In this document: piece after piece, positions 1-64,000 of the stretch
Layout of the letters: each line of letters starts with the position of its first letter
How positions within the stretch are numbered: position 1 is the first letter of the stretch
Origin: Myxococcota bacterium
Lineage (GTDB): Bacteria; Myxococcota_A; UBA9160; SZUA-336
Reading direction: 5' to 3'
Assembly: GCA_965247115.1 (NCBI GenBank)
Contig: CBDFGR010000002.1
Span: 1,984,001-2,048,000 of the forward strand
DNA length: 64,000 bases
Made by a program: the position numbers and the translations under genes
The notes under the pieces: model-generated
What the model saw: the letters and a program-made list of their open reading frames with translations, nothing else
What the model was told of the DNA's origin: nothing
Database searches by the model: none

Positions 1-72
1 GCGAACGAGCTCGGCGTGGGGTCTCTCCAGGACTACTTCGCCGACGAACGCAAGCAAAAAGGAGCCGCGTAA
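1..72 (+). CDS. mauD: C-terminal fragment of MauD-like protein (runs off window start)
   Basis: Frame 1 reads ANELGVGSLQDYFADERKQKGAA*, matching the C-terminus of the MauD at 59738-60349 (AKRRGVGSLQEYL). It directly precedes mauA, as in mauBEDA. Confidence 0.75.
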   Translation, partial: ANELGVGSLQDYFADERKQKGAA

Positions 73-76
73 TCCC

Positions 77-622
77 ATGACAGCGAGACGGACATCGATC
101 GACGAGTGGATGGAGGTGCTGGCACGGTCGCTGGCGCGGGGCACGTCACGCCGCAGCTTCCTCACGCGCGGCGGGGCCTTTCTTGTCGGAGCGGCGGGTC
201 TCCCCCTCCTCCCGATCAACCGGGCATACGGCCAGGCGGCGCCCGACGAGTCGGGGCTGGAGGGAGACGCTGGCGATCCGTCGAGTTGCAATTACTGGCG
301 TCACTGCGCGATGGACGGCTTCCTGTGCTCCTGCTGTGGCGGCAGCCAGGACACCTGCTCGCCCGGGACGGAGATGTCGGCCGTTACTTGGATCGGCACC
401 TGCCACAATCCCGTCGAGGACAAGGACTACGTGATCTCCTACAACGATTGCTGCGGACACGGCCCCTGTGCGCGTTGCTCGTGCAATCGCAACGAAGGAG
501 AGAAGCCGATCTACGTGGCGCCAAAGAACAACGACATCCTGTGGTGCTTTGGCGCTCAGAGCCAGAACTACAGCTGCACCGTGGCCAGGGTGCTGGGCGT
601 AGCTGAAGAACTGAATTCGTGA
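77..622 (+). CDS. mauA: TTQ amine dehydrogenase light (beta) subunit, MauA/AauA family
   Basis: Tat motif SRRSFL; CNYWRHCAMDG, TWIGTC and DILWCF (both TTQ Trp positions); YNDCC; 14 Cys. Confidence 0.93.
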   Translation: MTARRTSIDEWMEVLARSLARGTSRRSFLTRGGAFLVGAAGLPLLPINRAYGQAAPDESGLEGDAGDPSSCNYWRHCAMDGFLCSCCGGSQDTCSPGTEMSAVTWIGTCHNPVEDKDYVISYNDCCGHGPCARCSCNRNEGEKPIYVAPKNNDILWCFGAQSQNYSCTVARVLGVAEELNS

Positions 623-1071
623 AGCGGCTGGGGTGCATCGCGCCCCTCGCCTTGACGGCGATCGCCGTCTTCACGGCTGGTGCACAGGTTTCGCTCTCGG
701 GTCCGCGGCTGCACTACGTCCTGCACTGCCAGGGTTGTCATCTGGAGGACGGCCGCGAGACGCCTGACAGCGTCCCGGGACTGGGCAGCGTGGGGCTCTT
801 TCTGCAGGTGCCCGGAGGCAGGGAGTTCCTGATTCGCGTGCCGGGCGTGGCGAACGCGCCGCTCGACGACGCCGAGGTCGCAGCCCTGCTCAACTGGATG
901 GTCGAGGCGTTTGGCGGCGAGCAGACCCCCCCGAGTTGGGTCCGCTATACGGCGAAGGAGGTGGCCAGCCAGCGACCGCTTCCGCTGATCAAAGTCGAGA
1001 AGACTCGGGCCGCGCTCCTGCGTGCGGCAGGGCTCGCGCCCGACTCCCATGCGACGGGAGTCGGTCCCTGA
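619..1071 (+). CDS. Monohaem cytochrome c associated with amine dehydrogenase
   Basis: Signal peptide and CQGCH; paralogue at 58724-59215 also follows mauA; GTGA overlap with mauA. Confidence 0.85.
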   Translation: MKRLGCIAPLALTAIAVFTAGAQVSLSGPRLHYVLHCQGCHLEDGRETPDSVPGLGSVGLFLQVPGGREFLIRVPGVANAPLDDAEVAALLNWMVEAFGGEQTPPSWVRYTAKEVASQRPLPLIKVEKTRAALLRAAGLAPDSHATGVGP

Positions 1072-1080
1072 GAAACGCAA

Positions 1081-1116
1081 TGGCCGGACGGGGCTCCGTT
1101 TCGCCCCGTCCGGCCA
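1081..1116. terminator. 14-bp perfect stem-loop between convergent genes
   Basis: TGGCCGGACGGGGC-tccgtttc-GCCCCGTCCGGCCA just after the cytochrome c stop; no clear U-tract. Confidence 0.65.
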
Positions 1117-1314
1117 CTAGCTCTCGGCCGTGTACGTCCGCTCTAGAAGGCTCGGTCTACGGGCGTGCGCCCGTCGGAGACCGCGACGACGTCGGTGCGC
1201 TCGCCACGCCAGGTGCGCGAGCTTTGATTCGCTCTTTCGTCGCGGGCGAAGGCTCCCGCGCACACGGTGCGCGGGAGCCTAGCGTCGCTTGCTATCGGGC
1301 GCGCAGGTTCGTTT

Positions 1315-2694
1315 TCAGAAGTCGTATCTTACGGTGACTCCATACATGCGTGGCCTCGAGGACCCGAGCTGATCCAGACCGAACCCGGCGATGTCGAAGA
1401 TGTTCGTGACGTAAACCTTGTCGTTCCAGTTCCTGATCCAGAGGCTGATCTCCGTTCGATCATCGGGAAGTCGATAGGAGAAGTTGCCGTTCAGGAGCCA
1501 GACCGAGCCCTGCGCGTGCCGGGCGAGGTTGTCGGCGTAGAAGTGAACCTTGTCGGAGAAGCTCGTAGAGACCTGCGCTCGCGCTACGCCGTCCCCCACA
1601 TTGATCTCGTAGGCAATGGACCCACTTCCCGAGTAGTTGGGGGCGGGAAAAGTCGCCTCCGGGTTGAAGGCGTCGGAGCAATCATTCGTTTCGGTGGGCA
1701 TGCAGAGCTTATCGGCCCTTTCCTGAGTGCCCAACGAAGCGCTGAATCCGCCACTCTTGAAGCCCCGCTTGTAGCTCGCGTACACCATGATGTCATCGGT
1801 GAGCTGGTAGTCGAGCACGGCCTTTCCGCTGATGGCCTGCCAGCTATCGCTTTCATCCCTTCCCTGTCCGCAGTTCGCCGGGTCATAGTGGATGTCTATG
1901 TTGGAGCCGCAAGGGGTTCCCTGGGCGGTACCCCCCTCTGGGTCGTCGGGGTCGTATTCCAGGAAATTAGACGCGTCTTGCCTGCTCTGCTTCCTCTCCC
2001 AGCTGTAGCGAAGCCCACCGGTGAAAGTGAGGCGCTCGGTCAGCTCGTAGCTCGCCTCGCCGAAGAATGCGTAGTTCTCTGTGAAGAACTTGTCGCCACC
2101 AATCGACTTCGTCCAAAACCCGAAGTCGCGACCGATCGTACCGTCCGGCGGGAGGTACGCGTCGGCGCGGGTTCTGATATTCGACTGGAAGTACCACGCT
2201 CCAGTCAGCCACTGCAGACGACTGTCTCCGTCCGACGCCAGGCGTAGCTCCTGGGAGAACTGGTGGCTACGGTCGTCGGCCCTGTAGTGGTAGAGCCAAA
2301 GGGGGCCGGAGTCGAGGTCCTCCCACTCGGTCGAATCGACGCGCTCGATCGCCGTGATGGAGGTCAGGGTGACGGGGCCCAGACGGGTGTCCATGTCGTA
2401 GTTGGTCGTTAGCGCGGCGCCCCAGAGGTTGATCTCTTCATCGACGGGCTCGGGCGTCGAGGCGTCGTGCAGGCGATCCTTACCGCCGTACACATGCCCG
2501 CCAAGGCTCGCACAGCCCCCGTCAGGACGGCGGTCCTGGGGTCGCGACGGGCAGTTGAACGGATCCCTGAAGTCGCCTGTGGAACGGTCGATGAAGTTGA
2601 AGCTCGGGCCATCGACATCGTCGGGATCGAAGAGCCCTCGTTGAGCATAGGTCCAAGGGCCCTTGATCCGCCCCCCATGCAGGTTGAAGTTCAT
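1315..2694 (-). pseudogene. Truncated, internally deleted copy of the adjacent TonB-dependent receptor
   Basis: High similarity to 2863-5415 (identical RPRMYGVTVRYDF end) but lacks the signal peptide, plug and about 110 aa of the barrel; frame remains open from an ATG at 2694. Confidence 0.75.
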
Positions 2695-2782
2695 ATGGGC
2701 CTCTGAGCGGCCCCCCGGTGTCGGGTCTCTCCACGATCCTCCCCGAGTCAGGAGCTCATCCAGCGTAGTGTACCGCGATTGC

Positions 2783-2819
2783 AAACGTGCCAGGCGGCCA
2801 AGGGCCGCCTGGCACGTTT
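2783..2819 (-). terminator. 17-bp perfect hairpin downstream of the TonB-dependent receptor
   Basis: AAACGTGCCAGGCGGCC-aag-GGCCGCCTGGCACGTTT. Confidence 0.75.
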
Positions 2820-2862
2820 CAGGGCGGATTGTTTGTCTCTTGCTATCGGCCGGCGCGTCCGT

Positions 2863-5415
2863 TTAGAAGTCGTACCTCACGGTGACTCCATACATGCGTG
2901 GCCTCGAGGAGCCCAGCTGATCCAGACCGAAGTCGAAGATGTCGAAGACGTTTGTGACGTAGACCTTGTCGTTCCAGTTCCTGATCCAGAGGCTGATCTC
3001 CGTTCGATCATCGGGAAGCCGATAGGAGAAGTTGCCGTTCACCAGCCAGACAGAGCCCTGCCTGGCCCGGTCGATGTTGTCGGCTTTGTAGTGGACCTCG
3101 TCGGAGTAGCTCGTAGAAACCGCCGCTCGCAGTACGCCGTCCATGAGAGGAAGCTCGTAGGCAAGTGTCGCGCTTCCCGAGTAATTGGGGGCAGCGATCA
3201 TCTCGTTGCCCGAGAAGTCCGAACCACCCTGACTGACAGCTACCGCCGTTTCGTAGTCCTTGTACTCGGTGCTCAGCCACGCTGCCGCCACCCGGAGCTC
3301 CAAACCTGGAAGGGGGCGGGCAAACATGTCGATCTCGCCGCCCCAGATCGTGGCATCCGCTGCGTTTTCCAGGATTGCCACGACCTGCCCTCCTACCGAC
3401 GTGAGCGCGAACACCTGCAGGTCATCGTAGTCGTAGAAGAAGGTGCTGAAGTTGAAGCGAAGGCGCCGGTCGAACCACATCGACTTGAAGCCCGCCTCAT
3501 AGGCTAGCAGGATCTCCTCGTCGACCGTGGTGTTCAGCACGTGGGCGCCGTGCGTTGCCGGGTCCCTTGCGAGCCTATCCCCGGTGGTCAACGAACTGCT
3601 GAATCCGCCACTCTTGAAACCCCGCTTGAAGCTCGCGTACAACATGACGTCGTCGGTGAGCTGGTAGTCGAGCACGGCCTTTCCGCTGATGGCCGCCCAG
3701 CTATCGGACTCATCCCTGCCAGATCCGCAGTTTTCGGGGAGTTGGGCTTCTGGAGAGGAGCCGCAGGGTGTCCCCTGAGGGTTAGCCACGTCTGGCGCGG
3801 GTATGTCTCCCGAAAACGCCGAGCACTTCAATGTCACGTCGATCCGGAGACCATCAGCGTCATAGGGGCCGGTGCAGGGGCCGTAGCCAAAGTATACATT
3901 TCTAGATTGCCTGCTCGTCTTCCTCTCCCAGCTGTAGCGAAGCCCACCGGTGAAGCCGAGCCGCTCTGTCAGCTCGTAACTCGCCTCTCCGAAGAAGGCG
4001 TAGTTCTCTGTGAAGAACTTGTCGCCGTTTGAGCTCTGCGTCCAAAACCCGAAGTCGCCCCCGATAGAACCGTCCGGGGGCAAGTACGCGTCGTTCCGGC
4101 TTTGTATGCTCGACTGGAAGTACCACGCCCCAGCGAGCCACTGCAGCGGACCGTCTCCGGCCGACGTCGCGCGTAGCTCCTGTGTGAACTGGTGACTACG
4201 GTCGTCATCTCTGTAGTGGTAGAGCCAAGGGGTTGCGGCGTCGAGGTCCTCCCACTCGGTCGTATCGACGCGCTCGATCCCCGTGATCGAGGTCAGGGTA
4301 ACGGGGCCAAAGCGCGTGTCCATGTCGTAGTTGGCCGTCACCGAGGCGCCCCATAGATTGATCTCTTCATCGACGGGCTCGGGCGTCGTGGCGTCGTAGA
4401 GGCGATCGTCACCGCCGAACACAGCCCCTTCAAGGCTCGCACATTGGTTGTCAAAGATGTCCGTCGGGCAGGCAAAATTGCCCTCATCCTTGAACTCCCC
4501 GCCGGGGTTTGCCGGGGTCCGCGTGGCAGGGTCGATGAAGTTGAAACTCCTGCCATCGATAGTGTCGGGATCGAAGAGCCCTCTTTGCGCATAGACCCAA
4601 GGGCCCTTAATCCGGCCCGCGTGGAAGTTGAACAGCAGATCAAGATCCTCGGTTGCCTGGTAGCTGAGAAGGGAACGAAACCCCCAGTTGTCTTCTACAA
4701 AGAACTTATCGTGGCCTGGTCCATGGTTATCCATCCAGCCGTCCGTGTCCCTCCGCGCACCGGACAGGCGTAAAGCCATTCTCTCGTTGATCGGGATGTT
4801 GACGGCGCCCTCGAAGTTGAAGGTCTTATAGTTCCCGTAAGTGACCTGGCCGTACGCTTCGAACTCGTCGGTAGGCAGGTTCGAGTGCAAGTTCACCGCA
4901 CCGCCCGTCGTATTCTTGCCGTACAGCGTCCCCTGCGGTCCGCGAAGGACTTCCGTCCGGTCCATATCGAACGTCTGGAACATCATGCCCGGCTGCAACG
5001 CCATGTATATGCCGTCTTTGTAGACGCCCACGGAGCTCGCGACTTCCGCGCCGAAGTCACTGGTGCCGACACCACGGATGTAGATGGCCGGTCTCGCTTG
5101 GACGTAGACCTTGCGGATCTCAAGGTTCGGCGTCAGCTCCGCTACGGTGTACAGGTTGCGCATCTGGGCTGCATCGAGCTCGGCGCCCGTGAACGCGCTG
5201 ATCGAGATGGGGACGCTCTGACCGCCCTCCTCCCGCTTCCGCGCGGTGATCATGATCTCTTCGATCGCCCCTGGCGCGCTCCGCGCCTCCGCCTCCTGCT
5301 CCGTGCTCAGCTTCGCCCCTGGGCCCCCGGCTCCCATTTCGCCCGGCTCGTCCGCCAGGGCGCCTCCCGTGAAGAGGAGCACGAACGCTACGCTTAGTGC
5401 GGTGATAGTACGCAT
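2863..5415 (-). CDS. TonB-dependent outer-membrane receptor
   Basis: Signal peptide, TonB-box-like IEEIMITARKRE, plug motif EVLRGPQGTLYGKNTTGGAVN, C-terminal YDF. Confidence 0.95.
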   Translation of the reverse strand: MRTITALSVAFVLLFTGGALADEPGEMGAGGPGAKLSTEQEAEARSAPGAIEEIMITARKREEGGQSVPISISAFTGAELDAAQMRNLYTVAELTPNLEIRKVYVQARPAIYIRGVGTSDFGAEVASSVGVYKDGIYMALQPGMMFQTFDMDRTEVLRGPQGTLYGKNTTGGAVNLHSNLPTDEFEAYGQVTYGNYKTFNFEGAVNIPINERMALRLSGARRDTDGWMDNHGPGHDKFFVEDNWGFRSLLSYQATEDLDLLFNFHAGRIKGPWVYAQRGLFDPDTIDGRSFNFIDPATRTPANPGGEFKDEGNFACPTDIFDNQCASLEGAVFGGDDRLYDATTPEPVDEEINLWGASVTANYDMDTRFGPVTLTSITGIERVDTTEWEDLDAATPWLYHYRDDDRSHQFTQELRATSAGDGPLQWLAGAWYFQSSIQSRNDAYLPPDGSIGGDFGFWTQSSNGDKFFTENYAFFGEASYELTERLGFTGGLRYSWERKTSRQSRNVYFGYGPCTGPYDADGLRIDVTLKCSAFSGDIPAPDVANPQGTPCGSSPEAQLPENCGSGRDESDSWAAISGKAVLDYQLTDDVMLYASFKRGFKSGGFSSSLTTGDRLARDPATHGAHVLNTTVDEEILLAYEAGFKSMWFDRRLRFNFSTFFYDYDDLQVFALTSVGGQVVAILENAADATIWGGEIDMFARPLPGLELRVAAAWLSTEYKDYETAVAVSQGGSDFSGNEMIAAPNYSGSATLAYELPLMDGVLRAAVSTSYSDEVHYKADNIDRARQGSVWLVNGNFSYRLPDDRTEISLWIRNWNDKVYVTNVFDIFDFGLDQLGSSRPRMYGVTVRYDF

Positions 5416-5422
5416 CCCGAAT

Positions 5423-5466
5423 CCCTCCTCGGATCGTCCGATTTCCCTCCTCGGATCGTCCGATTT
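5423..5466. repeat. 22-bp direct tandem duplication containing the receptor's RBS
   Basis: CCCTCCTCGGATCGTCCGATTT x2; reads GAGGAGGG on the minus strand; internal TCGGA/TCCGA inverted repeat. Confidence 0.85.
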
Positions 5467-5615
5467 TTAGCGATTTGCTCGACGATTGGGCCATGGTAGA
5501 ACCTGCATGTCAAGCACGAATCCGGCTCGCCTGCGGCTCCGGTGCAGCTGGGGATGCAAGAGCTGGCCGAGAGATCGGGTAGGCGCATGCGAACTACCGA
5601 GAAGGAGAGAGCTCG

Positions 5616-6982
5616 ATGACGGGTACCCGCGCGGACGTGTCCGGACCGATGAAGGCGATTCTGGAGGAGCTCCAAGCTCTGATGCCCGGATCCCAAAAGC
5701 TCGCGGAGAAGCATGGCCGCGTCCTGGCCCAGGAGGTCGTGGGCACGGTGAACATCCCGTATGCGTTCTACGTGCAGAGCGCCAAGGGGTCGCACGTGAC
5801 CGACGTGGACGGGCGGGAGTACATCGACCTCACCATGGGCTTCGGTCCGCTGTTGCTGGGCCACAACCCGGACGTGGCCGTCGCGGCCGCACGGGAGACG
5901 GCGGAGGACGTGGCACTTCACCTGGGCCTACCGAACCCCTACCAGGGGGAGCTCGGGGAGCTGGTCGTCGAGGCGTCTCCGTGCGCAGACAAGGTCGCGT
6001 TCTACAACTCCGGGACCGAGGCGACGATGTACGCGATTCGCGCCGCCAGGGCTTACTCGGGGAAGACGAAGGTAGCGGTCTTCGTGGGCTCGTATCACGG
6101 GGCGCACGACTACGTGCTCGCGAGAGCCGAGCCGAGCGAGAGTCCCGACGGACTGGAGACCCTGCCGCTGGGACACGGGATTCCGCGCGAGACGCTGGAT
6201 CAGCTGCTCGTACTCCCGTACCGGAACTCCTTCGCGTTCGACCTGATCCGCAAGCACAAGGACGAGCTGGCCCTCGTGATGATCGAGCCGGTCCAGAGCT
6301 CGAATCCTCGCGTAGACGTGGGGCCGTTCCTGCAGGAGCTGCGCTCGGTCTGCAGCGAGTCGGGCGTGATGCTGCTCTTGGATGAGGTGATCACCGGCTT
6401 CCGCCTCGGCTACCGAGGGGCGCAGGACTTCTTCGGCGTGAAGGCGGATCTGGCGAGCTTTGGCAAGGTGCTGGGCGGCGGCATGCCGATCGGCGCGGTT
6501 GCAGGTCGGACGACGTGATGGGCTGCTTCAGTCAAACCCGCAAGGGGAGCGAGATCTTCAGCGGGGGGACCTTCTGCGGCAACCCGATGTCGATGCGCGT
6601 GGGCAGCGCGGTGCTGAGGACCCTGCGAGCGAAGCCCGAGATCTACTCGCGTCTCGCCAGCGAGTCCGAGCGCCTCGCAAGCGCGATCAACGGCTTCTGC
6701 GAGGCGGAAGGCATGCCCGCGCGGCTGATGAACGCACAGTCGCAGTTCAAGCTCGTGTTCACCGACCAGCCGGTCGGCAGCGCTTGGGACCTGCCCTCAC
6801 CCCAGAGTACCGAGGCGGAGCTCGAGAAGCTCTTCTACGCCCACCTGCACAGGAACGGCGTCGTCGTGCCCGGCGTCCACATCTTCTTCCTGTCCGCGGC
6901 GCATACGCCCGACGATGTCGACGCTGTGAGCGACGCGTTCCAGAAGTCGTTCCTCGAGCTGCGGGAGGCTGGAGTCCTCTAG
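5616..6982 (+). pseudogene. Class III PLP aminotransferase (glutamate-1-semialdehyde aminomutase-like), split by a 1-nt frameshift near 6510
   Basis: DVDGREYID, NSGTEA, DEVITGFR, FGKVLGGGMP in ORF 5616-6518; SGGTFCGNP continues in ORF 6515-6982. One extra base in GGTCGGACGACGTG restores a continuous frame (e.g. GRDDVM). Confidence 0.8.
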
Positions 6983-7008
6983 CTACATATCCCAGCGCTG
7001 CTAGTACT

Positions 7009-8010
7009 ATGCGGAGGGTGAGGTATCTGTGTGCGTTGCTGCTGGTTCCCTGGGCCTGGCTCGGGGGCTCGACCGCGGCCGCGGACGGTGCGGCGGCCCA
7101 GCTCACCGAGTGGCTCGTGCCCTGGGAGAAGACGCGGCCCAGGGACCCGTACGTGGAGAACGCCGAGCGCACCTGGTTCGTGGGCCAGCAGGGCGACTAC
7201 GTTGCGTACCTGATCCCCGCGTCTGGTGAGTTCCGGCGCTACGAGCTGGAACGGGGCGCAGGACCGCACAACCTGATCGTCGACGCGAACGGTCGCGTCT
7301 GGTACGCGGGCAACCGGGCCGCGCACATCGGCAAGCTCGATCCCGAGAGCGGCGAGATCACGAAGTACCCCATGCCGGAGCCCGAAGCCGGTGACCCCCA
7401 CACGCTCGTCTTCGACGGGGAGTTCGACATCTAGTTCAGCGTCCAGCGGGGAAACTTCGTCGGCAAGTTGACGGTCGCCACGGGCGAGGTGCAGCTCGTC
7501 CCTGTCCCAACGCCGCGCTCCCTGCCCTACGGCATCGTCGTCGACTCGCGGAACCGGCCCTGGTTCACGGAGTTCGGCACGAACAAGCTCGCGACCGTGG
7601 ATCCCGAGACCTTCGAGCTCCGCGAGATCACGCTGCCACGAAAGGGGGCCCGGCCGCGGCGACTCGTCGCGACCTCCGATGGCGGAATCTGGTATGTGGA
7701 CTACGCCGAAGGGTACCTCGGACGCTACGACCCCGAGCGCAGCGAGTTCCAGGAGTGGCCAGCCCCCGGAGGGAAGGACTCGCGCCCTTATGGAATGGCG
7801 GTCGACGACCAGGACCGCATCTGGTTCGCCGAGACCGGGGTCTACCCGAATCGCTTCGTTGGCTTCGACACGGAGAGCTCGAGGTTTCTCGGCATGAGCG
7901 AGATCGAGAGCGGAGGAGGCAGCGTCCGCCACATGGTCTTCCACGCGCCCAGCGGCGCCGTCTGGTTCGGAACGGACGCCAACACGATCGGCCGGGCGCT
8001 TCTGCCATAG
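7009..8010 (+). pseudogene. Secreted Vgb (virginiamycin B lyase)-like beta-propeller with in-frame TAG at 7432-7434
   Basis: Signal peptide, RPRDP, PHNL, PYGI/PYGM repeats. Both ORF halves are in one frame, and D-I-*-F-S-V sits where the other blades have xWF/xWY. Confidence 0.8.
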
Positions 8011-8043
8011 ACCCTTGTCGGTCGATCTAGATGATGAGGGGGG

Positions 8044-8814
8044 TCAGTCCGTGAGCTCGAACGAGACGGCCCCCACGCCGGCGATCTGCGCGGCGTACAC
8101 GCCCGTCCTCTCCGGGACGTGAGCGATCTGGGCGCCTGTGATCACGCCTTGACCCGCCTCGAGCCGCCGGCCGTGCCGCGCCAGATGGTTGGCGAGCCCG
8201 GCGACCACCTCGAAGTGAGAGCCCGCCTTGTGCGACCGCTCCATGATGCGCACGCCGTCGAGAGAGAGCTCCACGTCTAGCTCGCGGTCCGAGAAGTCCG
8301 GTGGAACCCCGAGCTCGGAACCGCTCACGACCGCGTAGTGCCCCATGCCGCTGGCGAGGAAGCCGCGGAATTTTTCGGGTTCGTTGGGGAGCGGTATCGC
8401 GCCCCCGACGATCTCGAAGCTCGGCCGCAGGCGCCCAACGGCCGCTCGCGCGTCGTCGGGGGTCGCGTCGGGCCCTTCGAGATCACGACCCATCACGACG
8501 CCGAGCTCCACCTCGAGCAGCAGATTCGGAATCCCCCGCGACAGCGCGCATCCCGACTCGAGGAACGCGTCGGCGAAGAGCGGAGCGGCGGGATTCCCTC
8601 CCAGCGACTCTCGGAGCGACGGCGGGGGGTTCCCCGACTTCCAGCCGCCGACTTCTCTTCCCGCGGCGAGGTGTCGCTGGAGCATGTCGAGCTGAAGGCG
8701 ATAGGCCGTCTCCACGCTGATTCCCATGAGCTCCTGCGGGAGGTCGCCCGTCTGAAGTCCTTTCCACAGGCCCTCGGCGAGGCTCTCTTCGGCGGCGTTA
8801 AGCTCGACCTCCAT
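8044..8814 (-). CDS. 2-keto-4-pentenoate hydratase-like (FAH superfamily) protein
   Basis: AYRLQ, GWKSG, LEVELG, FEIV, LEAGQGVITG motifs. Confidence 0.8.
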   Translation of the reverse strand: MEVELNAAEESLAEGLWKGLQTGDLPQELMGISVETAYRLQLDMLQRHLAAGREVGGWKSGNPPPSLRESLGGNPAAPLFADAFLESGCALSRGIPNLLLEVELGVVMGRDLEGPDATPDDARAAVGRLRPSFEIVGGAIPLPNEPEKFRGFLASGMGHYAVVSGSELGVPPDFSDRELDVELSLDGVRIMERSHKAGSHFEVVAGLANHLARHGRRLEAGQGVITGAQIAHVPERTGVYAAQIAGVGAVSFELTD

Positions 8815-8906
8815 CGTCCACTCCCTTTTCGCTACACCCTCGTCCTCTAGGAATCGTGCACGTCAGCCGTCAGTGTACCTCCGGCTGTTGTCGCTTCGTC
8901 CGGTCG

Positions 8907-9719
8907 CTATCCCATGGCGCCGCGGACCGTCTCGCCGCCGTCGACCACATAGGTCGTGGCGTTGCAGAAGCGCCCCGCGTCGCTCACGAGCAGAAGAGCG
9001 AGACCGGCGATGTCCTGGGGCTCGCCGACGATCCCGCCCAGTCCGGCCTGGATCTCGCCCTTCTCCACCATATCGACAAGCCCAGCGGCGAGATCCGTAC
9101 GGACGATGCCGGGAGCGATGCAGACGACCCGGATCTTATCCGGCGCCCACTCCTTCCCCAGCTGCTGGGTGAGATTGATGAGAGCTGCTTTCGACGACGG
9201 GTAGGCACCGAGACCCGGATCGCCGATGAGCCCCGAGTTAGACGAGATGTTGAGAACCACGCCGCCACCGCGCTTCGACATGGACGGGTGACAGAGCTGG
9301 GCCAGGTGAAGCGGAGCCCACACGTTTCCGCGCATCGTCTTCTCGAACGTGTCCTCGGAGATCGTCGTTGCCGCACGGAGCCCACCTTCCCCCCCGGAAT
9401 AGAGGGCGTTGTTGACGACAATGTCGACCTCTCCGAGCTGCGCGACCGTCTCTTGATGCAGGCGAACGAGATCAGCGGTGTTCAGCACGTCGATCTGGAC
9501 GGACAGCGCACGTCCACCGCTCTGTTCGATCTCCTTCGCCGTCTTCTCGAGGGCCTCCTTGCCGCGTGCTGCGATCGCGACCCTGGCGCCGTTCTCGGCC
9601 AGATTGAGAGCGATGGAACGACCGATTCCTTTGGAGCCGCCGGTTACGATGGCGACCTTTCCTTCGAGCGAGATGCCTGGCATCGACACGCTGTCTCCTC
9701 CTACCGCGACGTGGGACAA
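8907..9719 (-). CDS. Short-chain dehydrogenase/reductase
   Basis: TGGSKGIG, VNNA, YPSSK catalytic motif, VDGG; start may be about 9683. Confidence 0.92.
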   Translation of the reverse strand: MSHVAVGGDSVSMPGISLEGKVAIVTGGSKGIGRSIALNLAENGARVAIAARGKEALEKTAKEIEQSGGRALSVQIDVLNTADLVRLHQETVAQLGEVDIVVNNALYSGGEGGLRAATTISEDTFEKTMRGNVWAPLHLAQLCHPSMSKRGGGVVLNISSNSGLIGDPGLGAYPSSKAALINLTQQLGKEWAPDKIRVVCIAPGIVRTDLAAGLVDMVEKGEIQAGLGGIVGEPQDIAGLALLLVSDAGRFCNATTYVVDGGETVRGAMG

Positions 9720-9832
9720 CCAGGAGTGGCGTCGCAGGCCCGCGATCTCTTGCAGTGGCGGCTACCTGAACAGGATTCCGGCTGATCGTCAAGGGGAACG
9801 CAGGCCTGCGAGTCGTGCAGCTGGGCCGGCGC

Positions 9833-10282
9833 TCAGTCCCGTCGCGACAGGCGGTAGATCAGCTCGAAGTCCTTGACGGTGGGGGGTCGTCCGAAGATCG
9901 AACGGAGCTCTTCGCCGTACTTCGCATCGTAGGCCGCGACCACTCGTTCGCTCTCCGCCACGTCGGCCACCCGTTCGGCGCGCAGCGGGTAGGCGCGGTC
10001 GCCGATACGCACGCGTACGTCCGGGCGCTCCGCGACACGCTTCGCCCAGCCCGACGCGGGATCGCCCCATACATAGAGGGTGTCGCCTGAACCGACGCCC
10101 CAGAGGTTCACGACGCGTGGCAGAATCGCGCCCCGGGCCTCGAGCTGGATCACCTGGTGGTCCTCCAGGACCTCGAAGCTGGTTGGAACCTGCGCCTCGG
10201 TGCCGCCAAGCCTGAGGCCGGAATAGTCCCCCATCGGCCCACAGCCGAGGAGGACCGTGCAAAGAAGTGCCGCCAGTCGCAT
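9833..10282 (-). CDS. Putative lipoprotein with split-barrel (DUF2255/nitroreductase-like) domain
   Basis: MRLAALLCTVLLGC lipobox-like start; W..G..LYV and RV.....AYDAKY patterns. Confidence 0.55.
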   Translation of the reverse strand: MRLAALLCTVLLGCGPMGDYSGLRLGGTEAQVPTSFEVLEDHQVIQLEARGAILPRVVNLWGVGSGDTLYVWGDPASGWAKRVAERPDVRVRIGDRAYPLRAERVADVAESERVVAAYDAKYGEELRSIFGRPPTVKDFELIYRLSRRD

Positions 10283-10564
10283 GGACGCCGGGGCCGGCTG
10301 CAGTTCAAGTGTCATTACAGATCCCTCTACTTTAGGGCGGCAACCATGCCCACGCCCCGTAGAAAGATCAAGAGAGTGGAACGGAGCCAAATCGTCAGGA
10401 GCTCGTGGATGCGATGATCGACGCTGTACTGGAGGAGCACGACCGACGTCAAACAATCCCGGAATGGCATCGACTGCGCGCGACTTGTAGTATTCGCCTC
10501 CTAGACAGGGCTCCGGCCGGCCGTCGTGATGAACGTAGCCCTGCGAAACTGAGGGCAGAGCGAG

Positions 10565-11821
10565 ATGGGGGACTTCCCGTATGCGACGAGCTTCTGGGCC
10601 GACCCCGGGCCCGCAGAGCGGACCGAGCCGCTCCGCAGCGACGAGCGGGCCGATGTGGTCGTGGTGGGAGCGGGCTACGCGGGTCTTTCCGCGGCCTTCT
10701 ACCTGAAGCAGGAACGTCCCGACCTGGACGTGGTCGTGGTCGAGGCAGAGCACGCGGGGTTTGGAGCCAGCGGACGGAACTTTGGCTGCGTCGCCCCCGA
10801 CTTCCTCGCCGAGATCTCGCTTCCGCTTGAAGAGCTGCGAGCGGAGGGGCGTTTCCTGATCTCGGCGCGGGAAGAGCTCCGGAAGCGGATCAGCTCGGGC
10901 GGCTTCGACTGCGAGTATCGCCCCGAGCACACCCTCTACGCGGCGTGGGATGACGACGGGTGGTTGGCGCTCCAGCGCATGGGCCAGCAGTTCGAGGAGC
11001 AAGGCGTCCCGAATCACTTGCTGAGCGAGCAGGAGCTTGGCGCCGCCGGCGGCCCTGCGGCCCGCGGAGCACTGGTCCACACGGCGTGGCACATGGTGCA
11101 GCCCTACAAGCTCGTGCGGGGACTTCGCGCCTCGGTGTTGGGCAGTGGCGTGCGTCTCTACGAGGGCACCCCCGTGCGCGCTGTCGAGCCCGGCTCCCCC
11201 GTGGTGGTTCATACCGCCAGCGGCTCGGTGACCGCCGGGAAGGCGGTGATGGGAACGAACGCCTACAGCGAGCGCTTCCCGCTGCTGAAGGGCGTCGTCG
11301 TTCCCATCCACAACCACGTGATGGCCACGGAGCCGCTATCCGACGAGCAGCTCGAGCGCATCGGATTTGGCACGTGTCCCGTCGTGCTCGACGCCGGGAT
11401 CCAGTTCTACTACGCGCAGGTCTACGAGCGCCGCCTGCTCTTCGGTGGCGGCGGAGGCAACATCGACGAGGGCCCGCTGGCCCGCGTTTCCTCGCTCGAC
11501 CAGGCGGCGGACCGCGACGACGCCCAGTACGAGCGCATCCACGCCGAGCTGCTGCGGCGCTACCCGTTTCTCGAGGGCGAACGCATGGAGGCGGTCTGGG
11601 GCGGCCCGATAGCGGTCACGAACAGCACTCGGCCGGTCGTGCGGGAGCTGCCCGACGCGGAGAACGTGATCGTCAGCGTCGGCTTCAACGGCTCGGGCGT
11701 CGTCTCGGCCAACGCCTCGGGCAGGATGGTGAAGGGCCTCGTGCTCGGCGAGCGACACGTCGACGACGAGGCCGAGCGCGTGCGCAAAATCTGGGAGAGA
11801 GCGGCCGAGGAAGCTCTCTGA
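10565..11821 (+). CDS. FAD-dependent amine oxidoreductase (PuuB/DadA family)
   Basis: VVVGAGYAGLSAA, GFGASGRNFG, WGGPI, GFNGSGV. Confidence 0.9.
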   Translation: MGDFPYATSFWADPGPAERTEPLRSDERADVVVVGAGYAGLSAAFYLKQERPDLDVVVVEAEHAGFGASGRNFGCVAPDFLAEISLPLEELRAEGRFLISAREELRKRISSGGFDCEYRPEHTLYAAWDDDGWLALQRMGQQFEEQGVPNHLLSEQELGAAGGPAARGALVHTAWHMVQPYKLVRGLRASVLGSGVRLYEGTPVRAVEPGSPVVVHTASGSVTAGKAVMGTNAYSERFPLLKGVVVPIHNHVMATEPLSDEQLERIGFGTCPVVLDAGIQFYYAQVYERRLLFGGGGGNIDEGPLARVSSLDQAADRDDAQYERIHAELLRRYPFLEGERMEAVWGGPIAVTNSTRPVVRELPDAENVIVSVGFNGSGVVSANASGRMVKGLVLGERHVDDEAERVRKIWERAAEEAL

Positions 11822-12069
11822 TGCGGATCCGCGCGCCGAAGCTGAACACGGAGATGCAGATCGAGCGCGTGGAGGCGCGTGATGGGCGGGTCGTCATGCG
11901 GGGGCGCGTGGGGCCATTCGATGCGGCCGCCTCCTTTGCTCCGGGCGAGCTGCTGGGGCTCGGGCTCCGCTGCCTGCGCCCGAGTATCCTGGGGACCTGC
12001 CTGGGCTGGCTGCTGTTCGGCCGCAGGCGGGCCGGGCGACGGCGGCAGCAGCGTGCGGGAGCAGCTTGA
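11821..12069 (+). CDS. Small hypothetical protein
   Basis: ATG overlaps the upstream TGA; 82 aa MRIRAPKLNTEMQIERV... Confidence 0.5.
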   Translation: MRIRAPKLNTEMQIERVEARDGRVVMRGRVGPFDAAASFAPGELLGLGLRCLRPSILGTCLGWLLFGRRRAGRRRQQRAGAA

Positions 12070-12117
12070 TTCCAGCGGGTACTTGTGGGCAGCTTCACGA
12101 CTGCCGAGCGTGCGGGG

Positions 12118-13308
12118 TCAGTTCAGAAAAGTGATCGCCTCGTCGAGCAACGGAGCGTCGGCAGGTCGCGGTAACCAGTAGTCCGCGATCTGCCTCACAC
12201 AATTCGCTGGTTCAAAGGCCTGTTCGAGACCGAGCACGCCCTTGTCTTGAACCTCGCCACGCAGAATCCCGAGTGCTCCTACGGCGAGTGGGACCGTTGT
12301 TCCGTGGATCGACGACTCGTAGCACCCCCGGAAACCGACGTCGCAGCGGGCCGGCCTCCCATCCTTCCTGCCGACGGCTGTCGCGTAGGCACCCGTCTGA
12401 TCTTCCTCGCCGCTACGAGCGAGCAGCCGGTCAGAATCCGCCTCGAATTTCTCGCTACAGAGCTCTGCTGCTCGTCTGAGTGTCAGCGCTCCTCGAGTAA
12501 TGCTCGCGCTCAGATCCTCGAGGAGCTCGTTCAGGTGGGGCGGATAGAGACCGCCGAAGTCGCTCACCGCCTTCACTCCGGAGACACAGCGCGGCAGCGT
12601 GACGGCTTCGCCGGCACCGACGAGTGGCAGCGGCAGGGGCTCCCCGCGCTTCAGCGGGACCTCCGAGCTCACGGTGTGTGGGGGAACCGTGAGCCACTGC
12701 TTGTCGCGATAGAGACGGATCGGCTCCGAGATGGCCTTGAGACGCGCCTCGACGGAGGTCAAGGTGCGACGGCGGTCTCCGGCAGCTTGGCGCAGCTCCC
12801 GCTGCTGCTCGCTCGTCATGCGTGCATCGGCGACCCAGTAGGTGCGGATCGTGTCGACCTCATCGAGACGGAGTGCCGCGTATCGACCCAGCACGGCCGT
12901 GGAGCCCGGCGTGTGTCCCGCACCGACGATCGCGGTGATTCCGGCCTGCTGTGCAGCGTCATGCAACTCGAGCTGTTTGTCGATGATCGCTCCCACATCA
13001 CACAGATCACAGAAGTCACGCCGGGCCCTGATCGCCGCGCGCAGTGCCGGCATGCCGACGGCTTCGAACGGCCCGCCCGCATTCAATACAAGGTCCACAT
13101 CACGCAGATCCCTGACCAACCTCTCCTCGTCCAGGATGTCGGTCTGAAGAGCCCGCGCCTTCTCCCCCAGCAGCGCTGCCGTCGACCTCGCCAGATCTAC
13201 GTTGCGCCCAGCGATCACGAGCTCCGAGATCGCCTCACTCTTCACCAGTGTGTCGGCGAGCACGGCTCCGTAGGTACCCGAACCTCCCAAGACGCATACA
13301 CTGGCCAT
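12118..13308 (-). CDS. Saccharopine dehydrogenase-like NAD(P)-binding oxidoreductase
   Basis: VLGGSGTYG, IAGRN, NAGGPF, GAGHTPG, KGVLGLE. Confidence 0.88.
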   Translation of the reverse strand: MASVCVLGGSGTYGAVLADTLVKSEAISELVIAGRNVDLARSTAALLGEKARALQTDILDEERLVRDLRDVDLVLNAGGPFEAVGMPALRAAIRARRDFCDLCDVGAIIDKQLELHDAAQQAGITAIVGAGHTPGSTAVLGRYAALRLDEVDTIRTYWVADARMTSEQQRELRQAAGDRRRTLTSVEARLKAISEPIRLYRDKQWLTVPPHTVSSEVPLKRGEPLPLPLVGAGEAVTLPRCVSGVKAVSDFGGLYPPHLNELLEDLSASITRGALTLRRAAELCSEKFEADSDRLLARSGEEDQTGAYATAVGRKDGRPARCDVGFRGCYESSIHGTTVPLAVGALGILRGEVQDKGVLGLEQAFEPANCVRQIADYWLPRPADAPLLDEAITFLN

Positions 13309-13358
13309 GGCTTAGTGTACTGTAGAAGAAGATACGGCTCGCAAGGAGGAGGATTCGC

Positions 13359-13844
13359 ATGGCGACCACGACCCCGATCGACCCCGCGGCCCAGGAGTTC
13401 TTCGAGAGCCTGAGGAACCCGATGTCGCGCGAGAAGCGCGAGGCGTTTCTGGCCGAACCTCACATCACCGTGATGTCCATCGCCCGTGACGGGCGCGGCC
13501 CCCTGTCCGTACCCATGTGGTACGGCTACGAGCCGGGCGGCGACATCTCGATCATCACGGAGACGGACTCGTTGAAGGGCAGGGCGCTCCAGGAAGGGGT
13601 TTTCATCACCTTCTTGATGACGAGCGACTTTTCAACCTACGTCGTTGTCGAGGGCCCGGTGGCCTCCCTCCGCGAGCCGACGATGGCAGACCTGCTGCCC
13701 ATGAGTCACCGCTATCTTGGCGCGGAGGAGGGAGACCGGTACGCGAAGGTCATCGAGCCGACACTCCCCCACAGCGTGCTGATGACCGTGCGACCCCAGC
13801 GTTGGTCGTCGAACGCACTGAACGTGCCGGTCAACGAGGAGTAG
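13359..13844 (+). CDS. Pyridoxamine 5'-phosphate oxidase-like (PPOX class, flavin/F420-binding) protein
   Basis: REAFLAEPH, GPLSVPMWYGY, YVVVEG; strong GGAGGA RBS. Confidence 0.82.
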   Translation: MATTTPIDPAAQEFFESLRNPMSREKREAFLAEPHITVMSIARDGRGPLSVPMWYGYEPGGDISIITETDSLKGRALQEGVFITFLMTSDFSTYVVVEGPVASLREPTMADLLPMSHRYLGAEEGDRYAKVIEPTLPHSVLMTVRPQRWSSNALNVPVNEE

Positions 13845-13862
13845 GCCGCTCTCGGGTCGTTG

Positions 13863-14948
13863 TCAGTACACGGCGACTGCGACCGCAAACATCAGGATCG
13901 CCAGGCCGAGGACGTAGCGCCAGATCTCCTGCTGGTCATCGTCCGCAACCAGCTCGAACGAGATGCTTCGGTGGGAGCTGACGACGTCGTTCAGAAAGCT
14001 GGTGGCGCTCAGCTCTGCGTTGTCGATGATGAAGGTTCGGCCGCCACTGCGCTCTCCGAGGAATTTCAAGGCGTCGGTATCGAGCCGGGTCCTGATCGTC
14101 TCGAGCTCCTCCTCGAGCGTGTCGTCGTAGTCGAGCCCCTTCTTGTAGTCCAGGAGAACGTCTGACAGGTGTACACCCGTTCGTGCGCCGATTCCGATTG
14201 GATAGACCTTCAAGCCTCTCCGTTGAAGCTCGGACAGCGCCTGATTCAGCCGCTGCGTCTGTTCCGCGTCCGCAGCATAATCCCCGTCTGAGAACAGAAG
14301 CACCAACCGGTCGGTCCGTCTCGTGGGCTTCCAGTCCCGGCTTCCGGCCACGAACCGGTCCTGACTGTCCAGGGACTGATAAACATGCTCGAAGACCGCC
14401 GCCACGTCGGTATCCCAGGGGAAAGCGTCGCCCGTGAGAGTGGTTGGGGGCCGGATCCTCCCGACCTCTCTGAGGAACCTCTCGCTGTTGGACGACAGGT
14501 GGACCTTTCTCAACGCGGTACCACCAAACACGAACAGCCCCACCCGATCACCTTCCCTGAGGATGTCTTCGGCGTACAGGTTGAGGATCTCCCGCACGGC
14601 CAGATCGAGGCGCGAAGGCTTGAGATCCTTGACCCACATGGAGGCCGAGATGTCCAACACCACGGGGACGTCGACGCTCCCCCGTTCAAAACTCGACGCC
14701 CCATAGCTGAAGTACGGCCTTGCAGCTGCGAGAATCGTCATGGTCAGCACTACCAGTGCGAAGAGCCACAGCTTGATTCTGCCGATCAGTGGGTAGGAGG
14801 ACCCGTAGGTCTTCGCGGGCCTCGCGCGCCGCTTGATGGAGTACGCCAGCACGGTGAGAACCAGACCGACCCCGGCTATGGGGAGGAGTGCCAGGTACTC
14901 CGGATTGGCGAAGGTGATGTTGAGCACCGCGGCCCATAGGTCAGACAC
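13863..14948 (-). CDS. Membrane-anchored vWA domain protein (MxaL/BatB-like)
   Basis: N-terminal TM pair, MIDAS DISASM, FSDGD, YPIGIG, C-terminal TM; last gene of the moxR operon. Confidence 0.85.
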   Translation of the reverse strand: MSDLWAAVLNITFANPEYLALLPIAGVGLVLTVLAYSIKRRARPAKTYGSSYPLIGRIKLWLFALVVLTMTILAAARPYFSYGASSFERGSVDVPVVLDISASMWVKDLKPSRLDLAVREILNLYAEDILREGDRVGLFVFGGTALRKVHLSSNSERFLREVGRIRPPTTLTGDAFPWDTDVAAVFEHVYQSLDSQDRFVAGSRDWKPTRRTDRLVLLFSDGDYAADAEQTQRLNQALSELQRRGLKVYPIGIGARTGVHLSDVLLDYKKGLDYDDTLEEELETIRTRLDTDALKFLGERSGGRTFIIDNAELSATSFLNDVVSSHRSISFELVADDDQQEIWRYVLGLAILMFAVAVAVY

Positions 14949-14951
14949 GGT

Positions 14952-15629
14952 CTACCCTCTTCGCCGCCTGACTGGCACACCCTCGCGCTGCATTTCTTGC
15001 AGCTCGGGGGGCTCGATTTCCACGTAGGTTTCCAGGGCTCGTTTAATGGCCGCCGGATCACTTGTCAGGTCGTAGTTCCACGTGTAGTCGAACCGTTCGC
15101 CGGGATCACTTCTGAGTGCGCGCTCGAAGTCCGGATTCACCTTCTCCAGGACCTCGTTGATGATGTCTGCTCTGGCCCGGATCGCCGCCGCGCTGTCGCC
15201 CTCGATCGCTCGGTAGCGGAGCTGGGCGAGCCTGAACTTCGCGACGCCGAGGAGATACGACGCGCGATGGTCATCGACCTTGTCCTGAAGATCAGACACG
15301 ATCGTCTCGTAGTCGCCCGTGAAGTAGGAGAAGGCCGCCTGGTGGAGAAACGAGTCGCTGAACAGGTACGAATCCGCAAGCTCTTGCAGGCCCAGCCTGC
15401 GACTGCGCTGATAGAACGCCGTGATCTCGTCCAGCTCGGCTTGCGCGGCACTCTGGTCGCGATTCCTGACGTGGTAGCTCAACCCCTCTAGATGGGCATA
15501 GAAGTTGCCGAGGCTCGACGCTGGCACAGCAACAACGATCAGGAACCCGATCGCCAACACCAGGCCCACAGCCCAGCGAACGGGGCTCTGTTGCCTGAGG
15601 AAGTTATCGCGAGACGGGGTATTCATCAT
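14952..15629 (-). CDS. Membrane-anchored TPR-like protein (MxaK-like)
   Basis: N-terminal TM; ASYLLGVAKF and FERALRSDP..FDYTWNYDL resemble a TPR/MxaK C-terminal motif; lies between two vWA genes. Confidence 0.6.
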   Translation of the reverse strand: MMNTPSRDNFLRQQSPVRWAVGLVLAIGFLIVVAVPASSLGNFYAHLEGLSYHVRNRDQSAAQAELDEITAFYQRSRRLGLQELADSYLFSDSFLHQAAFSYFTGDYETIVSDLQDKVDDHRASYLLGVAKFRLAQLRYRAIEGDSAAAIRARADIINEVLEKVNPDFERALRSDPGERFDYTWNYDLTSDPAAIKRALETYVEIEPPELQEMQREGVPVRRRRG

Positions 15630-15643
15630 GTCGAGTCCTCGGA

Positions 15644-16774
15644 TTAGGGATCGGTTCCCCAGAACAGCTCGCTGGTCAAGCCGAGCGGGATCACGATCAG
15701 CAGGATCATGCTGCCGACCAGCAGAAACCGCATGAAGATGGGCACCTTCAGCGCGCGATACTTGACCTCGACTCGAACCGCCTCGCGCTCGTCGATAGCC
15801 CGGTAGGCGCTCGCCAGGCTGTGCGGATCGTTGACGTCGAAGTAGTCGCCCCCGTGCTCCCGGACTCGCTCAACCAGCCTTGGTGTATGGCTGTTCGTGG
15901 CGCCGGCAATGCGGAGATTGCTCGTGTTGATGAAGATGATGTAGGGCACGATGTTCCGCTTCTTGAGCTCCTGGAACTGCGCCTCTGGATACCGATCGAT
16001 AGCGGCATCGGTGATGATCAGCACGGCCCGGTTCTGGTTCTCACCGTCCGTTAGCTCTGTCGCATCGTTGTCGAAGTGCCTGAGGATGGCCTCGAGCGGC
16101 CGTATGATATTGGTGTCGCCTTCGGCCGCGATGATCTTGACCTTTTCACGCGGCACCATCATGGCTTTGTCTATGCGCTGGGTCGTGACATACGGTGCGT
16201 CGTACACCTGAAAGTAGTAGAGCTCATCGTCTATCACGAAGTCGTCGACCATGTACGGGTAGTTCGAGAAGAGCCACAGAGACACCCGGTCGTTCTTCCC
16301 CGCCCGCATCTCGAGGAATTCGAGATGCGCGTTCCTGGCAACTTCCGCCTTGGACTTGCCGGTGCCAGGAAACTCCCAGGACATCGAGCCAGACGTGTCG
16401 ACGAGATCGACTCTGATTCTCGACTCGACGTATCCAGACACCTCCTCCGTACTGGTCAAGAAGGGATCCGCGATCGCCACCAGTAGACAGACCAACACCA
16501 CTGCCAGACCCAGCTTCGGTATGGTATTGAGCGCTTTTACCCCTAGTCCGCGCCGGTGCTCGTACGAAACGAAGTGACCGGAGTGGTGGCGGGAGTGCTT
16601 TCGCCGGCGGAGCGCCGTCCAGGCGATCTTGAACAGAAGCAGGCCGACGATCGCTCCGCCGAGCCAGATGGCGAACGCCTCGTCGGCGTACCGCACTTGA
16701 CCGAATTCCGTGTCCAGGAATTCCACCAGTCCCGTCTCGACGAAACGAACAAGCTCTTGCCACGCTACGCTCAT
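15644..16774 (-). CDS. Membrane-anchored vWA domain protein (MxaC/BatA-like)
   Basis: MIDAS DTSGSM, NDRVSLWLFS, IITDA, AYRAIDERE, flanking TMs. Confidence 0.85.
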   Translation of the reverse strand: MSVAWQELVRFVETGLVEFLDTEFGQVRYADEAFAIWLGGAIVGLLLFKIAWTALRRRKHSRHHSGHFVSYEHRRGLGVKALNTIPKLGLAVVLVCLLVAIADPFLTSTEEVSGYVESRIRVDLVDTSGSMSWEFPGTGKSKAEVARNAHLEFLEMRAGKNDRVSLWLFSNYPYMVDDFVIDDELYYFQVYDAPYVTTQRIDKAMMVPREKVKIIAAEGDTNIIRPLEAILRHFDNDATELTDGENQNRAVLIITDAAIDRYPEAQFQELKKRNIVPYIIFINTSNLRIAGATNSHTPRLVERVREHGGDYFDVNDPHSLASAYRAIDEREAVRVEVKYRALKVPIFMRFLLVGSMILLIVIPLGLTSELFWGTDP

Positions 16775-16787
16775 ACGTGATGGCGCT

Positions 16788-17903
16788 CTAGCCGTCGCCC
16801 CCTAGCTGAGCCCCCCTCCGGCGATCAACCCAATCGGCGAGGCTCGTCGACACACGCACAAGTGGGCGAAGCTGCCTGAGCGACCGCTGGAGCCGCCTGG
16901 CCTCCATTTCCGCATCCTCAACCGGAGCCGGCTTCCCTTGCTCCAACCCGCCCTGATACACGACCATCTTCGAGGCCAGCGTCATCAGGGCGTCCTTTCG
17001 CGTTCCGCTCTTGACGCTGCGTTCGATGTGCGCCTTGATGTCCTTGGGAGTATCTCCAGGATTCAGCTCTGGAAGCTCGGCCCGCAGCAGGTCCTTCAAC
17101 GAAATGACCAGACTGCGCTCCAGCGCGAGCCATGCCTGTCCATTCCCTGGCGAAGACTGGTGGTCCATGGCACCGAGTACCTTCAGCTGCCGGGCGAGCT
17201 GCCGCCTCGTCTGGCCGGCCGCGGGCTCCAGATACACCTCGAGCGCCTCGAGGTCATCCTCCCCCTTGAGTGGATCCTGACGGGCTAGCCGGGGCCTCCT
17301 CATCAGTCTGACGAACAGGACGAGCCACACGACCAGCGGCAGCGGTGCGATCGTCCACGCGATCGCTTTCATGATCGTCGCTCTTGTCCTGAAGCTGCCG
17401 AGCTCGACGGTATCTCGAACATCGATCACCGGATCTTCGGTCACAGTAGTCACATAGCTGACATACAGCTCATCGCTGTCGATCAGTTGCGCGTCAGCGT
17501 CCTCAATGGTCTCGCCGAGATCCCGGACCAACCAGAAGAAGCGCACCCTCGGCAGCACGTATGTTCGCTTGGTGGGATTCAGCATTCGAAAGGTGTAGGC
17601 GAAATCCCAGATGTGCTCGTCACCAACCCTTCGCTTCACGACCGCCACGGAGCTGGCATCGAAGGGGTCGACGGAGAGATTCTCCGGCACCATTCGATCC
17701 TCGAGAACGACCAGCTCACGACCCTCGCCAATCAGGTCGGGAAACTTCACCCGGTACACAACGACGAACGGCTCGCTCGACTTCACGACCGTGGGAACCG
17801 GCTTCAAGGTCTCCACCGTCAAGGGCGCTGGTTCCTGGCCGAGAACGTTTCGGGCGAGAAGCAGGAGGATGGCTGCGCCGATTGCGTTGCGCTTCATGGT
17901 CAA
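16788..17903 (-). CDS. Exported single-TM protein (MxaA/BatD-like position)
   Basis: Signal peptide, beta-rich periplasmic part, TM, helical tail; lies between DUF58 and vWA genes. Confidence 0.6.
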   Translation of the reverse strand: MTMKRNAIGAAILLLLARNVLGQEPAPLTVETLKPVPTVVKSSEPFVVVYRVKFPDLIGEGRELVVLEDRMVPENLSVDPFDASSVAVVKRRVGDEHIWDFAYTFRMLNPTKRTYVLPRVRFFWLVRDLGETIEDADAQLIDSDELYVSYVTTVTEDPVIDVRDTVELGSFRTRATIMKAIAWTIAPLPLVVWLVLFVRLMRRPRLARQDPLKGEDDLEALEVYLEPAAGQTRRQLARQLKVLGAMDHQSSPGNGQAWLALERSLVISLKDLLRAELPELNPGDTPKDIKAHIERSVKSGTRKDALMTLASKMVVYQGGLEQGKPAPVEDAEMEARRLQRSLRQLRPLVRVSTSLADWVDRRRGAQLGGDG

Positions 17904-17943
17904 TGTTCCCGGTCTCTGCGGGCGACCTCGGCCGTGCCCGGGC

Positions 17944-18861
17944 TCAGCGACCGGATCTCGCCATCAAGAAGGTGGAGAGCTCCTCGAACCAGTTCGTGGG
18001 CGTCAGCACAACCGAATCGATCCCCGCTCGCCGCTTCAGGGTCGCCATCAGCGCTTCCCGGGACTCCTCGATCTGTCGGCGCACGGCCCCCGCGCGGCGT
18101 GCCGACATCACGACCTCCTCCCCTGTCTCCATGTTGGTGGCCCTCACGTAGCCCAGCTTGCTCCGCACGACATGTTCCTCGGGGTCGTCCAGGATCAGCA
18201 CGATCATATCGTGCTTCGACCCCAGACTGCCAAGCAGGCCGGAGTCGAAGGCGTCTGGCTCGTTCAGGAGATCCACCACATCGGAAATGAACACTATTGA
18301 GTGTCTCATTTTCAGGCGACTGGCCAGAAAGTTCAAAGCCACGGAGAGGTCGGTTGTCCGCTTCGTCGGATACTCTCTCTCGAACTGCACTTTCTCGAAG
18401 ATCCGCTTTGCCATGAAAAAAATGTGCGAGCTGCCCAGCTTGGGCTTCAGGTACAGCTCAACTCGGTCTGAAAACCCGAGCAGTCCGACCGGGTCTTGCA
18501 CGTGTGCCCGCGTCAAGCCGATGGCGCCGATCAGATCGAGCAGCAACAGGGCCTTGTTGGCGTCCTGGAGAATTCTGAACAACGTCGAAGAGGAGAGGTC
18601 GGCGACCAGAATGGTCCGCATCTCCTTCGGTTCCATCCTCTCGATCTTGTAGATCTTGTCCGGGTACGTGCGAAGACTCAGGCTCCAGGAGATGTCCTTG
18701 AGCGGTTGCCCGTCTCTCCACTGATCGACCCCGACAATGTCGTAGCCAGAACCCTTGAAGGCGCTTCGATGCTCACCGAAGGAAAAGCTAGTGGACTTCT
18801 TCTTGGCTTTGGCACCCCGATTGAGCTCGCGGAATCTGGAAAAGACCTCCTCTACTTCCAC
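17944..18861 (-). CDS. DUF58 / vWA-like protein (MxaS-like)
   Basis: GEHRSAFKGSG, ISWSLS, ADLSSS, DPVGLLGFSD, FISD; overlaps the moxR 3' end. Confidence 0.88.
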   Translation of the reverse strand: MEVEEVFSRFRELNRGAKAKKKSTSFSFGEHRSAFKGSGYDIVGVDQWRDGQPLKDISWSLSLRTYPDKIYKIERMEPKEMRTILVADLSSSTLFRILQDANKALLLLDLIGAIGLTRAHVQDPVGLLGFSDRVELYLKPKLGSSHIFFMAKRIFEKVQFEREYPTKRTTDLSVALNFLASRLKMRHSIVFISDVVDLLNEPDAFDSGLLGSLGSKHDMIVLILDDPEEHVVRSKLGYVRATNMETGEEVVMSARRAGAVRRQIEESREALMATLKRRAGIDSVVLTPTNWFEELSTFLMARSGR

Positions 18862-19949
18862 GGAGGGATCTCCATGTCCTTGATGATCTGAGCGAGCACC
18901 TCCTCGCGAGTGACAGAGAACTCCATCCCCTCCTTGAGCACCAGTCGATGCGCCAGCACGTATGGTGCGACGGCCTTGATGTGGTCGGGCGTGACGAGCA
19001 AGTCGCCGTTGAAGAACGCGAAGGTTCGAGCGACCGCTTCAAGATGAAAGTGGACGCGCGGCGAGATGCCGACCCGGATGTACTCCTTGACCGTCCGCGC
19101 CGCTCGACCCTGAGTTCTGTGGGGTCTGGTACTTCGGATCAACCTCACTCTGTACTGATCGGCGTACTCGGATGTGGGGACGTTGTCGAAGATGAACTGC
19201 GCGATGTCCAGCACCTCGTGCAGGTTGGTCAGCTTCTCCACCTTCTTGCCCACGACATTGCGAGCCACGATCTTCGCTTCGTCCGCTTCGTCTTCCGGAT
19301 CGCCCATGTAGATGGCGAGGGTCGTTCGATCCAGCTGCGCCACGGGATTCGGGAATGTTCCCTCCTCCTCGCCGAAGATGTTCTCGGTGCAGATGACCAT
19401 GAAGAAGCGTGGACCCTCGATATCGGCGAAGTCCCCGGACAGGGGGAAGAGCGGAACCATCTTCGTTTCGCCGACACCCAGGTTCCCGTAGTCCGAAGTG
19501 AGCGAGGCAGAGCTCTCCTCCATGCCTTCGAGCACCGCCGCTTTGGTCTTGCCCGTCAACCGATTGTCCTCGTCGATCAGGACGATGTGCGCCATGAGCT
19601 TGCCCGGCTTGAAGTGGATCTGGCGGCTGCCATCCAGCTCCTCGACGATCGTCTCGTAGCCGAGAATGTCCTCGGGCATGTACGTCGGGAGCCCCTGGAT
19701 CCGCTCGAACTTGGCATCGATCGCCATCGCACAGGCCGTTACCAGATCGGTCTTTCCGGTTCCGGTGGGACCCTTGAACAACACGTGGGGTTGGCGCAGC
19801 GCCTTGGTCTGCCGGAGCTTGTCGGTGTAGGGGAGCAGCGTGAAGAACGCCCACGAGAGAGTTCTCGCCGCCTCATCCAGACCGAAGAGCCACTTGGTGG
19901 ACTCGTTCTGGAACTTCTGAACGACCTCAAAGGCCCGGTCGCGATCCAT
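18852..19949 (-). CDS. moxR: MoxR-family AAA+ ATPase
   Basis: Walker A GPTGTGKT, RIQG...PEDILG, Walker B LIDEDNR, EGTFPNPVAQLDR, SPR, VLAHRL. Confidence 0.93.
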   Translation of the reverse strand: MDRDRAFEVVQKFQNESTKWLFGLDEAARTLSWAFFTLLPYTDKLRQTKALRQPHVLFKGPTGTGKTDLVTACAMAIDAKFERIQGLPTYMPEDILGYETIVEELDGSRQIHFKPGKLMAHIVLIDEDNRLTGKTKAAVLEGMEESSASLTSDYGNLGVGETKMVPLFPLSGDFADIEGPRFFMVICTENIFGEEEGTFPNPVAQLDRTTLAIYMGDPEDEADEAKIVARNVVGKKVEKLTNLHEVLDIAQFIFDNVPTSEYADQYRVRLIRSTRPHRTQGRAARTVKEYIRVGISPRVHFHLEAVARTFAFFNGDLLVTPDHIKAVAPYVLAHRLVLKEGMEFSVTREEVLAQIIKDMEIPPWK

Positions 19950-20029
19950 GGCGTCCTTATTTTTCCCCGGCATCAGACAGTCCGTCCAGCTGTAGCGGTT
20001 ACACCGGACTACCGCCAACTCGCGGTAAC

Positions 20030-20086
20030 TTGACCCTCAGGCGGTCTTGCTGCCATTCTCGGGGCGAAAAGCGGAGCAAATGCTCC
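20030..20086 (+). promoter_or_regulatory. Putative sigma70-type promoter plus palindromic operator for the PQQ array
   Basis: TTGACC-N18-CATTCT with TG extension, then GGAGCA-AA-TGCTCC; repeated at 38165-38215. Confidence 0.65.
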
Positions 20087-20160
20087 AGAGGCGTGCCCCT
20101 TCGAGCACGGATCTGATTCTCCCCGGACCGGGCGGGCTTGGACCGGGAGGAGGCGCGACG

Positions 20161-22041
20161 ATGAGGTGGTTTGTAGCAGCATCTGTTGCCTTCACGACGT
20201 TGCTGCCGATGGCGACCTGGGCCCAGGTGACGGATTCCGCATACGGCGTCATGTTCGAGGCGCAGTGCGGGGTCTGTCATGGAACGACCAGTGACGTGCC
20301 CAACGCGGTCAGTCGCGAGGCCCTCCGGGCCTTCTCCCCGGAGCGGGTGTTCAAGGCGCTGACGACCGGTGCGATGGTGGTCAATGCGAGCGGGCTCTCG
20401 GAGCGGGAGAAGCGCGGTCTGTCCGAGTACCTGACCGGTCGCCCGTTCGGAAACGCGGCGGACCGCCTGGCTGCGGCGATGCCGAACCGCTGCGCCAGTG
20501 GCATGCCGCTGCGGGATCCGTCCGCCGGGCCGCACTGGAACGGCATGAGCCCGGATCCCACGACGAGCGCGCGCTTTCAGCCCACCGCTGCGGCGGGGCT
20601 GACGGTCGAGCAGCTGCCGCGACTGCGGCGGAAGTGGGCGTTCGGCTTTCCGGACGGCGGCGCGGTCCGGGCCCAGCCGACGGTGGCCGGGGGTCGGGTA
20701 TTCGTGGGTAGCGACAACGGCGTGGTGTACGCGCTCGACGCACAGACCGGCTGTGTGCACTGGTCCTTCGACGCCGGGGAGGCCGTGGTGGCGGCCGTCA
20801 GCGTTGGAGCGCTGACCGGTTCGCAAGACCGCTATGTCGCGTACTTCGGGGATTTCCGGGCGAACGTCTACGCCGTGGACGCCGAAACGGGCGAGCAGCT
20901 GTGGACGGTGTCTGTGGACGACCATGAGATGACGAAGATCACGGGCTCGCCGGTGCTCGATCCCCAGGGGGGACGCCTGTACGTGTCGGTAGCCTCCTGG
21001 GAGGAGCTCCAGGGCATGGCCAACATGTCGTACGAGTGCTGCACGTCCCAAGGGAGCGTGGTGGCGCTGGACGCCGGGACCGGTCGGCAGATCTGGAAGA
21101 CCTACACGATCCCCGAGCGTCCCAGACCGATCAGGAAGAACTCCGCCGGCACACAGCTGTACGGCCCGGCGGGTGCCTCGATCTGGGTGGCACCCACGCT
21201 CGACTACAGGCGCCGGGTCCTCTACGTCGGTACGAGCAATGGCTATATCAACGTGCCGGACGCGGGATCCAGTGACGCCGTCATTGCCTTCGACCTCGAC
21301 ACCGGCAAGAGACGCTGGTCGACTCAGCTCCTGGCCAACGATCTGAACTGCGGGGGAGGTGGAGCGACCGCTGCCGAGCTCAGGATCAACTGCCCCGGGT
21401 ACATCAGTTCCTCGTTTCCAGGCTCAGGTGCCAACGACGACGTGTCCGGATCGCCTGTCTTGTACACACTCCCGAACGGGCGCCAGATTCTGATTGCGGG
21501 GCAGGAGAGCGGAAGGACCACGGCGCTCGATCCCGACAACAACGGCGCCGTGCTCTGGGTCGCACAGGCGGGGGACACGATCGGCCCAAACCAGGGCGGA
21601 GGTCTCGGTGCTGCCGCGGATGGGGAGCTCTACTACAGGGCCGTCGGGTTCCCCGATAAGACCGGTGCGATGGCCGCGCTCCGGCCCGCGACGGGCGAAA
21701 GGGTCTGGTACACCCCGCACGCGAAGCCGACGAGTTGCTCCGACCCGGAGGCGGGCTGGTGCAGCTCGGCACTGCTCGGGGCGGTGACGGTCATCCCCGG
21801 CGCCGTGTTCACGGGGGGGAGAGACGGCATCCTGCGCGCGTACTCGACGGGGGACGGCGAGATCCTTTGGGAATACAACACGATGCAGGAGTACGAGACG
21901 GTGAACGGCGTCCGCGCGAAGGGCGGCTCGATCGGTGGCCACGGGCCCGCGATCGTCGGGGGCATGCTGTTCATGGGCTCCGGCTACAGCATCGTCACGA
22001 GCGTTCCGGGCAACGTGCTGCTCGCGTTTGGCGTCGAGTAG
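20161..22041 (+). CDS. Cytochrome c-PQQ quinohaemoprotein dehydrogenase (PVADH-like), copy 1
   Basis: Signal peptide, CGVCH, KWAFGFP, YALDAxTGCVHW, SWEE, YECC, PQQ beta-propeller repeats, GNVLLAF. Confidence 0.92.
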   Translation: MRWFVAASVAFTTLLPMATWAQVTDSAYGVMFEAQCGVCHGTTSDVPNAVSREALRAFSPERVFKALTTGAMVVNASGLSEREKRGLSEYLTGRPFGNAADRLAAAMPNRCASGMPLRDPSAGPHWNGMSPDPTTSARFQPTAAAGLTVEQLPRLRRKWAFGFPDGGAVRAQPTVAGGRVFVGSDNGVVYALDAQTGCVHWSFDAGEAVVAAVSVGALTGSQDRYVAYFGDFRANVYAVDAETGEQLWTVSVDDHEMTKITGSPVLDPQGGRLYVSVASWEELQGMANMSYECCTSQGSVVALDAGTGRQIWKTYTIPERPRPIRKNSAGTQLYGPAGASIWVAPTLDYRRRVLYVGTSNGYINVPDAGSSDAVIAFDLDTGKRRWSTQLLANDLNCGGGGATAAELRINCPGYISSSFPGSGANDDVSGSPVLYTLPNGRQILIAGQESGRTTALDPDNNGAVLWVAQAGDTIGPNQGGGLGAAADGELYYRAVGFPDKTGAMAALRPATGERVWYTPHAKPTSCSDPEAGWCSSALLGAVTVIPGAVFTGGRDGILRAYSTGDGEILWEYNTMQEYETVNGVRAKGGSIGGHGPAIVGGMLFMGSGYSIVTSVPGNVLLAFGVE

Positions 22042-22056
22042 CGAGGAGGCACGCTG

Positions 22057-23949
22057 ATGAGATGGTTTTGGGTGGCGTCTGTCGCCGCTGCGGTGTTCCT
22101 ACCGATGACGACCTCGGCGGGGGGCGGGGGTCTGGGCGCCGGGGCACCCCAAGGGGTGACGGACGCACGAGGCTACGTGATGTTCGAGGAGCGGTGCGCG
22201 GTCTGCCATGGAACGACCAGTCTCGTCCCCAACGCGGTCAGTCGCGAGGCCCTCCGGGCGTTCTCCCCTGAGCGAGTGTTCGAGGCGCTGACGACCGGCA
22301 CGATGGCGGCCAATGCGAGCGCCCTCTCGGAGCAGGACAAGCGTGGGCTTGCCGAGTACCTGACCGGTAGGCCCTTCGGAAACGTGGCAGACCGCTCCGC
22401 TGCGGCGATGCCGAACCGGTGCGGGAGTGGCATGCCGATGGGCGATCCGTCGGTCGGGCCACAGTGGAACGGCATGAGCCCCGATCCCACCACGAGCGCT
22501 CGCTTTCAGCCGGCCGCTGCCGCGGGGCTGACGGTCGAGCAGGTGCCGCGGTTGCGGCGAAAGTGGGCGTTCGGCTTTCCAGACGGCAGCTCGATCCGGG
22601 GCCAGCCCACGGTGGCCGGTGGTCGGGTGTTCTTGGGCAGCGACAACGGGATGGTGTACGCGCTCGACGCGCGGACCGGCTGCGTGCACTGGTCCTCCGA
22701 GGCAGGGGAAGCAGTCGTGACTGCCGTCAGCGTGGGAACGGTGCCCGGGTCGCAGGGCCGCTACGCGGCGTACTTTGGAGACTTCCGGGCGAACGTGCAC
22801 GCCGTGGACGCCGAGACGGGCGAGCCGCTCTGGACCGTGCGCGTGGACGACCATGAGATGGCGAAGATCACGGGTTCGCCCGTGCTCGATACGCAGGGCG
22901 GACGCTTGTATGTGCCGGTAGGCTCGTGGGAGGAGGTCTCCGGTCTCTTCAACCTCTCCTACGAGTGCTGCACGTCCCAGGGCAGCGTGGTGGCCCTGGA
23001 TGCCGCGACCGGCCAGCAGATCTGGAAGACCTACACGATTCCCGAACGTCCCCAACCGGTCAGGAAGAACTCTGCCGGCACGCAGCTGTACGGTCCATCG
23101 GGTGCCGGGGTTTGGGCGGCGCCGACGCTCGACTACCGGCGCCGGGTCATCTACGTCGGCACGGCCAATGGCTATGTCGATGTGCCGGACTCGGGGTCCA
23201 GTGACGCTGTCATCGCCTTCGACCTCGACACCGGCAAGAGGCGCTGGTCTACCCAGCTCTTGGCCGGCGATATGAACTGTGGGGGAGGCGGACCGACGGA
23301 TGCCGACAAGAGGATCAACTGCCCCGGCTTCATACCGAACCAGAACGATGATGTGTCCGGGTCTCCCGTCCTCCACACGCTGCCGAACGGGCGGCAGATT
23401 CTGATCGCGGGGCAGGAGAGCGGCAGGATCACGGCGCTCGATCCCGACAGCAACGGCGCTGTGCTGTGGGTCGCACAGGCCGGTGACGTGCTGTGGCCAA
23501 GAGGCTCTGGCCTGGGCGCCGCCACAGATGGAGAGCTCTACTACAGGCCCCTCGGGTTGCCCGACCAGACGGGTGCGATGGCTGCGCTCCGGCCCGCGAC
23601 GGGCGAGCGCGTCTGGTACACCCCGCACGCGAAGCCGACGAGCTGCTCCGATCCCGAGGCGGACTGGTGCAGCTCGGGACTGTTCGGGGCGGCGACGGTC
23701 ATCCCAGGCGTCGTGTTCGCGGGGGCGAGGGATGGCACCCTGCGCGCGTACTCGACGGGAGACGGCGAGATCCTATGGGAATACGGCACGATGCAGGAGT
23801 ACGAGACGGTGAACGGCGTGCGAGCCAAGGGGGGTTCGATCGGTGGCCATGGCCCGGCGATCGTCGGAGGCATGCTGTTCCTGGGCTCCGGGTACAACAT
23901 CATCAGGAGCGCTCCGGGCAACGTGCTGCTCGCGTTTGGCGTGGAATAG
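22057..23949 (+). CDS. PVADH-like quinohaemoprotein, copy 2
   Basis: CAVCH plus the same PQQ propeller motifs; GAGGAGG RBS. Confidence 0.92.
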   Translation: MRWFWVASVAAAVFLPMTTSAGGGGLGAGAPQGVTDARGYVMFEERCAVCHGTTSLVPNAVSREALRAFSPERVFEALTTGTMAANASALSEQDKRGLAEYLTGRPFGNVADRSAAAMPNRCGSGMPMGDPSVGPQWNGMSPDPTTSARFQPAAAAGLTVEQVPRLRRKWAFGFPDGSSIRGQPTVAGGRVFLGSDNGMVYALDARTGCVHWSSEAGEAVVTAVSVGTVPGSQGRYAAYFGDFRANVHAVDAETGEPLWTVRVDDHEMAKITGSPVLDTQGGRLYVPVGSWEEVSGLFNLSYECCTSQGSVVALDAATGQQIWKTYTIPERPQPVRKNSAGTQLYGPSGAGVWAAPTLDYRRRVIYVGTANGYVDVPDSGSSDAVIAFDLDTGKRRWSTQLLAGDMNCGGGGPTDADKRINCPGFIPNQNDDVSGSPVLHTLPNGRQILIAGQESGRITALDPDSNGAVLWVAQAGDVLWPRGSGLGAATDGELYYRPLGLPDQTGAMAALRPATGERVWYTPHAKPTSCSDPEADWCSSGLFGAATVIPGVVFAGARDGTLRAYSTGDGEILWEYGTMQEYETVNGVRAKGGSIGGHGPAIVGGMLFLGSGYNIIRSAPGNVLLAFGVE

Positions 23950-23961
23950 CGAGGAGGCGCG

Positions 23962-25827
23962 ATGATGATGAGGTGGCTTGGTGTGATGTCCGTCGCCGTC
24001 ACGGTGTTGCTACCGACGGCGGCCTCGGCGCAGGCGACGGATGCTCGGTGGCTCTTCCTGTTCGAGGAACAATGCGCCACCTGCCATGGAACGACCAGTA
24101 TCGTTCCCAACGCGGTCAGTCGCGAGGCGATTCGCTCGTTCTCCCCGGAGCGGGTGCTCGAGGCGCTGACGACCGGTGCGATGGTGCCCAACGCGAGCGG
24201 GCTCTCGGAGGAGGAGAAGCGCGGCTTGGCCGAGTACCTGACGGGTCGCCCGTTCGGAAACGCGGCGGACCGCTCGGCCGAGGCGATGCCGAACCGTTGC
24301 GCCGACGATATGCCGATGGGCGATCCGTCGGTCGGCCCGCAGTGGAACGGCATGAGCCCCGATCCCACGACGAGCGCCCGCTTTCAGCCGGCCGCTGCGG
24401 CAGGGCTGACGGCCGAGCAGCTGCCGCGGCTGCGGCGCAAGTGGGCGTTCGGCTTTCCGGACGGCAGCTCGCTCCGGGGCCAGCCCACGGTCGCCGGGGG
24501 TCGCGTGTTCGTGGGCAGCGACAACGGGATGGTGTACGCGCTCGACGCGAAGAGCGGCTGCGTGCACTGGTCCTTCGAGGTCGGCGAAGCTGTGATTACG
24601 GGGATCAGCGTGGGGACCGTGCCCGGGTCCGGAGACCGCTACGCCGCGTACTTCGGGGATTTCCGGGCGAACGTCCACGCGGTGGACGCCGAGACGGGCG
24701 AAGGGCTCTGGACGGTGTCTGTGGACGAGCACGAGTTTGCGAAGGTCAGCGGCTCGCTGGTGCTCGATCCCCAGGGGGGACGCCTGTACGTGCCGGTAGG
24801 CTCGTGGGAGGAAGTCTCGGGCATCGTCAACCTCCTGTACGAGTGCTGCACTTCCCAGGGCAGCGTGGTGGCCCTGGAGGCCGCAACCGGGCGGCAAATC
24901 TGGAAGAGCTACACGATTCCCGAACGTCCCCGGCCGGTCAGGAAGAACTCCGCCGGCACGCAGCTGTTCGGCCCATCGGGGGCCGGGGTCTGGGCGGCGC
25001 CCACGCTCGACTACCGGCGCCGGGTCCTCTACGTCGGCACGGCGAACGGCTACATCAATGTGCCGGACTCGGGGTCCAGTGACGCCGTCATCGCCTTCGA
25101 CCTCGATACGGGCAAGCGACGCTGGTCGACCCAGCTCTTGGCCGGCGATCTGAACTGCGGGGGCGGTGGATCGACCGACGCCGACAAGAGGATCAACTGC
25201 CCCGGCTTCATCCCGACCACGAACGACGATGTGTCCGGGTCGCCCGTCCTGCACACGCTGCCGGATGGGCGCCAGATTCTGATCGCGGGGCAGGAGAGCG
25301 GCAGGATCACAGCGTTGGATCCGGACGACAACGGCGCCGTGCTGTGGGTCGCGCAAGCAGGGGACGTGCTGAGCCCAGGAGGCGGCGGCATGGGCGCCGC
25401 CGCGGATGGAGAGCTCTACTACAGGGCCCTCGTGCTCCCCGACAGGACCGGTGGGATGGCCGCGCTCCGATCCGCGACGGGCGAGCGGGTCTGGTACGCC
25501 ACCCACCCGAAGCCCACGAGCTGCTCCGACCCGGAGGCGGACTGGTGCAGCTCGGGACAGTATGGAGCGGCGACGGTGATCCCCGGCGCCGTCTTCGCAG
25601 GGGCCCGGGACGGCACCCTGCGCGCGTACTCGACGGGGAACGGCGAGGTCCTGTGGGAGTACGACACGATGCAGGAGTACGAGACGGTGAACGGCGTGCG
25701 TGCGAAGGGGGGCTCGATCGGTGGCCACGGGCCGGCGATCGTCGGCGGCATGCTGTTCATGGGCTCCGGGTACAACATCATCACGAGCACCCCGGGCAAC
25801 GTGCTGCTCGCGTTTGGCGTGGAATAG
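23962..25827 (+). CDS. PVADH-like quinohaemoprotein, copy 3
   Basis: CATCH plus the same motifs. Confidence 0.92.
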   Translation: MMMRWLGVMSVAVTVLLPTAASAQATDARWLFLFEEQCATCHGTTSIVPNAVSREAIRSFSPERVLEALTTGAMVPNASGLSEEEKRGLAEYLTGRPFGNAADRSAEAMPNRCADDMPMGDPSVGPQWNGMSPDPTTSARFQPAAAAGLTAEQLPRLRRKWAFGFPDGSSLRGQPTVAGGRVFVGSDNGMVYALDAKSGCVHWSFEVGEAVITGISVGTVPGSGDRYAAYFGDFRANVHAVDAETGEGLWTVSVDEHEFAKVSGSLVLDPQGGRLYVPVGSWEEVSGIVNLLYECCTSQGSVVALEAATGRQIWKSYTIPERPRPVRKNSAGTQLFGPSGAGVWAAPTLDYRRRVLYVGTANGYINVPDSGSSDAVIAFDLDTGKRRWSTQLLAGDLNCGGGGSTDADKRINCPGFIPTTNDDVSGSPVLHTLPDGRQILIAGQESGRITALDPDDNGAVLWVAQAGDVLSPGGGGMGAAADGELYYRALVLPDRTGGMAALRSATGERVWYATHPKPTSCSDPEADWCSSGQYGAATVIPGAVFAGARDGTLRAYSTGNGEVLWEYDTMQEYETVNGVRAKGGSIGGHGPAIVGGMLFMGSGYNIITSTPGNVLLAFGVE

Positions 25828-25839
25828 CGAGGAGGCAAG

Positions 25840-27735
25840 ATGATGCGATGGTTCCTGCTGGCGTTTGTCGCCGTCACAATGACTCTGCCGCTGGCGGCCC
25901 GGGGGCAGGTGACATCGGGTGAGTATCTCTTCCTGTACGAGTCCCAGTGCGCGGTCTGTCATGGAACTGACAGTGGCGTCCCCAACGCGGTCAGTCGCGA
26001 AGCCCTCCGCGCGCTCTCCCCGGAGCGGGTACTCGAGGCGCTGACGAATGGCCCGATGGTGGCCAATGCGAGCGGGCTATCGGACGTGCAGAAGCGCGGG
26101 CTGGCCCAGTTCCTGACCGGCCGCCCGTTCGGAAGCGCGGCGGACCGCTCGGCAGAGGCAATGCCGAATCGCTGCGCCAGTGGCATGCCCATGCGAGATC
26201 CGTCAGCGGGTCCGGGGTGGAACGGCATGAGCCCGGATCCGACGACAAGCGCTCGTTTTCAGCCGACCGCCGCGGCGGGGCTGACGGTCGAGCAGCTGCC
26301 GCAGCTGCAGCGGAAGTGGGTGTTCGGCTTTCCGGATGGCAGCGGGGTCCGGGGTCAGCCGACGGTAGCTGGGGGTCGGGTGTTCGTGGGTAGCGACAAC
26401 GGGATGGTGTACGCGCTCGACGCACAGACCGGCTGTGTGCACTGGTCCTTTGAGGCCGCGACGGCCGTTGTGACGTCCATCAGCGTCGGGACCGTGCCCG
26501 GGTCGCAAGACCGTTTTGCCGCGTACTTCGGGGATTTCCGGGCGAATGTCTACGCCGTCGATGCCGAAACGGGCGAGCAGCTGTGGACGCTGTCCGTCGA
26601 CGACCATGAGATGGCGAAGATCACGGGCTCGCCCGCGCTCGATCCCCAGGGGGGACGCCTGTATGTGTCGGTGGGCTCATGGGAGGAGGGCGCTGGCCAG
26701 AACCTCTCGTACGAGTGCTGCACGTCCCAGGGCAGCGTGGTGGCCCTGGAGGCCGGGACAGGGCGGCAGATCTGGAAGACCTACACGATTCCCGAACGTC
26801 CCAGGCCGATCAGGAAAAACTCCGCCGGCACGCAGCTGTACGGACCAGCGGGCGCCGGGGTCTGGGTGGCGCCCACGCTCGACCTCGAGCGGGGCGCCGT
26901 CTACGTCGGTACGAGCAATGGCTACATCAACGTACCGGACTCGGGGTCCAGTGACGCCATCATTGCCTTCGACCTCGACACCGGCGAGAGGCGCTGGTCG
27001 ACTCAGCTGCTGGCCAATGATCAGAACTGCGGGGGAGGTGGCCTCACCGATGCCGACCACAGGATCAACTGCCCCGGCTTCGTGGGGGTTCTGGAGGCAA
27101 CGCGTGCACTCGGTGGAAATCCCAACGACGACGTCTCCGGCTCGCCAGTCCTGCACACGCTGCCGGATGGTCGCCAGATTCTGATCGCGGGGCAGGAGAG
27201 CGGCAGGATCACGGCACTCGATCCCGACAAGAGCGGCGCCGTGCTGTGGGTCGCGCAGGCCGGGGATGTCTTGGTCTTGGGCCCACAGGGCGGCGGCATG
27301 GGCGCCGGCGCGGATGGAGAGCTCTACTACAGGGCCGTCGGGTTCGCCGATCAGACCGGTGCGATGACCGCGCTCCGGCCCGCGACGGGCGAGCGGGTCT
27401 GGTACACCCCGCACGCGAAGCCGACGAGCTGCTCCGACCCGGAGGCGGACTGGTGCAGCTCGGGACTGTTCGGGGCGGCGACGGTCATCCCCGGCGCCGT
27501 GTTCGCGGGGGCCAGGGACGGCACGCTGCGCGCGTACTCGACGGGGGACGGCGAGGTCCTGTGGGAATACAGCACGATGCAGGAGTACGAGACGGTGAAC
27601 GGCGTGCGGGCCAAGGGCGGCTCGATCGGCGGCCATGGGCCGGCGATCGTCGGGGGCATGCTGTTCATGGGCTCCGGATACAGCGTGACCGGGGGCGTTC
27701 CGGGCAACGTGCTGATCGCGTTCGGCGTCGAGTAG
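25840..27735 (+). CDS. PVADH-like quinohaemoprotein, copy 4
   Basis: CAVCH plus the same motifs. Confidence 0.92.
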   Translation: MMRWFLLAFVAVTMTLPLAARGQVTSGEYLFLYESQCAVCHGTDSGVPNAVSREALRALSPERVLEALTNGPMVANASGLSDVQKRGLAQFLTGRPFGSAADRSAEAMPNRCASGMPMRDPSAGPGWNGMSPDPTTSARFQPTAAAGLTVEQLPQLQRKWVFGFPDGSGVRGQPTVAGGRVFVGSDNGMVYALDAQTGCVHWSFEAATAVVTSISVGTVPGSQDRFAAYFGDFRANVYAVDAETGEQLWTLSVDDHEMAKITGSPALDPQGGRLYVSVGSWEEGAGQNLSYECCTSQGSVVALEAGTGRQIWKTYTIPERPRPIRKNSAGTQLYGPAGAGVWVAPTLDLERGAVYVGTSNGYINVPDSGSSDAIIAFDLDTGERRWSTQLLANDQNCGGGGLTDADHRINCPGFVGVLEATRALGGNPNDDVSGSPVLHTLPDGRQILIAGQESGRITALDPDKSGAVLWVAQAGDVLVLGPQGGGMGAGADGELYYRAVGFADQTGAMTALRPATGERVWYTPHAKPTSCSDPEADWCSSGLFGAATVIPGAVFAGARDGTLRAYSTGDGEVLWEYSTMQEYETVNGVRAKGGSIGGHGPAIVGGMLFMGSGYSVTGGVPGNVLIAFGVE

Positions 27736-27750
27736 CGAGGAGATACGCTG

Positions 27751-29613
27751 ATGAGGTGGCTCCTAGTGGTGTCTGTCGCCGTAACGGTGTGGCTGCCGAC
27801 GGCGGCCTCGGCGCAGGTGACGGCTGCACAGGGCTACGTGACTTATGAGGACCGGTGCGCGATGTGCCACGGAACGAAGAGTCTCGTTCCCAACGCGGTC
27901 AGTCGCGAAGCCCTCCGTTCGTTTCCCCCGGAACGGGTGCTCAAGGCTCTGACGACTGGCACGATGGCGGCCAATGCGAGCGGGCTTTCGGAGCAGGAGA
28001 AGCGCGGGCTGGCCGAGTACCTGACCGGTCGCCCGTTCGGAAACGCGGCGGACCGCTCGGCCAAGGCGATGCCGAACCGCTGCGCCGATGACATGCCGAT
28101 GCGAGATCCGTCGTCCGGCCCGCACTGGAACGGCATGAGCCCCGATCCCACTACGAGCGCTCGCTTTCAGCCGGCGGCCGCCGCCGGGCTGACGGCCGAG
28201 CAGCTGCCACGGCTGCGGCGGAAGTGGGCGTTCGGCTTTCCGGACGGCAGCTCGGTCCGGGGCCAGCCGACGGTGGCTGGAGGACGAGTGTTTGTGGGCA
28301 GCGACAACGGGATGGTGTACGCGCTCGACGCGAAGACCGGCTGTGTGCACTGGTCCTTCGAGTCCGGGGAAGCAGTGGTAACGGCCATCAGCGTTGGAGC
28401 GCTGCCCGGGTCGCAGGACCGCTACGCGGCGTACTTTGGAGACTTCCGCGCGAATGTGCACGCCGTGGACGCCGAGACGGGAGAGCCCCTGTGGACGGTG
28501 CGCGCGGACGACCATGAGATGGCGAAGATCACGGGTTCGCCCGTGCTCGACACGCAGGGGGGACGCCTGTTTGTGCCGGTAGGCTCGTGGGAGGAGGTCT
28601 CTGGGATCTTCACCCTCTCGTACGAATGCTGCACGTCCCAGGGCAGCGTGGTGGCCCTGGATGCCTTGACCGGGCGGCAGATCTGGAAGACCTACACGAT
28701 CCCCGAGCGTCCCAGGCCGGTCGGGAAGAACTCCGCAGGCACGCAGCTGTACGGTCCCTCGGGTGCCGGAATCTGGGCGGCACCGACGCTCGACCTCAGG
28801 CGCAGGACCCTCTACGTCGGGACGAGCAACGGCTACATCGAGGTGCCCGACTCGGGGTCCAGTGACGCCGTCATCGCCTTCGACCTCGACACGGGCAAGA
28901 GGCGCTGGTCGACCCAGCTCTTGGCCGGCGATCAGAACTGCGGGGGAGGTGGAATTGCCGCTGCCGACACGAGGATCAACTGCCCCGGTAAGATCCAGAA
29001 TCAAAATGACGATGTGTCCGGGTCGCCCGTCCTGTACACGCTGCCGAACGGGCGTCAGATTCTGATCGCGGGGCAGGAGAGCGGCAGGATCACAGCACTG
29101 GATCCGGACGACAACGGCGCCGTGCTGTGGGTCGCGCAGGCAGGCGACGTGATTGGCCCGAACATGGCGGGCGGCCTTGGTGCTGCCGCGGATGGAGAGC
29201 TCTACTACAGGGCGCTCGGGTTCCCCGACAAGACCGGTGCGATGGCCGCGCTCCGACCCGCAACGGGCGAGCGGGTCTGGTACACCACCCACGCGAAGCC
29301 GACGAGCTGCTCCGACCCCGAGGCGGACTGGTGCACATCGGGCCAGTTCGGGGCAGTCACGGTGATCCCCGGCGCCGTGTTCGCGGGGGCGAGGGACGGC
29401 ACCCTGCGAGCGTACTCGACGGGGGACGGCGAGGTCCTCTGGGAGTACAGCACGATGCAGGAGTACGAGACGGTGAACGGCGTGCAGGCCAAGGGGGGCT
29501 CGATCGGTGGCCACGGGCCGGCGATCGTCGGCGGCATGCTGTTCATCGGCTCGGGTTACAACATCATCACGAGCACCCCGGGCAACGTGCTGCTCGCGTT
29601 CGGGGTCGAGTAA
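27751..29613 (+). CDS. PVADH-like quinohaemoprotein, copy 5
   Basis: CAMCH plus the same motifs. Confidence 0.92.
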   Translation: MRWLLVVSVAVTVWLPTAASAQVTAAQGYVTYEDRCAMCHGTKSLVPNAVSREALRSFPPERVLKALTTGTMAANASGLSEQEKRGLAEYLTGRPFGNAADRSAKAMPNRCADDMPMRDPSSGPHWNGMSPDPTTSARFQPAAAAGLTAEQLPRLRRKWAFGFPDGSSVRGQPTVAGGRVFVGSDNGMVYALDAKTGCVHWSFESGEAVVTAISVGALPGSQDRYAAYFGDFRANVHAVDAETGEPLWTVRADDHEMAKITGSPVLDTQGGRLFVPVGSWEEVSGIFTLSYECCTSQGSVVALDALTGRQIWKTYTIPERPRPVGKNSAGTQLYGPSGAGIWAAPTLDLRRRTLYVGTSNGYIEVPDSGSSDAVIAFDLDTGKRRWSTQLLAGDQNCGGGGIAAADTRINCPGKIQNQNDDVSGSPVLYTLPNGRQILIAGQESGRITALDPDDNGAVLWVAQAGDVIGPNMAGGLGAAADGELYYRALGFPDKTGAMAALRPATGERVWYTTHAKPTSCSDPEADWCTSGQFGAVTVIPGAVFAGARDGTLRAYSTGDGEVLWEYSTMQEYETVNGVQAKGGSIGGHGPAIVGGMLFIGSGYNIITSTPGNVLLAFGVE

Positions 29614-29625
29614 CGAGGAGACACG

Positions 29626-31518
29626 ATGATGAGATGGTTCTTGGTGGCGTTCGTCGCCCTTACAGTGTGGCTGCCGAGGGCGACGTGGGCGCAGGTGACA
29701 GATTCTAGCTACGCCTTCATGTTCGAGGAGCAGTGCGCGCTCTGCCATGGAACGACGGCTACGATCCCCAACGCGGTCAGTCGCGAAGCCCTCGCAATCT
29801 TCACCCCGGAGCGGGTGCTCGAGGCGCTCACGACCGGTGCGATGGCGCCCAATGCGAGCGCGCTCTCGGACGAGGAGAAGCGCGGGCTTGCCTTGTACCT
29901 GAGCGGTCGCCCGTTCGGAAGCGCGGCGGACCGCTCGGCTGCAGGGATGCCCAACCGCTGCGCCAGCGGGATGGCGATGGGTGATCCCTCATCCGGCCCG
30001 CAGTGGAGCGGCATGAGCCCAGACCCCACCACCAGCGCTCGCTTTCAGCCGGCCGCTGCGGCGGGGCTGACGGTCGAGCAGCTGCCTCGGCTGCGTCGGA
30101 AGTGGGCGTTCGGCTTTCCGGATGGCAGCGCGGTCCGAGGCCAGCCGACCGTGGCTGGGGGTCGGGTGTTCGTGGGTAGCGACAACGGGATGGTGTACGC
30201 GCTCGACGCAGAGACGGGTTGTGTGCACTGGTCCTTTGAGGCCGGGAAGGCCGTGGTAACGGCCATCAGCGTGGGGACCGTGCCGGGGTCGGAGGACCGC
30301 TACGCGGCGTACTTCGGGGATTTCCGAACGAATGTCTACGCCGTGGACGCCGAGACGGGCGAGCAGTTGTGGACGGTGCGCGTCGACGACCATCAGTTCA
30401 CGAAGATCACGGGCTCGCCCGCGCTCGATACGCAGGGGGGACGCCTGCTCGTGTCGGTGGGCTCGTGGGAGGAGGTCGCTGGCCAGAACCTCACATACGA
30501 GTGCTGTACGTCCCAGGGCAGCGTGGTGGCCCTGGACGCAGCGACCGGGCAGCAGCTCTGGAAGACCTACACGATCCCCGAACGGCCCAGACCGATCAGG
30601 AAGAACTCCGCAGGCACGCAGCTATACGGCCCGTCGGGTGCCGGGGTCTGGGTGGCGCCCACGCTCGACCACAAGCGCGGGGCCGTCTACGTCGGCACGG
30701 CGAATGGCTATATCAATGTGCCGGACGCGGGGTCCAGTGACGCCGTCATCGCGTTCGACCTCGATACCGGCAAGCGGCTCTGGTCGACGCAGCTCTTGGC
30801 CAACGACTTGAACTGCGGGGGAGGTGGCACCACCGCTGCCGACCATAGGATCAACTGCCCCGGCTTCGTGGGGCCTTATGACGCGCTGCGCGCCCTAGGT
30901 GGGAATCCCAACGACGACGTGTCCGGGTCGCCGGTCCTGCACACGCTGCCGGATGGGCGTCAGATTCTGATCGCGGGGCAAGAGAGCGGCAGGATCACGG
31001 CACTGGATCCGGACGACAACGGCGCCGTGCTGTGGGTCGCTCAGGCCGGCGACGTGATGGGCCCAGGACGCGGTGGCGGCATGGGCGCCGCCGCGGATGG
31101 AGAGCTCTACTACAGACCCCTCGGGTTACCCGACCAGGGCGGAGGGATGGCCGCGCTCCGGCCCGAGACGGGCGAGCGGGTCTGGTACGCCACGCACCCG
31201 AAGCCGACGGGCTGCTCCGACCCCGAGGCGGAATGGTGCAGCTCGGAACAGCTCGGCGCGGCGACGGCCATCCCCGGCGCCGTATTCGCAGGGGCCCGGG
31301 ATGGCACCCTGCGGGCGTACTCGACGGGGGACGGCGAGGTCCTGTGGGAGTACAACACCATGCAGGAGTACGAGACGGTGAACGGCGTGCGAGCCAAGGG
31401 AGGCTCGATCGGTGGTCATGGGCCGGCGATCGTTGGGGGCATGCTGTTCATGGGCTCCGGCTACAATCTCGTCACGGCCGCCCCAGGGAACGTGCTGATC
31501 GCGTTTGGCGTCGAGTAA
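29626..31518 (+). CDS. PVADH-like quinohaemoprotein, copy 6
   Basis: CALCH plus the same motifs. Confidence 0.92.
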   Translation: MMRWFLVAFVALTVWLPRATWAQVTDSSYAFMFEEQCALCHGTTATIPNAVSREALAIFTPERVLEALTTGAMAPNASALSDEEKRGLALYLSGRPFGSAADRSAAGMPNRCASGMAMGDPSSGPQWSGMSPDPTTSARFQPAAAAGLTVEQLPRLRRKWAFGFPDGSAVRGQPTVAGGRVFVGSDNGMVYALDAETGCVHWSFEAGKAVVTAISVGTVPGSEDRYAAYFGDFRTNVYAVDAETGEQLWTVRVDDHQFTKITGSPALDTQGGRLLVSVGSWEEVAGQNLTYECCTSQGSVVALDAATGQQLWKTYTIPERPRPIRKNSAGTQLYGPSGAGVWVAPTLDHKRGAVYVGTANGYINVPDAGSSDAVIAFDLDTGKRLWSTQLLANDLNCGGGGTTAADHRINCPGFVGPYDALRALGGNPNDDVSGSPVLHTLPDGRQILIAGQESGRITALDPDDNGAVLWVAQAGDVMGPGRGGGMGAAADGELYYRPLGLPDQGGGMAALRPETGERVWYATHPKPTGCSDPEAEWCSSEQLGAATAIPGAVFAGARDGTLRAYSTGDGEVLWEYNTMQEYETVNGVRAKGGSIGGHGPAIVGGMLFMGSGYNLVTAAPGNVLIAFGVE

Positions 31519-31563
31519 AGGAGGCCACGAATGGGGAACAGAGTCCATCGAGGAGGCACGCTG

Positions 31564-33438
31564 ATGAAGTGGTTCGTCGTCGCGTTCGTTGCCGTCACGA
31601 TGTTGGTGCCGAGGGCCACGTGGGCGCAGGTGACAGATAGCTCGGCCGCCTTCCTGTTCGAGGAGCAGTGCGCGCTCTGTCATGGAACGACCAGCACCGT
31701 CCCCAACGCGGTCAGTCGCGAGGCCCTCCGAGCGTTCTCGCCGGAGCGGGTGCTCGAATCGCTCACGACCGGAGCGATGGCGCCCAATGCGAGCGCCCTC
31801 TCTGATCAGGAGAAGCGCGGGCTGGCCGAGTACCTGACCGGTCGCCCGTTCGGAAGCGCGGCGGACCGCTCGGCTGCGGCAATGCCGAACCGCTGCGCCA
31901 GCGGCATGCCGATGGGTGATCCGTCCGCCGGCCCGCAGTGGGGCGGCATGAGCCCCGATCCCACGACCAGCGCTCGCTTTCAGTCGGCCGCTGCGGCGGG
32001 ATTGACGGTCGAGCAGCTACCGCAGCTGCGGCGGAAGTGGGCGTTCGGTTTTCCGGATGGCAGCGGGGTGCGGGGCCAGCCGACCGTGGCTGGGGGTCGG
32101 GTGTTCGTGGGCAGCGACAACGGGATGGTGTACGCGCTCGACGCGAAGACGGGCTGCGTGCACTGGTCCTTTGAGGCCGGAAAGGCCGTGGTGTCGGCCA
32201 TCAGCGTAGGGACCGTGCCCGGTTCGCAAGACCGCTATGCGGCGTACATCGGGGACTTCCGGACGAACGTCTACGCCGTGGACGCCGAGACGGGCGAGCA
32301 GCTGTGGACGGTTCGGGTGGACGACCATCACATGGCGAAGATCACGGGCTCGCCCGCGCTCGATACCCAGGGGGGCCGCCTGTACGTGCCGGTGGGCTCG
32401 TGGGAGGAGGTCGCCGGCCAGAACCTGACGTACGAGTGCTGCACGTCTCAGGGCAGCGTGGTGGCGCTGGACGCCGCGACCGGGCGGCAGCTCTGGAAGG
32501 CCTACACGATCCCCGAACGTCCCAGGCCGGTGAGGAAGAACTCCGCCGGCACGCAGCTCTACGGCCCGTCGGGTGCCGGGGTATGGGTTACGCCCACGCT
32601 CGACCACGAGCGCGGGGCCGTCTACGTCGGCACGGCGAATGGCTACATCAATGTGCCGGACTCGGGGTCCAGTGACGCCATCATTGCCTTCGACCTCGAC
32701 ACCGGCGAGAGGCGCTGGTCGACCCAGCTCCTGGCCAACGACTTGAACTGCGGGGGAGGTGGAAGCACCGATGCCGAGCTCAGGATCAACTGTCCCGGGT
32801 ACATGAATGATGCGTTCAAGGGATCCGGTGCCAACGATGACGTGTCCGGGTCGCCAGTCCTGCACACGCTGCCGAATGGTCGGCAGATTCTGATCGCGGG
32901 GCAGGAGACCGGCAGGATCACGGCACTGGATCCCGACAGCAACGGCGCCGTGCTTTGGGTGGCGCAGGCAGGAGACGTGCTGGGCCCGCAAGGCGCCGGC
33001 ATGGGCGCCGCCTCGGATGGAGAGCTCTACTACAGGGCCATCGCGCAGCCCGACCAGATCGGTGGGATGGCCGCGCTCCGGCCCGAGACGGGCGAGCGGG
33101 TCTGGTACGCCACGCATCCGAAGCCGACGAGCTGCTCCGACCCCGAGGCGGAATGGTGCAGCTCGGGACAGTACGGGGCGGTGACGGTCATCCCGGGCGC
33201 CGTGTTCGCGGGCGCGAGGGACGGCACGCTGCGCGCGTACTCGACGGGGGACGGCGAGGTCCTGTGGGAATACAACACGATGCAGGAGTACGAGACGGTG
33301 AACGGCGTGCGGGCCAAGGGGGGCTCGATCGGTGGTCATGGGCCTGCGATCGTCGGGGGAATGCTCTTCATGGGCTCCGGCTACAACATCATCACGGCCG
33401 CCCCGGGCAACGTGCTGATCGCGTTCGGCCTCGAGTAA
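31564..33438 (+). CDS. PVADH-like quinohaemoprotein, copy 7
   Basis: CALCH plus the same motifs; start set at MKWF after CGAGGAGGCACGCTG. Confidence 0.92.
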   Translation: MKWFVVAFVAVTMLVPRATWAQVTDSSAAFLFEEQCALCHGTTSTVPNAVSREALRAFSPERVLESLTTGAMAPNASALSDQEKRGLAEYLTGRPFGSAADRSAAAMPNRCASGMPMGDPSAGPQWGGMSPDPTTSARFQSAAAAGLTVEQLPQLRRKWAFGFPDGSGVRGQPTVAGGRVFVGSDNGMVYALDAKTGCVHWSFEAGKAVVSAISVGTVPGSQDRYAAYIGDFRTNVYAVDAETGEQLWTVRVDDHHMAKITGSPALDTQGGRLYVPVGSWEEVAGQNLTYECCTSQGSVVALDAATGRQLWKAYTIPERPRPVRKNSAGTQLYGPSGAGVWVTPTLDHERGAVYVGTANGYINVPDSGSSDAIIAFDLDTGERRWSTQLLANDLNCGGGGSTDAELRINCPGYMNDAFKGSGANDDVSGSPVLHTLPNGRQILIAGQETGRITALDPDSNGAVLWVAQAGDVLGPQGAGMGAASDGELYYRAIAQPDQIGGMAALRPETGERVWYATHPKPTSCSDPEAEWCSSGQYGAVTVIPGAVFAGARDGTLRAYSTGDGEVLWEYNTMQEYETVNGVRAKGGSIGGHGPAIVGGMLFMGSGYNIITAAPGNVLIAFGLE

Positions 33439-33481
33439 CGATGTCCGGATCGCGGAGCACGTCGCTCGAGGAGGCACGACG

Positions 33482-35356
33482 ATGAGATGGTTTGCTGTGG
33501 CGTCTATCGCCCTGACGGTGTTGCTTCCGAGGGCAACCTGGGCGCAGGTGACAAGTGCCGTGCACCTCTTCACGTTCGAGCAGAAGTGCGCGGTCTGCCA
33601 TGGAACGACCAGTCTCGTCCCCAACGCGGTCAGTCGCGAAGCCCTCCGATCCTTCACCCCGGAGCGCGTGTTCGAGTCGCTGACAACCGGCGCGATGGCG
33701 GCCAATGCGAGCGGGCTCTCGGACGAGGAGAAGCGCGGGCTGGCCGTGTACCTGACCGGTCGCCCGTTCGGGAACATCGCGGACCGCTCGGCAGAGTCGA
33801 TGTCGAACCGCTGCGCGAGTGGCATGCCGATGAGCGATCCATCGTCCGGCCCGCGCTGGAACGGCATGAGTCCCGATCCCACGACCAGCGCACGCTTTCA
33901 GCCGACCGCTGCCGCGGGGCTGACGGTCGAGCAGGTGCCGCAGCTGCGGCGGAAGTGGGCGTTCGGCTTTCCGGATGGCAGCACGGTCCGGGGCCAACCG
34001 AGCGTGGCCGGGGGTCGGGTGTTCGTGGGCAGCGACAACGGGGTGGTGTACGCGCTGGACGCGGAGACCGGCTGCGTACACTGGTCCTTTGAAGCAGGGG
34101 AAGCCGTGGTAACGGCGGTCAGCGTGGGGAGCGTGCCGGGGTCAGAAGACCGCTACGCCGCGTATTTTGGGGACTTCCACGCGAACGTCTACGCCGTAGA
34201 CGCAGAGACAGGCGAGCGGCTGTGGACGCTGCGGGTGGACGACCACCAGATGGCGAAGATCACGGGTTCGCCCGTACTGGATACCCAGCTGGGACGCTTG
34301 ATCGTTCCCGTAGGCTCGTGGGAGGAGGGCGCCGGCAACAACATCTCGTACGAGTGCTGCACGTTCCAGGGCAGCGTGGTGGCCCTGGACGCAGCGACCG
34401 GGCGGCAGCTCTGGAAGTCCTACACGATCCCCGAGCGCCCTCGGCCGGTCAGGAAGAACTCCGCCGGTACGCAGCTCTACGGGCCAGCTGGTGCCGCGAT
34501 CTGGGTAACGCCCACACTCGACTACAGGCGCCGGGCTATCTACGTCGGTACGAGCAACGCCTATATCAATGTGCCGGACTCGGGATCCAGCGACGCCGTC
34601 ATCGCCTTCGACCTCGATACCGGCAAGCGGCGCTGGTCGACTCAGCTGCTGGCTGGCGACACGAACTGCGGGGGAGGCGGTCTTACCCCAGCCGAGCGCA
34701 GGATCAACTGCCCCGGCTTCAGAGGTTCCGGCTTTCCAGGCTCGGGTCCCAACGACGACGTGTCCGGGTCGCCAGTCCTGCACACGCTACCGAACGGCCG
34801 GCAGATCTTGATCGCGGGGCAAGAGACCGGAAGGATCACGGCACTGGATCCCGACAGCAACGGCGCCGTGCTGTGGGTCGCTCAGGCGGGTGACGCGATG
34901 GGGCCAGAAGGATCCGGTCTGGGCGCCGCCACGGATGGAGAGCTCTACTACAGACCCCTCGTGTTATCCGACGAGACGGGTGCGATGGCTGCGCTACGGG
35001 CCGCCACAGGCGAGCGGGTCTGGTACACGACCCACCCGAAGCCGACGAGCTGCTCCGACCCCGAGGCGGACTGGTGCACCTCGGGACAGTACGCGGCAGC
35101 AACGGTGATCCCCGGTGCGGTGTTCGCCGGTGCCCGAGACGGCACGCTGCGCGCGTACTCGACGGGGGACGGCGAGGTGCTTTGGGAATACAGCACGATG
35201 CAGGAGTACGAGACGGTGAACGGCGTGCGGGCCAAGGGGGGCTCGATCGGTGGCCATGGGCCGGCGATCGTCGGGGGCATGCTGTTCCTGGGATCCGGTT
35301 ACGCCATCGGCGGCAGCGTCCCCGGCAATGTGCTGCTCGCGTTTGGTGTGGAGTAG
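33482..35356 (+). CDS. PVADH-like quinohaemoprotein, copy 8
   Basis: CAVCH plus the same motifs. Confidence 0.92.
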   Translation: MRWFAVASIALTVLLPRATWAQVTSAVHLFTFEQKCAVCHGTTSLVPNAVSREALRSFTPERVFESLTTGAMAANASGLSDEEKRGLAVYLTGRPFGNIADRSAESMSNRCASGMPMSDPSSGPRWNGMSPDPTTSARFQPTAAAGLTVEQVPQLRRKWAFGFPDGSTVRGQPSVAGGRVFVGSDNGVVYALDAETGCVHWSFEAGEAVVTAVSVGSVPGSEDRYAAYFGDFHANVYAVDAETGERLWTLRVDDHQMAKITGSPVLDTQLGRLIVPVGSWEEGAGNNISYECCTFQGSVVALDAATGRQLWKSYTIPERPRPVRKNSAGTQLYGPAGAAIWVTPTLDYRRRAIYVGTSNAYINVPDSGSSDAVIAFDLDTGKRRWSTQLLAGDTNCGGGGLTPAERRINCPGFRGSGFPGSGPNDDVSGSPVLHTLPNGRQILIAGQETGRITALDPDSNGAVLWVAQAGDAMGPEGSGLGAATDGELYYRPLVLSDETGAMAALRAATGERVWYTTHPKPTSCSDPEADWCTSGQYAAATVIPGAVFAGARDGTLRAYSTGDGEVLWEYSTMQEYETVNGVRAKGGSIGGHGPAIVGGMLFLGSGYAIGGSVPGNVLLAFGVE

Positions 35357-35407
35357 GGCCGGGACCGGCCAGCTCGAGAACCGAGACAAACTGAAAGGAG
35401 ATCGGAC

Positions 35408-36379
35408 ATGGAGGTCATTCGCGTTCAGGAGATCATGGCGGCTCACTCGGAGCATGCGCGGCTAGCGCATGACCCCGCCTACAAGGACGGCTCTGCGTAC
35501 GTCATCGATCGGATCTGCCCGATCGCGGAGGCCGCCATCCCGCTCACGGATAGCGGCTTCACTCACTCGGATGCCGTGTACGACGTGATCAGCGTGAGCC
35601 GGGGCAGCTTCTTCCGTCTCGGACTGCACCAGGAGCGCTTCTCGAAGGCCTTGGCCCTGACCCGGATGCGAAACCCACTCTCGTCCGAGGAGGAGGCAGA
35701 GAACCTGAACCGTCTCGTGGCTCTCACGGGTCTCAAGGATGCGTACGTCTTCTGGACGGTGACCCGGGGCAGCACCATGGGAGGACGCGGCGACTTCCTC
35801 AATCCCGAGAGGTTCCAGAATCGCCTTTACGCTTACGTCACGCCCTACGTCTTCATCTGTGACGATGAGCAGCGCGCCCGTGGCATCGACCTCGTCGTGA
35901 GCCGGGACCGTATCCGGATTCCGTCACGGGCAGTCGATCCCCGAGCCAAGAACTTCCACTGGCTCGATCTGATGATGTCCCTGTTCGAGGCGCGGGAGCG
36001 CGGCGCCGAGTGGTCGGTGCTCCCCGACGAGTCCGGATATCTCACAGAGGCGCCGGGCACGAACATCTTCGCGGTCAAGGATGGCGTAGTGCTCACGCCC
36101 GACTCGGGCTGTCTCGAAGGGATCACGCGGCAGACCGTGATCGATCTCTGCAAGGACCTGGACGTGCCCTGCAAGCTGACGAAGGTGCACGTGGACGAGC
36201 TGCGCGGTGCGGACGAGGCGTTTCTCAGCTCGACAGCCGGCGGAGTCATGCCCGTGAACCGGGTGGACGACAACCTCCTCGGCGGGAAGGACGGCCCGGG
36301 CGAGCTTACGACGCGACTCCACAACGCGTACTGGGAGCGCCGCTGGGAGGGCTGGGACGCAACACCCGTCCGCTACTAG
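35408..36379 (+). CDS. Class IV PLP aminotransferase (branched-chain / (R)-amine transaminase-like)
   Basis: DSGFTHSDAVYD, KNFHWLD, EAPGTNIF, LEGITR, STAGG. Confidence 0.92.
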   Translation: MEVIRVQEIMAAHSEHARLAHDPAYKDGSAYVIDRICPIAEAAIPLTDSGFTHSDAVYDVISVSRGSFFRLGLHQERFSKALALTRMRNPLSSEEEAENLNRLVALTGLKDAYVFWTVTRGSTMGGRGDFLNPERFQNRLYAYVTPYVFICDDEQRARGIDLVVSRDRIRIPSRAVDPRAKNFHWLDLMMSLFEARERGAEWSVLPDESGYLTEAPGTNIFAVKDGVVLTPDSGCLEGITRQTVIDLCKDLDVPCKLTKVHVDELRGADEAFLSSTAGGVMPVNRVDDNLLGGKDGPGELTTRLHNAYWERRWEGWDATPVRY

Positions 36380-36416
36380 CTCTCTCGACGACACTGGGCT
36401 GACCACTCGCACGAAG

Positions 36417-38168
36417 GTGTGGTTCGCCCTCCCGTCGTTCGCCACAGCTGCGATCGGGGTTCCCCTCCTCATCCACATGCCGCGCTTCTACAGCGATGAG
36501 GTAGGGGTTCCCCTCGCCTATCTGGCGGTGGCGGTAGCGCTCGCGCGCGGCCTCGATGCGGTCACCGACCCGCTGATGGGCTGGGTCACCGACCGTACCC
36601 GCTCCCGCTGGGGCCGCCGGAAGCCCTGGATAGCGGTGGGCGCCCCACTGACGGGGCTCGCCTTCGCTGCCCTCTTCAGCCCGCCTGCGCGCCTCTCTCT
36701 GACGGAGGCATCCGTCTGGTTCGCAGCCTTCTTCGGCCTCTACTACCTCTTCCACACCATCTGCGTGATCCCGCACGTGGCGCTGGGTGCCGAGCTGTCC
36801 CTCGATTACCACGAGCGCACGCGCCTCTTCGGTGTCCAGACTTACTTCGTCGTGGCCGGCACGCTGGTGACCTCCTACATGCCGCAGCTGCTACAGGGAC
36901 CCCTGGACCTGGACGCTCGTCCGGCGTATCGAGCGATCGGGTTCTCCTATGCCGTGCTTCTGCCGCTGCTGTTCCTCCCGCTGCTGTACTACGTGCGGGA
37001 GCGACCGGAGTTCGCCGCGCGAGCGCCCAATCCGCTCGTCCCCGGCATCCGTCGCGCGCTCCGGAACCGGCCCTTTCGGCAGCTGTTCATCATGACGCTG
37101 CTCTTCGGGACCTCGGACATGATCCCCAGCATCATGATGCCGTATCACACGATCTACGTGCTCCTGCTCGACGACTGGGAGCTGTGGCTCAGCATGTTCC
37201 TGCTCGCCTACTTCGGCGTCGCCTTCGGGACCGTCCCCGTCTGGGTCTGGGTGTCGACCCGAATCGGAAAGCAGCGCGCCCTCGTCGCCTCCGGGGCGAT
37301 CGGCGCCGCGTGGATGGTCACGTTCTTCTACCTTGCGGCCCCCGGTCGTGAGTGGTTCGTTCTCATCATGTGGGGAGTTCTGGGCCTTCAGTTCGCCGCG
37401 TGGACCCTGCTCTACCCCGCGCTGCTCGCTGATGTCATCGACTACGACGAGCTGCGCACCGGAAAGAGACGCGAAGCGCAGTACGCGAGCATCTGGACGG
37501 CGGTGCGCAAGTTCGTCGCGATTCCCGCCGCTTCCGTTCCGCTCGTGCTCCTCGGCGCAGCCGGGTACGTACCGAATCAACCTCAGACGCCCGAGGTGGT
37601 GCTCTGGATCCGCATCCTGATCGCTGGGTTTCCGGGCTTCCTCATGGCCGCGGGAGCTGCCGTGATCCTGTTCTACCCGATCACCGCCTCCGTCCATCGC
37701 CAGATCCGGGAGGGCCTCGCTCTTCACGAGCGGGGTCAGACCGCGGTTGACCCGCTGTCCCATGCGACCCTGCCCCCACCGGTAGCCGGCGTTGCCGAGG
37801 ACGACGCTTGGACGCTCGACAACTTCAGCACCGGTGAGCTGAGGCGCCTTGTACGCGCTGGACCCACGCGCATCGTCGTAGACGCATCTTTGTGTACCGC
37901 AGGGGCAATCCTGGCACTCGTCGCCTCTGCTGGGTTGGCGTACTGGAACCTTCCGCAAGCGCATGCGCGACCCGGGCTGGCGAGCGTAGCCGGGATCACC
38001 GCAGCCGGACTGGCCCTGGCCGCGACGGCCTTCCACGTGTTACGAGTGAGAGCCGCGCAACGCCTGCGAGCGTCTCCGCTCACAGCCAGCATCGTGAGAG
38101 CTCACCTCGAGAAGCAGAACACTCCGAGAGGGTCTCGCCCAGAAGTGGGGAGAGGCGCGCACGCTTGA
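36417..38168 (+). CDS. MFS transporter, GPH (MelB-like) family, with C-terminal extension; start uncertain
   Basis: DAVTDPLMGWVTDRTRSRWGRRKPW, ALGAELS...ERT, ADVIDYDELRTGKRRE. Confidence 0.88.
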   Translation: MWFALPSFATAAIGVPLLIHMPRFYSDEVGVPLAYLAVAVALARGLDAVTDPLMGWVTDRTRSRWGRRKPWIAVGAPLTGLAFAALFSPPARLSLTEASVWFAAFFGLYYLFHTICVIPHVALGAELSLDYHERTRLFGVQTYFVVAGTLVTSYMPQLLQGPLDLDARPAYRAIGFSYAVLLPLLFLPLLYYVRERPEFAARAPNPLVPGIRRALRNRPFRQLFIMTLLFGTSDMIPSIMMPYHTIYVLLLDDWELWLSMFLLAYFGVAFGTVPVWVWVSTRIGKQRALVASGAIGAAWMVTFFYLAAPGREWFVLIMWGVLGLQFAAWTLLYPALLADVIDYDELRTGKRREAQYASIWTAVRKFVAIPAASVPLVLLGAAGYVPNQPQTPEVVLWIRILIAGFPGFLMAAGAAVILFYPITASVHRQIREGLALHERGQTAVDPLSHATLPPPVAGVAEDDAWTLDNFSTGELRRLVRAGPTRIVVDASLCTAGAILALVASAGLAYWNLPQAHARPGLASVAGITAAGLALAATAFHVLRVRAAQRLRASPLTASIVRAHLEKQNTPRGSRPEVGRGAHA

Positions 38169-38215
38169 CCCTCAGGCGCTCTTGCTGCCATTCTGCGTAA
38201 GATGAGCAAATGCTC
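38165..38215 (+). promoter_or_regulatory. Second copy of the putative promoter/operator, upstream of quinohaemoprotein copy 9
   Basis: TTGACCCTCAGGCGCTCTTGCTGCCATTCT (one mismatch to 20030-20059) and GAGCAAATGCTC. Confidence 0.65.
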
Positions 38216-38227
38216 GGAGGCACGCTG

Positions 38228-40084
38228 ATGAAGTGGCTTGTTTTGGCGTCTGTTGCCGTCGCGTTGTTGCTGCCGAGGGCGAGCTGGGCGCAGGTGACGG
38301 ATTCTCGCTGGATCGTCCTGTTCGAGAAGGAGTGCGCGGTCTGCCATGGAACGACCAGTACCGTTCCCAACGCGGTCAGTCGCGAAGCCCTGCGGGCGTT
38401 CTCTCCGGAGCGGGTGCTCAAGGCGCTGACGACCGGCGCGATGGCTCCCAATGCGAGCGCGCTCTCGGATGAGGAGAAGCGCGGGATCGCAGTGTTCCTG
38501 ACCGGTCGCCCGTTCGGAAACGCGGCGGACCGTTCGGCTGCAGCGATGCCGAACCGCTGTGCCAGTGGCATGCCGATGGGGGATCCCGCCGTCGGGCCGC
38601 AGTGGAACGGCATGAGTCCCGATGCCACGACCAGCGCTCGCTTTCAGCCGACCGCCGCAGCGGGGCTGACGGTCGAGCAGGTGCCACGGCTCCGGCGCAA
38701 GTGGGCGTTCGGCTTTCCAGACGGCAGCTCGGTCCGGGGCCAGCCGACGGTGGTTGGGGGTCGGGTCTTCGTGGGCAGCGACAACGGGATGATATACGCG
38801 CTCGACGCGAAGACCGGCTGTGTGCACTGGTCCTTTGAGGGTGGAGAAGCCGTAACGACGGCAGTCAGCGTGGGAACCGTGGCCGGGTCAGAGGACCGTT
38901 ATGCCGCGTATTTCGGGGATTTCCAGGCGAATGTCCACGCCGTGGACGCCGAGACGGGCGAGCAGCTGTGGACGGTGCGCGTCGACGACCATCCGATGGC
39001 GAAGATCACGGGTTCGCCCGTGCTCGATACCCAGGGGGGACGCCTTTATGTGTCGGTGGCCTCGTGGGAGGAGGCTGCCGGCTCCAACCTCTCGTACGAG
39101 TGCTGCACGTCGCAAGGCAGTGTGGTAGCTCTGGACACCGGGACCGGCCGGCAAATCTGGAAGACCTACACAATCCCCGAACGTCCCAGACCATTCAGGA
39201 AGAACTCTGCCGGTACGCAGCTGTACGGGCCGTCGGGTGCCGGGATCTGGGCGGCGCCCACGCTCGACTACAGGCGCCGGGTCGTCTACGTCGGTACGGC
39301 CAATGGCTACGTCGACGTGCCGGACTCGGGGTCCAGTGACGCCATCATTGCCTTCGACCTCGACACCGGCAAGAGGCGGTGGTCGACCCAGCTCCTGGCC
39401 GACGACTTGAACTGCGGGGGAGGTGGAACGACCGATGCCGAGCGCAGGATCAACTGCCCCGGCCACGTACCGAATCCCAATGACGATGTGTCCGGGTCTC
39501 CCGTCCTGTACACGCTGCCGAACGGGCGCCAGATTCTGCTCGCGGGGCAAGAGAGCGGCAGGACCACGGCCCTGAATCCCGACGACAACGGCGCTGTGCT
39601 GTGGGTCGCGCAGGCCGGCGACATGCTGTGGCCACGTGGCTCCGGTCTGGGCGCCGCGGCGGATGGGGAGCTCTACTACAGACCCCTTGGGTTGTCCGAG
39701 CAGACGGGTGCGATGGCCGCGCTCCGGCCCGCGACGGGGGAGCGGGTCTGGTACACGACGCACGCGAAGCCGACGAACTGCTCCGACCCTGAGGCGGACT
39801 GGTGCAGCTCGGGACTGTTCGGGGCGGCGACGGTCATCCCCGGCGCCGTGTTCGCCGGGGCGAGGGACGGCACGCTGCGCGCGTACTCGACGAGTGACGG
39901 CGAGGTTCTGTGGGAGTACAACACCATGCAAGAGTACGAGACGGTGAACGGCGTCCGGGCCAAGGGGGGCTCGATCGGTGGCCACGGCCCCGCGATCGTC
40001 GGGGGTATGCTGTTCATGGGCTCTGGCTACAACATCATTTCGAGTTCTCCGGGCAACGTGTTGCTCGCGTTTGACGTGGAGTAG
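38228..40084 (+). CDS. PVADH-like quinohaemoprotein, copy 9
   Basis: CAVCH plus the same motifs. Confidence 0.92.
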   Translation: MKWLVLASVAVALLLPRASWAQVTDSRWIVLFEKECAVCHGTTSTVPNAVSREALRAFSPERVLKALTTGAMAPNASALSDEEKRGIAVFLTGRPFGNAADRSAAAMPNRCASGMPMGDPAVGPQWNGMSPDATTSARFQPTAAAGLTVEQVPRLRRKWAFGFPDGSSVRGQPTVVGGRVFVGSDNGMIYALDAKTGCVHWSFEGGEAVTTAVSVGTVAGSEDRYAAYFGDFQANVHAVDAETGEQLWTVRVDDHPMAKITGSPVLDTQGGRLYVSVASWEEAAGSNLSYECCTSQGSVVALDTGTGRQIWKTYTIPERPRPFRKNSAGTQLYGPSGAGIWAAPTLDYRRRVVYVGTANGYVDVPDSGSSDAIIAFDLDTGKRRWSTQLLADDLNCGGGGTTDAERRINCPGHVPNPNDDVSGSPVLYTLPNGRQILLAGQESGRTTALNPDDNGAVLWVAQAGDMLWPRGSGLGAAADGELYYRPLGLSEQTGAMAALRPATGERVWYTTHAKPTNCSDPEADWCSSGLFGAATVIPGAVFAGARDGTLRAYSTSDGEVLWEYNTMQEYETVNGVRAKGGSIGGHGPAIVGGMLFMGSGYNIISSSPGNVLLAFDVE

Positions 40085-40086
40085 CG

Positions 40087-40548
40087 ATGTCCGGCCTGCA
40101 GAACACGGTTTCTCTCCTGCTCACGGTCGCTGTTGCGCTCGGCATGGCCTTGACGGCGAGTGGGGCTGATTCGGAGCGCAAGGAAAACATCTGGCTGGGC
40201 GTTTTCACGAACCCACAGGCGCAGCGCGGCCACACGGCCTATCTCGCCACGTGCGCCACTTGCCACACCGAGACCCTGACGGGACGCCCTCCCGCTCCGG
40301 CTCTTCGCGGTAGCGGGTTCGTCTTGAGGTGGGACGGCAAGACGGTCAGGGATTTTTACAGCCGCATCCGCACCACGATGCCTACCGATGCGCCCGGTAG
40401 TCTCAGTCGCCAGGATACGCTCGACATCGTGGCGTATCTCTTCCAGGTAAACGGTTTTCCTGCGGGAGTCGATGAGCTTGCGGGCAGCGCAGTGGAGCTA
40501 CAGAAGACCAAGATCACACAGCACGCGGAGGGCAGCGATGGACCCTAA
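40087..40548 (+). CDS. Periplasmic monohaem cytochrome c, likely electron acceptor for PQQ dehydrogenases
   Basis: Signal peptide, W.GVFT..QAQRG, CATCH, distal TTMP. Confidence 0.9.
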   Translation: MSGLQNTVSLLLTVAVALGMALTASGADSERKENIWLGVFTNPQAQRGHTAYLATCATCHTETLTGRPPAPALRGSGFVLRWDGKTVRDFYSRIRTTMPTDAPGSLSRQDTLDIVAYLFQVNGFPAGVDELAGSAVELQKTKITQHAEGSDGP

Positions 40549-42538
40549 CGTACTCGGACCTAGCGCAGCCGAACGGACTCGACATATCCTGATTGCGGGG
40601 CTCTGTCTGGGCCTGCTCGCAATGCAGGCGGACAAGGTTCATGCCCAGCAGTCGGCAGTCCATGGTGAATGGCGCAGCTACGGGGGCGACGGGGCAAGCA
40701 CGAAATACAGCCCTCTGGCGCAGATCGATCGCGACAACGTCAGCAGGCTCCGCGTGCTCTGGCGCCGGCCCGGCGTGGATCCAAAGCTCACCGAGACGTA
40801 TCCCGACCTGAACCCATCCAACGATTTCCGTGCGACGCCGCTCATGCTTGGGGGCGTGCTCTACTCATCGAACAGCGTCGGGTTGGTGGAAGCGATCGAT
40901 CCCGGGACCGGCGAGACGCTCTGGATTCAGGAACCGCTGCAAGAGGGATTCCAGGGCATGGCAGGGCGCAGTACGCGGGGGGTCGCTCACTGGAGTAGCG
41001 GCTCGAACCAGCGAGTCTTCTCGGTGCGAGGCGACTATCTCGTGTCGATGAGCGCGGAGACGGGAAGCCTGGATCGAGACTTCGGCGACGGCGGCAAGGT
41101 GGATCTGCGAAGGAACGGTCCTGCCCCACTTCCCGCCGGCGGGTCGGCAGGCCCCATCGTCGTGGCCGGCGTGGTCATTGTCGCGGGCGCTGGCGGCGAC
41201 GATTTTCCGATACTGAGGGAGGGGCCTGCGGAGGATATCCGGGGCTACGACGTGCGGACCGGTCGTCTGCGCTGGACGTTCCATGTAAGGCCGCAGCCGG
41301 GGGAGTTTGGATTCGAGACGTGGGAAGGCGACTCCTGGAAGCTCGCCGGGTCGATGGGCGGTTGGGCGCCCCTCACCGTTGATGACGAGCTGGGTTACAT
41401 CTACGTGGCCCTGTCGTCGCCCATGCACAGCTTCTACGGCGGGCACCGGCCTGGACAGAATCTCTTCGGCAACAGCCTCGTGTGCCTCGACGCCAGGACC
41501 GGTGAGCGGGTGTGGCACTACCAGCTCGTGCATCATGACCTGTGGGACTACGACCTGCCCGCGGCGCCGGTGCTCGGCGACATCACTGTCGATGGCAAGC
41601 CGATCAAGGCGGTGATGCAGATCACCAAACACGGCTTCCTGTTCGTGTTTGACCGCGTGACGGGGGAGCCCGTGTGGCCGATCGAAGAGCGGCCGGTGCC
41701 CGCGTCCACGACGCCGGGGGAGAAGGCGTGGCCGACACAGCCCTTCCCGACCAAGCCGGCCCCGTTCGACCGTCTGGGGGTCACGGTCGACGACTTGATC
41801 GACTTCACGCCGGAGCTGCGTGCAGAGGCGCTCGAGATCGTGAAGCCGTACGTGCTCGGGCCGATCTTCACGCCGCCGTCGGTGGCGGCGCCGGGACATA
41901 CCCTGGGTACGCTCACCCTGCCCTCGGCGTCTGGTGCAGGGAACTGGAACGGTGGGGCGTTCGACCCCGAGACGGGGATCTTCTACGTCGCCTCGCACAC
42001 GCACCCGTGGATCAACGATCTCATCAGGCCCCCCCCGTTGGTCGAGGCGACGACGCCGTACACCCATGGGCCGGCGTCGGACGGTCCCCTCGATTGCTGT
42101 GATCCGTACTTTCTCTACGGTCCGGACGACCTTCCGCTCGTCAAGCCGCCCTATGGGCGCATTACCGCGATCGATCTGAACACCGGCGAGCACGTGTGGA
42201 TGGCCCCCAACGGAGACGGACCGCGTAATCACCCGCGCTTGCGGCACCTGAATCTGCCCCCGCTTGGGCAGCAAGGCCGGCCGGCCCCTCTTCTCACCAA
42301 GACGCTGCTCTTCATCGGTGAGGGCGATCCGATCATCGTCGCGACCCCGAAAGGGGGTGGGGGAAGTAAGTTCCGCGCCTACGACAAGGCCACGGGCAGT
42401 GTCGTGTGGGAAACCGAGCTCGCGGCAGGGACCACGGGCGCGCCGATGAGCTACCTGTGGAACGGCAAGCAGTACATCGTGGTGGCCATTGGCGGCGAAG
42501 ATCACCCCGCCGAGTGGATGGCGCTCGGTCTTCCCTGA
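40538..42538 (+). CDS. Soluble PQQ-dependent glucose/quinate dehydrogenase-like protein, copy A
   Basis: YSPLAQIDRDNV, YGGHRPG, HHDLWDYD, WPIEERPVP, PTQPFP, KPPYGRITAID, GKQYIV. Confidence 0.92.
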   Translation: MDPNVLGPSAAERTRHILIAGLCLGLLAMQADKVHAQQSAVHGEWRSYGGDGASTKYSPLAQIDRDNVSRLRVLWRRPGVDPKLTETYPDLNPSNDFRATPLMLGGVLYSSNSVGLVEAIDPGTGETLWIQEPLQEGFQGMAGRSTRGVAHWSSGSNQRVFSVRGDYLVSMSAETGSLDRDFGDGGKVDLRRNGPAPLPAGGSAGPIVVAGVVIVAGAGGDDFPILREGPAEDIRGYDVRTGRLRWTFHVRPQPGEFGFETWEGDSWKLAGSMGGWAPLTVDDELGYIYVALSSPMHSFYGGHRPGQNLFGNSLVCLDARTGERVWHYQLVHHDLWDYDLPAAPVLGDITVDGKPIKAVMQITKHGFLFVFDRVTGEPVWPIEERPVPASTTPGEKAWPTQPFPTKPAPFDRLGVTVDDLIDFTPELRAEALEIVKPYVLGPIFTPPSVAAPGHTLGTLTLPSASGAGNWNGGAFDPETGIFYVASHTHPWINDLIRPPPLVEATTPYTHGPASDGPLDCCDPYFLYGPDDLPLVKPPYGRITAIDLNTGEHVWMAPNGDGPRNHPRLRHLNLPPLGQQGRPAPLLTKTLLFIGEGDPIIVATPKGGGGSKFRAYDKATGSVVWETELAAGTTGAPMSYLWNGKQYIVVAIGGEDHPAEWMALGLP

Positions 42539-42572
42539 GGCGCGCAGACTACAAGGCACGAGGAGGGGCGCG

Positions 42573-44579
42573 ATGGACACTAGCGTGGTCGGACCTAGCG
42601 CAGCCGAACGGACTCGACATATCCTGATTGCGGGGCTCTGTCTGGGCCTGCTCGCAACGCAGGCGGACAAGGTTCATGCCCAGCAGTCGGCAGTCCATGG
42701 TGAATGGCGCAGCTACGGGGGCGACGGGGCAAGCACGAAATACAGCCCACTGGAGCAGATCGATCGCGACAACGTCAGCAAGCTCCGGGTTCTCTGGCGC
42801 CGGTCGGGCGTGGATCCCAAGCTCACCGAGACGTTTCCCGACCTGAGCCCGTCCAACGACTTCCGCGCGACGCCGCTCATGATTGGTGGCGTGCTCTATA
42901 CGTCGAACAGCGTCGGCTTGGTGGAGGCGCTCGATCCCGGGACCGGTGAGACGCTCTGGATTCAGGAACCGATCCATGAGGGATTCCGGGGTGTGGCCGG
43001 GCGCAGCACGCGAGGGGTCGCTCACTGGAGCAGCGGTTCGAACCAACGGGTCTTCTCGGTGCAGGGCGACTATCTCGTGTCGATGAGCGCGGAGACGGGG
43101 AGCCTGGATCGAGGCTTTGGCGACGGCGGAAAGGTGGATCTGACGAGGGATGCCAGCACGACAACTCCCTTTCCCGACGGTGGGACGTCAGGACCCATCG
43201 TCGTTGGCGACGTGGTCATCGTTGGCGGCGGGGGCGGCGCTGATTTTCCGGTGCTGAGGGAGGGAGCTGCGGAGGACATCCGGGGCTATGACGCGCGGAC
43301 CGGCCGTCTGCGTTGGACCTTCCATGTGGTGCCGCGGCCGGGGGAGTTCGGATCCGAGACGTGGGAAGACGACTCCTGGAAGCTCGGCGGGGCCATCGGC
43401 GCCTGGCCGCCCCTCACTGTGGATGAGGAGCTGGGCTACCTCTATCTGCCCCTGTCGTCTCCGGCGCACGCCTTCTACGGTGGGCACCGGCCAGGACAGA
43501 ATCTCTACGGCAACAGCCTTGTGTGCCTCGACGCCAGGACCGGCGAGCGGGTGTGGCACTACCAGCTCGTGCATCATGACCTGTGGGACTACGACCTGGC
43601 GTCGGCGCCGGTGCTCGGCGACATCATCGTCGCTGGGAAGCCCATCAAGGCGGTGATGCAGATCACCAAGCACGGCTTCCTGTTCGTGTTTGACCGCGTG
43701 ACGGGGGAGCCGGTGTGGCCGATTGAAGAACGGCCGGTGCCTGCGTCCACGACGCCCGGGGAGAGGGCGTGGGCGACACAGCCCTTCCCGACCAAGCCGG
43801 CCCCGTTCGACCGTCAGGGGCTTACCGTCGACGATCTGATCGATTTCACGCCGGAGCTGCGGGCGGAGGCGCTCGAGATCGTCAAGCCCTACGTGCTCGG
43901 GCCGATGTTCACGCCGCCGTCGGTGGCGGCTCCGGGACATACCCTGGGTACGCTCACGCTTCCCGGTACGGCTGGTGGGGGGAACTGGAACGGTGGGGCG
44001 TTCGACCCCGAGACGGGGATCTTCTATGTCGCCTCGCACACGCACCCGTGGCTGAGCGATCTCGTCAGGCCCGACCCGTTGGTCGAGGCGACGACGCCCT
44101 ACACCCATGGGGGGTCGAACCCCGAGGTGAGCACGTGCTGTCAGCAGTTCGAAATCTATGGCCCGGAGGGCCTGCCGCTCGTGAAGCCGCCCTATGGCCG
44201 CATCACCGCGATCGATATGAACACAGGCGAGCACGTGTGGATGGCCCCCAATGGAGACGGGCCGCGCGATCACCCGCGCTTGCGACACCTGAATCTGCCC
44301 CCGCTGGGACAGCAGGGTCGGGCGGCGCCCCTTCTCACAAAGACGCTGCTCTTCATCGGTGAGGGCGACCCGATCATCATTTCGACGCCTTGGGGCGGTG
44401 GCGGAAACAAGTTCCGCGCCTACGACAAGGCCACGGGCAGTGTCGTGTGGGAAACCGAGTTCGAGGCAGGGACCACCGGAGCCCCGATGAGCTACCTGTG
44501 GAACGGCAAGCAGTACATCGTGGTGGCCATCGGAGGCGAGGATCACCCCGCTGAGTGGGTGGCGCTGGGTCTTCCCTGA
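42573..44579 (+). CDS. PQQ glucose/quinate dehydrogenase-like protein, copy B
   Basis: Same motifs; HHDLWDYD. Confidence 0.92.
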   Translation: MDTSVVGPSAAERTRHILIAGLCLGLLATQADKVHAQQSAVHGEWRSYGGDGASTKYSPLEQIDRDNVSKLRVLWRRSGVDPKLTETFPDLSPSNDFRATPLMIGGVLYTSNSVGLVEALDPGTGETLWIQEPIHEGFRGVAGRSTRGVAHWSSGSNQRVFSVQGDYLVSMSAETGSLDRGFGDGGKVDLTRDASTTTPFPDGGTSGPIVVGDVVIVGGGGGADFPVLREGAAEDIRGYDARTGRLRWTFHVVPRPGEFGSETWEDDSWKLGGAIGAWPPLTVDEELGYLYLPLSSPAHAFYGGHRPGQNLYGNSLVCLDARTGERVWHYQLVHHDLWDYDLASAPVLGDIIVAGKPIKAVMQITKHGFLFVFDRVTGEPVWPIEERPVPASTTPGERAWATQPFPTKPAPFDRQGLTVDDLIDFTPELRAEALEIVKPYVLGPMFTPPSVAAPGHTLGTLTLPGTAGGGNWNGGAFDPETGIFYVASHTHPWLSDLVRPDPLVEATTPYTHGGSNPEVSTCCQQFEIYGPEGLPLVKPPYGRITAIDMNTGEHVWMAPNGDGPRDHPRLRHLNLPPLGQQGRAAPLLTKTLLFIGEGDPIIISTPWGGGGNKFRAYDKATGSVVWETEFEAGTTGAPMSYLWNGKQYIVVAIGGEDHPAEWVALGLP

Positions 44580-44611
44580 GGTGAATGATCACGCAGAACG
44601 AGGAGGATGTG

Positions 44612-46609
44612 ATGGACGCTGGCAAGACACGAACTCGACGGATCCTGATTGCGGGGCTCTGCTTGGGCCTCCTGGTAGTACAGGCGAATAAGGTCCTTGC
44701 CCAGCAGTCGGCGCTCCACGGTGAGTGGCGCAGCTATTCGAGCGACAAGGCAAATACAAAGTACACACCGCTCGAGCAGATCGATCGTGACAACGTCAGC
44801 GAGCTTCGCGTGCTCTGGCGCCGGCCAGGTGTGGATCCCAAGCTCACCGAGACGTTTCCCGACCTCGACCCATCCAACGATTTCCGCGCGACGCCGCTCA
44901 TGATTGGCGGCGTGCTCTACGCATCGAACGCTGTCGGGTTGGTGGAAGCCTTCGATCCCGCGACGGGGGAGACGCTCTGGATCCAGGAGCCGGTGTATGA
45001 GGGATTTCGGGGCGTGGCCGGGCGCAGCATGCGGGGGGTCGCTCAATGGAGCAGCGGTTCGAGCCAGCGCATCTTCGCGGTGCGAGGCAACGATCTCGTG
45101 TCGATGAGCGCGGAGACGGGCAGCCTGGTTCGGGGCTTCGGCGACGGCGGCAAGGTGGACCTGAAGAGAGTCGGCCCCGGCCCCAGTCCGGCATTCGGGG
45201 ACGGCGGCACAGCTGGCCCCATCGTCGTGGGCGACGTGGTCATCGTCGGCGGCGGGGGCCGCGGCGATTTCCCTGTGGTGGAAGAGGGAACTCCGGAGGA
45301 TATTCGGGCCTATGACGTGCAGACCGGCCGTCCGCGCTGGACCTTCCATGTAAAACCGCAACCGGGGGAGTTCGGATTCGAGACGTGGGAAGACGGCTCC
45401 TGGGAGATCGGCGGGGCCATGGGCGCGTGGCCACCCCTCACCGTGGATGAGGAGCTCGGCTACATCTATGTGCCCCTGTCGTCTCCCATGCACAGCTTCT
45501 ACGGGGGCCACCGGCCCGGACAGAATCTCTTCGCCAACAGCCTCGTGTGCCTCGACGCCAGGACCGGCGAGCGGGTGTGGCACCACCAGCTCGTGCATCA
45601 CGACCTGTGGGAGTACGACATGGCGTCGGCGCCGGTGCTCGGCGACATCACCGTCCGTGGGAAGCTCATCAAGGCGGTGATGCAGCTCACGAAGCACGGC
45701 TTCCTGTTCGTGTTCGACCGCGTGACGGGGGAGCCCGTGTGGCCGATTGAAGAGCGGCAGGTGCCGGCGTCCACCGCGCCAGGGGAGAGGGCCTGGCCGA
45801 CACAGCCGTTCCCGACCAAGCCGGCCCCGTTCGATCGACAAGGGGTGAGCGTCGACGATCTGATTGACTTTACACCGGAGCTGCGTGCCGAGGCGCTCGA
45901 GATCGTCAAGTCGTACGTGCTCGGCCCGCTCTTCACGCCGCCGTCGGTGGCGGCCGAGGGGCATACCCTGGGTACGATCACCCTGCCGGGCGCAGCGGGT
46001 GGCGCGAACTGGAACGGTGGGGCCTTCGACCCCGAGACGGGGGTCTTCTACGTCCCCTCTCATACGCACCCGTGGCGGAACGATCTCGTCAGGCCGCCCG
46101 CGCTGATCGAGGCGACGACGCCGTACATGCATGGGCCAGCGGTGCTGCTCACCTCGGGTGACTCGTGTTGTGAGCAGTTCGAGATCTATGGCCCGGAAGG
46201 CCTGCCACTCGTCAAGCCGCCGTACGGGCGCATCACCGCGATCGATCTGAATACGGGCGAGCACGTGTGGATGGCTCCCAATGGAGATGGGCCACGCAAT
46301 CACCCGCGCTTGCGACACCTGAACCTGCCCCCCCTGGGGCAGGAGGGCCGGGCGGCTCCTCTTCTCACGAAGACGCTGCTCTTCATCGGCGAGGGCGATC
46401 CGATCATTGTTGGTACGCCTCGAGGCGGTGGGGGAAACAAGTTTCGCGCCTTCGACAAGGCCACGGGCGACGTGCTGTGGGAGACCGCGTTCGAGGCGGG
46501 GACCACCGGAGCGCCGATGAGCTACCTGCACAACGGCAAGCAGTACATCGTGGTGGCCATCGGGGGCGAAGATCACGCCGCCGAGTGGGTCGCGCTGGGT
46601 CTTCCCTGA
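44612..46609 (+). CDS. PQQ glucose/quinate dehydrogenase-like protein, copy C
   Basis: Same motifs but HHDLWEYD; start placed after GAGGAGG. Confidence 0.92.
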   Translation: MDAGKTRTRRILIAGLCLGLLVVQANKVLAQQSALHGEWRSYSSDKANTKYTPLEQIDRDNVSELRVLWRRPGVDPKLTETFPDLDPSNDFRATPLMIGGVLYASNAVGLVEAFDPATGETLWIQEPVYEGFRGVAGRSMRGVAQWSSGSSQRIFAVRGNDLVSMSAETGSLVRGFGDGGKVDLKRVGPGPSPAFGDGGTAGPIVVGDVVIVGGGGRGDFPVVEEGTPEDIRAYDVQTGRPRWTFHVKPQPGEFGFETWEDGSWEIGGAMGAWPPLTVDEELGYIYVPLSSPMHSFYGGHRPGQNLFANSLVCLDARTGERVWHHQLVHHDLWEYDMASAPVLGDITVRGKLIKAVMQLTKHGFLFVFDRVTGEPVWPIEERQVPASTAPGERAWPTQPFPTKPAPFDRQGVSVDDLIDFTPELRAEALEIVKSYVLGPLFTPPSVAAEGHTLGTITLPGAAGGANWNGGAFDPETGVFYVPSHTHPWRNDLVRPPALIEATTPYMHGPAVLLTSGDSCCEQFEIYGPEGLPLVKPPYGRITAIDLNTGEHVWMAPNGDGPRNHPRLRHLNLPPLGQEGRAAPLLTKTLLFIGEGDPIIVGTPRGGGGNKFRAFDKATGDVLWETAFEAGTTGAPMSYLHNGKQYIVVAIGGEDHAAEWVALGLP

Positions 46610-46634
46610 GACGAAAAGAACGAGGAGGGGTGCG

Positions 46635-48647
46635 ATGGACGGACCAACCGCTGCGGAGAAACGAATTCGACGGATCCTGCTTGGGGGGCTCTGCTTGTGC
46701 CTCCTCGGAGTGCAGGCGGACAAGCTCCATGCGGAGCAGTCGGCCTTCCACGGTGAGTGGCGCAGCTACGCGAGCGACAAGGCAAACACGAAGTACACGC
46801 CGCTGGCGCAGATCGATCGTGACAACGTCGGCAAGCTTCGCGTTCTCTGGCGCCGGCCTGCTCTCGATCCAGGGCTCAGCGAGACGTTTCCTGACCTGAA
46901 CCCATCGGACGCTCTCCAGGCGACGCCGCTCATGCTTGGCGGCGTCCTCTACACATCGAACAGCGTCGGGTTGGTGGAAGCACTCGATCCCGGAACCGGC
47001 GAGACGCTTTGGGTGCAAGAGCCGCTCCATGAGGGATTTCGGGGCGTGGCAGGGCGCAGCACGCGGGGGGTTGCCCACTGGAGCAGCGATTCGAGCCAGC
47101 GAATCTTCTCGGTGCGAGGCGACTACCTCGTGTCGATGAGCGCGGAGACGGGAAGCTTGGTTCGAGGCTTTGGCGATGGCGGAAAGGTGAACCTGAAGAG
47201 GGACGGCCCCCCTGAGCCGTTTCCCGCCGGCGGGACATCCGGCCCCATCGTGGTGGCCGACGTGGTCATCGTCGGCGGCGGCCGCGCCGGCAGCGATTTT
47301 CCGGTGGTGAAGGAGGGAATTCCGGCGGAGGATATCCGGGCCTATGACGTGCGGACCGGCCGTCTGCGCTGGACCTTCCACGTGAAGCCGCGCCCGGGGG
47401 AATTCGGCTTCGAGACATGGGAGGACGACTCCTGGAAGATCGGCGGCGCCATCGGCGCATGGCCACCTCTCACGGTTGATGAGGAGCTGGGTTACGTCTA
47501 TCTGCCGCTGTCCTCGCCCATGCACAGCTTCTACGGCGGCCACCGGCCGGGACAGACTCTCTTTGCCAACAGCCTCGTCTGCGTCGACGGCCGGACCGGC
47601 GAGCGCGTGTGGCACTACCAGTTCGTGCATCACGACCTGTGGGACTACGACCCGGCGTCGGCTCCGGTGCTCGGCGACATCACCGTCGACGGGAAGCCCA
47701 TCAAGGCGGTGATGCAGCTCACCAAGCAGGGCTTCATGTTCGTGTTCGACCGCGTGACGGGGGAGCCGGTGTGGCCGATCGAGGAGCGGCCTGTAGCGGC
47801 GTCCACGACGCCGGGGGAGAGGGCGTGGCCGACACAGCCCTTCCCCACCAAGCCGGCGCCGTTCGACCGTCAGGGCGTTACCGTCGACGATCTGATCGAT
47901 TTCACGCCGGAGCTGCGCGCCGAGGCGCTCGAGATCGCTAAGCAGTACGTCCTCGGACCGCTGTTCACGCCGCCCTCGGTGGCGGCTCCGGGACATACCC
48001 AGGGCACGCTCACCCTTCCCGGCGCGGCTGGTGGCGCGAACTGGAATGGTGGGGCGTTCGACCCCGAGACGGGAATCTTCTACGTCCCCTCCCACACGCA
48101 CCCCTGGGTGAACGATCTCGTCAGGCCCCCGCCGTTGCTCGAGGCGACGACGCCATACATGCACGGCCCGCAGGAGGCGGGCCCGCTGACGTCGGTCAGC
48201 GACTGCTGTGCGCAGTACGAGATCGCTGGCCCGGACGGCCTGCCGCTCGTCAAGCCGCCCTATGGGCGCATCACGGCAATCGACATGAACACCGGCGAGC
48301 ACGTGTGGATGACCCCCAACGGAGATGGGCCACGCAATCACCCGCGCTTGCGGCACCTGAACCTTCCTCCCCTGGGGCAGCAAGGCCGGGCCTCTCCTCT
48401 TCTCACGAAGACACTGCTCTTCATCGGTGAGGGCGACCCGAGCATCGTGGCGACCCCGAAGGGCGGTGGGGGAAACAAGTTCCGCGCCTACGACAAGGCC
48501 ACGGGCGACGTCCTGTGGGAAACCGCGCTGGCGGCGGGCACCACCGGAGCGCCGATGAGTTATCTCTGGAACGGCAAGCAGTACATCGTGGTGGCCATCG
48601 GGGGCGTCGATCACGCCGCCGAGTGGGTGGCGCTGGGTCTCCCCTGA
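46635..48647 (+). CDS. PQQ glucose/quinate dehydrogenase-like protein, copy D
   Basis: Same motifs; HHDLWDYD. Confidence 0.92.
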   Translation: MDGPTAAEKRIRRILLGGLCLCLLGVQADKLHAEQSAFHGEWRSYASDKANTKYTPLAQIDRDNVGKLRVLWRRPALDPGLSETFPDLNPSDALQATPLMLGGVLYTSNSVGLVEALDPGTGETLWVQEPLHEGFRGVAGRSTRGVAHWSSDSSQRIFSVRGDYLVSMSAETGSLVRGFGDGGKVNLKRDGPPEPFPAGGTSGPIVVADVVIVGGGRAGSDFPVVKEGIPAEDIRAYDVRTGRLRWTFHVKPRPGEFGFETWEDDSWKIGGAIGAWPPLTVDEELGYVYLPLSSPMHSFYGGHRPGQTLFANSLVCVDGRTGERVWHYQFVHHDLWDYDPASAPVLGDITVDGKPIKAVMQLTKQGFMFVFDRVTGEPVWPIEERPVAASTTPGERAWPTQPFPTKPAPFDRQGVTVDDLIDFTPELRAEALEIAKQYVLGPLFTPPSVAAPGHTQGTLTLPGAAGGANWNGGAFDPETGIFYVPSHTHPWVNDLVRPPPLLEATTPYMHGPQEAGPLTSVSDCCAQYEIAGPDGLPLVKPPYGRITAIDMNTGEHVWMTPNGDGPRNHPRLRHLNLPPLGQQGRASPLLTKTLLFIGEGDPSIVATPKGGGGNKFRAYDKATGDVLWETALAAGTTGAPMSYLWNGKQYIVVAIGGVDHAAEWVALGLP

Positions 48648-48837
48648 AGCGGACTGAGAGAATAGAGCGTGTCATCGCATCGCGCGGACTTCCCGATGAA
48701 CTGCGCGGGTAGCGAGATCGACATCACAGCGGAGGAGCGCGTGGGACCGATCGTGCGCCGCAGCGGTCCGTTCTGCATCTGCACCGGTCTCGTCGACTAC
48801 TACAACCAGCGCAAGGAGCTCGTCGCTGCCAAAACCC

Positions 48838-49722
48838 TCAGCGGGTGCGTGGCGGGCCGCGCTCGATCAGCTCGCGGGCCTTCTCGAGGCTTCCCGGTGC
48901 ATCGCTCAGCCACTCGAGCCACCAGGTAGCGCCGGCCTCCCGGTATTCCACGAGCTTGGCCGCAGCGGCGGCCGGGTCATCGTTCGCGGTCGAGCCGGCC
49001 GCAACCAGCTCGAAGGGGTCGCCGGTCTTGCGTTCTTTCGCGAAGAACTCGCTCACCTCCCGATAGCGAGCTGGGGGGAGCCACATCTGCTGAAAGCCGA
49101 CGCCGTCGTCCTGGGCGCCCGGCTCGAAGGAGTCGACCGCCGCCAGCGGGAAGCACCCATCCCAGCGCGCGGCGCGCCGGAATGGCCTTCGATTGGGCCA
49201 GAAGCCGCCGACCCAGACGGGGATGCGCGGCGTCTGCACGGGCTTCGGCCGGAGCACGGTGTGGTGAACCTGGTAGTGCTTTCCTTCGAACGTGTACGGC
49301 TCGTCGCCAAACAGGCCGTGGAGGACCTCCAGCCCCTCGTCGAGCTTCTCAGCTAGCACTTTGAGATCCCCATCCTCGCCCAGGTTCCCGAAGTCCTCGT
49401 CGGGCGGTCCACCGAGACCGACGCCGAGGACGACGCGACCGCCGCTCAGATGATCCAGGGTCGCGAGCTCCTTGGCGAGCTGCCACGGTCGACGCCGGGC
49501 GAGGGGCGTGATCATCGGCCCGATCCGGATCCGCTGCGTAGCCACGGCGACGCCGCTGAGCGTCACGAACGCCTCGGCCAGGGGCAGCTCACTCATGAAC
49601 ACGAGATGATCAAAAACGAAGTAGCCGTCCCAGCCCGCCTCTTCGGCGGCTGTGGCGAGCTCCACGTGGACCCGAGGATCTGCGTACTCCGCGAGGGTCG
49701 GCGCGTAAATTCCAGAGCGCAT
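48838..49722 (-). CDS. LLM (luciferase-like) flavin-dependent oxidoreductase
   Basis: AEEAGWDGYFVFDH, TLDHLSGGRVVLGVGLG, PKPVQTPRIPVWVGG. Confidence 0.9.
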   Translation of the reverse strand: MRSGIYAPTLAEYADPRVHVELATAAEEAGWDGYFVFDHLVFMSELPLAEAFVTLSGVAVATQRIRIGPMITPLARRRPWQLAKELATLDHLSGGRVVLGVGLGGPPDEDFGNLGEDGDLKVLAEKLDEGLEVLHGLFGDEPYTFEGKHYQVHHTVLRPKPVQTPRIPVWVGGFWPNRRPFRRAARWDGCFPLAAVDSFEPGAQDDGVGFQQMWLPPARYREVSEFFAKERKTGDPFELVAAGSTANDDPAAAAAKLVEYREAGATWWLEWLSDAPGSLEKARELIERGPPRTR

Positions 49723-49914
49723 CTCGCGACTATAGCCGAAGTGGGGCTCGCTCGGGGCTGATGCGCTCGTCGGAACTCAAGGAACCCGCATAAACTTCCA
49801 TCCGTTGACACACACCCCTGCTCCCGCAGCCTGATCCGCGGTTAGCTCGTCGGCGAGCTGGTAGGATGACCGTGGCGTGCACTTGGATTGCTCCGCGCGT
49901 GCGTCGGTACGACC

Positions 49915-52164
49915 ATGCGTATGCTTACCTGCCTTCTCTGTGTAGCGCTTGTCGCGGGACTGGCCGGCATCACGCCAGCCGCGGAACCGACGGGTGCGGA
50001 CTCTGCAGCGGCGAAGACGGCGCAGGTACCGTTGCCAAGCACTCCCGAAGAAGACGGGTTGCGGCGCCCGTTTCTGCGCGCCGAGCGTACGGCTGTCCCT
50101 CCGATCATCGACGGCGACCTTACCGACGAGGTATGGGCGCTAGGCGCGCCAATCCGCGACCTGTTCGTCGACCAGCCCGTCGAGGGGGATCCGCTGCCCC
50201 AGAGAACGGAGATCCGCATTCTGTACGACGACGACGCCCTCTACTTCGCGGCGTGGTGCTACGACACCGAGCCGGACGAGATCACGGCGTCGATCATGCG
50301 CCGCGACGCGAGCCCTCGCAATCAGGATTTCATCATGATCCTGCTCGACCCGTTCGGCGAGAGGCGCTCAGGCTACGTTTTCGCCGTGACTCCGATTACC
50401 ACCCGCTGGGACTCGCTCATCGAAGAGGCGGGCAGCGTCAACCAGGAGTGGGACGGTATCTGGTACGCACAGGCGCGCCGGAACGGCGAAGGGTGGGTCG
50501 TGGAGATTGCCATCCCGTTCAAGTCGTTGAACTTTCCGGAGGACCGGAGCACCTGGGGCTTTAACATTGCCCGCGGGATCTCGCGCTACAACCAGACCGG
50601 CCGCTGGGCTAATGCTCTCCCGCACGCGTTCCTGTTTGACCCGGGGTATTTCGGGGACCTGGGCGGCCTCGAGGGACTCGAGCAGGGGCTCGGCATCGAC
50701 GCGGTGCCCGCGCTCGCACTGCGCCAGATTCGCAACAACTCTGAGAGCCGGGTGAACGAGGAGGCCGATCCCTCTCTCGACCTGTTCTACAAGATCACGC
50801 CATCGCTGACGTCGGTTCTCACCGTGAACACCGACTTCTCCGAGGCCGAACCTGACAAGCGTGAAGCGAACCTGACGCGCTTCTCGCTCTTCTTTCCGGA
50901 GCAACGCGACTTCTTCCTGCAAGACGCCGGGATCTTCAACTTCGGCGACTTCGGGACGTTCCGCGGGCCGAACACCCGCTCCAAGGTCAACGGTCAGCCT
51001 TTCTTCTCGCGGCGCATCGCCCTCGACGAGGACGGACCGCTGTCCCTTCGGATCGGGGGCAAGACGACCGGGCGCATCGGGCCACTCAACCTGGGGATGC
51101 TCTCGACCCGCGTGGAGGGTCACGGCGAGGTGAACGGGAAGTGGCTCTCGGTCGCGCGCGGCTACCTCAACGTGCTCGAGGAGTCGCGGCTCGGCTTCAT
51201 TGCCACGTACGGGTCACCGGACACGAACGAGCACAACAAGCTCTACGGCGGGGACTTCAACTACCGGAGCAGCTCGTTCCTTGGAGACAAGATCCTGGAG
51301 AGCAGCCTCTGGGCCCAGAAGACGTCCTCGCCGGACTCGAAGGACCGCGATGCCGCGCTGGGAGCGTCGCTTGCCTATCCCAACGACCGCTGGAACTGGA
51401 GAGCGAGCGCGACCGAGATTCAGGCGAACTTCAACCCGGCGCTTGGCTTCGCGAACCGCATCGGCATCCGAGAGTACCGAGCCGCCCTGAAGCGCCGCTT
51501 TCGTCCGGGAGGCACGATCCGCCGCGTCGACGTGGGCGGCGACGTCGAGCTCGTCACCGGGACCGACAACGACTTCGAGTCGCTGATCGTCAACGCTGAC
51601 CTGTTCTTCATGGAGACCGAGAAGGGCGACGAAACGCGCGTGCGCGTGGTCTACCGGCGCGAGGACCTGCTCGAGGACTTCGAGATCCGAGAGGGAATCG
51701 TCATCCCCAAGGAGCACTACCGTTTCGACCGCTACAACCTGAAGCTCGACACGTCGCGCTACCGGCAAGCCGAGCTCACAGTCGAGCTCGAGTTCGGCCA
51801 GTTCTTCACGGGCACCCGCTTCGACATCCTGACGAGCTTCGAGTACCGGCCCAGCCCGCACTTCTCACTGCTAGCGGAATACGAGCAGTTCCAGGTGCGG
51901 TTGCCGGAAGGAAACTTCACGACGCGCATCGCGCGCCTGGGGATCGACGTTGCGTTCTCCGCGACGATTTCGTGGCGCAATCTGATCCAGTGGGACAACG
52001 AGACGGACGAGCTGACCGTCAACAGTCGCTTTCGCTGGATCATCGAGCCCGGCCGCGAGCTCTTCGTGATCCTGGACCCGTCCTTCTTTCGCGAAGACCG
52101 TCTAAGGCTCACGTCGACGACGACAGACCTCGTGCTGAAGCTGCTCTGGACCTACCGGTTCTAA
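49915..52164 (+). CDS. CBM9-like/DUF5916 outer-membrane protein
   Basis: PIIDGDL.DEVW, EIAIPFKSL, NTDFSEAE.D, TRFSLFFPEQRDFF, C-terminal YRF. Confidence 0.85.
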   Translation: MRMLTCLLCVALVAGLAGITPAAEPTGADSAAAKTAQVPLPSTPEEDGLRRPFLRAERTAVPPIIDGDLTDEVWALGAPIRDLFVDQPVEGDPLPQRTEIRILYDDDALYFAAWCYDTEPDEITASIMRRDASPRNQDFIMILLDPFGERRSGYVFAVTPITTRWDSLIEEAGSVNQEWDGIWYAQARRNGEGWVVEIAIPFKSLNFPEDRSTWGFNIARGISRYNQTGRWANALPHAFLFDPGYFGDLGGLEGLEQGLGIDAVPALALRQIRNNSESRVNEEADPSLDLFYKITPSLTSVLTVNTDFSEAEPDKREANLTRFSLFFPEQRDFFLQDAGIFNFGDFGTFRGPNTRSKVNGQPFFSRRIALDEDGPLSLRIGGKTTGRIGPLNLGMLSTRVEGHGEVNGKWLSVARGYLNVLEESRLGFIATYGSPDTNEHNKLYGGDFNYRSSSFLGDKILESSLWAQKTSSPDSKDRDAALGASLAYPNDRWNWRASATEIQANFNPALGFANRIGIREYRAALKRRFRPGGTIRRVDVGGDVELVTGTDNDFESLIVNADLFFMETEKGDETRVRVVYRREDLLEDFEIREGIVIPKEHYRFDRYNLKLDTSRYRQAELTVELEFGQFFTGTRFDILTSFEYRPSPHFSLLAEYEQFQVRLPEGNFTTRIARLGIDVAFSATISWRNLIQWDNETDELTVNSRFRWIIEPGRELFVILDPSFFREDRLRLTSTTTDLVLKLLWTYRF

Positions 52165-52181
52165 ACCGTTGCCGAGGCGGC

Positions 52182-52276
52182 GGCCCGAGAGTCCGGGCAC
52201 GGCCCGAGAGTCCGGGCACGGCCCGAGAGTCCGGGCACGGCCCGAGAGTCCGGGCACGGCCCGAGAGTCCGGGCAC
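52182..52276. repeat. Five perfect tandem copies of a 19-bp unit between convergent genes
   Basis: (GGCCCGAGAGTCCGGGCAC)x5; each unit holds a GCCCG-N6-CGGGC inverted repeat. Confidence 0.95.
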
Positions 52277-52314
52277 GATCTGTCCGATTCGAGCTCTTGC
52301 CCGCGAGCTGCCGC

Positions 52315-54051
52315 TCAGGCGTGTCCGTGGCGCAGGAGCTTGCCGGGCGTGGCGCCCGTGCACTTGCCATCCTCGAAGGTGACCTGACCGTTAACGAGGA
52401 TCGCCTTGTAGCCCTCGGCCTGCTGAACGCGACGCCACTCGTCGCCCGGGAGGTCGCGGGTGATCTCGCCGACCCAGTGCGGCGAGACGTCCAGACCCTC
52501 CAGGTCGTAGACGACGATGTCCGCCGGTGCGCCCTCGCGCAGCGTTCCGCGATCCCGGAAGCCCGCCGCGTGTGCCGGTAGCGCGCTCAGGCGGTAGTGG
52601 GCCTCCTCGAGCGAGATCCTCTGCTCGTCGCGCACCATCCACATTAGGAAGTCGGTCGTGAAGGATCCTCCTGTGAAGAACTTGGTGTGCGCTCCACCGT
52701 CGGAGACACCGGGAAAAGTGTAGGGCGAGTTCGCAATCATTTCCTCGATGTACTCCGGGTTGAACTGACCTCGATCCGGCCCGAGGAACTCGACCTTGAG
52801 CTCGCCCGCCACCGAGAGGTCGAGCATCGCGTCGATCACGTGCTTGTGCTCCTCGGATGCGATCTCACCCACCGTCTTGCCGACATAGGATTGCAGCTCG
52901 TCATGATCGCCCACGTCCTGCACGATCAGGTGGTCGATCGTGCCCCCGATCCCCGCCTGAACCCGGCGCAGCTTTCGGTCGGCCTCCTCGGTCTGGTGTT
53001 TCATGGCCTCGCGGATCTCGGGGTCCGCCAGCTTGTGCAGGCGCTCCTCGTAGGTGCCCGTAGTCGCGGCGCGCCAGGCCGGGCTACTGTCGTAGAGGTT
53101 CCAGTTCTCCAGCGTGAAAGCGAAGCCCGTGCGAGCGGTGCCGCCCTGGCCGAACATGCGCAGACCACGCTCGTTGCACTCGACCAGCCAGTCCAGGATC
53201 CGCCGATGGATGTGCGGTGCCCGCTTCGCCACCGCGATGACGTTGTGCAAAACGGGGCGTCCGGCTACGTCCGCGAGCTTCACCTGGAAGTCCAGGTCCG
53301 CCTCGCGGTCCCCCGTGGCTTGTGTGATCTGGATGAAGCCCTCATCCCGCTCGCGCAGCACGCGCGCCAGGTTCAGGATGTCTTCGTCTGCCATGGTGTC
53401 GGTCACCATCGGGCTGCCGTCGAAGTCGGCCTGCGTGGAATCCGGACCGAGGCGCTGGATCGAGAAGCCACACAGCCCCGCGTCCATACCCTGGTGCAGC
53501 AGGCGAGCCATCTCCTCGCGCTCGGCGAGTGTCGCAGGGCGCGTCTTCGCGGCCTCGAGACCCATGACGTAGGTCATCAACGAGGCCGTCGGCATGTACT
53601 GCAGGCAGTTCACGCCCTTGGGAGCGCGCTCGAGAGAGTCCAGATACTCAGGGATCGTCTCCCAGTCCCAGTCCATGCCCTGCCTCATCGACTCGAACGG
53701 AATCGCCTCCGTGCGCGTCATCGTCAGCATCGAGCGTTCGCGGAAGTCCGGCTTCACGGGCGCGAAGCCGAAGCCGCAGTTTCCAAGCACGACGGACGTC
53801 ACTCCGTGCCAGCCGGAGATGGTGCACCACGGATCCCAGCGGATCTGGGCGTCGTAGTGCGTGTGGAGGTCGACGAAGCCGGGAGCGACGATAAGCCCCT
53901 CGGCGTCGATCACGCGCTCGGCTTCACCGAGGGTGCGGCCCCCGAGCTGAGCGATCCGCCCGTCCTTGATCCACAGGTCGCTGCGGTAACGCGGAACTCG
54001 CGTCCCGTCGACAATCGTGCCGCCTCGAATCTGAACGTCGTACTCAGCCAT
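52315..54051 (-). CDS. N-acyl-D-amino-acid deacylase-like amidohydrolase
   Basis: [37 protein letters not shown]. Confidence 0.92.
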
Positions 54052-54264
54052 GGCGCTTTTCCCCCTTCGATTGCTGCGCTTCACCGCCATGATAGATCCT
54101 CAGCACCCGCCAGACCAGCATTCTCTCTCGACTCCGGATCCGCTCCTGGCCGACCGGACTGGCTCACGAGTAGCTCCTTGACTTCATCCAGCGTTGGCGG
54201 TCGAATGGGGAAGGGTAGAGGACGCAAGCGATCCGCGGCTCGCGGATCGGAGGGACAGCCACAC

Positions 54265-54738
54265 ATGGTCTCCATCTCGGTCAATGGTCGGCGCCACGAT
54301 GTGGATGTCGACCCTTCGACGCCGCTTCTCTGGGTTCTGCGTGACAGCCTGAACCTGACCGGCACGAAGTATGGTTGTGGCATCGCAGAGTGCGGCGCCT
54401 GCACGGTCCACATCGGCGGGATCGCGACACGCTCGTGCGTGACGCCGGTAGCCGCCGCCGGAGGACAAGAGGTCACCACGATCGAGGGGCTCTCCGAGGG
54501 CGGGCTGCAGCCGCTCCAGGAAGCCTGGCTGGAGCTGGACGTCGTCCAGTGTGGATACTGTCAGCCCGGGCAGATCATGTCGGCGGCAGCGCTCCTCGCG
54601 AAGGTCCCGAATCCGACCGATCGGGACATCGACGAGGCCATGAGCGGCAACATCTGCCGCTGCGGCGTGTACAACCGGATTCGCTCCGCCATCAAGCATG
54701 CTGCGAGCGTGCGACAGACGCAGGAAGTGGAAGGATGA
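54265..54738 (+). CDS. iorA: Isoquinoline 1-oxidoreductase-like small (2Fe-2S) subunit
   Basis: [32 protein letters not shown]. Confidence 0.92.
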
Positions 54739-56888
54739 GCCCCGAACTCGGCTTCTCTCGCCGCCGTTTCCTCCAGACGACAGGCGCCGTCACCGGCGGT
54801 CTCGTGCTCGGCTTCTATCTGCCCGATCGATCGCTGGGGCGCGCCGCGGCCGCTACTCCGCAGCCTTTCGCGCCGAACGCCTTCGTACGCATCGCCACCG
54901 ACGACACCATCACGGTATTGGTCAACAAATCCGAGATGGGACAGGGTGTCTACACCTCCCTTCCGATGCTGATCGCCGAGGAGCTCGATGCGGATTGGAG
55001 CCGGATCCAGGTCCAGTCGGCACCGGCCGAGCCGGTCTACTACGACCCGGGTTTCGGGGTGTATCTGACCGGCGGCAGCTCGAGCACGGCCTCCTCCTGG
55101 CAACGGCTCCGAACGGCCGGCGCCACGACCCGCGCGTTGCTCGTGAACGCGGCGGCCCAGACCTGGAGCGTGGACGCGAGCTCTCTCCGTACGGAGAGCG
55201 GTCACGTGATCCATCCTGCCAGCGGTCGCCGTGCCTCCTACGGCAGCCTGGCGGAGCGGGCTGCTGCGCTTCCGATTCCGGAGGACGTACAGCTGAAGGA
55301 TCCGAAGAACTTCACACTCATCGGAACCGACGTGAAGCGGATCGAGGGTCCCGAGAAGGTCACCGGGCAGGCGGTGTTTGCCATCGACCTGAAGCTTCCC
55401 GGCATGCTGACCGCCGTGGTGGCGCATGCTCCCGTCTGCGGGGGCAGGGTGAGAAGCTTCAACGCCGACAAGGCGCTCTCTGGCGCCGGAGTCGTCAAGG
55501 TCAAGCAGATCAGCTCGGGCATCGCCGTCATAGCCAGGGATTTCTGGACAGCAAAAAAGGCACGCGAAGAGCTCGAGATCGAATGGGACGATGGCGAGGG
55601 CGCAGAGCTCTCCACGGCAGCGATGCGCCAGCAGTACCTGAAGCTGGCAGAGGAGCCGGGAGCGATCGCCGAGGACTCCGGTGATGCGGGGACGGCGCTC
55701 GAGGTGGCCGCAAAGACGATCGAAGCCGTCTACGAAGTGCCGTACCTGACGCACGCGTGCATGGAACCCCTGAGCGCCACCGCACATGTCCGCGAAGACG
55801 GCTGCGACATCTGGGCCGGTACCCAGTACCAGAGCAACGATCAGCTTGTGGCCGCCAAGATCCTGGGCTCGAAGCCGGAGCTGGTTCGTATTCACACGAC
55901 TTTGCTAGGTGGAGGCTTCGGCCGCCGGGCCACCCCTACCTCCGACTTCGTCGCAGATGCCGTCGAAGTTGCCAGAGGCGAGAAGGTGCCGGTGAAGACC
56001 ATCTGGACCCGCGAAGATGACATCCGCTGCGGGTACTACCGCCCGATGTTCGTTCACAAGCTGGCCGCCGGTCTCGACGGCGACGACATGCCCGTCGCCT
56101 GGCACCAGAGGCTCGTCGGCCAGTCCATCGGGGTCAACACGATGTTCCATTCCGAGAACGGCATTGACAACATGTCGGTAGAAGGCGCGACTCAGATGCC
56201 CTACGCCATTCCCAACCGTCGCGTCGAGCTGCACTCACCCCGACAACCGGTGACGGTACTCTGGTGGCGCTCGGTGGGTCACAGCCACACCGGGTTTGTC
56301 AGCGAGAGCTTTCTCGACGAGCTGGCTCATGCCGGCGCGAAAGACCCGTTCGAGCTTCGTCGCACACTTCTCGCAAACGAGCCCCGTTACCTCGGGGTGC
56401 TCGAGCTAGCGGCCGAGAGAGCGGGTTGGGGCACGCCCCTGCCAGAGGGCCGCGCGCGCGGCATCGCCACGCACAAGATGCATGGCACCTACGTGGCCCA
56501 GGTCGCGGAGGTGTCCGTCGAGGCTGGCCAGGTTCGAGTCCATCGAGTCGTCTGCGCCGTTGACTGCGGCATCGTCATGAACCCCTGGAACGTGAGGTCC
56601 CAGATGGAGGGCGGCATCGTCTTTGGATTGACCGCGGCACTCCACAGCGAGCTGACGGTCGACAAGGGTCGGATCCAGCAGAGCAATTTTCACGATTATC
56701 CCGTGCTCCGGATGGACGAGATGCCCAAGATCGACGTCTATATGGTTCCGAGCCGAGAGCAGCCGACGGGTGTCGGTGAGCTCGCAGTTCCCGCCATCGC
56801 GCCGGCTGTGGCAAACGCTCTCTTCGCCCTGACGAGAAAGCGCATCCGGAAGCTCCCGATTCGTCTGGAGGAAGCGGTCGACGTCTAA
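54735..56888 (+). CDS. iorB: Isoquinoline 1-oxidoreductase-like molybdopterin subunit (Tat-exported)
   Basis: SRRRFL Tat motif, EMGQG, TGGSSS, GGGFGRR, WWRSVG, GVGE. Confidence 0.92.
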
Positions 56889-56965
56889 CGAAAGTGCTGC
56901 CCCCACTGCCTTGTGGTCTCCCGATACGCATGATAGAAGGGCCGAAACCTGAGGGGGACCAACGG

Positions 56966-58204
56966 ATGCGAACGCCTCGATCGTGGCTTCTTGGGGCGGC
57001 CTGTCTTCTCGTGGTGAGCGTCGGCTGGTCCGCAGCGCAGGTGCGGGCCGACCTGGCGCCCGAGCCCCTGAACGTCGTTCTGGAACTCGGTCCCGCCTCG
57101 CCGCACTGGGTGCTGTACAACTCTTTTGTGTCGATCGAAGCCGGCACCTTCGTGCTCTTCGATGCCGACACTGCGGAGTTCAAAGCCCACATCTCGGTGG
57201 GCATGATCCCGTCGCTCCAGCAGTCGCCCGATGGGCGCGAGCTCTACGTTGCGGACACCTACCTCGAAGGGCCGGAGCGCCTGCGCAGGGACGTGCTGAG
57301 CATCTACGACACCCGCGATTACAGCCTGAGCGGCACGATCGCGTTGCCGGGGAATCGGCGGGCGCTCATGGCTCCGCACCCGAAGGCGGCTGTGATCGAC
57401 GGCGGCCGCTTCTTGGTGCTCTTCAACTTCACACCCGGCACCGGGGTCACCGTGATCGATACGTCGGCGCGCAGCGTCGTCGGCGAGATCGCCACACCCG
57501 GCTGCTCGCTCGTGTACCCGACGGGTACCCGCGGCGTCTCGATGATCTGCGGGGATGGCAGGCTCCTGACCCTTCAGCTCGATTCGAACGGCCGCCTTGC
57601 GAAGCGGATCAGCAGCGAGCCCTTCTTCGATCCCGATGTGGACCCCGTGATCGAGAACGCCGCCGCGCTCGGCAGTACCTGGTACTTCCCGAGCTACTCG
57701 GGAGACGTGTATCCGGTCGACCTGTCCGGCGATGAGCCCGTCTTTCACGAGCCCTGGCCGCTCGTGGATCACGACAAGAAGCCGGCCAACTTCCTGAGTG
57801 CACTCCTGAGCGGGGGCAAGGCCGGCCCATGGCTCCCCGGCGGGGGCCAGCTCATCTCGGCGCACGCTGCGCGAGGGGAGCTCTTCGTGCTGATGCATCC
57901 GGTCGCGTGGAGCGAGGAGAAAGACGACCCCGATGGCGACCACGTCCACCCGGGGGCAGAGGTCTGGGTGTACGATGCCGCTGCCAAGGTCCGGACACGG
58001 CGTCTCGCTCTTCAAGGTGTAGGTGGCACGGTCTATGTAACTGCCGATGACCAGCCTCTGATGCTGGTGAGTGCTAGTGATAGAGATCAAGCGAACAGGC
58101 GACTCGAGGTGTACGATGCCGCGACGGGCGAGTATCTGCGCCAGCTGACGGGCGCGAGCGCGTTTCACTTCGAGGGTGCGCCGGGGAGTGGGGGAGCGCG
58201 ATGA
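56966..58204 (+). CDS. mauB: TTQ amine dehydrogenase heavy (alpha) subunit, MauB/AauB family
   Basis: Signal peptide, SPDGRELYVA, FNFTP, PGCSLVYP, ICGDG, PGGGQ, LMH...H..PG.EVWVYD. Confidence 0.9.
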   Translation: MRTPRSWLLGAACLLVVSVGWSAAQVRADLAPEPLNVVLELGPASPHWVLYNSFVSIEAGTFVLFDADTAEFKAHISVGMIPSLQQSPDGRELYVADTYLEGPERLRRDVLSIYDTRDYSLSGTIALPGNRRALMAPHPKAAVIDGGRFLVLFNFTPGTGVTVIDTSARSVVGEIATPGCSLVYPTGTRGVSMICGDGRLLTLQLDSNGRLAKRISSEPFFDPDVDPVIENAAALGSTWYFPSYSGDVYPVDLSGDEPVFHEPWPLVDHDKKPANFLSALLSGGKAGPWLPGGGQLISAHAARGELFVLMHPVAWSEEKDDPDGDHVHPGAEVWVYDAAAKVRTRRLALQGVGGTVYVTADDQPLMLVSASDRDQANRRLEVYDAATGEYLRQLTGASAFHFEGAPGSGGAR

Positions 58205-58734
58205 GCACACTGCAGCGACTGGACGGATGGACCGATCGGGTATCTCGAGGGCTCGCGCGCCGGAGCTCGCGTCGCGCGTTTGTTTCGCGTCTCGGTACCT
58301 GGCTGGTGGGTGGAGCGCTGGCGCCGCTCCTGCTCCCCGTGGCCCGCGTTCACGCAGGGAGCGAGCCCGCGGAGCTGGCCGAGTCCGGAGATGCGCGAGG
58401 CTGCGATTACTGGCGCTACTGCGCGCAGAACGGGCCGCTCTGCAGCTGCTGCGGGGGCGCAGCCAATGCATGCCCCCCGGGGACCGAGATGTCGAGCATG
58501 GCCTGGATCGGCACCTGTCGAAATCCGGACGACGGCAAGCAGTATCTGATCTCCTACAACGATTGCTGCGGCAAGAGCTTCTGTCCCGAGTGCTCGTGCA
58601 GTCGCCACGACAGCGAGATGCCGGTCTATCGGCCGGCCAAGGCGGGCGACGTGCACTGGTGCTCGGCCAATGAGAGCGCGGCCATCACCTGCACGGTGGC
58701 GGTCGTGCTGGGGACTGCGGAGGATGCGGGGTAG
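58201..58734 (+). CDS. mauA: TTQ amine dehydrogenase light subunit
   Basis: Tat SRRAFV, CDYWRYC, AWIGTC, YNDCC, VHWC; 14 Cys. Confidence 0.93.
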   Translation: MSTLQRLDGWTDRVSRGLARRSSRRAFVSRLGTWLVGGALAPLLLPVARVHAGSEPAELAESGDARGCDYWRYCAQNGPLCSCCGGAANACPPGTEMSSMAWIGTCRNPDDGKQYLISYNDCCGKSFCPECSCSRHDSEMPVYRPAKAGDVHWCSANESAAITCTVAVVLGTAEDAG

Positions 58735-59215
58735 GGCAGTCTGCCTCGGGGCGGTCCTGCTAGCTGTGGCGCCGGCTCTGGTGAACGCCGGCTACACGGC
58801 GAAGACGAACTACATCCTGCACTGCCAGGGCTGCCATGGCGCCGACGGGGTGGGCAGAATCCCCGACCAGGTTCCGCCGCTATCGAACTCGATGGGCTAC
58901 TTCCTGCACGTGCCCGGGGGGCGCCGCTACCTGGCTCAGGTGCCGGGCATAGCCCATGCGCCGATCGATGACGCGGAGGTTGCGGCGCTCCTGAACTTCG
59001 CGCTTCGGCGCTTCAGCTCCGGCCAGCTTCCCGCCCCCTTCGTACCGTACTCGACAGAAGAGGTGGCGCGGCAGCGCCGCTCGGCGCCAGACGTGGTCTC
59101 CCTGCGTGAGGAACTCGTCACTGCGATTCGCGAGCGCCTTGGGGTCCGCATCTGGACGGAGGACGATCCCACGCGAGGCCCAGAGCCCGGGAGACCCGGT
59201 GGACCTCTCTATTGA
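58724..59215 (+). CDS. Monohaem cytochrome c associated with amine dehydrogenase
   Basis: Signal peptide, YILHCQGCH; paralogue of 619-1071. Confidence 0.85.
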   Translation: MRGRAVCLGAVLLAVAPALVNAGYTAKTNYILHCQGCHGADGVGRIPDQVPPLSNSMGYFLHVPGGRRYLAQVPGIAHAPIDDAEVAALLNFALRRFSSGQLPAPFVPYSTEEVARQRRSAPDVVSLREELVTAIRERLGVRIWTEDDPTRGPEPGRPGGPLY

Positions 59216-59741
59216 TCCGGTCTTCGGTCTCACGAGCCGTCTGCTGGCAGCGCTCGTCTTCGGAACGGCCGCGCTCCAGAAGCTTCGGGCACCCCGCGAG
59301 TTCGTCGCCGTGCTCCGCGACTATCGACTCCTCCCCGCCTCGCTGGTGGAGGTATCTGCGGCTCTTGTGATCTGTGCCGAGGCCTTCGCCGTCCTCGGGA
59401 TCTGGTGGTTGGCCCTGCGCGGCTGGGCCGCGGCGACCGCCGTGGCTCTGCTCGCAGCGTACAGCATTGCCATAGGCCTCAACCTCTTGCGCGGGCGCCG
59501 CGAGATCGACTGCGGCTGCTCCTTCGGCGCTGCCGGTCAACCCCTGTCGCCGGCCCTCCTCGTTCGCAACGCTCTCCTCGTACTGCCGTGCGCCGCCGCC
59601 GGACTTCCGGAGAGGGACGCGCTCCACGGGCTCGGACTCGTCGTGGCGTTCTTCGGGGCCGCTGCCTTTGCGCTCTGCTATCAGGCGTGGGGCGTACTGC
59701 TCGCGAACCGACCGCAGGTGTTGCGGCTGGAGGACCGATGA
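59199..59741 (+). CDS. mauE: Methylamine utilisation membrane protein MauE
   Basis: DYRLLP, NLLRGRREIDCGC, LVRN; multiple TMs. Confidence 0.9.
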   Translation: MDLSIDPVFGLTSRLLAALVFGTAALQKLRAPREFVAVLRDYRLLPASLVEVSAALVICAEAFAVLGIWWLALRGWAAATAVALLAAYSIAIGLNLLRGRREIDCGCSFGAAGQPLSPALLVRNALLVLPCAAAGLPERDALHGLGLVVAFFGAAAFALCYQAWGVLLANRPQVLRLEDR

Positions 59742-60349
59742 GCGACGTGGTCGTCGCCTCCTCGATCCTGCTGCTCTGGATCGCGGTGGTCGCACTCGCT
59801 CTTGCGGTCTTCGGACTCAGCCGACAGATCGGCGTGCTTCTGGAACGCGTCGCGCCAGGCGGCGCGCTGATGACGGGCAAGGGTCTCGAGCCGGGTGAGC
59901 TCGCACCCGAGCTCACGCTGACCGCCCTCGATGGCGCCTCGATCCATGTGGGCGGCGAGCACAGTGACCAGCGCAGTACGCTGGTCTTCTTCCTGTCTCC
60001 GACCTGTCCCATGTGTGATGCGGTGCTTCCCGCGGTGCGCACCCTGGCACGGAGTGAGCGCGGCTGGCTCGATGTCGTGCTGGCGAGCGACGGTGATGAC
60101 GCCGACCACGCCGCCTACGTGCGGCGCAAGAACCTCGGTGCACTGCCGTATGTCGTCTCGCGCGAGCTGGGCCTGCGCTTTCGCGTGGGTCAGCTGCCGC
60201 ACGCGGCGCTCGTCGGCGAGAACGGTGTTGTCGTTGCCGCCGGGCTTACGAATACCCGCGAGCACGTCGAAAGCCTGCTCGAGGCGAAGCGCCGCGGGGT
60301 GGGTTCGCTGCAGGAGTACCTGAAGCTCGACTCGGCCCGCGAAGCCTGA
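59738..60349 (+). CDS. mauD: MauD thioredoxin-like maturation protein
   Basis: RQIGVLLERVAP.GAL, SPTCPMC, ASDG, GLTNTREHVESL. Confidence 0.93.
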   Translation: MSDVVVASSILLLWIAVVALALAVFGLSRQIGVLLERVAPGGALMTGKGLEPGELAPELTLTALDGASIHVGGEHSDQRSTLVFFLSPTCPMCDAVLPAVRTLARSERGWLDVVLASDGDDADHAAYVRRKNLGALPYVVSRELGLRFRVGQLPHAALVGENGVVVAAGLTNTREHVESLLEAKRRGVGSLQEYLKLDSAREA

Positions 60350-60448
60350 GGAGCAGTGCGACCACGTCAGGCCCCAGTCGCGGTCAAGGCCATGCCGAGC
60401 GCAACGACGCTCGCGAACAGGCGGAAACCGCGCTCCGCATCCCGGACA

Positions 60449-61444
60449 TCACGAGCCGAGCAGGCGCTCTAGCTGCTTGCCGGCCTCGGTGGGCGAGCCG
60501 TCGGGCATCCCGACCATCTGGAGATCGGCACCGAGAGCGGCGCGCTCCTTCAGCTGCTCACTCACCGACTCGCGCGGACCGATCACCTGGATCTCGCGCA
60601 CCATGCGCTCCGAGATGGCAGCGAGAGCTCCGTCGGCGTCGCGCTCTGCCCACGCGGCCCGCGATGCGGCCACCTCGGCCTCGAAGCCGTTGCTGGCGAG
60701 CATGCGCCAGTAGAAGTCGCCCATGCGGTTCGTGTAGAAGAAGAGCGGCTGGCGGGCCGCGCGCCACTGCGCCTCGTCGTCGCCCTCGCCGAGCACATAC
60801 ACGTTCGTGAACGGCGCGATCGTGATCTCACTGACCGAGCGCCCCGCGCTCTCCGCACCGGCACCCAGCTGCTTGCGCAGCGACTCGAAGCGCTGTTTGG
60901 GCCAATGGATCGGGAAGATCCCGTCCGCGATCTCGCCCGACTGGTGGATCGACGTGGGCGTGATCGACGCGATGTAGACGGGAACGTGCCTGCGCGGCCG
61001 CTCGTAGTCCAGCCGAAAGCCGCGCTTGAGCTGGAAGAGCTCGCCTTCGTACTGCAGGCTTTCACCGGCGATCAGCAGGTTGAAGATCTCGACATACTCC
61101 CGGATCCGGCGCAGCGGCTTCTCGAACGGCACACCGTGAAAGTGCTCGATCACCCGCTGCCCGGAGGACCCGAGCCCACAGACCATGCGGCCGCCCGAGA
61201 GCTCCTCGAGCGCGGCGAACTCCTGCGCGATCGCCGCGGGAGAACGCGAGTACGTGTTCAGGATCGAGGTCCCGATCTGGATCCGCTCCGTATTCGTGGC
61301 GAGCAGGGTCATCCACGGCAGGGTCGATTTTCCCCAGGCTTCCCCGGTTGCGACGAGCTCGTAGCCCAGCCCCTCCGCGATCCGAACCTTCTCCAACGAC
61401 TGCCGCCAGTCCTTCCCCGCCGCCGCCAGGACCCCAAGCCGCAT
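60449..61444 (-). CDS. LLM-class (possibly F420-dependent) oxidoreductase
   Basis: EAWG, RSPAAIA, LSGGR...GLGSSG, GEIADG. Confidence 0.88.
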   Translation of the reverse strand: MRLGVLAAAGKDWRQSLEKVRIAEGLGYELVATGEAWGKSTLPWMTLLATNTERIQIGTSILNTYSRSPAAIAQEFAALEELSGGRMVCGLGSSGQRVIEHFHGVPFEKPLRRIREYVEIFNLLIAGESLQYEGELFQLKRGFRLDYERPRRHVPVYIASITPTSIHQSGEIADGIFPIHWPKQRFESLRKQLGAGAESAGRSVSEITIAPFTNVYVLGEGDDEAQWRAARQPLFFYTNRMGDFYWRMLASNGFEAEVAASRAAWAERDADGALAAISERMVREIQVIGPRESVSEQLKERAALGADLQMVGMPDGSPTEAGKQLERLLGS

Positions 61445-61549
61445 GGCTATCTCCCCTGCGCGGGCGCCGCCCGCCGATAGCACGGCCCGCTGATCGCCCG
61501 AATGTGAGCATCTTACCAGCCGCCCGGCCCACGACGACGGCTCAACCGG

Positions 61550-61891
61550 TCAGGGAAGCTGGTCTCCTTCATGACAGCCTTGACAGTCTCGGGTCGGTCC
61601 AGCTGCCAGATCATCGCGCTGACGGTCGACGTGGCAATCCCGGCAAAGCTCGTGAAACATGGCCTCGATGGAGCTGGCGATGGCCGGGCTGTCCTTGTGA
61701 CAGCTGAAGCACGACGTGCCGCCGGTGTTGTCGACGAAGTTGTGGTGGCAGTCCACGCAATTCACCTCCTGATGATCGATGTGCGCGAAGCTCACGGGCA
61801 GCATGGGCGCCGCCGCTATCTGGGCGTTGCGCACGTAGGCCAGCAGCGTCGCGCACAAACCGATGGCGACACTGAACGCGACCCAGCGCAT
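61550..61891 (-). CDS. Small tetrahaem cytochrome c3-like protein
   Basis: N-terminal anchor, FAHIDH, CVDCHH, CFSCH, FHELCRDCH, CQGCH. Confidence 0.88.
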   Translation of the reverse strand: MRWVAFSVAIGLCATLLAYVRNAQIAAAPMLPVSFAHIDHQEVNCVDCHHNFVDNTGGTSCFSCHKDSPAIASSIEAMFHELCRDCHVDRQRDDLAAGPTRDCQGCHEGDQLP

Positions 61892-62559
61892 CAGATCAGC
61901 TTCAACGCGGCGTAAAGACAGGCGGCCGCAATGGCGGCGCCCGTTCCGAGGACGGCGTCCCGGTCCGCCTGGCGGGTGCTCGTCACACCGGCGAGGTGCG
62001 GGAGGCGCTCGCCCTGCCAGCGCCGGAGAAAAGCCGCCGCCGGCAGGGCGAGGAGAAGAACCGCGAGCCACTTCCTCTCGTAACTGGCCGAGGCGTAGAA
62101 CGCGGCGCCCAGCACATGCCAGGCTGCTAGCCCCAGCGCGGCCGCGGCAAGCACCCGATGCCAGAGGCGGAACTGGGCGAACCGGGCGAAAACTCGCCGC
62201 CGGACCGGAGGAAAAGAGGTGAGCGACAGAACCACCATGCAGAGGAACGCCACCAGGCCCGCGTGCATGTACCAGGGGGCTTTGAGTTTGAGGTACTCCA
62301 GCACCAGCGGATCGGCCACGATCAGGCCGGCCGCGTGCGCAGCGGCCAGAGCCACAGCGCCGAGGGCAAGGCTGCTGTGCAGCCTGAGCCTGGGCTGGCG
62401 GGCGGGCGACTCGGAGTCCCAGCCGAGGTAGACGAGGCCGGCCAAAGCGCCGAATCCCAACCCGTTCAGGAAATCCCAGACGAAGCCGCCGCCGGGGGCG
62501 ATGCCATCGAGCATCGTCACGCCGAGCACAGCGACGACAAACAGGCAGAACAGTGGCAT
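61891..62559 (-). CDS. Ferric-reductase-like transmembrane (haem b) protein
   Basis: Multiple TMs with His pairs spaced 13 residues apart (RLH...AAH; WH...WH). Confidence 0.75.
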   Translation of the reverse strand: MPLFCLFVVAVLGVTMLDGIAPGGGFVWDFLNGLGFGALAGLVYLGWDSESPARQPRLRLHSSLALGAVALAAAHAAGLIVADPLVLEYLKLKAPWYMHAGLVAFLCMVVLSLTSFPPVRRRVFARFAQFRLWHRVLAAAALGLAAWHVLGAAFYASASYERKWLAVLLLALPAAAFLRRWQGERLPHLAGVTSTRQADRDAVLGTGAAIAAACLYAALKLI

Positions 62560-62677
62560 AAAAGCGGAGCGACCCCCGAGAGTGGGCAGAGGCTACCAGA
62601 GATCTGGGTCCGCTTACTTTCTGGCCTTCCGCGATTTATGATGACGAGCTACTTGGTGCGACAACCTGGGAGGTCAA

Positions 62678-64000
62678 GTGCACGCGGATATTCTCGCGCA
62701 GTTCGATTTCTCTGACCCGCACCGGTCTTGGATGTCGCGCGACGAGGACCACGTGCTCGGGTGGCGCTACGAGCCGCGGATCGTGTTCGAAGGCGGTCGG
62801 GGCACCCAGCTCATCGACGTGGACGGAAACGAGTACTACGACTTGAGCTCCGGCATGATGTCGATGGTGCTCGGGCACAATCACCCCGAGCTCTCGGCCA
62901 CGCTGCGGAGCCAGGCCGAGAAGCTCTGCCACCAGGCCTCGTGGTACACGAACCCCTGGAGCATTGAATACGCGGAGCTCGTGGCCGAAACCCTGCCGGA
63001 AGGGCTCGAGGTGACCAACTTTGCGGTTACCGGATCCGAGGCGAATGAGATCGCCCTGCGGATGGCGATCGGTGCGACCGGTAAGTTCGAGCTAGTCTCG
63101 CTCATGCACGGGCTGCATGGCGGCACGTTGGCGGTCGAGTCGCTGACCACCGTAGGCGGGGTGCGACGCAGCAATCTGGGCCCGCTGCTGATGCCGGCTG
63201 CGCGCAACGCCATCTATGGGCCCACTTGCTATCGGTGCCCGATCAACCTCGAATACCCGAGCTGCGGGGTGGCCTGCGTCGAGGCGAGCGAGGATCGCCT
63301 CGAGCACCTGTCCACTCACGAAGTCGCCGCCATCGTCGCGGAGACGATACAGGTACCCGGCGGTATGAACGTTCCACCACCGGAGTATCTTCCGAAGCTC
63401 AAGGCGCTCGCCGAGAAATGGGATGCCCTACTGATTCTCGACGAGGCGCAGCTCGCGCCGGGTCGCACCGGCCGGATGTGGTCGTTCGAGCACTTCGGCA
63501 TCGTCCCGGACATCGTTACCTTCGGAAAAGGGATGTCGGCGGGGATGGCAATAACCGGAACGGTGACTACGCCGGAGATCGCCGAGCGAGCCCGCGGCAA
63601 GGCCGGCGTACCTTGGGCCGGAACCTATTCGAGCGATCCCCTGCCTGCTGCCGTTGCGCTCGAGCAGCTCAAGATCGTGCGGCGCGACAACCTCACCGAG
63701 CGGGCGGCGGAGCTCGGCGAGATCCTCCGCGAGCGGCTGGACCGACTTCACCAGCGCTTCGAGTGCATCGGCGACCTCCGCGGCCTCGGCCTCTATCAGA
63801 TGCTCGACATCGTGCACGATCGGAAATCGAAGAAGCCAGACTTCGAAACGGCAGAGCGGATACGATTCAACGCCGTGCACGAGGGGCTGATCCTGCTCAC
63901 CTCCCGCAACTGCGTTCGGCTCGTCCCACCGCTCGTGATCACCGAAGCCGAGATCGACGATGTCGTCGGTCGGTTGGAAACGGCGTTCGTTCGAACCGAG
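62678..64000 (+). CDS. Class III PLP aminotransferase (runs off window end)
   Basis: GTG after GGAGGT; DVDGNEYYD, LGHNHP, TGSEANE, ILDEAQ, FGKG, RGLGL, RLVPPL. Missing from the ORF track because it has no stop in the window. Confidence 0.9.
   Translation, partial: MHADILAQFDFSDPHRSWMSRDEDHVLGWRYEPRIVFEGGRGTQLIDVDGNEYYDLSSGMMSMVLGHNHPELSATLRSQAEKLCHQASWYTNPWSIEYAELVAETLPEGLEVTNFAVTGSEANEIALRMAIGATGKFELVSLMHGLHGGTLAVESLTTVGGVRRSNLGPLLMPAARNAIYGPTCYRCPINLEYPSCGVACVEASEDRLEHLSTHEVAAIVAETIQVPGGMNVPPPEYLPKLKALAEKWDALLILDEAQLAPGRTGRMWSFEHFGIVPDIVTFGKGMSAGMAITGTVTTPEIAERARGKAGVPWAGTYSSDPLPAAVALEQLKIVRRDNLTERAAELGEILRERLDRLHQRFECIGDLRGLGLYQMLDIVHDRKSKKPDFETAERIRFNAVHEGLILLTSRNCVRLVPPLVITEAEIDDVVGRLETAFVRTE

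Follow-up and report, generated by a model that had tools for sequence, protein, structure and literature searches.

A six-gene MoxR/vWA cassette facing an array of PQQ enzyme genes: a candidate metal-loading machine

The window, i.e. the whole stretch of 64,000 nucleotides that was analysed, carries on the minus strand (13863-19973) six genes for a MoxR ATPase, a DUF58 protein, an exported single-TM protein, a vWA protein, a helical protein and a second vWA protein. This cassette is divergent from nine quinohaemoprotein (haem-propeller) genes and four GDH-like genes, as the earlier note had described. The features are the following:

18852..19973, minus strand: MoxR AAA+ ATPase, 373 aa, 0 TM; AAA_3 and AAA_lid_2; Walker A GTGKT, Walker B DEDNR
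17944..18861, minus strand: DUF58 protein (MxaS slot); DxSxS motif, 0 TM
16788..17894, minus strand: exported protein with a single mid-chain TM (MxaA slot, gene 3); nearest named clusters BatD and DUF4381
15644..16774, minus strand: vWA protein 1 (MxaC/BatA slot); two N-terminal and one C-terminal TM
14952..15629, minus strand: membrane-anchored TPR-like helical protein of 225 aa, MxaK homologue (gene 5)
13863..14948, minus strand: vWA protein 2 (MxaL slot); topology as in vWA protein 1, DxSxS motif
19974..20160, no strand: divergent intergenic region, 187 bp between MoxR and the first haem-propeller gene
20161-22041, 22057-23949, 23962-25827, 25840-27735, 27751-29613, 29626-31518, 31531-33438 and 33482-35356, plus strand: eight tandem cytochrome c + PQQ-propeller genes, N-terminal CxxCH
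35408..36379, plus strand: ORF for a class IV aminotransferase within the array
36417..38168, plus strand: ORF for a GPH/MFS symporter within the array
38210..40084, plus strand: ninth cytochrome c + PQQ-propeller gene, N-terminal CxxCH
40087..40548, plus strand: ORF for a small exported mono-haem cytochrome c
40472-42538, 42489-44579, 44585-46609 and 46635-48647, plus strand: ORFs of four GDH-like PQQ propeller genes, exported and lacking a Gcd-type membrane anchor

The MoxR start was set at the ATG at 19973, because homologues start there, and since the first ATG on the plus strand lies at 20161, the gap between cassette and array amounts to 187 bp and not to the roughly 210 bp given before. 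In each of four runs out of four, derived from four studies, one contig spans the junction (19758-20169 or further), which is therefore no assembly artefact. A search of 13300-22200 for a sigma-70-like promoter and of the window for Rfam families gave no match. Two RNA-library runs of one study contained short contigs over cassette and array, contigs being unable to show transcription. Hydropathy assigns the six proteins, from gene 1 to gene 6, 0, 0, 1 (mid-chain), 3, 1 (N-terminal) and 3 TM segments. The Walker motifs of MoxR and the MIDAS motifs of the vWA proteins are intact, and the MIDAS of vWA protein 1 reads DTSGS in 77 of 78 homologues.

The run of the array is interrupted by the class IV aminotransferase, the GPH/MFS transporter and the small cytochrome c, which is likely to act as electron acceptor for the GDH-like enzymes. 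Identities within the window amount to 78-87% among the nine haem-propeller genes and 81-85% among the four GDH-like genes. The whole genome contains 17 intact haem-propeller genes (eight outside the window), nine intact GDH-like genes (five outside) and 40 PQQ-propeller ORFs, and the array facing the cassette is its largest PQQ array. The chance of one insertion landing beside a PQQ-propeller gene is roughly 1%, based on 28 sites with two junctions each and some 4,700 genes as estimated from genome size.

The haem-propeller genes may be of the PVA dehydrogenase/lupanine hydroxylase type. Their structural model (pLDDT 89) has the PQQ-ADH propeller fold (Foldseek E 4e-25) with 1kv9 and 6zcw as top matches. 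With the solved quinohaemoprotein and PQQ alcohol dehydrogenases (1kv9, 1kb0, PedH 6zcw) they share, besides the fold, a Glu and an Asn that align with metal-ligand positions of a XoxF-like protein, a CxxCH (17 of 17 copies in the genome) and a conserved Met. They differ from them in the N-terminal position of the haem domain, in an identity of 16-18% and in an N-D-D, found in all 17 copies, where most relatives have D-x-D, the catalytic Asp position being left unmapped by the aligner.

At loci of other genomes, the conserved neighbours of the cassette are PQQ supply genes and not PQQ enzymes. The orthologue set comprises 80 loci, nearly all from Acidobacteriota, and 74 of them keep the six-gene order. 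Haem-propeller genes occur at none of the 80 and a PQQ enzyme of any kind at four, whereas a receptor with the PqqU signature and/or pqqBCDE is present at 71 of 80 loci overall and at 65 of the 68 with at least 9 kb of upstream sequence (receptor 52, pqqBCDE 10, both 3). The expected linkage to PQQ genes elsewhere was thus borne out for supply genes and, as described below, for one enzyme gene on a Patescibacteria-like contig, but not for the enzymes of the array. Further conserved neighbours are a 126-aa protein (50 loci), a 718-aa protein (36) and an HpaB-like gene (21). No mxaFJGI-type cluster was detected among the neighbours of the 80 loci or in the window, where the absence of mxaF, xoxF and mxaI agrees with the earlier note.

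The best NCBIfam model of the receptor is PqqU (NF041535), with 284-296 bits against 130-147 for the next model (284-322 bits overall) and a cut-off of 1200, and its best PDB match is PqqU of E. coli (E 5e-69). At the positions of the published signature (Y99 (F/W), R304 and R365; PMC12124388), taken from the alignment to 6v81, the residues are F/R/R wherever a receptor was detected (61 of 61 loci) and likewise in the copy of the source genome (G000:C2:2172121-2174220). The receptor is single-copy in 37 of 41 positive genomes. In spite of the signature shared with PqqU (YncD), the cassette-associated receptors are only about 35% identical to it and remain under the NCBIfam cut-off. The position of K274 is occupied by Glu in all receptors here, the variant that was modelled with a PQQ-bound metal (PMC12124388), and in three loci the receptor stands beside pqqBCDE, a synteny that is rare according to the same paper.

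The complete cassette, with its gene order kept, is found on L173, a Patescibacteria-like contig of 44% GC, where a 505-aa PQQ-dehydrogenase-like gene follows as the first long ORF on the downstream side; the best model of this gene is 'acido-empty-quinoprotein' with a score under the cut-off. A metagenome scan with vWA protein 1 and a viral scan gave no further Patescibacteria loci, and L171, L172, L176 and L178 are too short. To our knowledge, Patescibacteria possess neither an outer membrane nor respiration, so a functioning PQQ enzyme would be odd there. Since the Vicinamibacterales loci are kin and represent about one event, we count three independent events linking the cassette to PQQ genes, one of them a single contig.

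Comparison across genomes gave a divided picture of the proposed co-occurrence. The PqqU-like receptor was found in 25 of 26 cassette genomes versus 16 of 175 others, and first-look candidates of at least 87 with the GDH-like query in 24 of 26 versus 4 of 120 listed others, both counts being confounded by clade. Both enzyme families are nevertheless often present without the cassette: among Vicinamibacteria genomes, it was not detected in 27 of the 49 that have haem-propeller genes or in 100 of the 126 that have GDH-like genes (100 of 175 cassette-free genomes carry the GDH-like family), and G002, of the same genus as the source genome, has haem-propeller genes at 83-84% and no cassette. As both families are common without the cassette and 13 copies (eight haem-propeller and five GDH-like) lie elsewhere in the source genome, the idea that the machinery is dedicated to these enzymes and needed by them is not supported.

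None of 300 phylum relatives of the source genome has the cassette, and it was therefore likely acquired horizontally; a Vicinamibacterales-like donor probably supplied both it and the GDH-like family. At G000:C2:2141485-2141692, roughly 1 kb away from the gene of an ADH-type quinohaemoprotein, lies a relic of the last vWA gene, which at first suggested another insertion next to a PQQ gene. Because the relic adjoins a paralogue (PPOX-like) of window gene 13359-13844, it was taken as a probable duplication of the flank and left out of the count. Neither pqqC nor pqqE was found above the cut-off in the source genome, and the best pqqE match was rejected as it scores NirJ2/AhbD-like.

On balance we consider it probable that the six genes encode an acquired trans-membrane maturation machine which helps in the metal loading of periplasmic PQQ enzymes and has broad clients. 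This reading builds on gene content and order, TM pattern, intact motifs, the MxaK homology and the PQQ-gene neighbourhood in three lineages; from these we infer PQQ enzymes as the clients and metal loading as the step. Because the layout is mxa-like and PQQ genes adjoin the cassette here and in two other lineages, it likely helps to mature PQQ enzymes other than methanol dehydrogenase. A cytoplasmic MoxR/DUF58 ATPase would power two vWA (MIDAS) domains, which a positive-inside reading of the TM pattern places in the periplasm and which may act together with the TPR and BatD-like partners. A metal ion would thereby be loaded into periplasmic PQQ enzymes, as by MxaRSACKL into methanol dehydrogenase. 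Its clients probably span many kinds of PQQ enzymes and not the window array alone; the source genome probably imports PQQ via its own PqqU-like receptor and multiplied its PQQ enzymes by duplication.

The cassette might also serve PQQ physiology in another way, by handing on imported or newly made PQQ or by helping to fold, export or proof-read beta-propellers in propeller-rich cells. We regard this as rather unlikely, even though importer and synthesis genes rather than enzymes are the conserved neighbours, very large propeller repertoires go with the cassette and the L173 neighbour fits best, under the cut-off, to the 'acido-empty-quinoprotein' model. According to PMC12276312, deletion of mxaR, S, A, C, K or L in the sole tested system of this layout yields a Ca-poor methanol dehydrogenase that is rescued by Ca2+, and PQQ loading is the job of MxaJ. 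Retention of the MIDAS motifs likewise speaks against this reading. Similarly improbable is a divergent Bat-like envelope operon without PQQ function, whose proximity to pqqU and pqq genes would reflect a gene order handed down within a single Acidobacteria lineage and which would have reached the source genome with neighbouring PQQ genes or by chance. Four of the six genes score closer to Bat types, gene 3 has BatD/DUF4381-like features, other inherited neighbours (126-aa, 718-aa and HpaB-like) are conserved as well and many genomes keep the enzymes without the cassette. Set against this are PQQ neighbours of three different kinds, spread over three lineages, pqqBCDE in place of the importer at 10 loci, the vWA-TPR-vWA order without a terminal BatD, the MxaK homology and a separate ordinary Bat operon in the source genome. 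That the cassette really serves a non-PQQ protein encoded nearby in the Acidobacteria loci, for instance the exported CxxCH protein of 718 aa encoded upstream of the receptor, appears very improbable: at 36 of 80 loci its gene lies upstream in the same orientation, but it is uncalled in the other 44, not beside the cassette in the window and without a corresponding ORF on L173.

Being compact and tied to PQQ uptake, synthesis or enzyme genes in three lineages, the cassette offers a second six-gene system for studying how MoxR/vWA proteins may insert metal, with candidate clients that can be cloned from the window. It may account for the upkeep of very large PQQ-propeller repertoires in marine Acidobacteria, and L173 points to a PQQ-type gene adjoining the cassette in Patescibacteria. 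More tentatively, it could be a second, non-methylotroph metal-loading chaperone of MxaRSACKL type, mobile, serving sets of PQQ enzymes that number in the tens and have unusual metal sites (N-D-D haem-propellers, GDH-like enzymes), coupled to a metal-co-importing PqqU and moved with its clients between Patescibacteria, marine Acidobacteria and the unrelated source phylum.

Among known systems, Bat-type operons, for which we know of no client, are close to the cassette in four proteins. Their profiles score above the Mxa profiles for MoxR (332 vs 198), DUF58 (125 vs 50), vWA protein 1 (99 vs 86) and vWA protein 2 (116 vs 56), and gene 3 has BatD/DUF4381-like features. In contrast to the Bat-type order MoxR-DUF58-DUF4381-BatA-BatB(TPR)-BatD, the cassette continues with vWA-TPR-vWA and then unrelated genes, and gene 5 gave no match to the TPR proteins of the four operons sampled. 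In the MoxR tree (quick ML, 51 rows, SH-aLRT support), the cassette (99), MxaR (100) and Bat-type (95) sequences form separate clades, the deeper relation being unsettled with a long-branch warning. The cassette MoxR thus stands outside the Bat clade, but outside the MxaR clade as well, in a deep clade of its own common to Vicinamibacterales and Patescibacteria-type sequences.

Kinship with MxaRSACKL, suggested in the earlier note, holds for part of the genes. The cassette MoxR is 25-26% identical to MxaR, no match to MxaA was detected for gene 3 (hhalign P=0.3 vs seven MxaA), and mxaF, mxaJ, mxaG, mxaI and mxaD are lacking beside the cassette. Gene 5 is homologous to MxaK (hhalign P=93.4, E=2.5e-7, 86 columns), a modest result as the match is of TPR type; Foldseek gave weak TPR matches for it, none at E<=0.001. 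How a cytoplasmic MoxR ATPase and membrane vWA partners insert Ca2+ into a periplasmic enzyme is described as unexplained in PMC12276312. Judged from the sequences, the cassette is no member of MxaRSACKL, yet resembles it in order, topology and gene 5: it matches annotated mxa clusters in six-gene order and similar gene size, its TM pattern agrees gene by gene (MxaA 1 mid-chain, MxaC 3, MxaK 1 N-terminal, MxaL 2 called), and a tie to PQQ genes is common to both.

The ORF list and the Pfam/NCBIfam scans confirmed the arrangement described in the earlier note, a six-gene MoxR operon (the cassette) divergent from nine haem-propeller and four GDH-like genes (the array). The gap between them is present but measures 187 bp, not about 210 bp, and contigs from four studies, one for each of four runs, bridge it.

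2863-5415, minus strand: TonB-dependent receptor, 8 kb off the cassette, not among the PqqU-like matches of the genome search
13863-19973, minus strand: cassette (MoxR, DUF58, exported single-TM protein, vWA, 225-aa helical protein, second vWA)
from 20161, plus strand: array (nine cytochrome c plus PQQ-propeller genes, mutual identity 78-87%, and four GDH-like genes, mutual identity 81-85%), interrupted by an aminotransferase, a GPH/MFS transporter and a small cytochrome c
56894-58734, plus strand: methylamine/aromatic amine dehydrogenase heavy and light chain genes, a second quinoprotein kind (TTQ) near the PQQ array
59405-60349: redoxin-domain ORF, after the amine dehydrogenase chain genes

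The predicted haem-propeller model (pLDDT 89) has its best structural matches in quinohaemoprotein ADH and PedH, and Glu and Asn of the protein align with ligand positions of a XoxF-like protein. All 17 intact haem-propeller copies of the genome carry CxxCH, and these 17 as well as two outside homologues (L206, L102) read N-D-D where most relatives read D-x-D. We infer that this site, left unmapped by the aligner, is the catalytic/metal Asp position; the N-D-D sub-clade possibly has an altered active site. Lys replaces Arg before ITG in the aligned window copies and L206. The GDH-like proteins retain the HHDLW-[DE]-YD motif.

Eight of the 17 haem-propeller genes lie outside the window, nine GDH-like genes of the genome are intact, and its PQQ-propeller ORFs total 40: the window array is a portion of a genome-wide expansion. 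No pqqC or pqqE above cut-off was found in this genome (98% complete). Its single receptor resembling the PQQ importer PqqU is located at C2:2172121-2174220, close to a GDH-like copy. An ordinary Bat operon is present separately, as is another, generic MoxR operon. A remnant of the final vWA gene, frameshifted (C2:2141485-2141692, 67-80% identity), lies beside a PPOX-like paralogue and probably reflects an old duplication of the flank 3' of the cassette.

The cassette was likely gained horizontally, because it is absent from relatives in the phylum, differs in GC (60% versus 67% in the array) and has its closest homologues in Vicinamibacteria/Acidobacteria. Its MoxR clade was found in none of 60 relatives (best full-length matches about 38%), and vWA1 had no match in 300 other genomes of the phylum. 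The named MoxR relatives, 77-84% identical, are titled Vicinamibacteria or Acidobacteria, one merely 'uncultured bacterium'. For the GDH-like genes, too, identity is higher with Vicinamibacteria (up to 65%) than within the genome's own class (at most 48%). The genome itself probably lies outside Acidobacteriota, as 27 of 201 Vicinamibacteria match vWA1 and evenly sampled members of that phylum should therefore have included a match; its 16S appears deltaproteobacterial on visual inspection.

Orthologous loci were compared for the best 80 of 93 relatives, two of them copies within one genome; as kin, they amount to about one event. The six-gene order is kept in 74, and the remaining six stop at contig edges. 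The expected linkage to PQQ enzymes in other genomes was not borne out for the enzymes themselves, since the flanks contained a haem-propeller gene in 0/80 loci and any PQQ enzyme in 4/80; it held for PQQ supply genes, as neighbour clustering placed a TonB-dependent receptor and pqqBCDE, the PQQ synthesis genes, upstream. Each pqqB, pqqC, pqqD and pqqE gene tested scored above its own NCBIfam cut-off. For the receptor the best NCBIfam model was PqqU (284-296 bits, runner-up 130-147, cut-off 1200) and the best PDB match E. coli PqqU. Wherever a receptor was detected (61 loci), the PqqU signature positions Y99, R304 and R365 read F/R/R and the K274 position holds Glu, a residue modelled as a site for PQQ-bound metal (PMC12124388). 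With at least 9 kb upstream (68 loci), 52 loci carry the receptor only, 10 pqqBCDE only, three both and three neither; the respective numbers for all 80 are 58, 10, 3 and 9. In 37 of 41 positive genomes the receptor gives one match only, so multiple copies do not account for its adjacency to the cassette.

In L029, L031 and L034, from Acidobacteria, pqqBCDE stand side by side with a PqqU-signature receptor; for its 17 Acidobacteria PqqU producers, PMC12124388 reports no PQQ synthesis genes. A 718-aa exported protein (carboxypeptidase-regulatory domain, CxxCH) is encoded upstream of the receptor in L071 (2552-4708) and 35 other loci, accompanied by small exported proteins of 126 and 185 aa.

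Among 201 sampled Vicinamibacteria, 26 carry the cassette vWA1 and one a solo paralogue alone. The cassette tracks the PqqU-like receptor (25/26 cassette genomes versus 16/175 others, the F/R/R signature having been scored in the orthologous loci) and high counts of first-look GDH-like candidates, a rough proxy of propeller gene number (at least 87 in 24/26 versus 4/120 other genomes listed, 55 matchless genomes being outside the list). Both enzyme families also occur without it: of 175 cassette-free genomes, 100 have GDH-like matches and 27 haem-propeller matches (5-6 candidates scored per genome for the latter family). Likewise, a genome of the same genus as the window's (95% complete) lacks the cassette while it has a PqqU-like receptor and, at 83-84%, haem-propeller genes. 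This speaks against a need of these enzymes for the cassette.

The solo vWA1 paralogue (L114-L133, 50-55% identity), one extra stand-alone copy in most cassette-bearing Vicinamibacteria, is surrounded by exported proteins (a family of ~325 aa, DUF6152) and frequently by PQQ dehydrogenases, with direct adjacency in L129. Among 20 genomes sampled, about half had a PQQ dehydrogenase gene within the 20-kb stretch (cluster in 10 loci); the paralogue is a possible second client adaptor.

A metagenome scan yielded 45 loci, of which five were distant, four of these too short to judge. The fifth, L173 (44% GC; TrpRS, RNase J and L,D-transpeptidase aboard; MoxR 47%), has the complete six-gene set in order, and its next long ORF, past one of 95 aa, encodes a 505-aa PQQ-dehydrogenase-like protein (16806-18323). 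Its MoxR clusters with sequences named Yanofskybacteria, and for gene 5 (the 225-aa protein) the nearest ESM cluster is mostly Yanofskybacteria, so the contig appears Patescibacteria-like. A protein similar to its PQQ-dehydrogenase-like product is named from Yanofskybacteria (P0446). Independent PQQ contexts of the cassette thus number three, the window being the third after the acidobacterial loci and L173. In the window's genome roughly 1% of insertion points would adjoin a PQQ-propeller gene (28 sites, gene number estimated), although the cassette may have arrived together with a PQQ gene. Another MoxR/vWA-PQQ neighbourhood is L195 (Paracoccus alcaliphilus plasmid p429813, 115200-123794), where a Bat-type MoxR operon is directly followed by cytochrome c and a XoxF-like dehydrogenase.

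Deletions of mxaR/S/A/C/K/L cause a Ca2+ defect (PMC12276312); by analogy, we lean towards the cassette being a machine that helps load metal into periplasmic PQQ enzymes. Cytoplasmic MoxR and DUF58 would drive membrane-anchored vWA, TPR and BatD-like partners, which would help in this loading. A different function tied to PQQ, for instance handing over the cofactor or controlling the quality of propellers, seems unlikely. We consider it similarly unlikely that a generic envelope operon is hitch-hiking. That the client is a non-PQQ protein is very improbable. New aspects are the likely passage into another phylum, where the cassette adjoins a PQQ array, the alternation of pqqBCDE with PqqU, and the locus on the Patescibacteria-like contig. 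Literature on MoxR/vWA, Mxa/Bat and PQQ in Acidobacteria/Vicinamibacterales/Yanofskybacteria yielded no title about the cassette, with subscription papers mostly outside coverage.

The reference set comprised seven genuine mxa clusters and four operons of the Bat type. Gene by gene, the cassette matches MxaRSACKL in order, sizes and TM pattern, and its all-helical, TPR-like gene 5 product (predicted model) matches MxaK in profile-profile comparison (P=93, E=2.5e-7) and none of the TPRs of the four Bat-type operons. The proposed Mxa likeness does not extend to the other proteins, as MoxR (332 Bat-type versus 198 MxaR), DUF58 (125 versus 50 Mxa), vWA1 (99 BatA versus 86 MxaC) and vWA2 (116 BatA, 61 BatB, 56 MxaL) score nearer to Bat-type, and gene 3 has no match to MxaA (P=0.3) and carries BatD/DUF4381-like features. 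In a quick ML tree, whose deeper branching order is unsettled, the cassette MoxR forms its own long-branch clade, outside the Bat-type clade but outside that of MxaR as well. Since the layout matches mxaRSACKL while profile scores and MoxR tree set it apart, the cassette is MxaRSACKL-like in layout, yet neither a member of MxaRSACKL nor an ordinary Bat operon.
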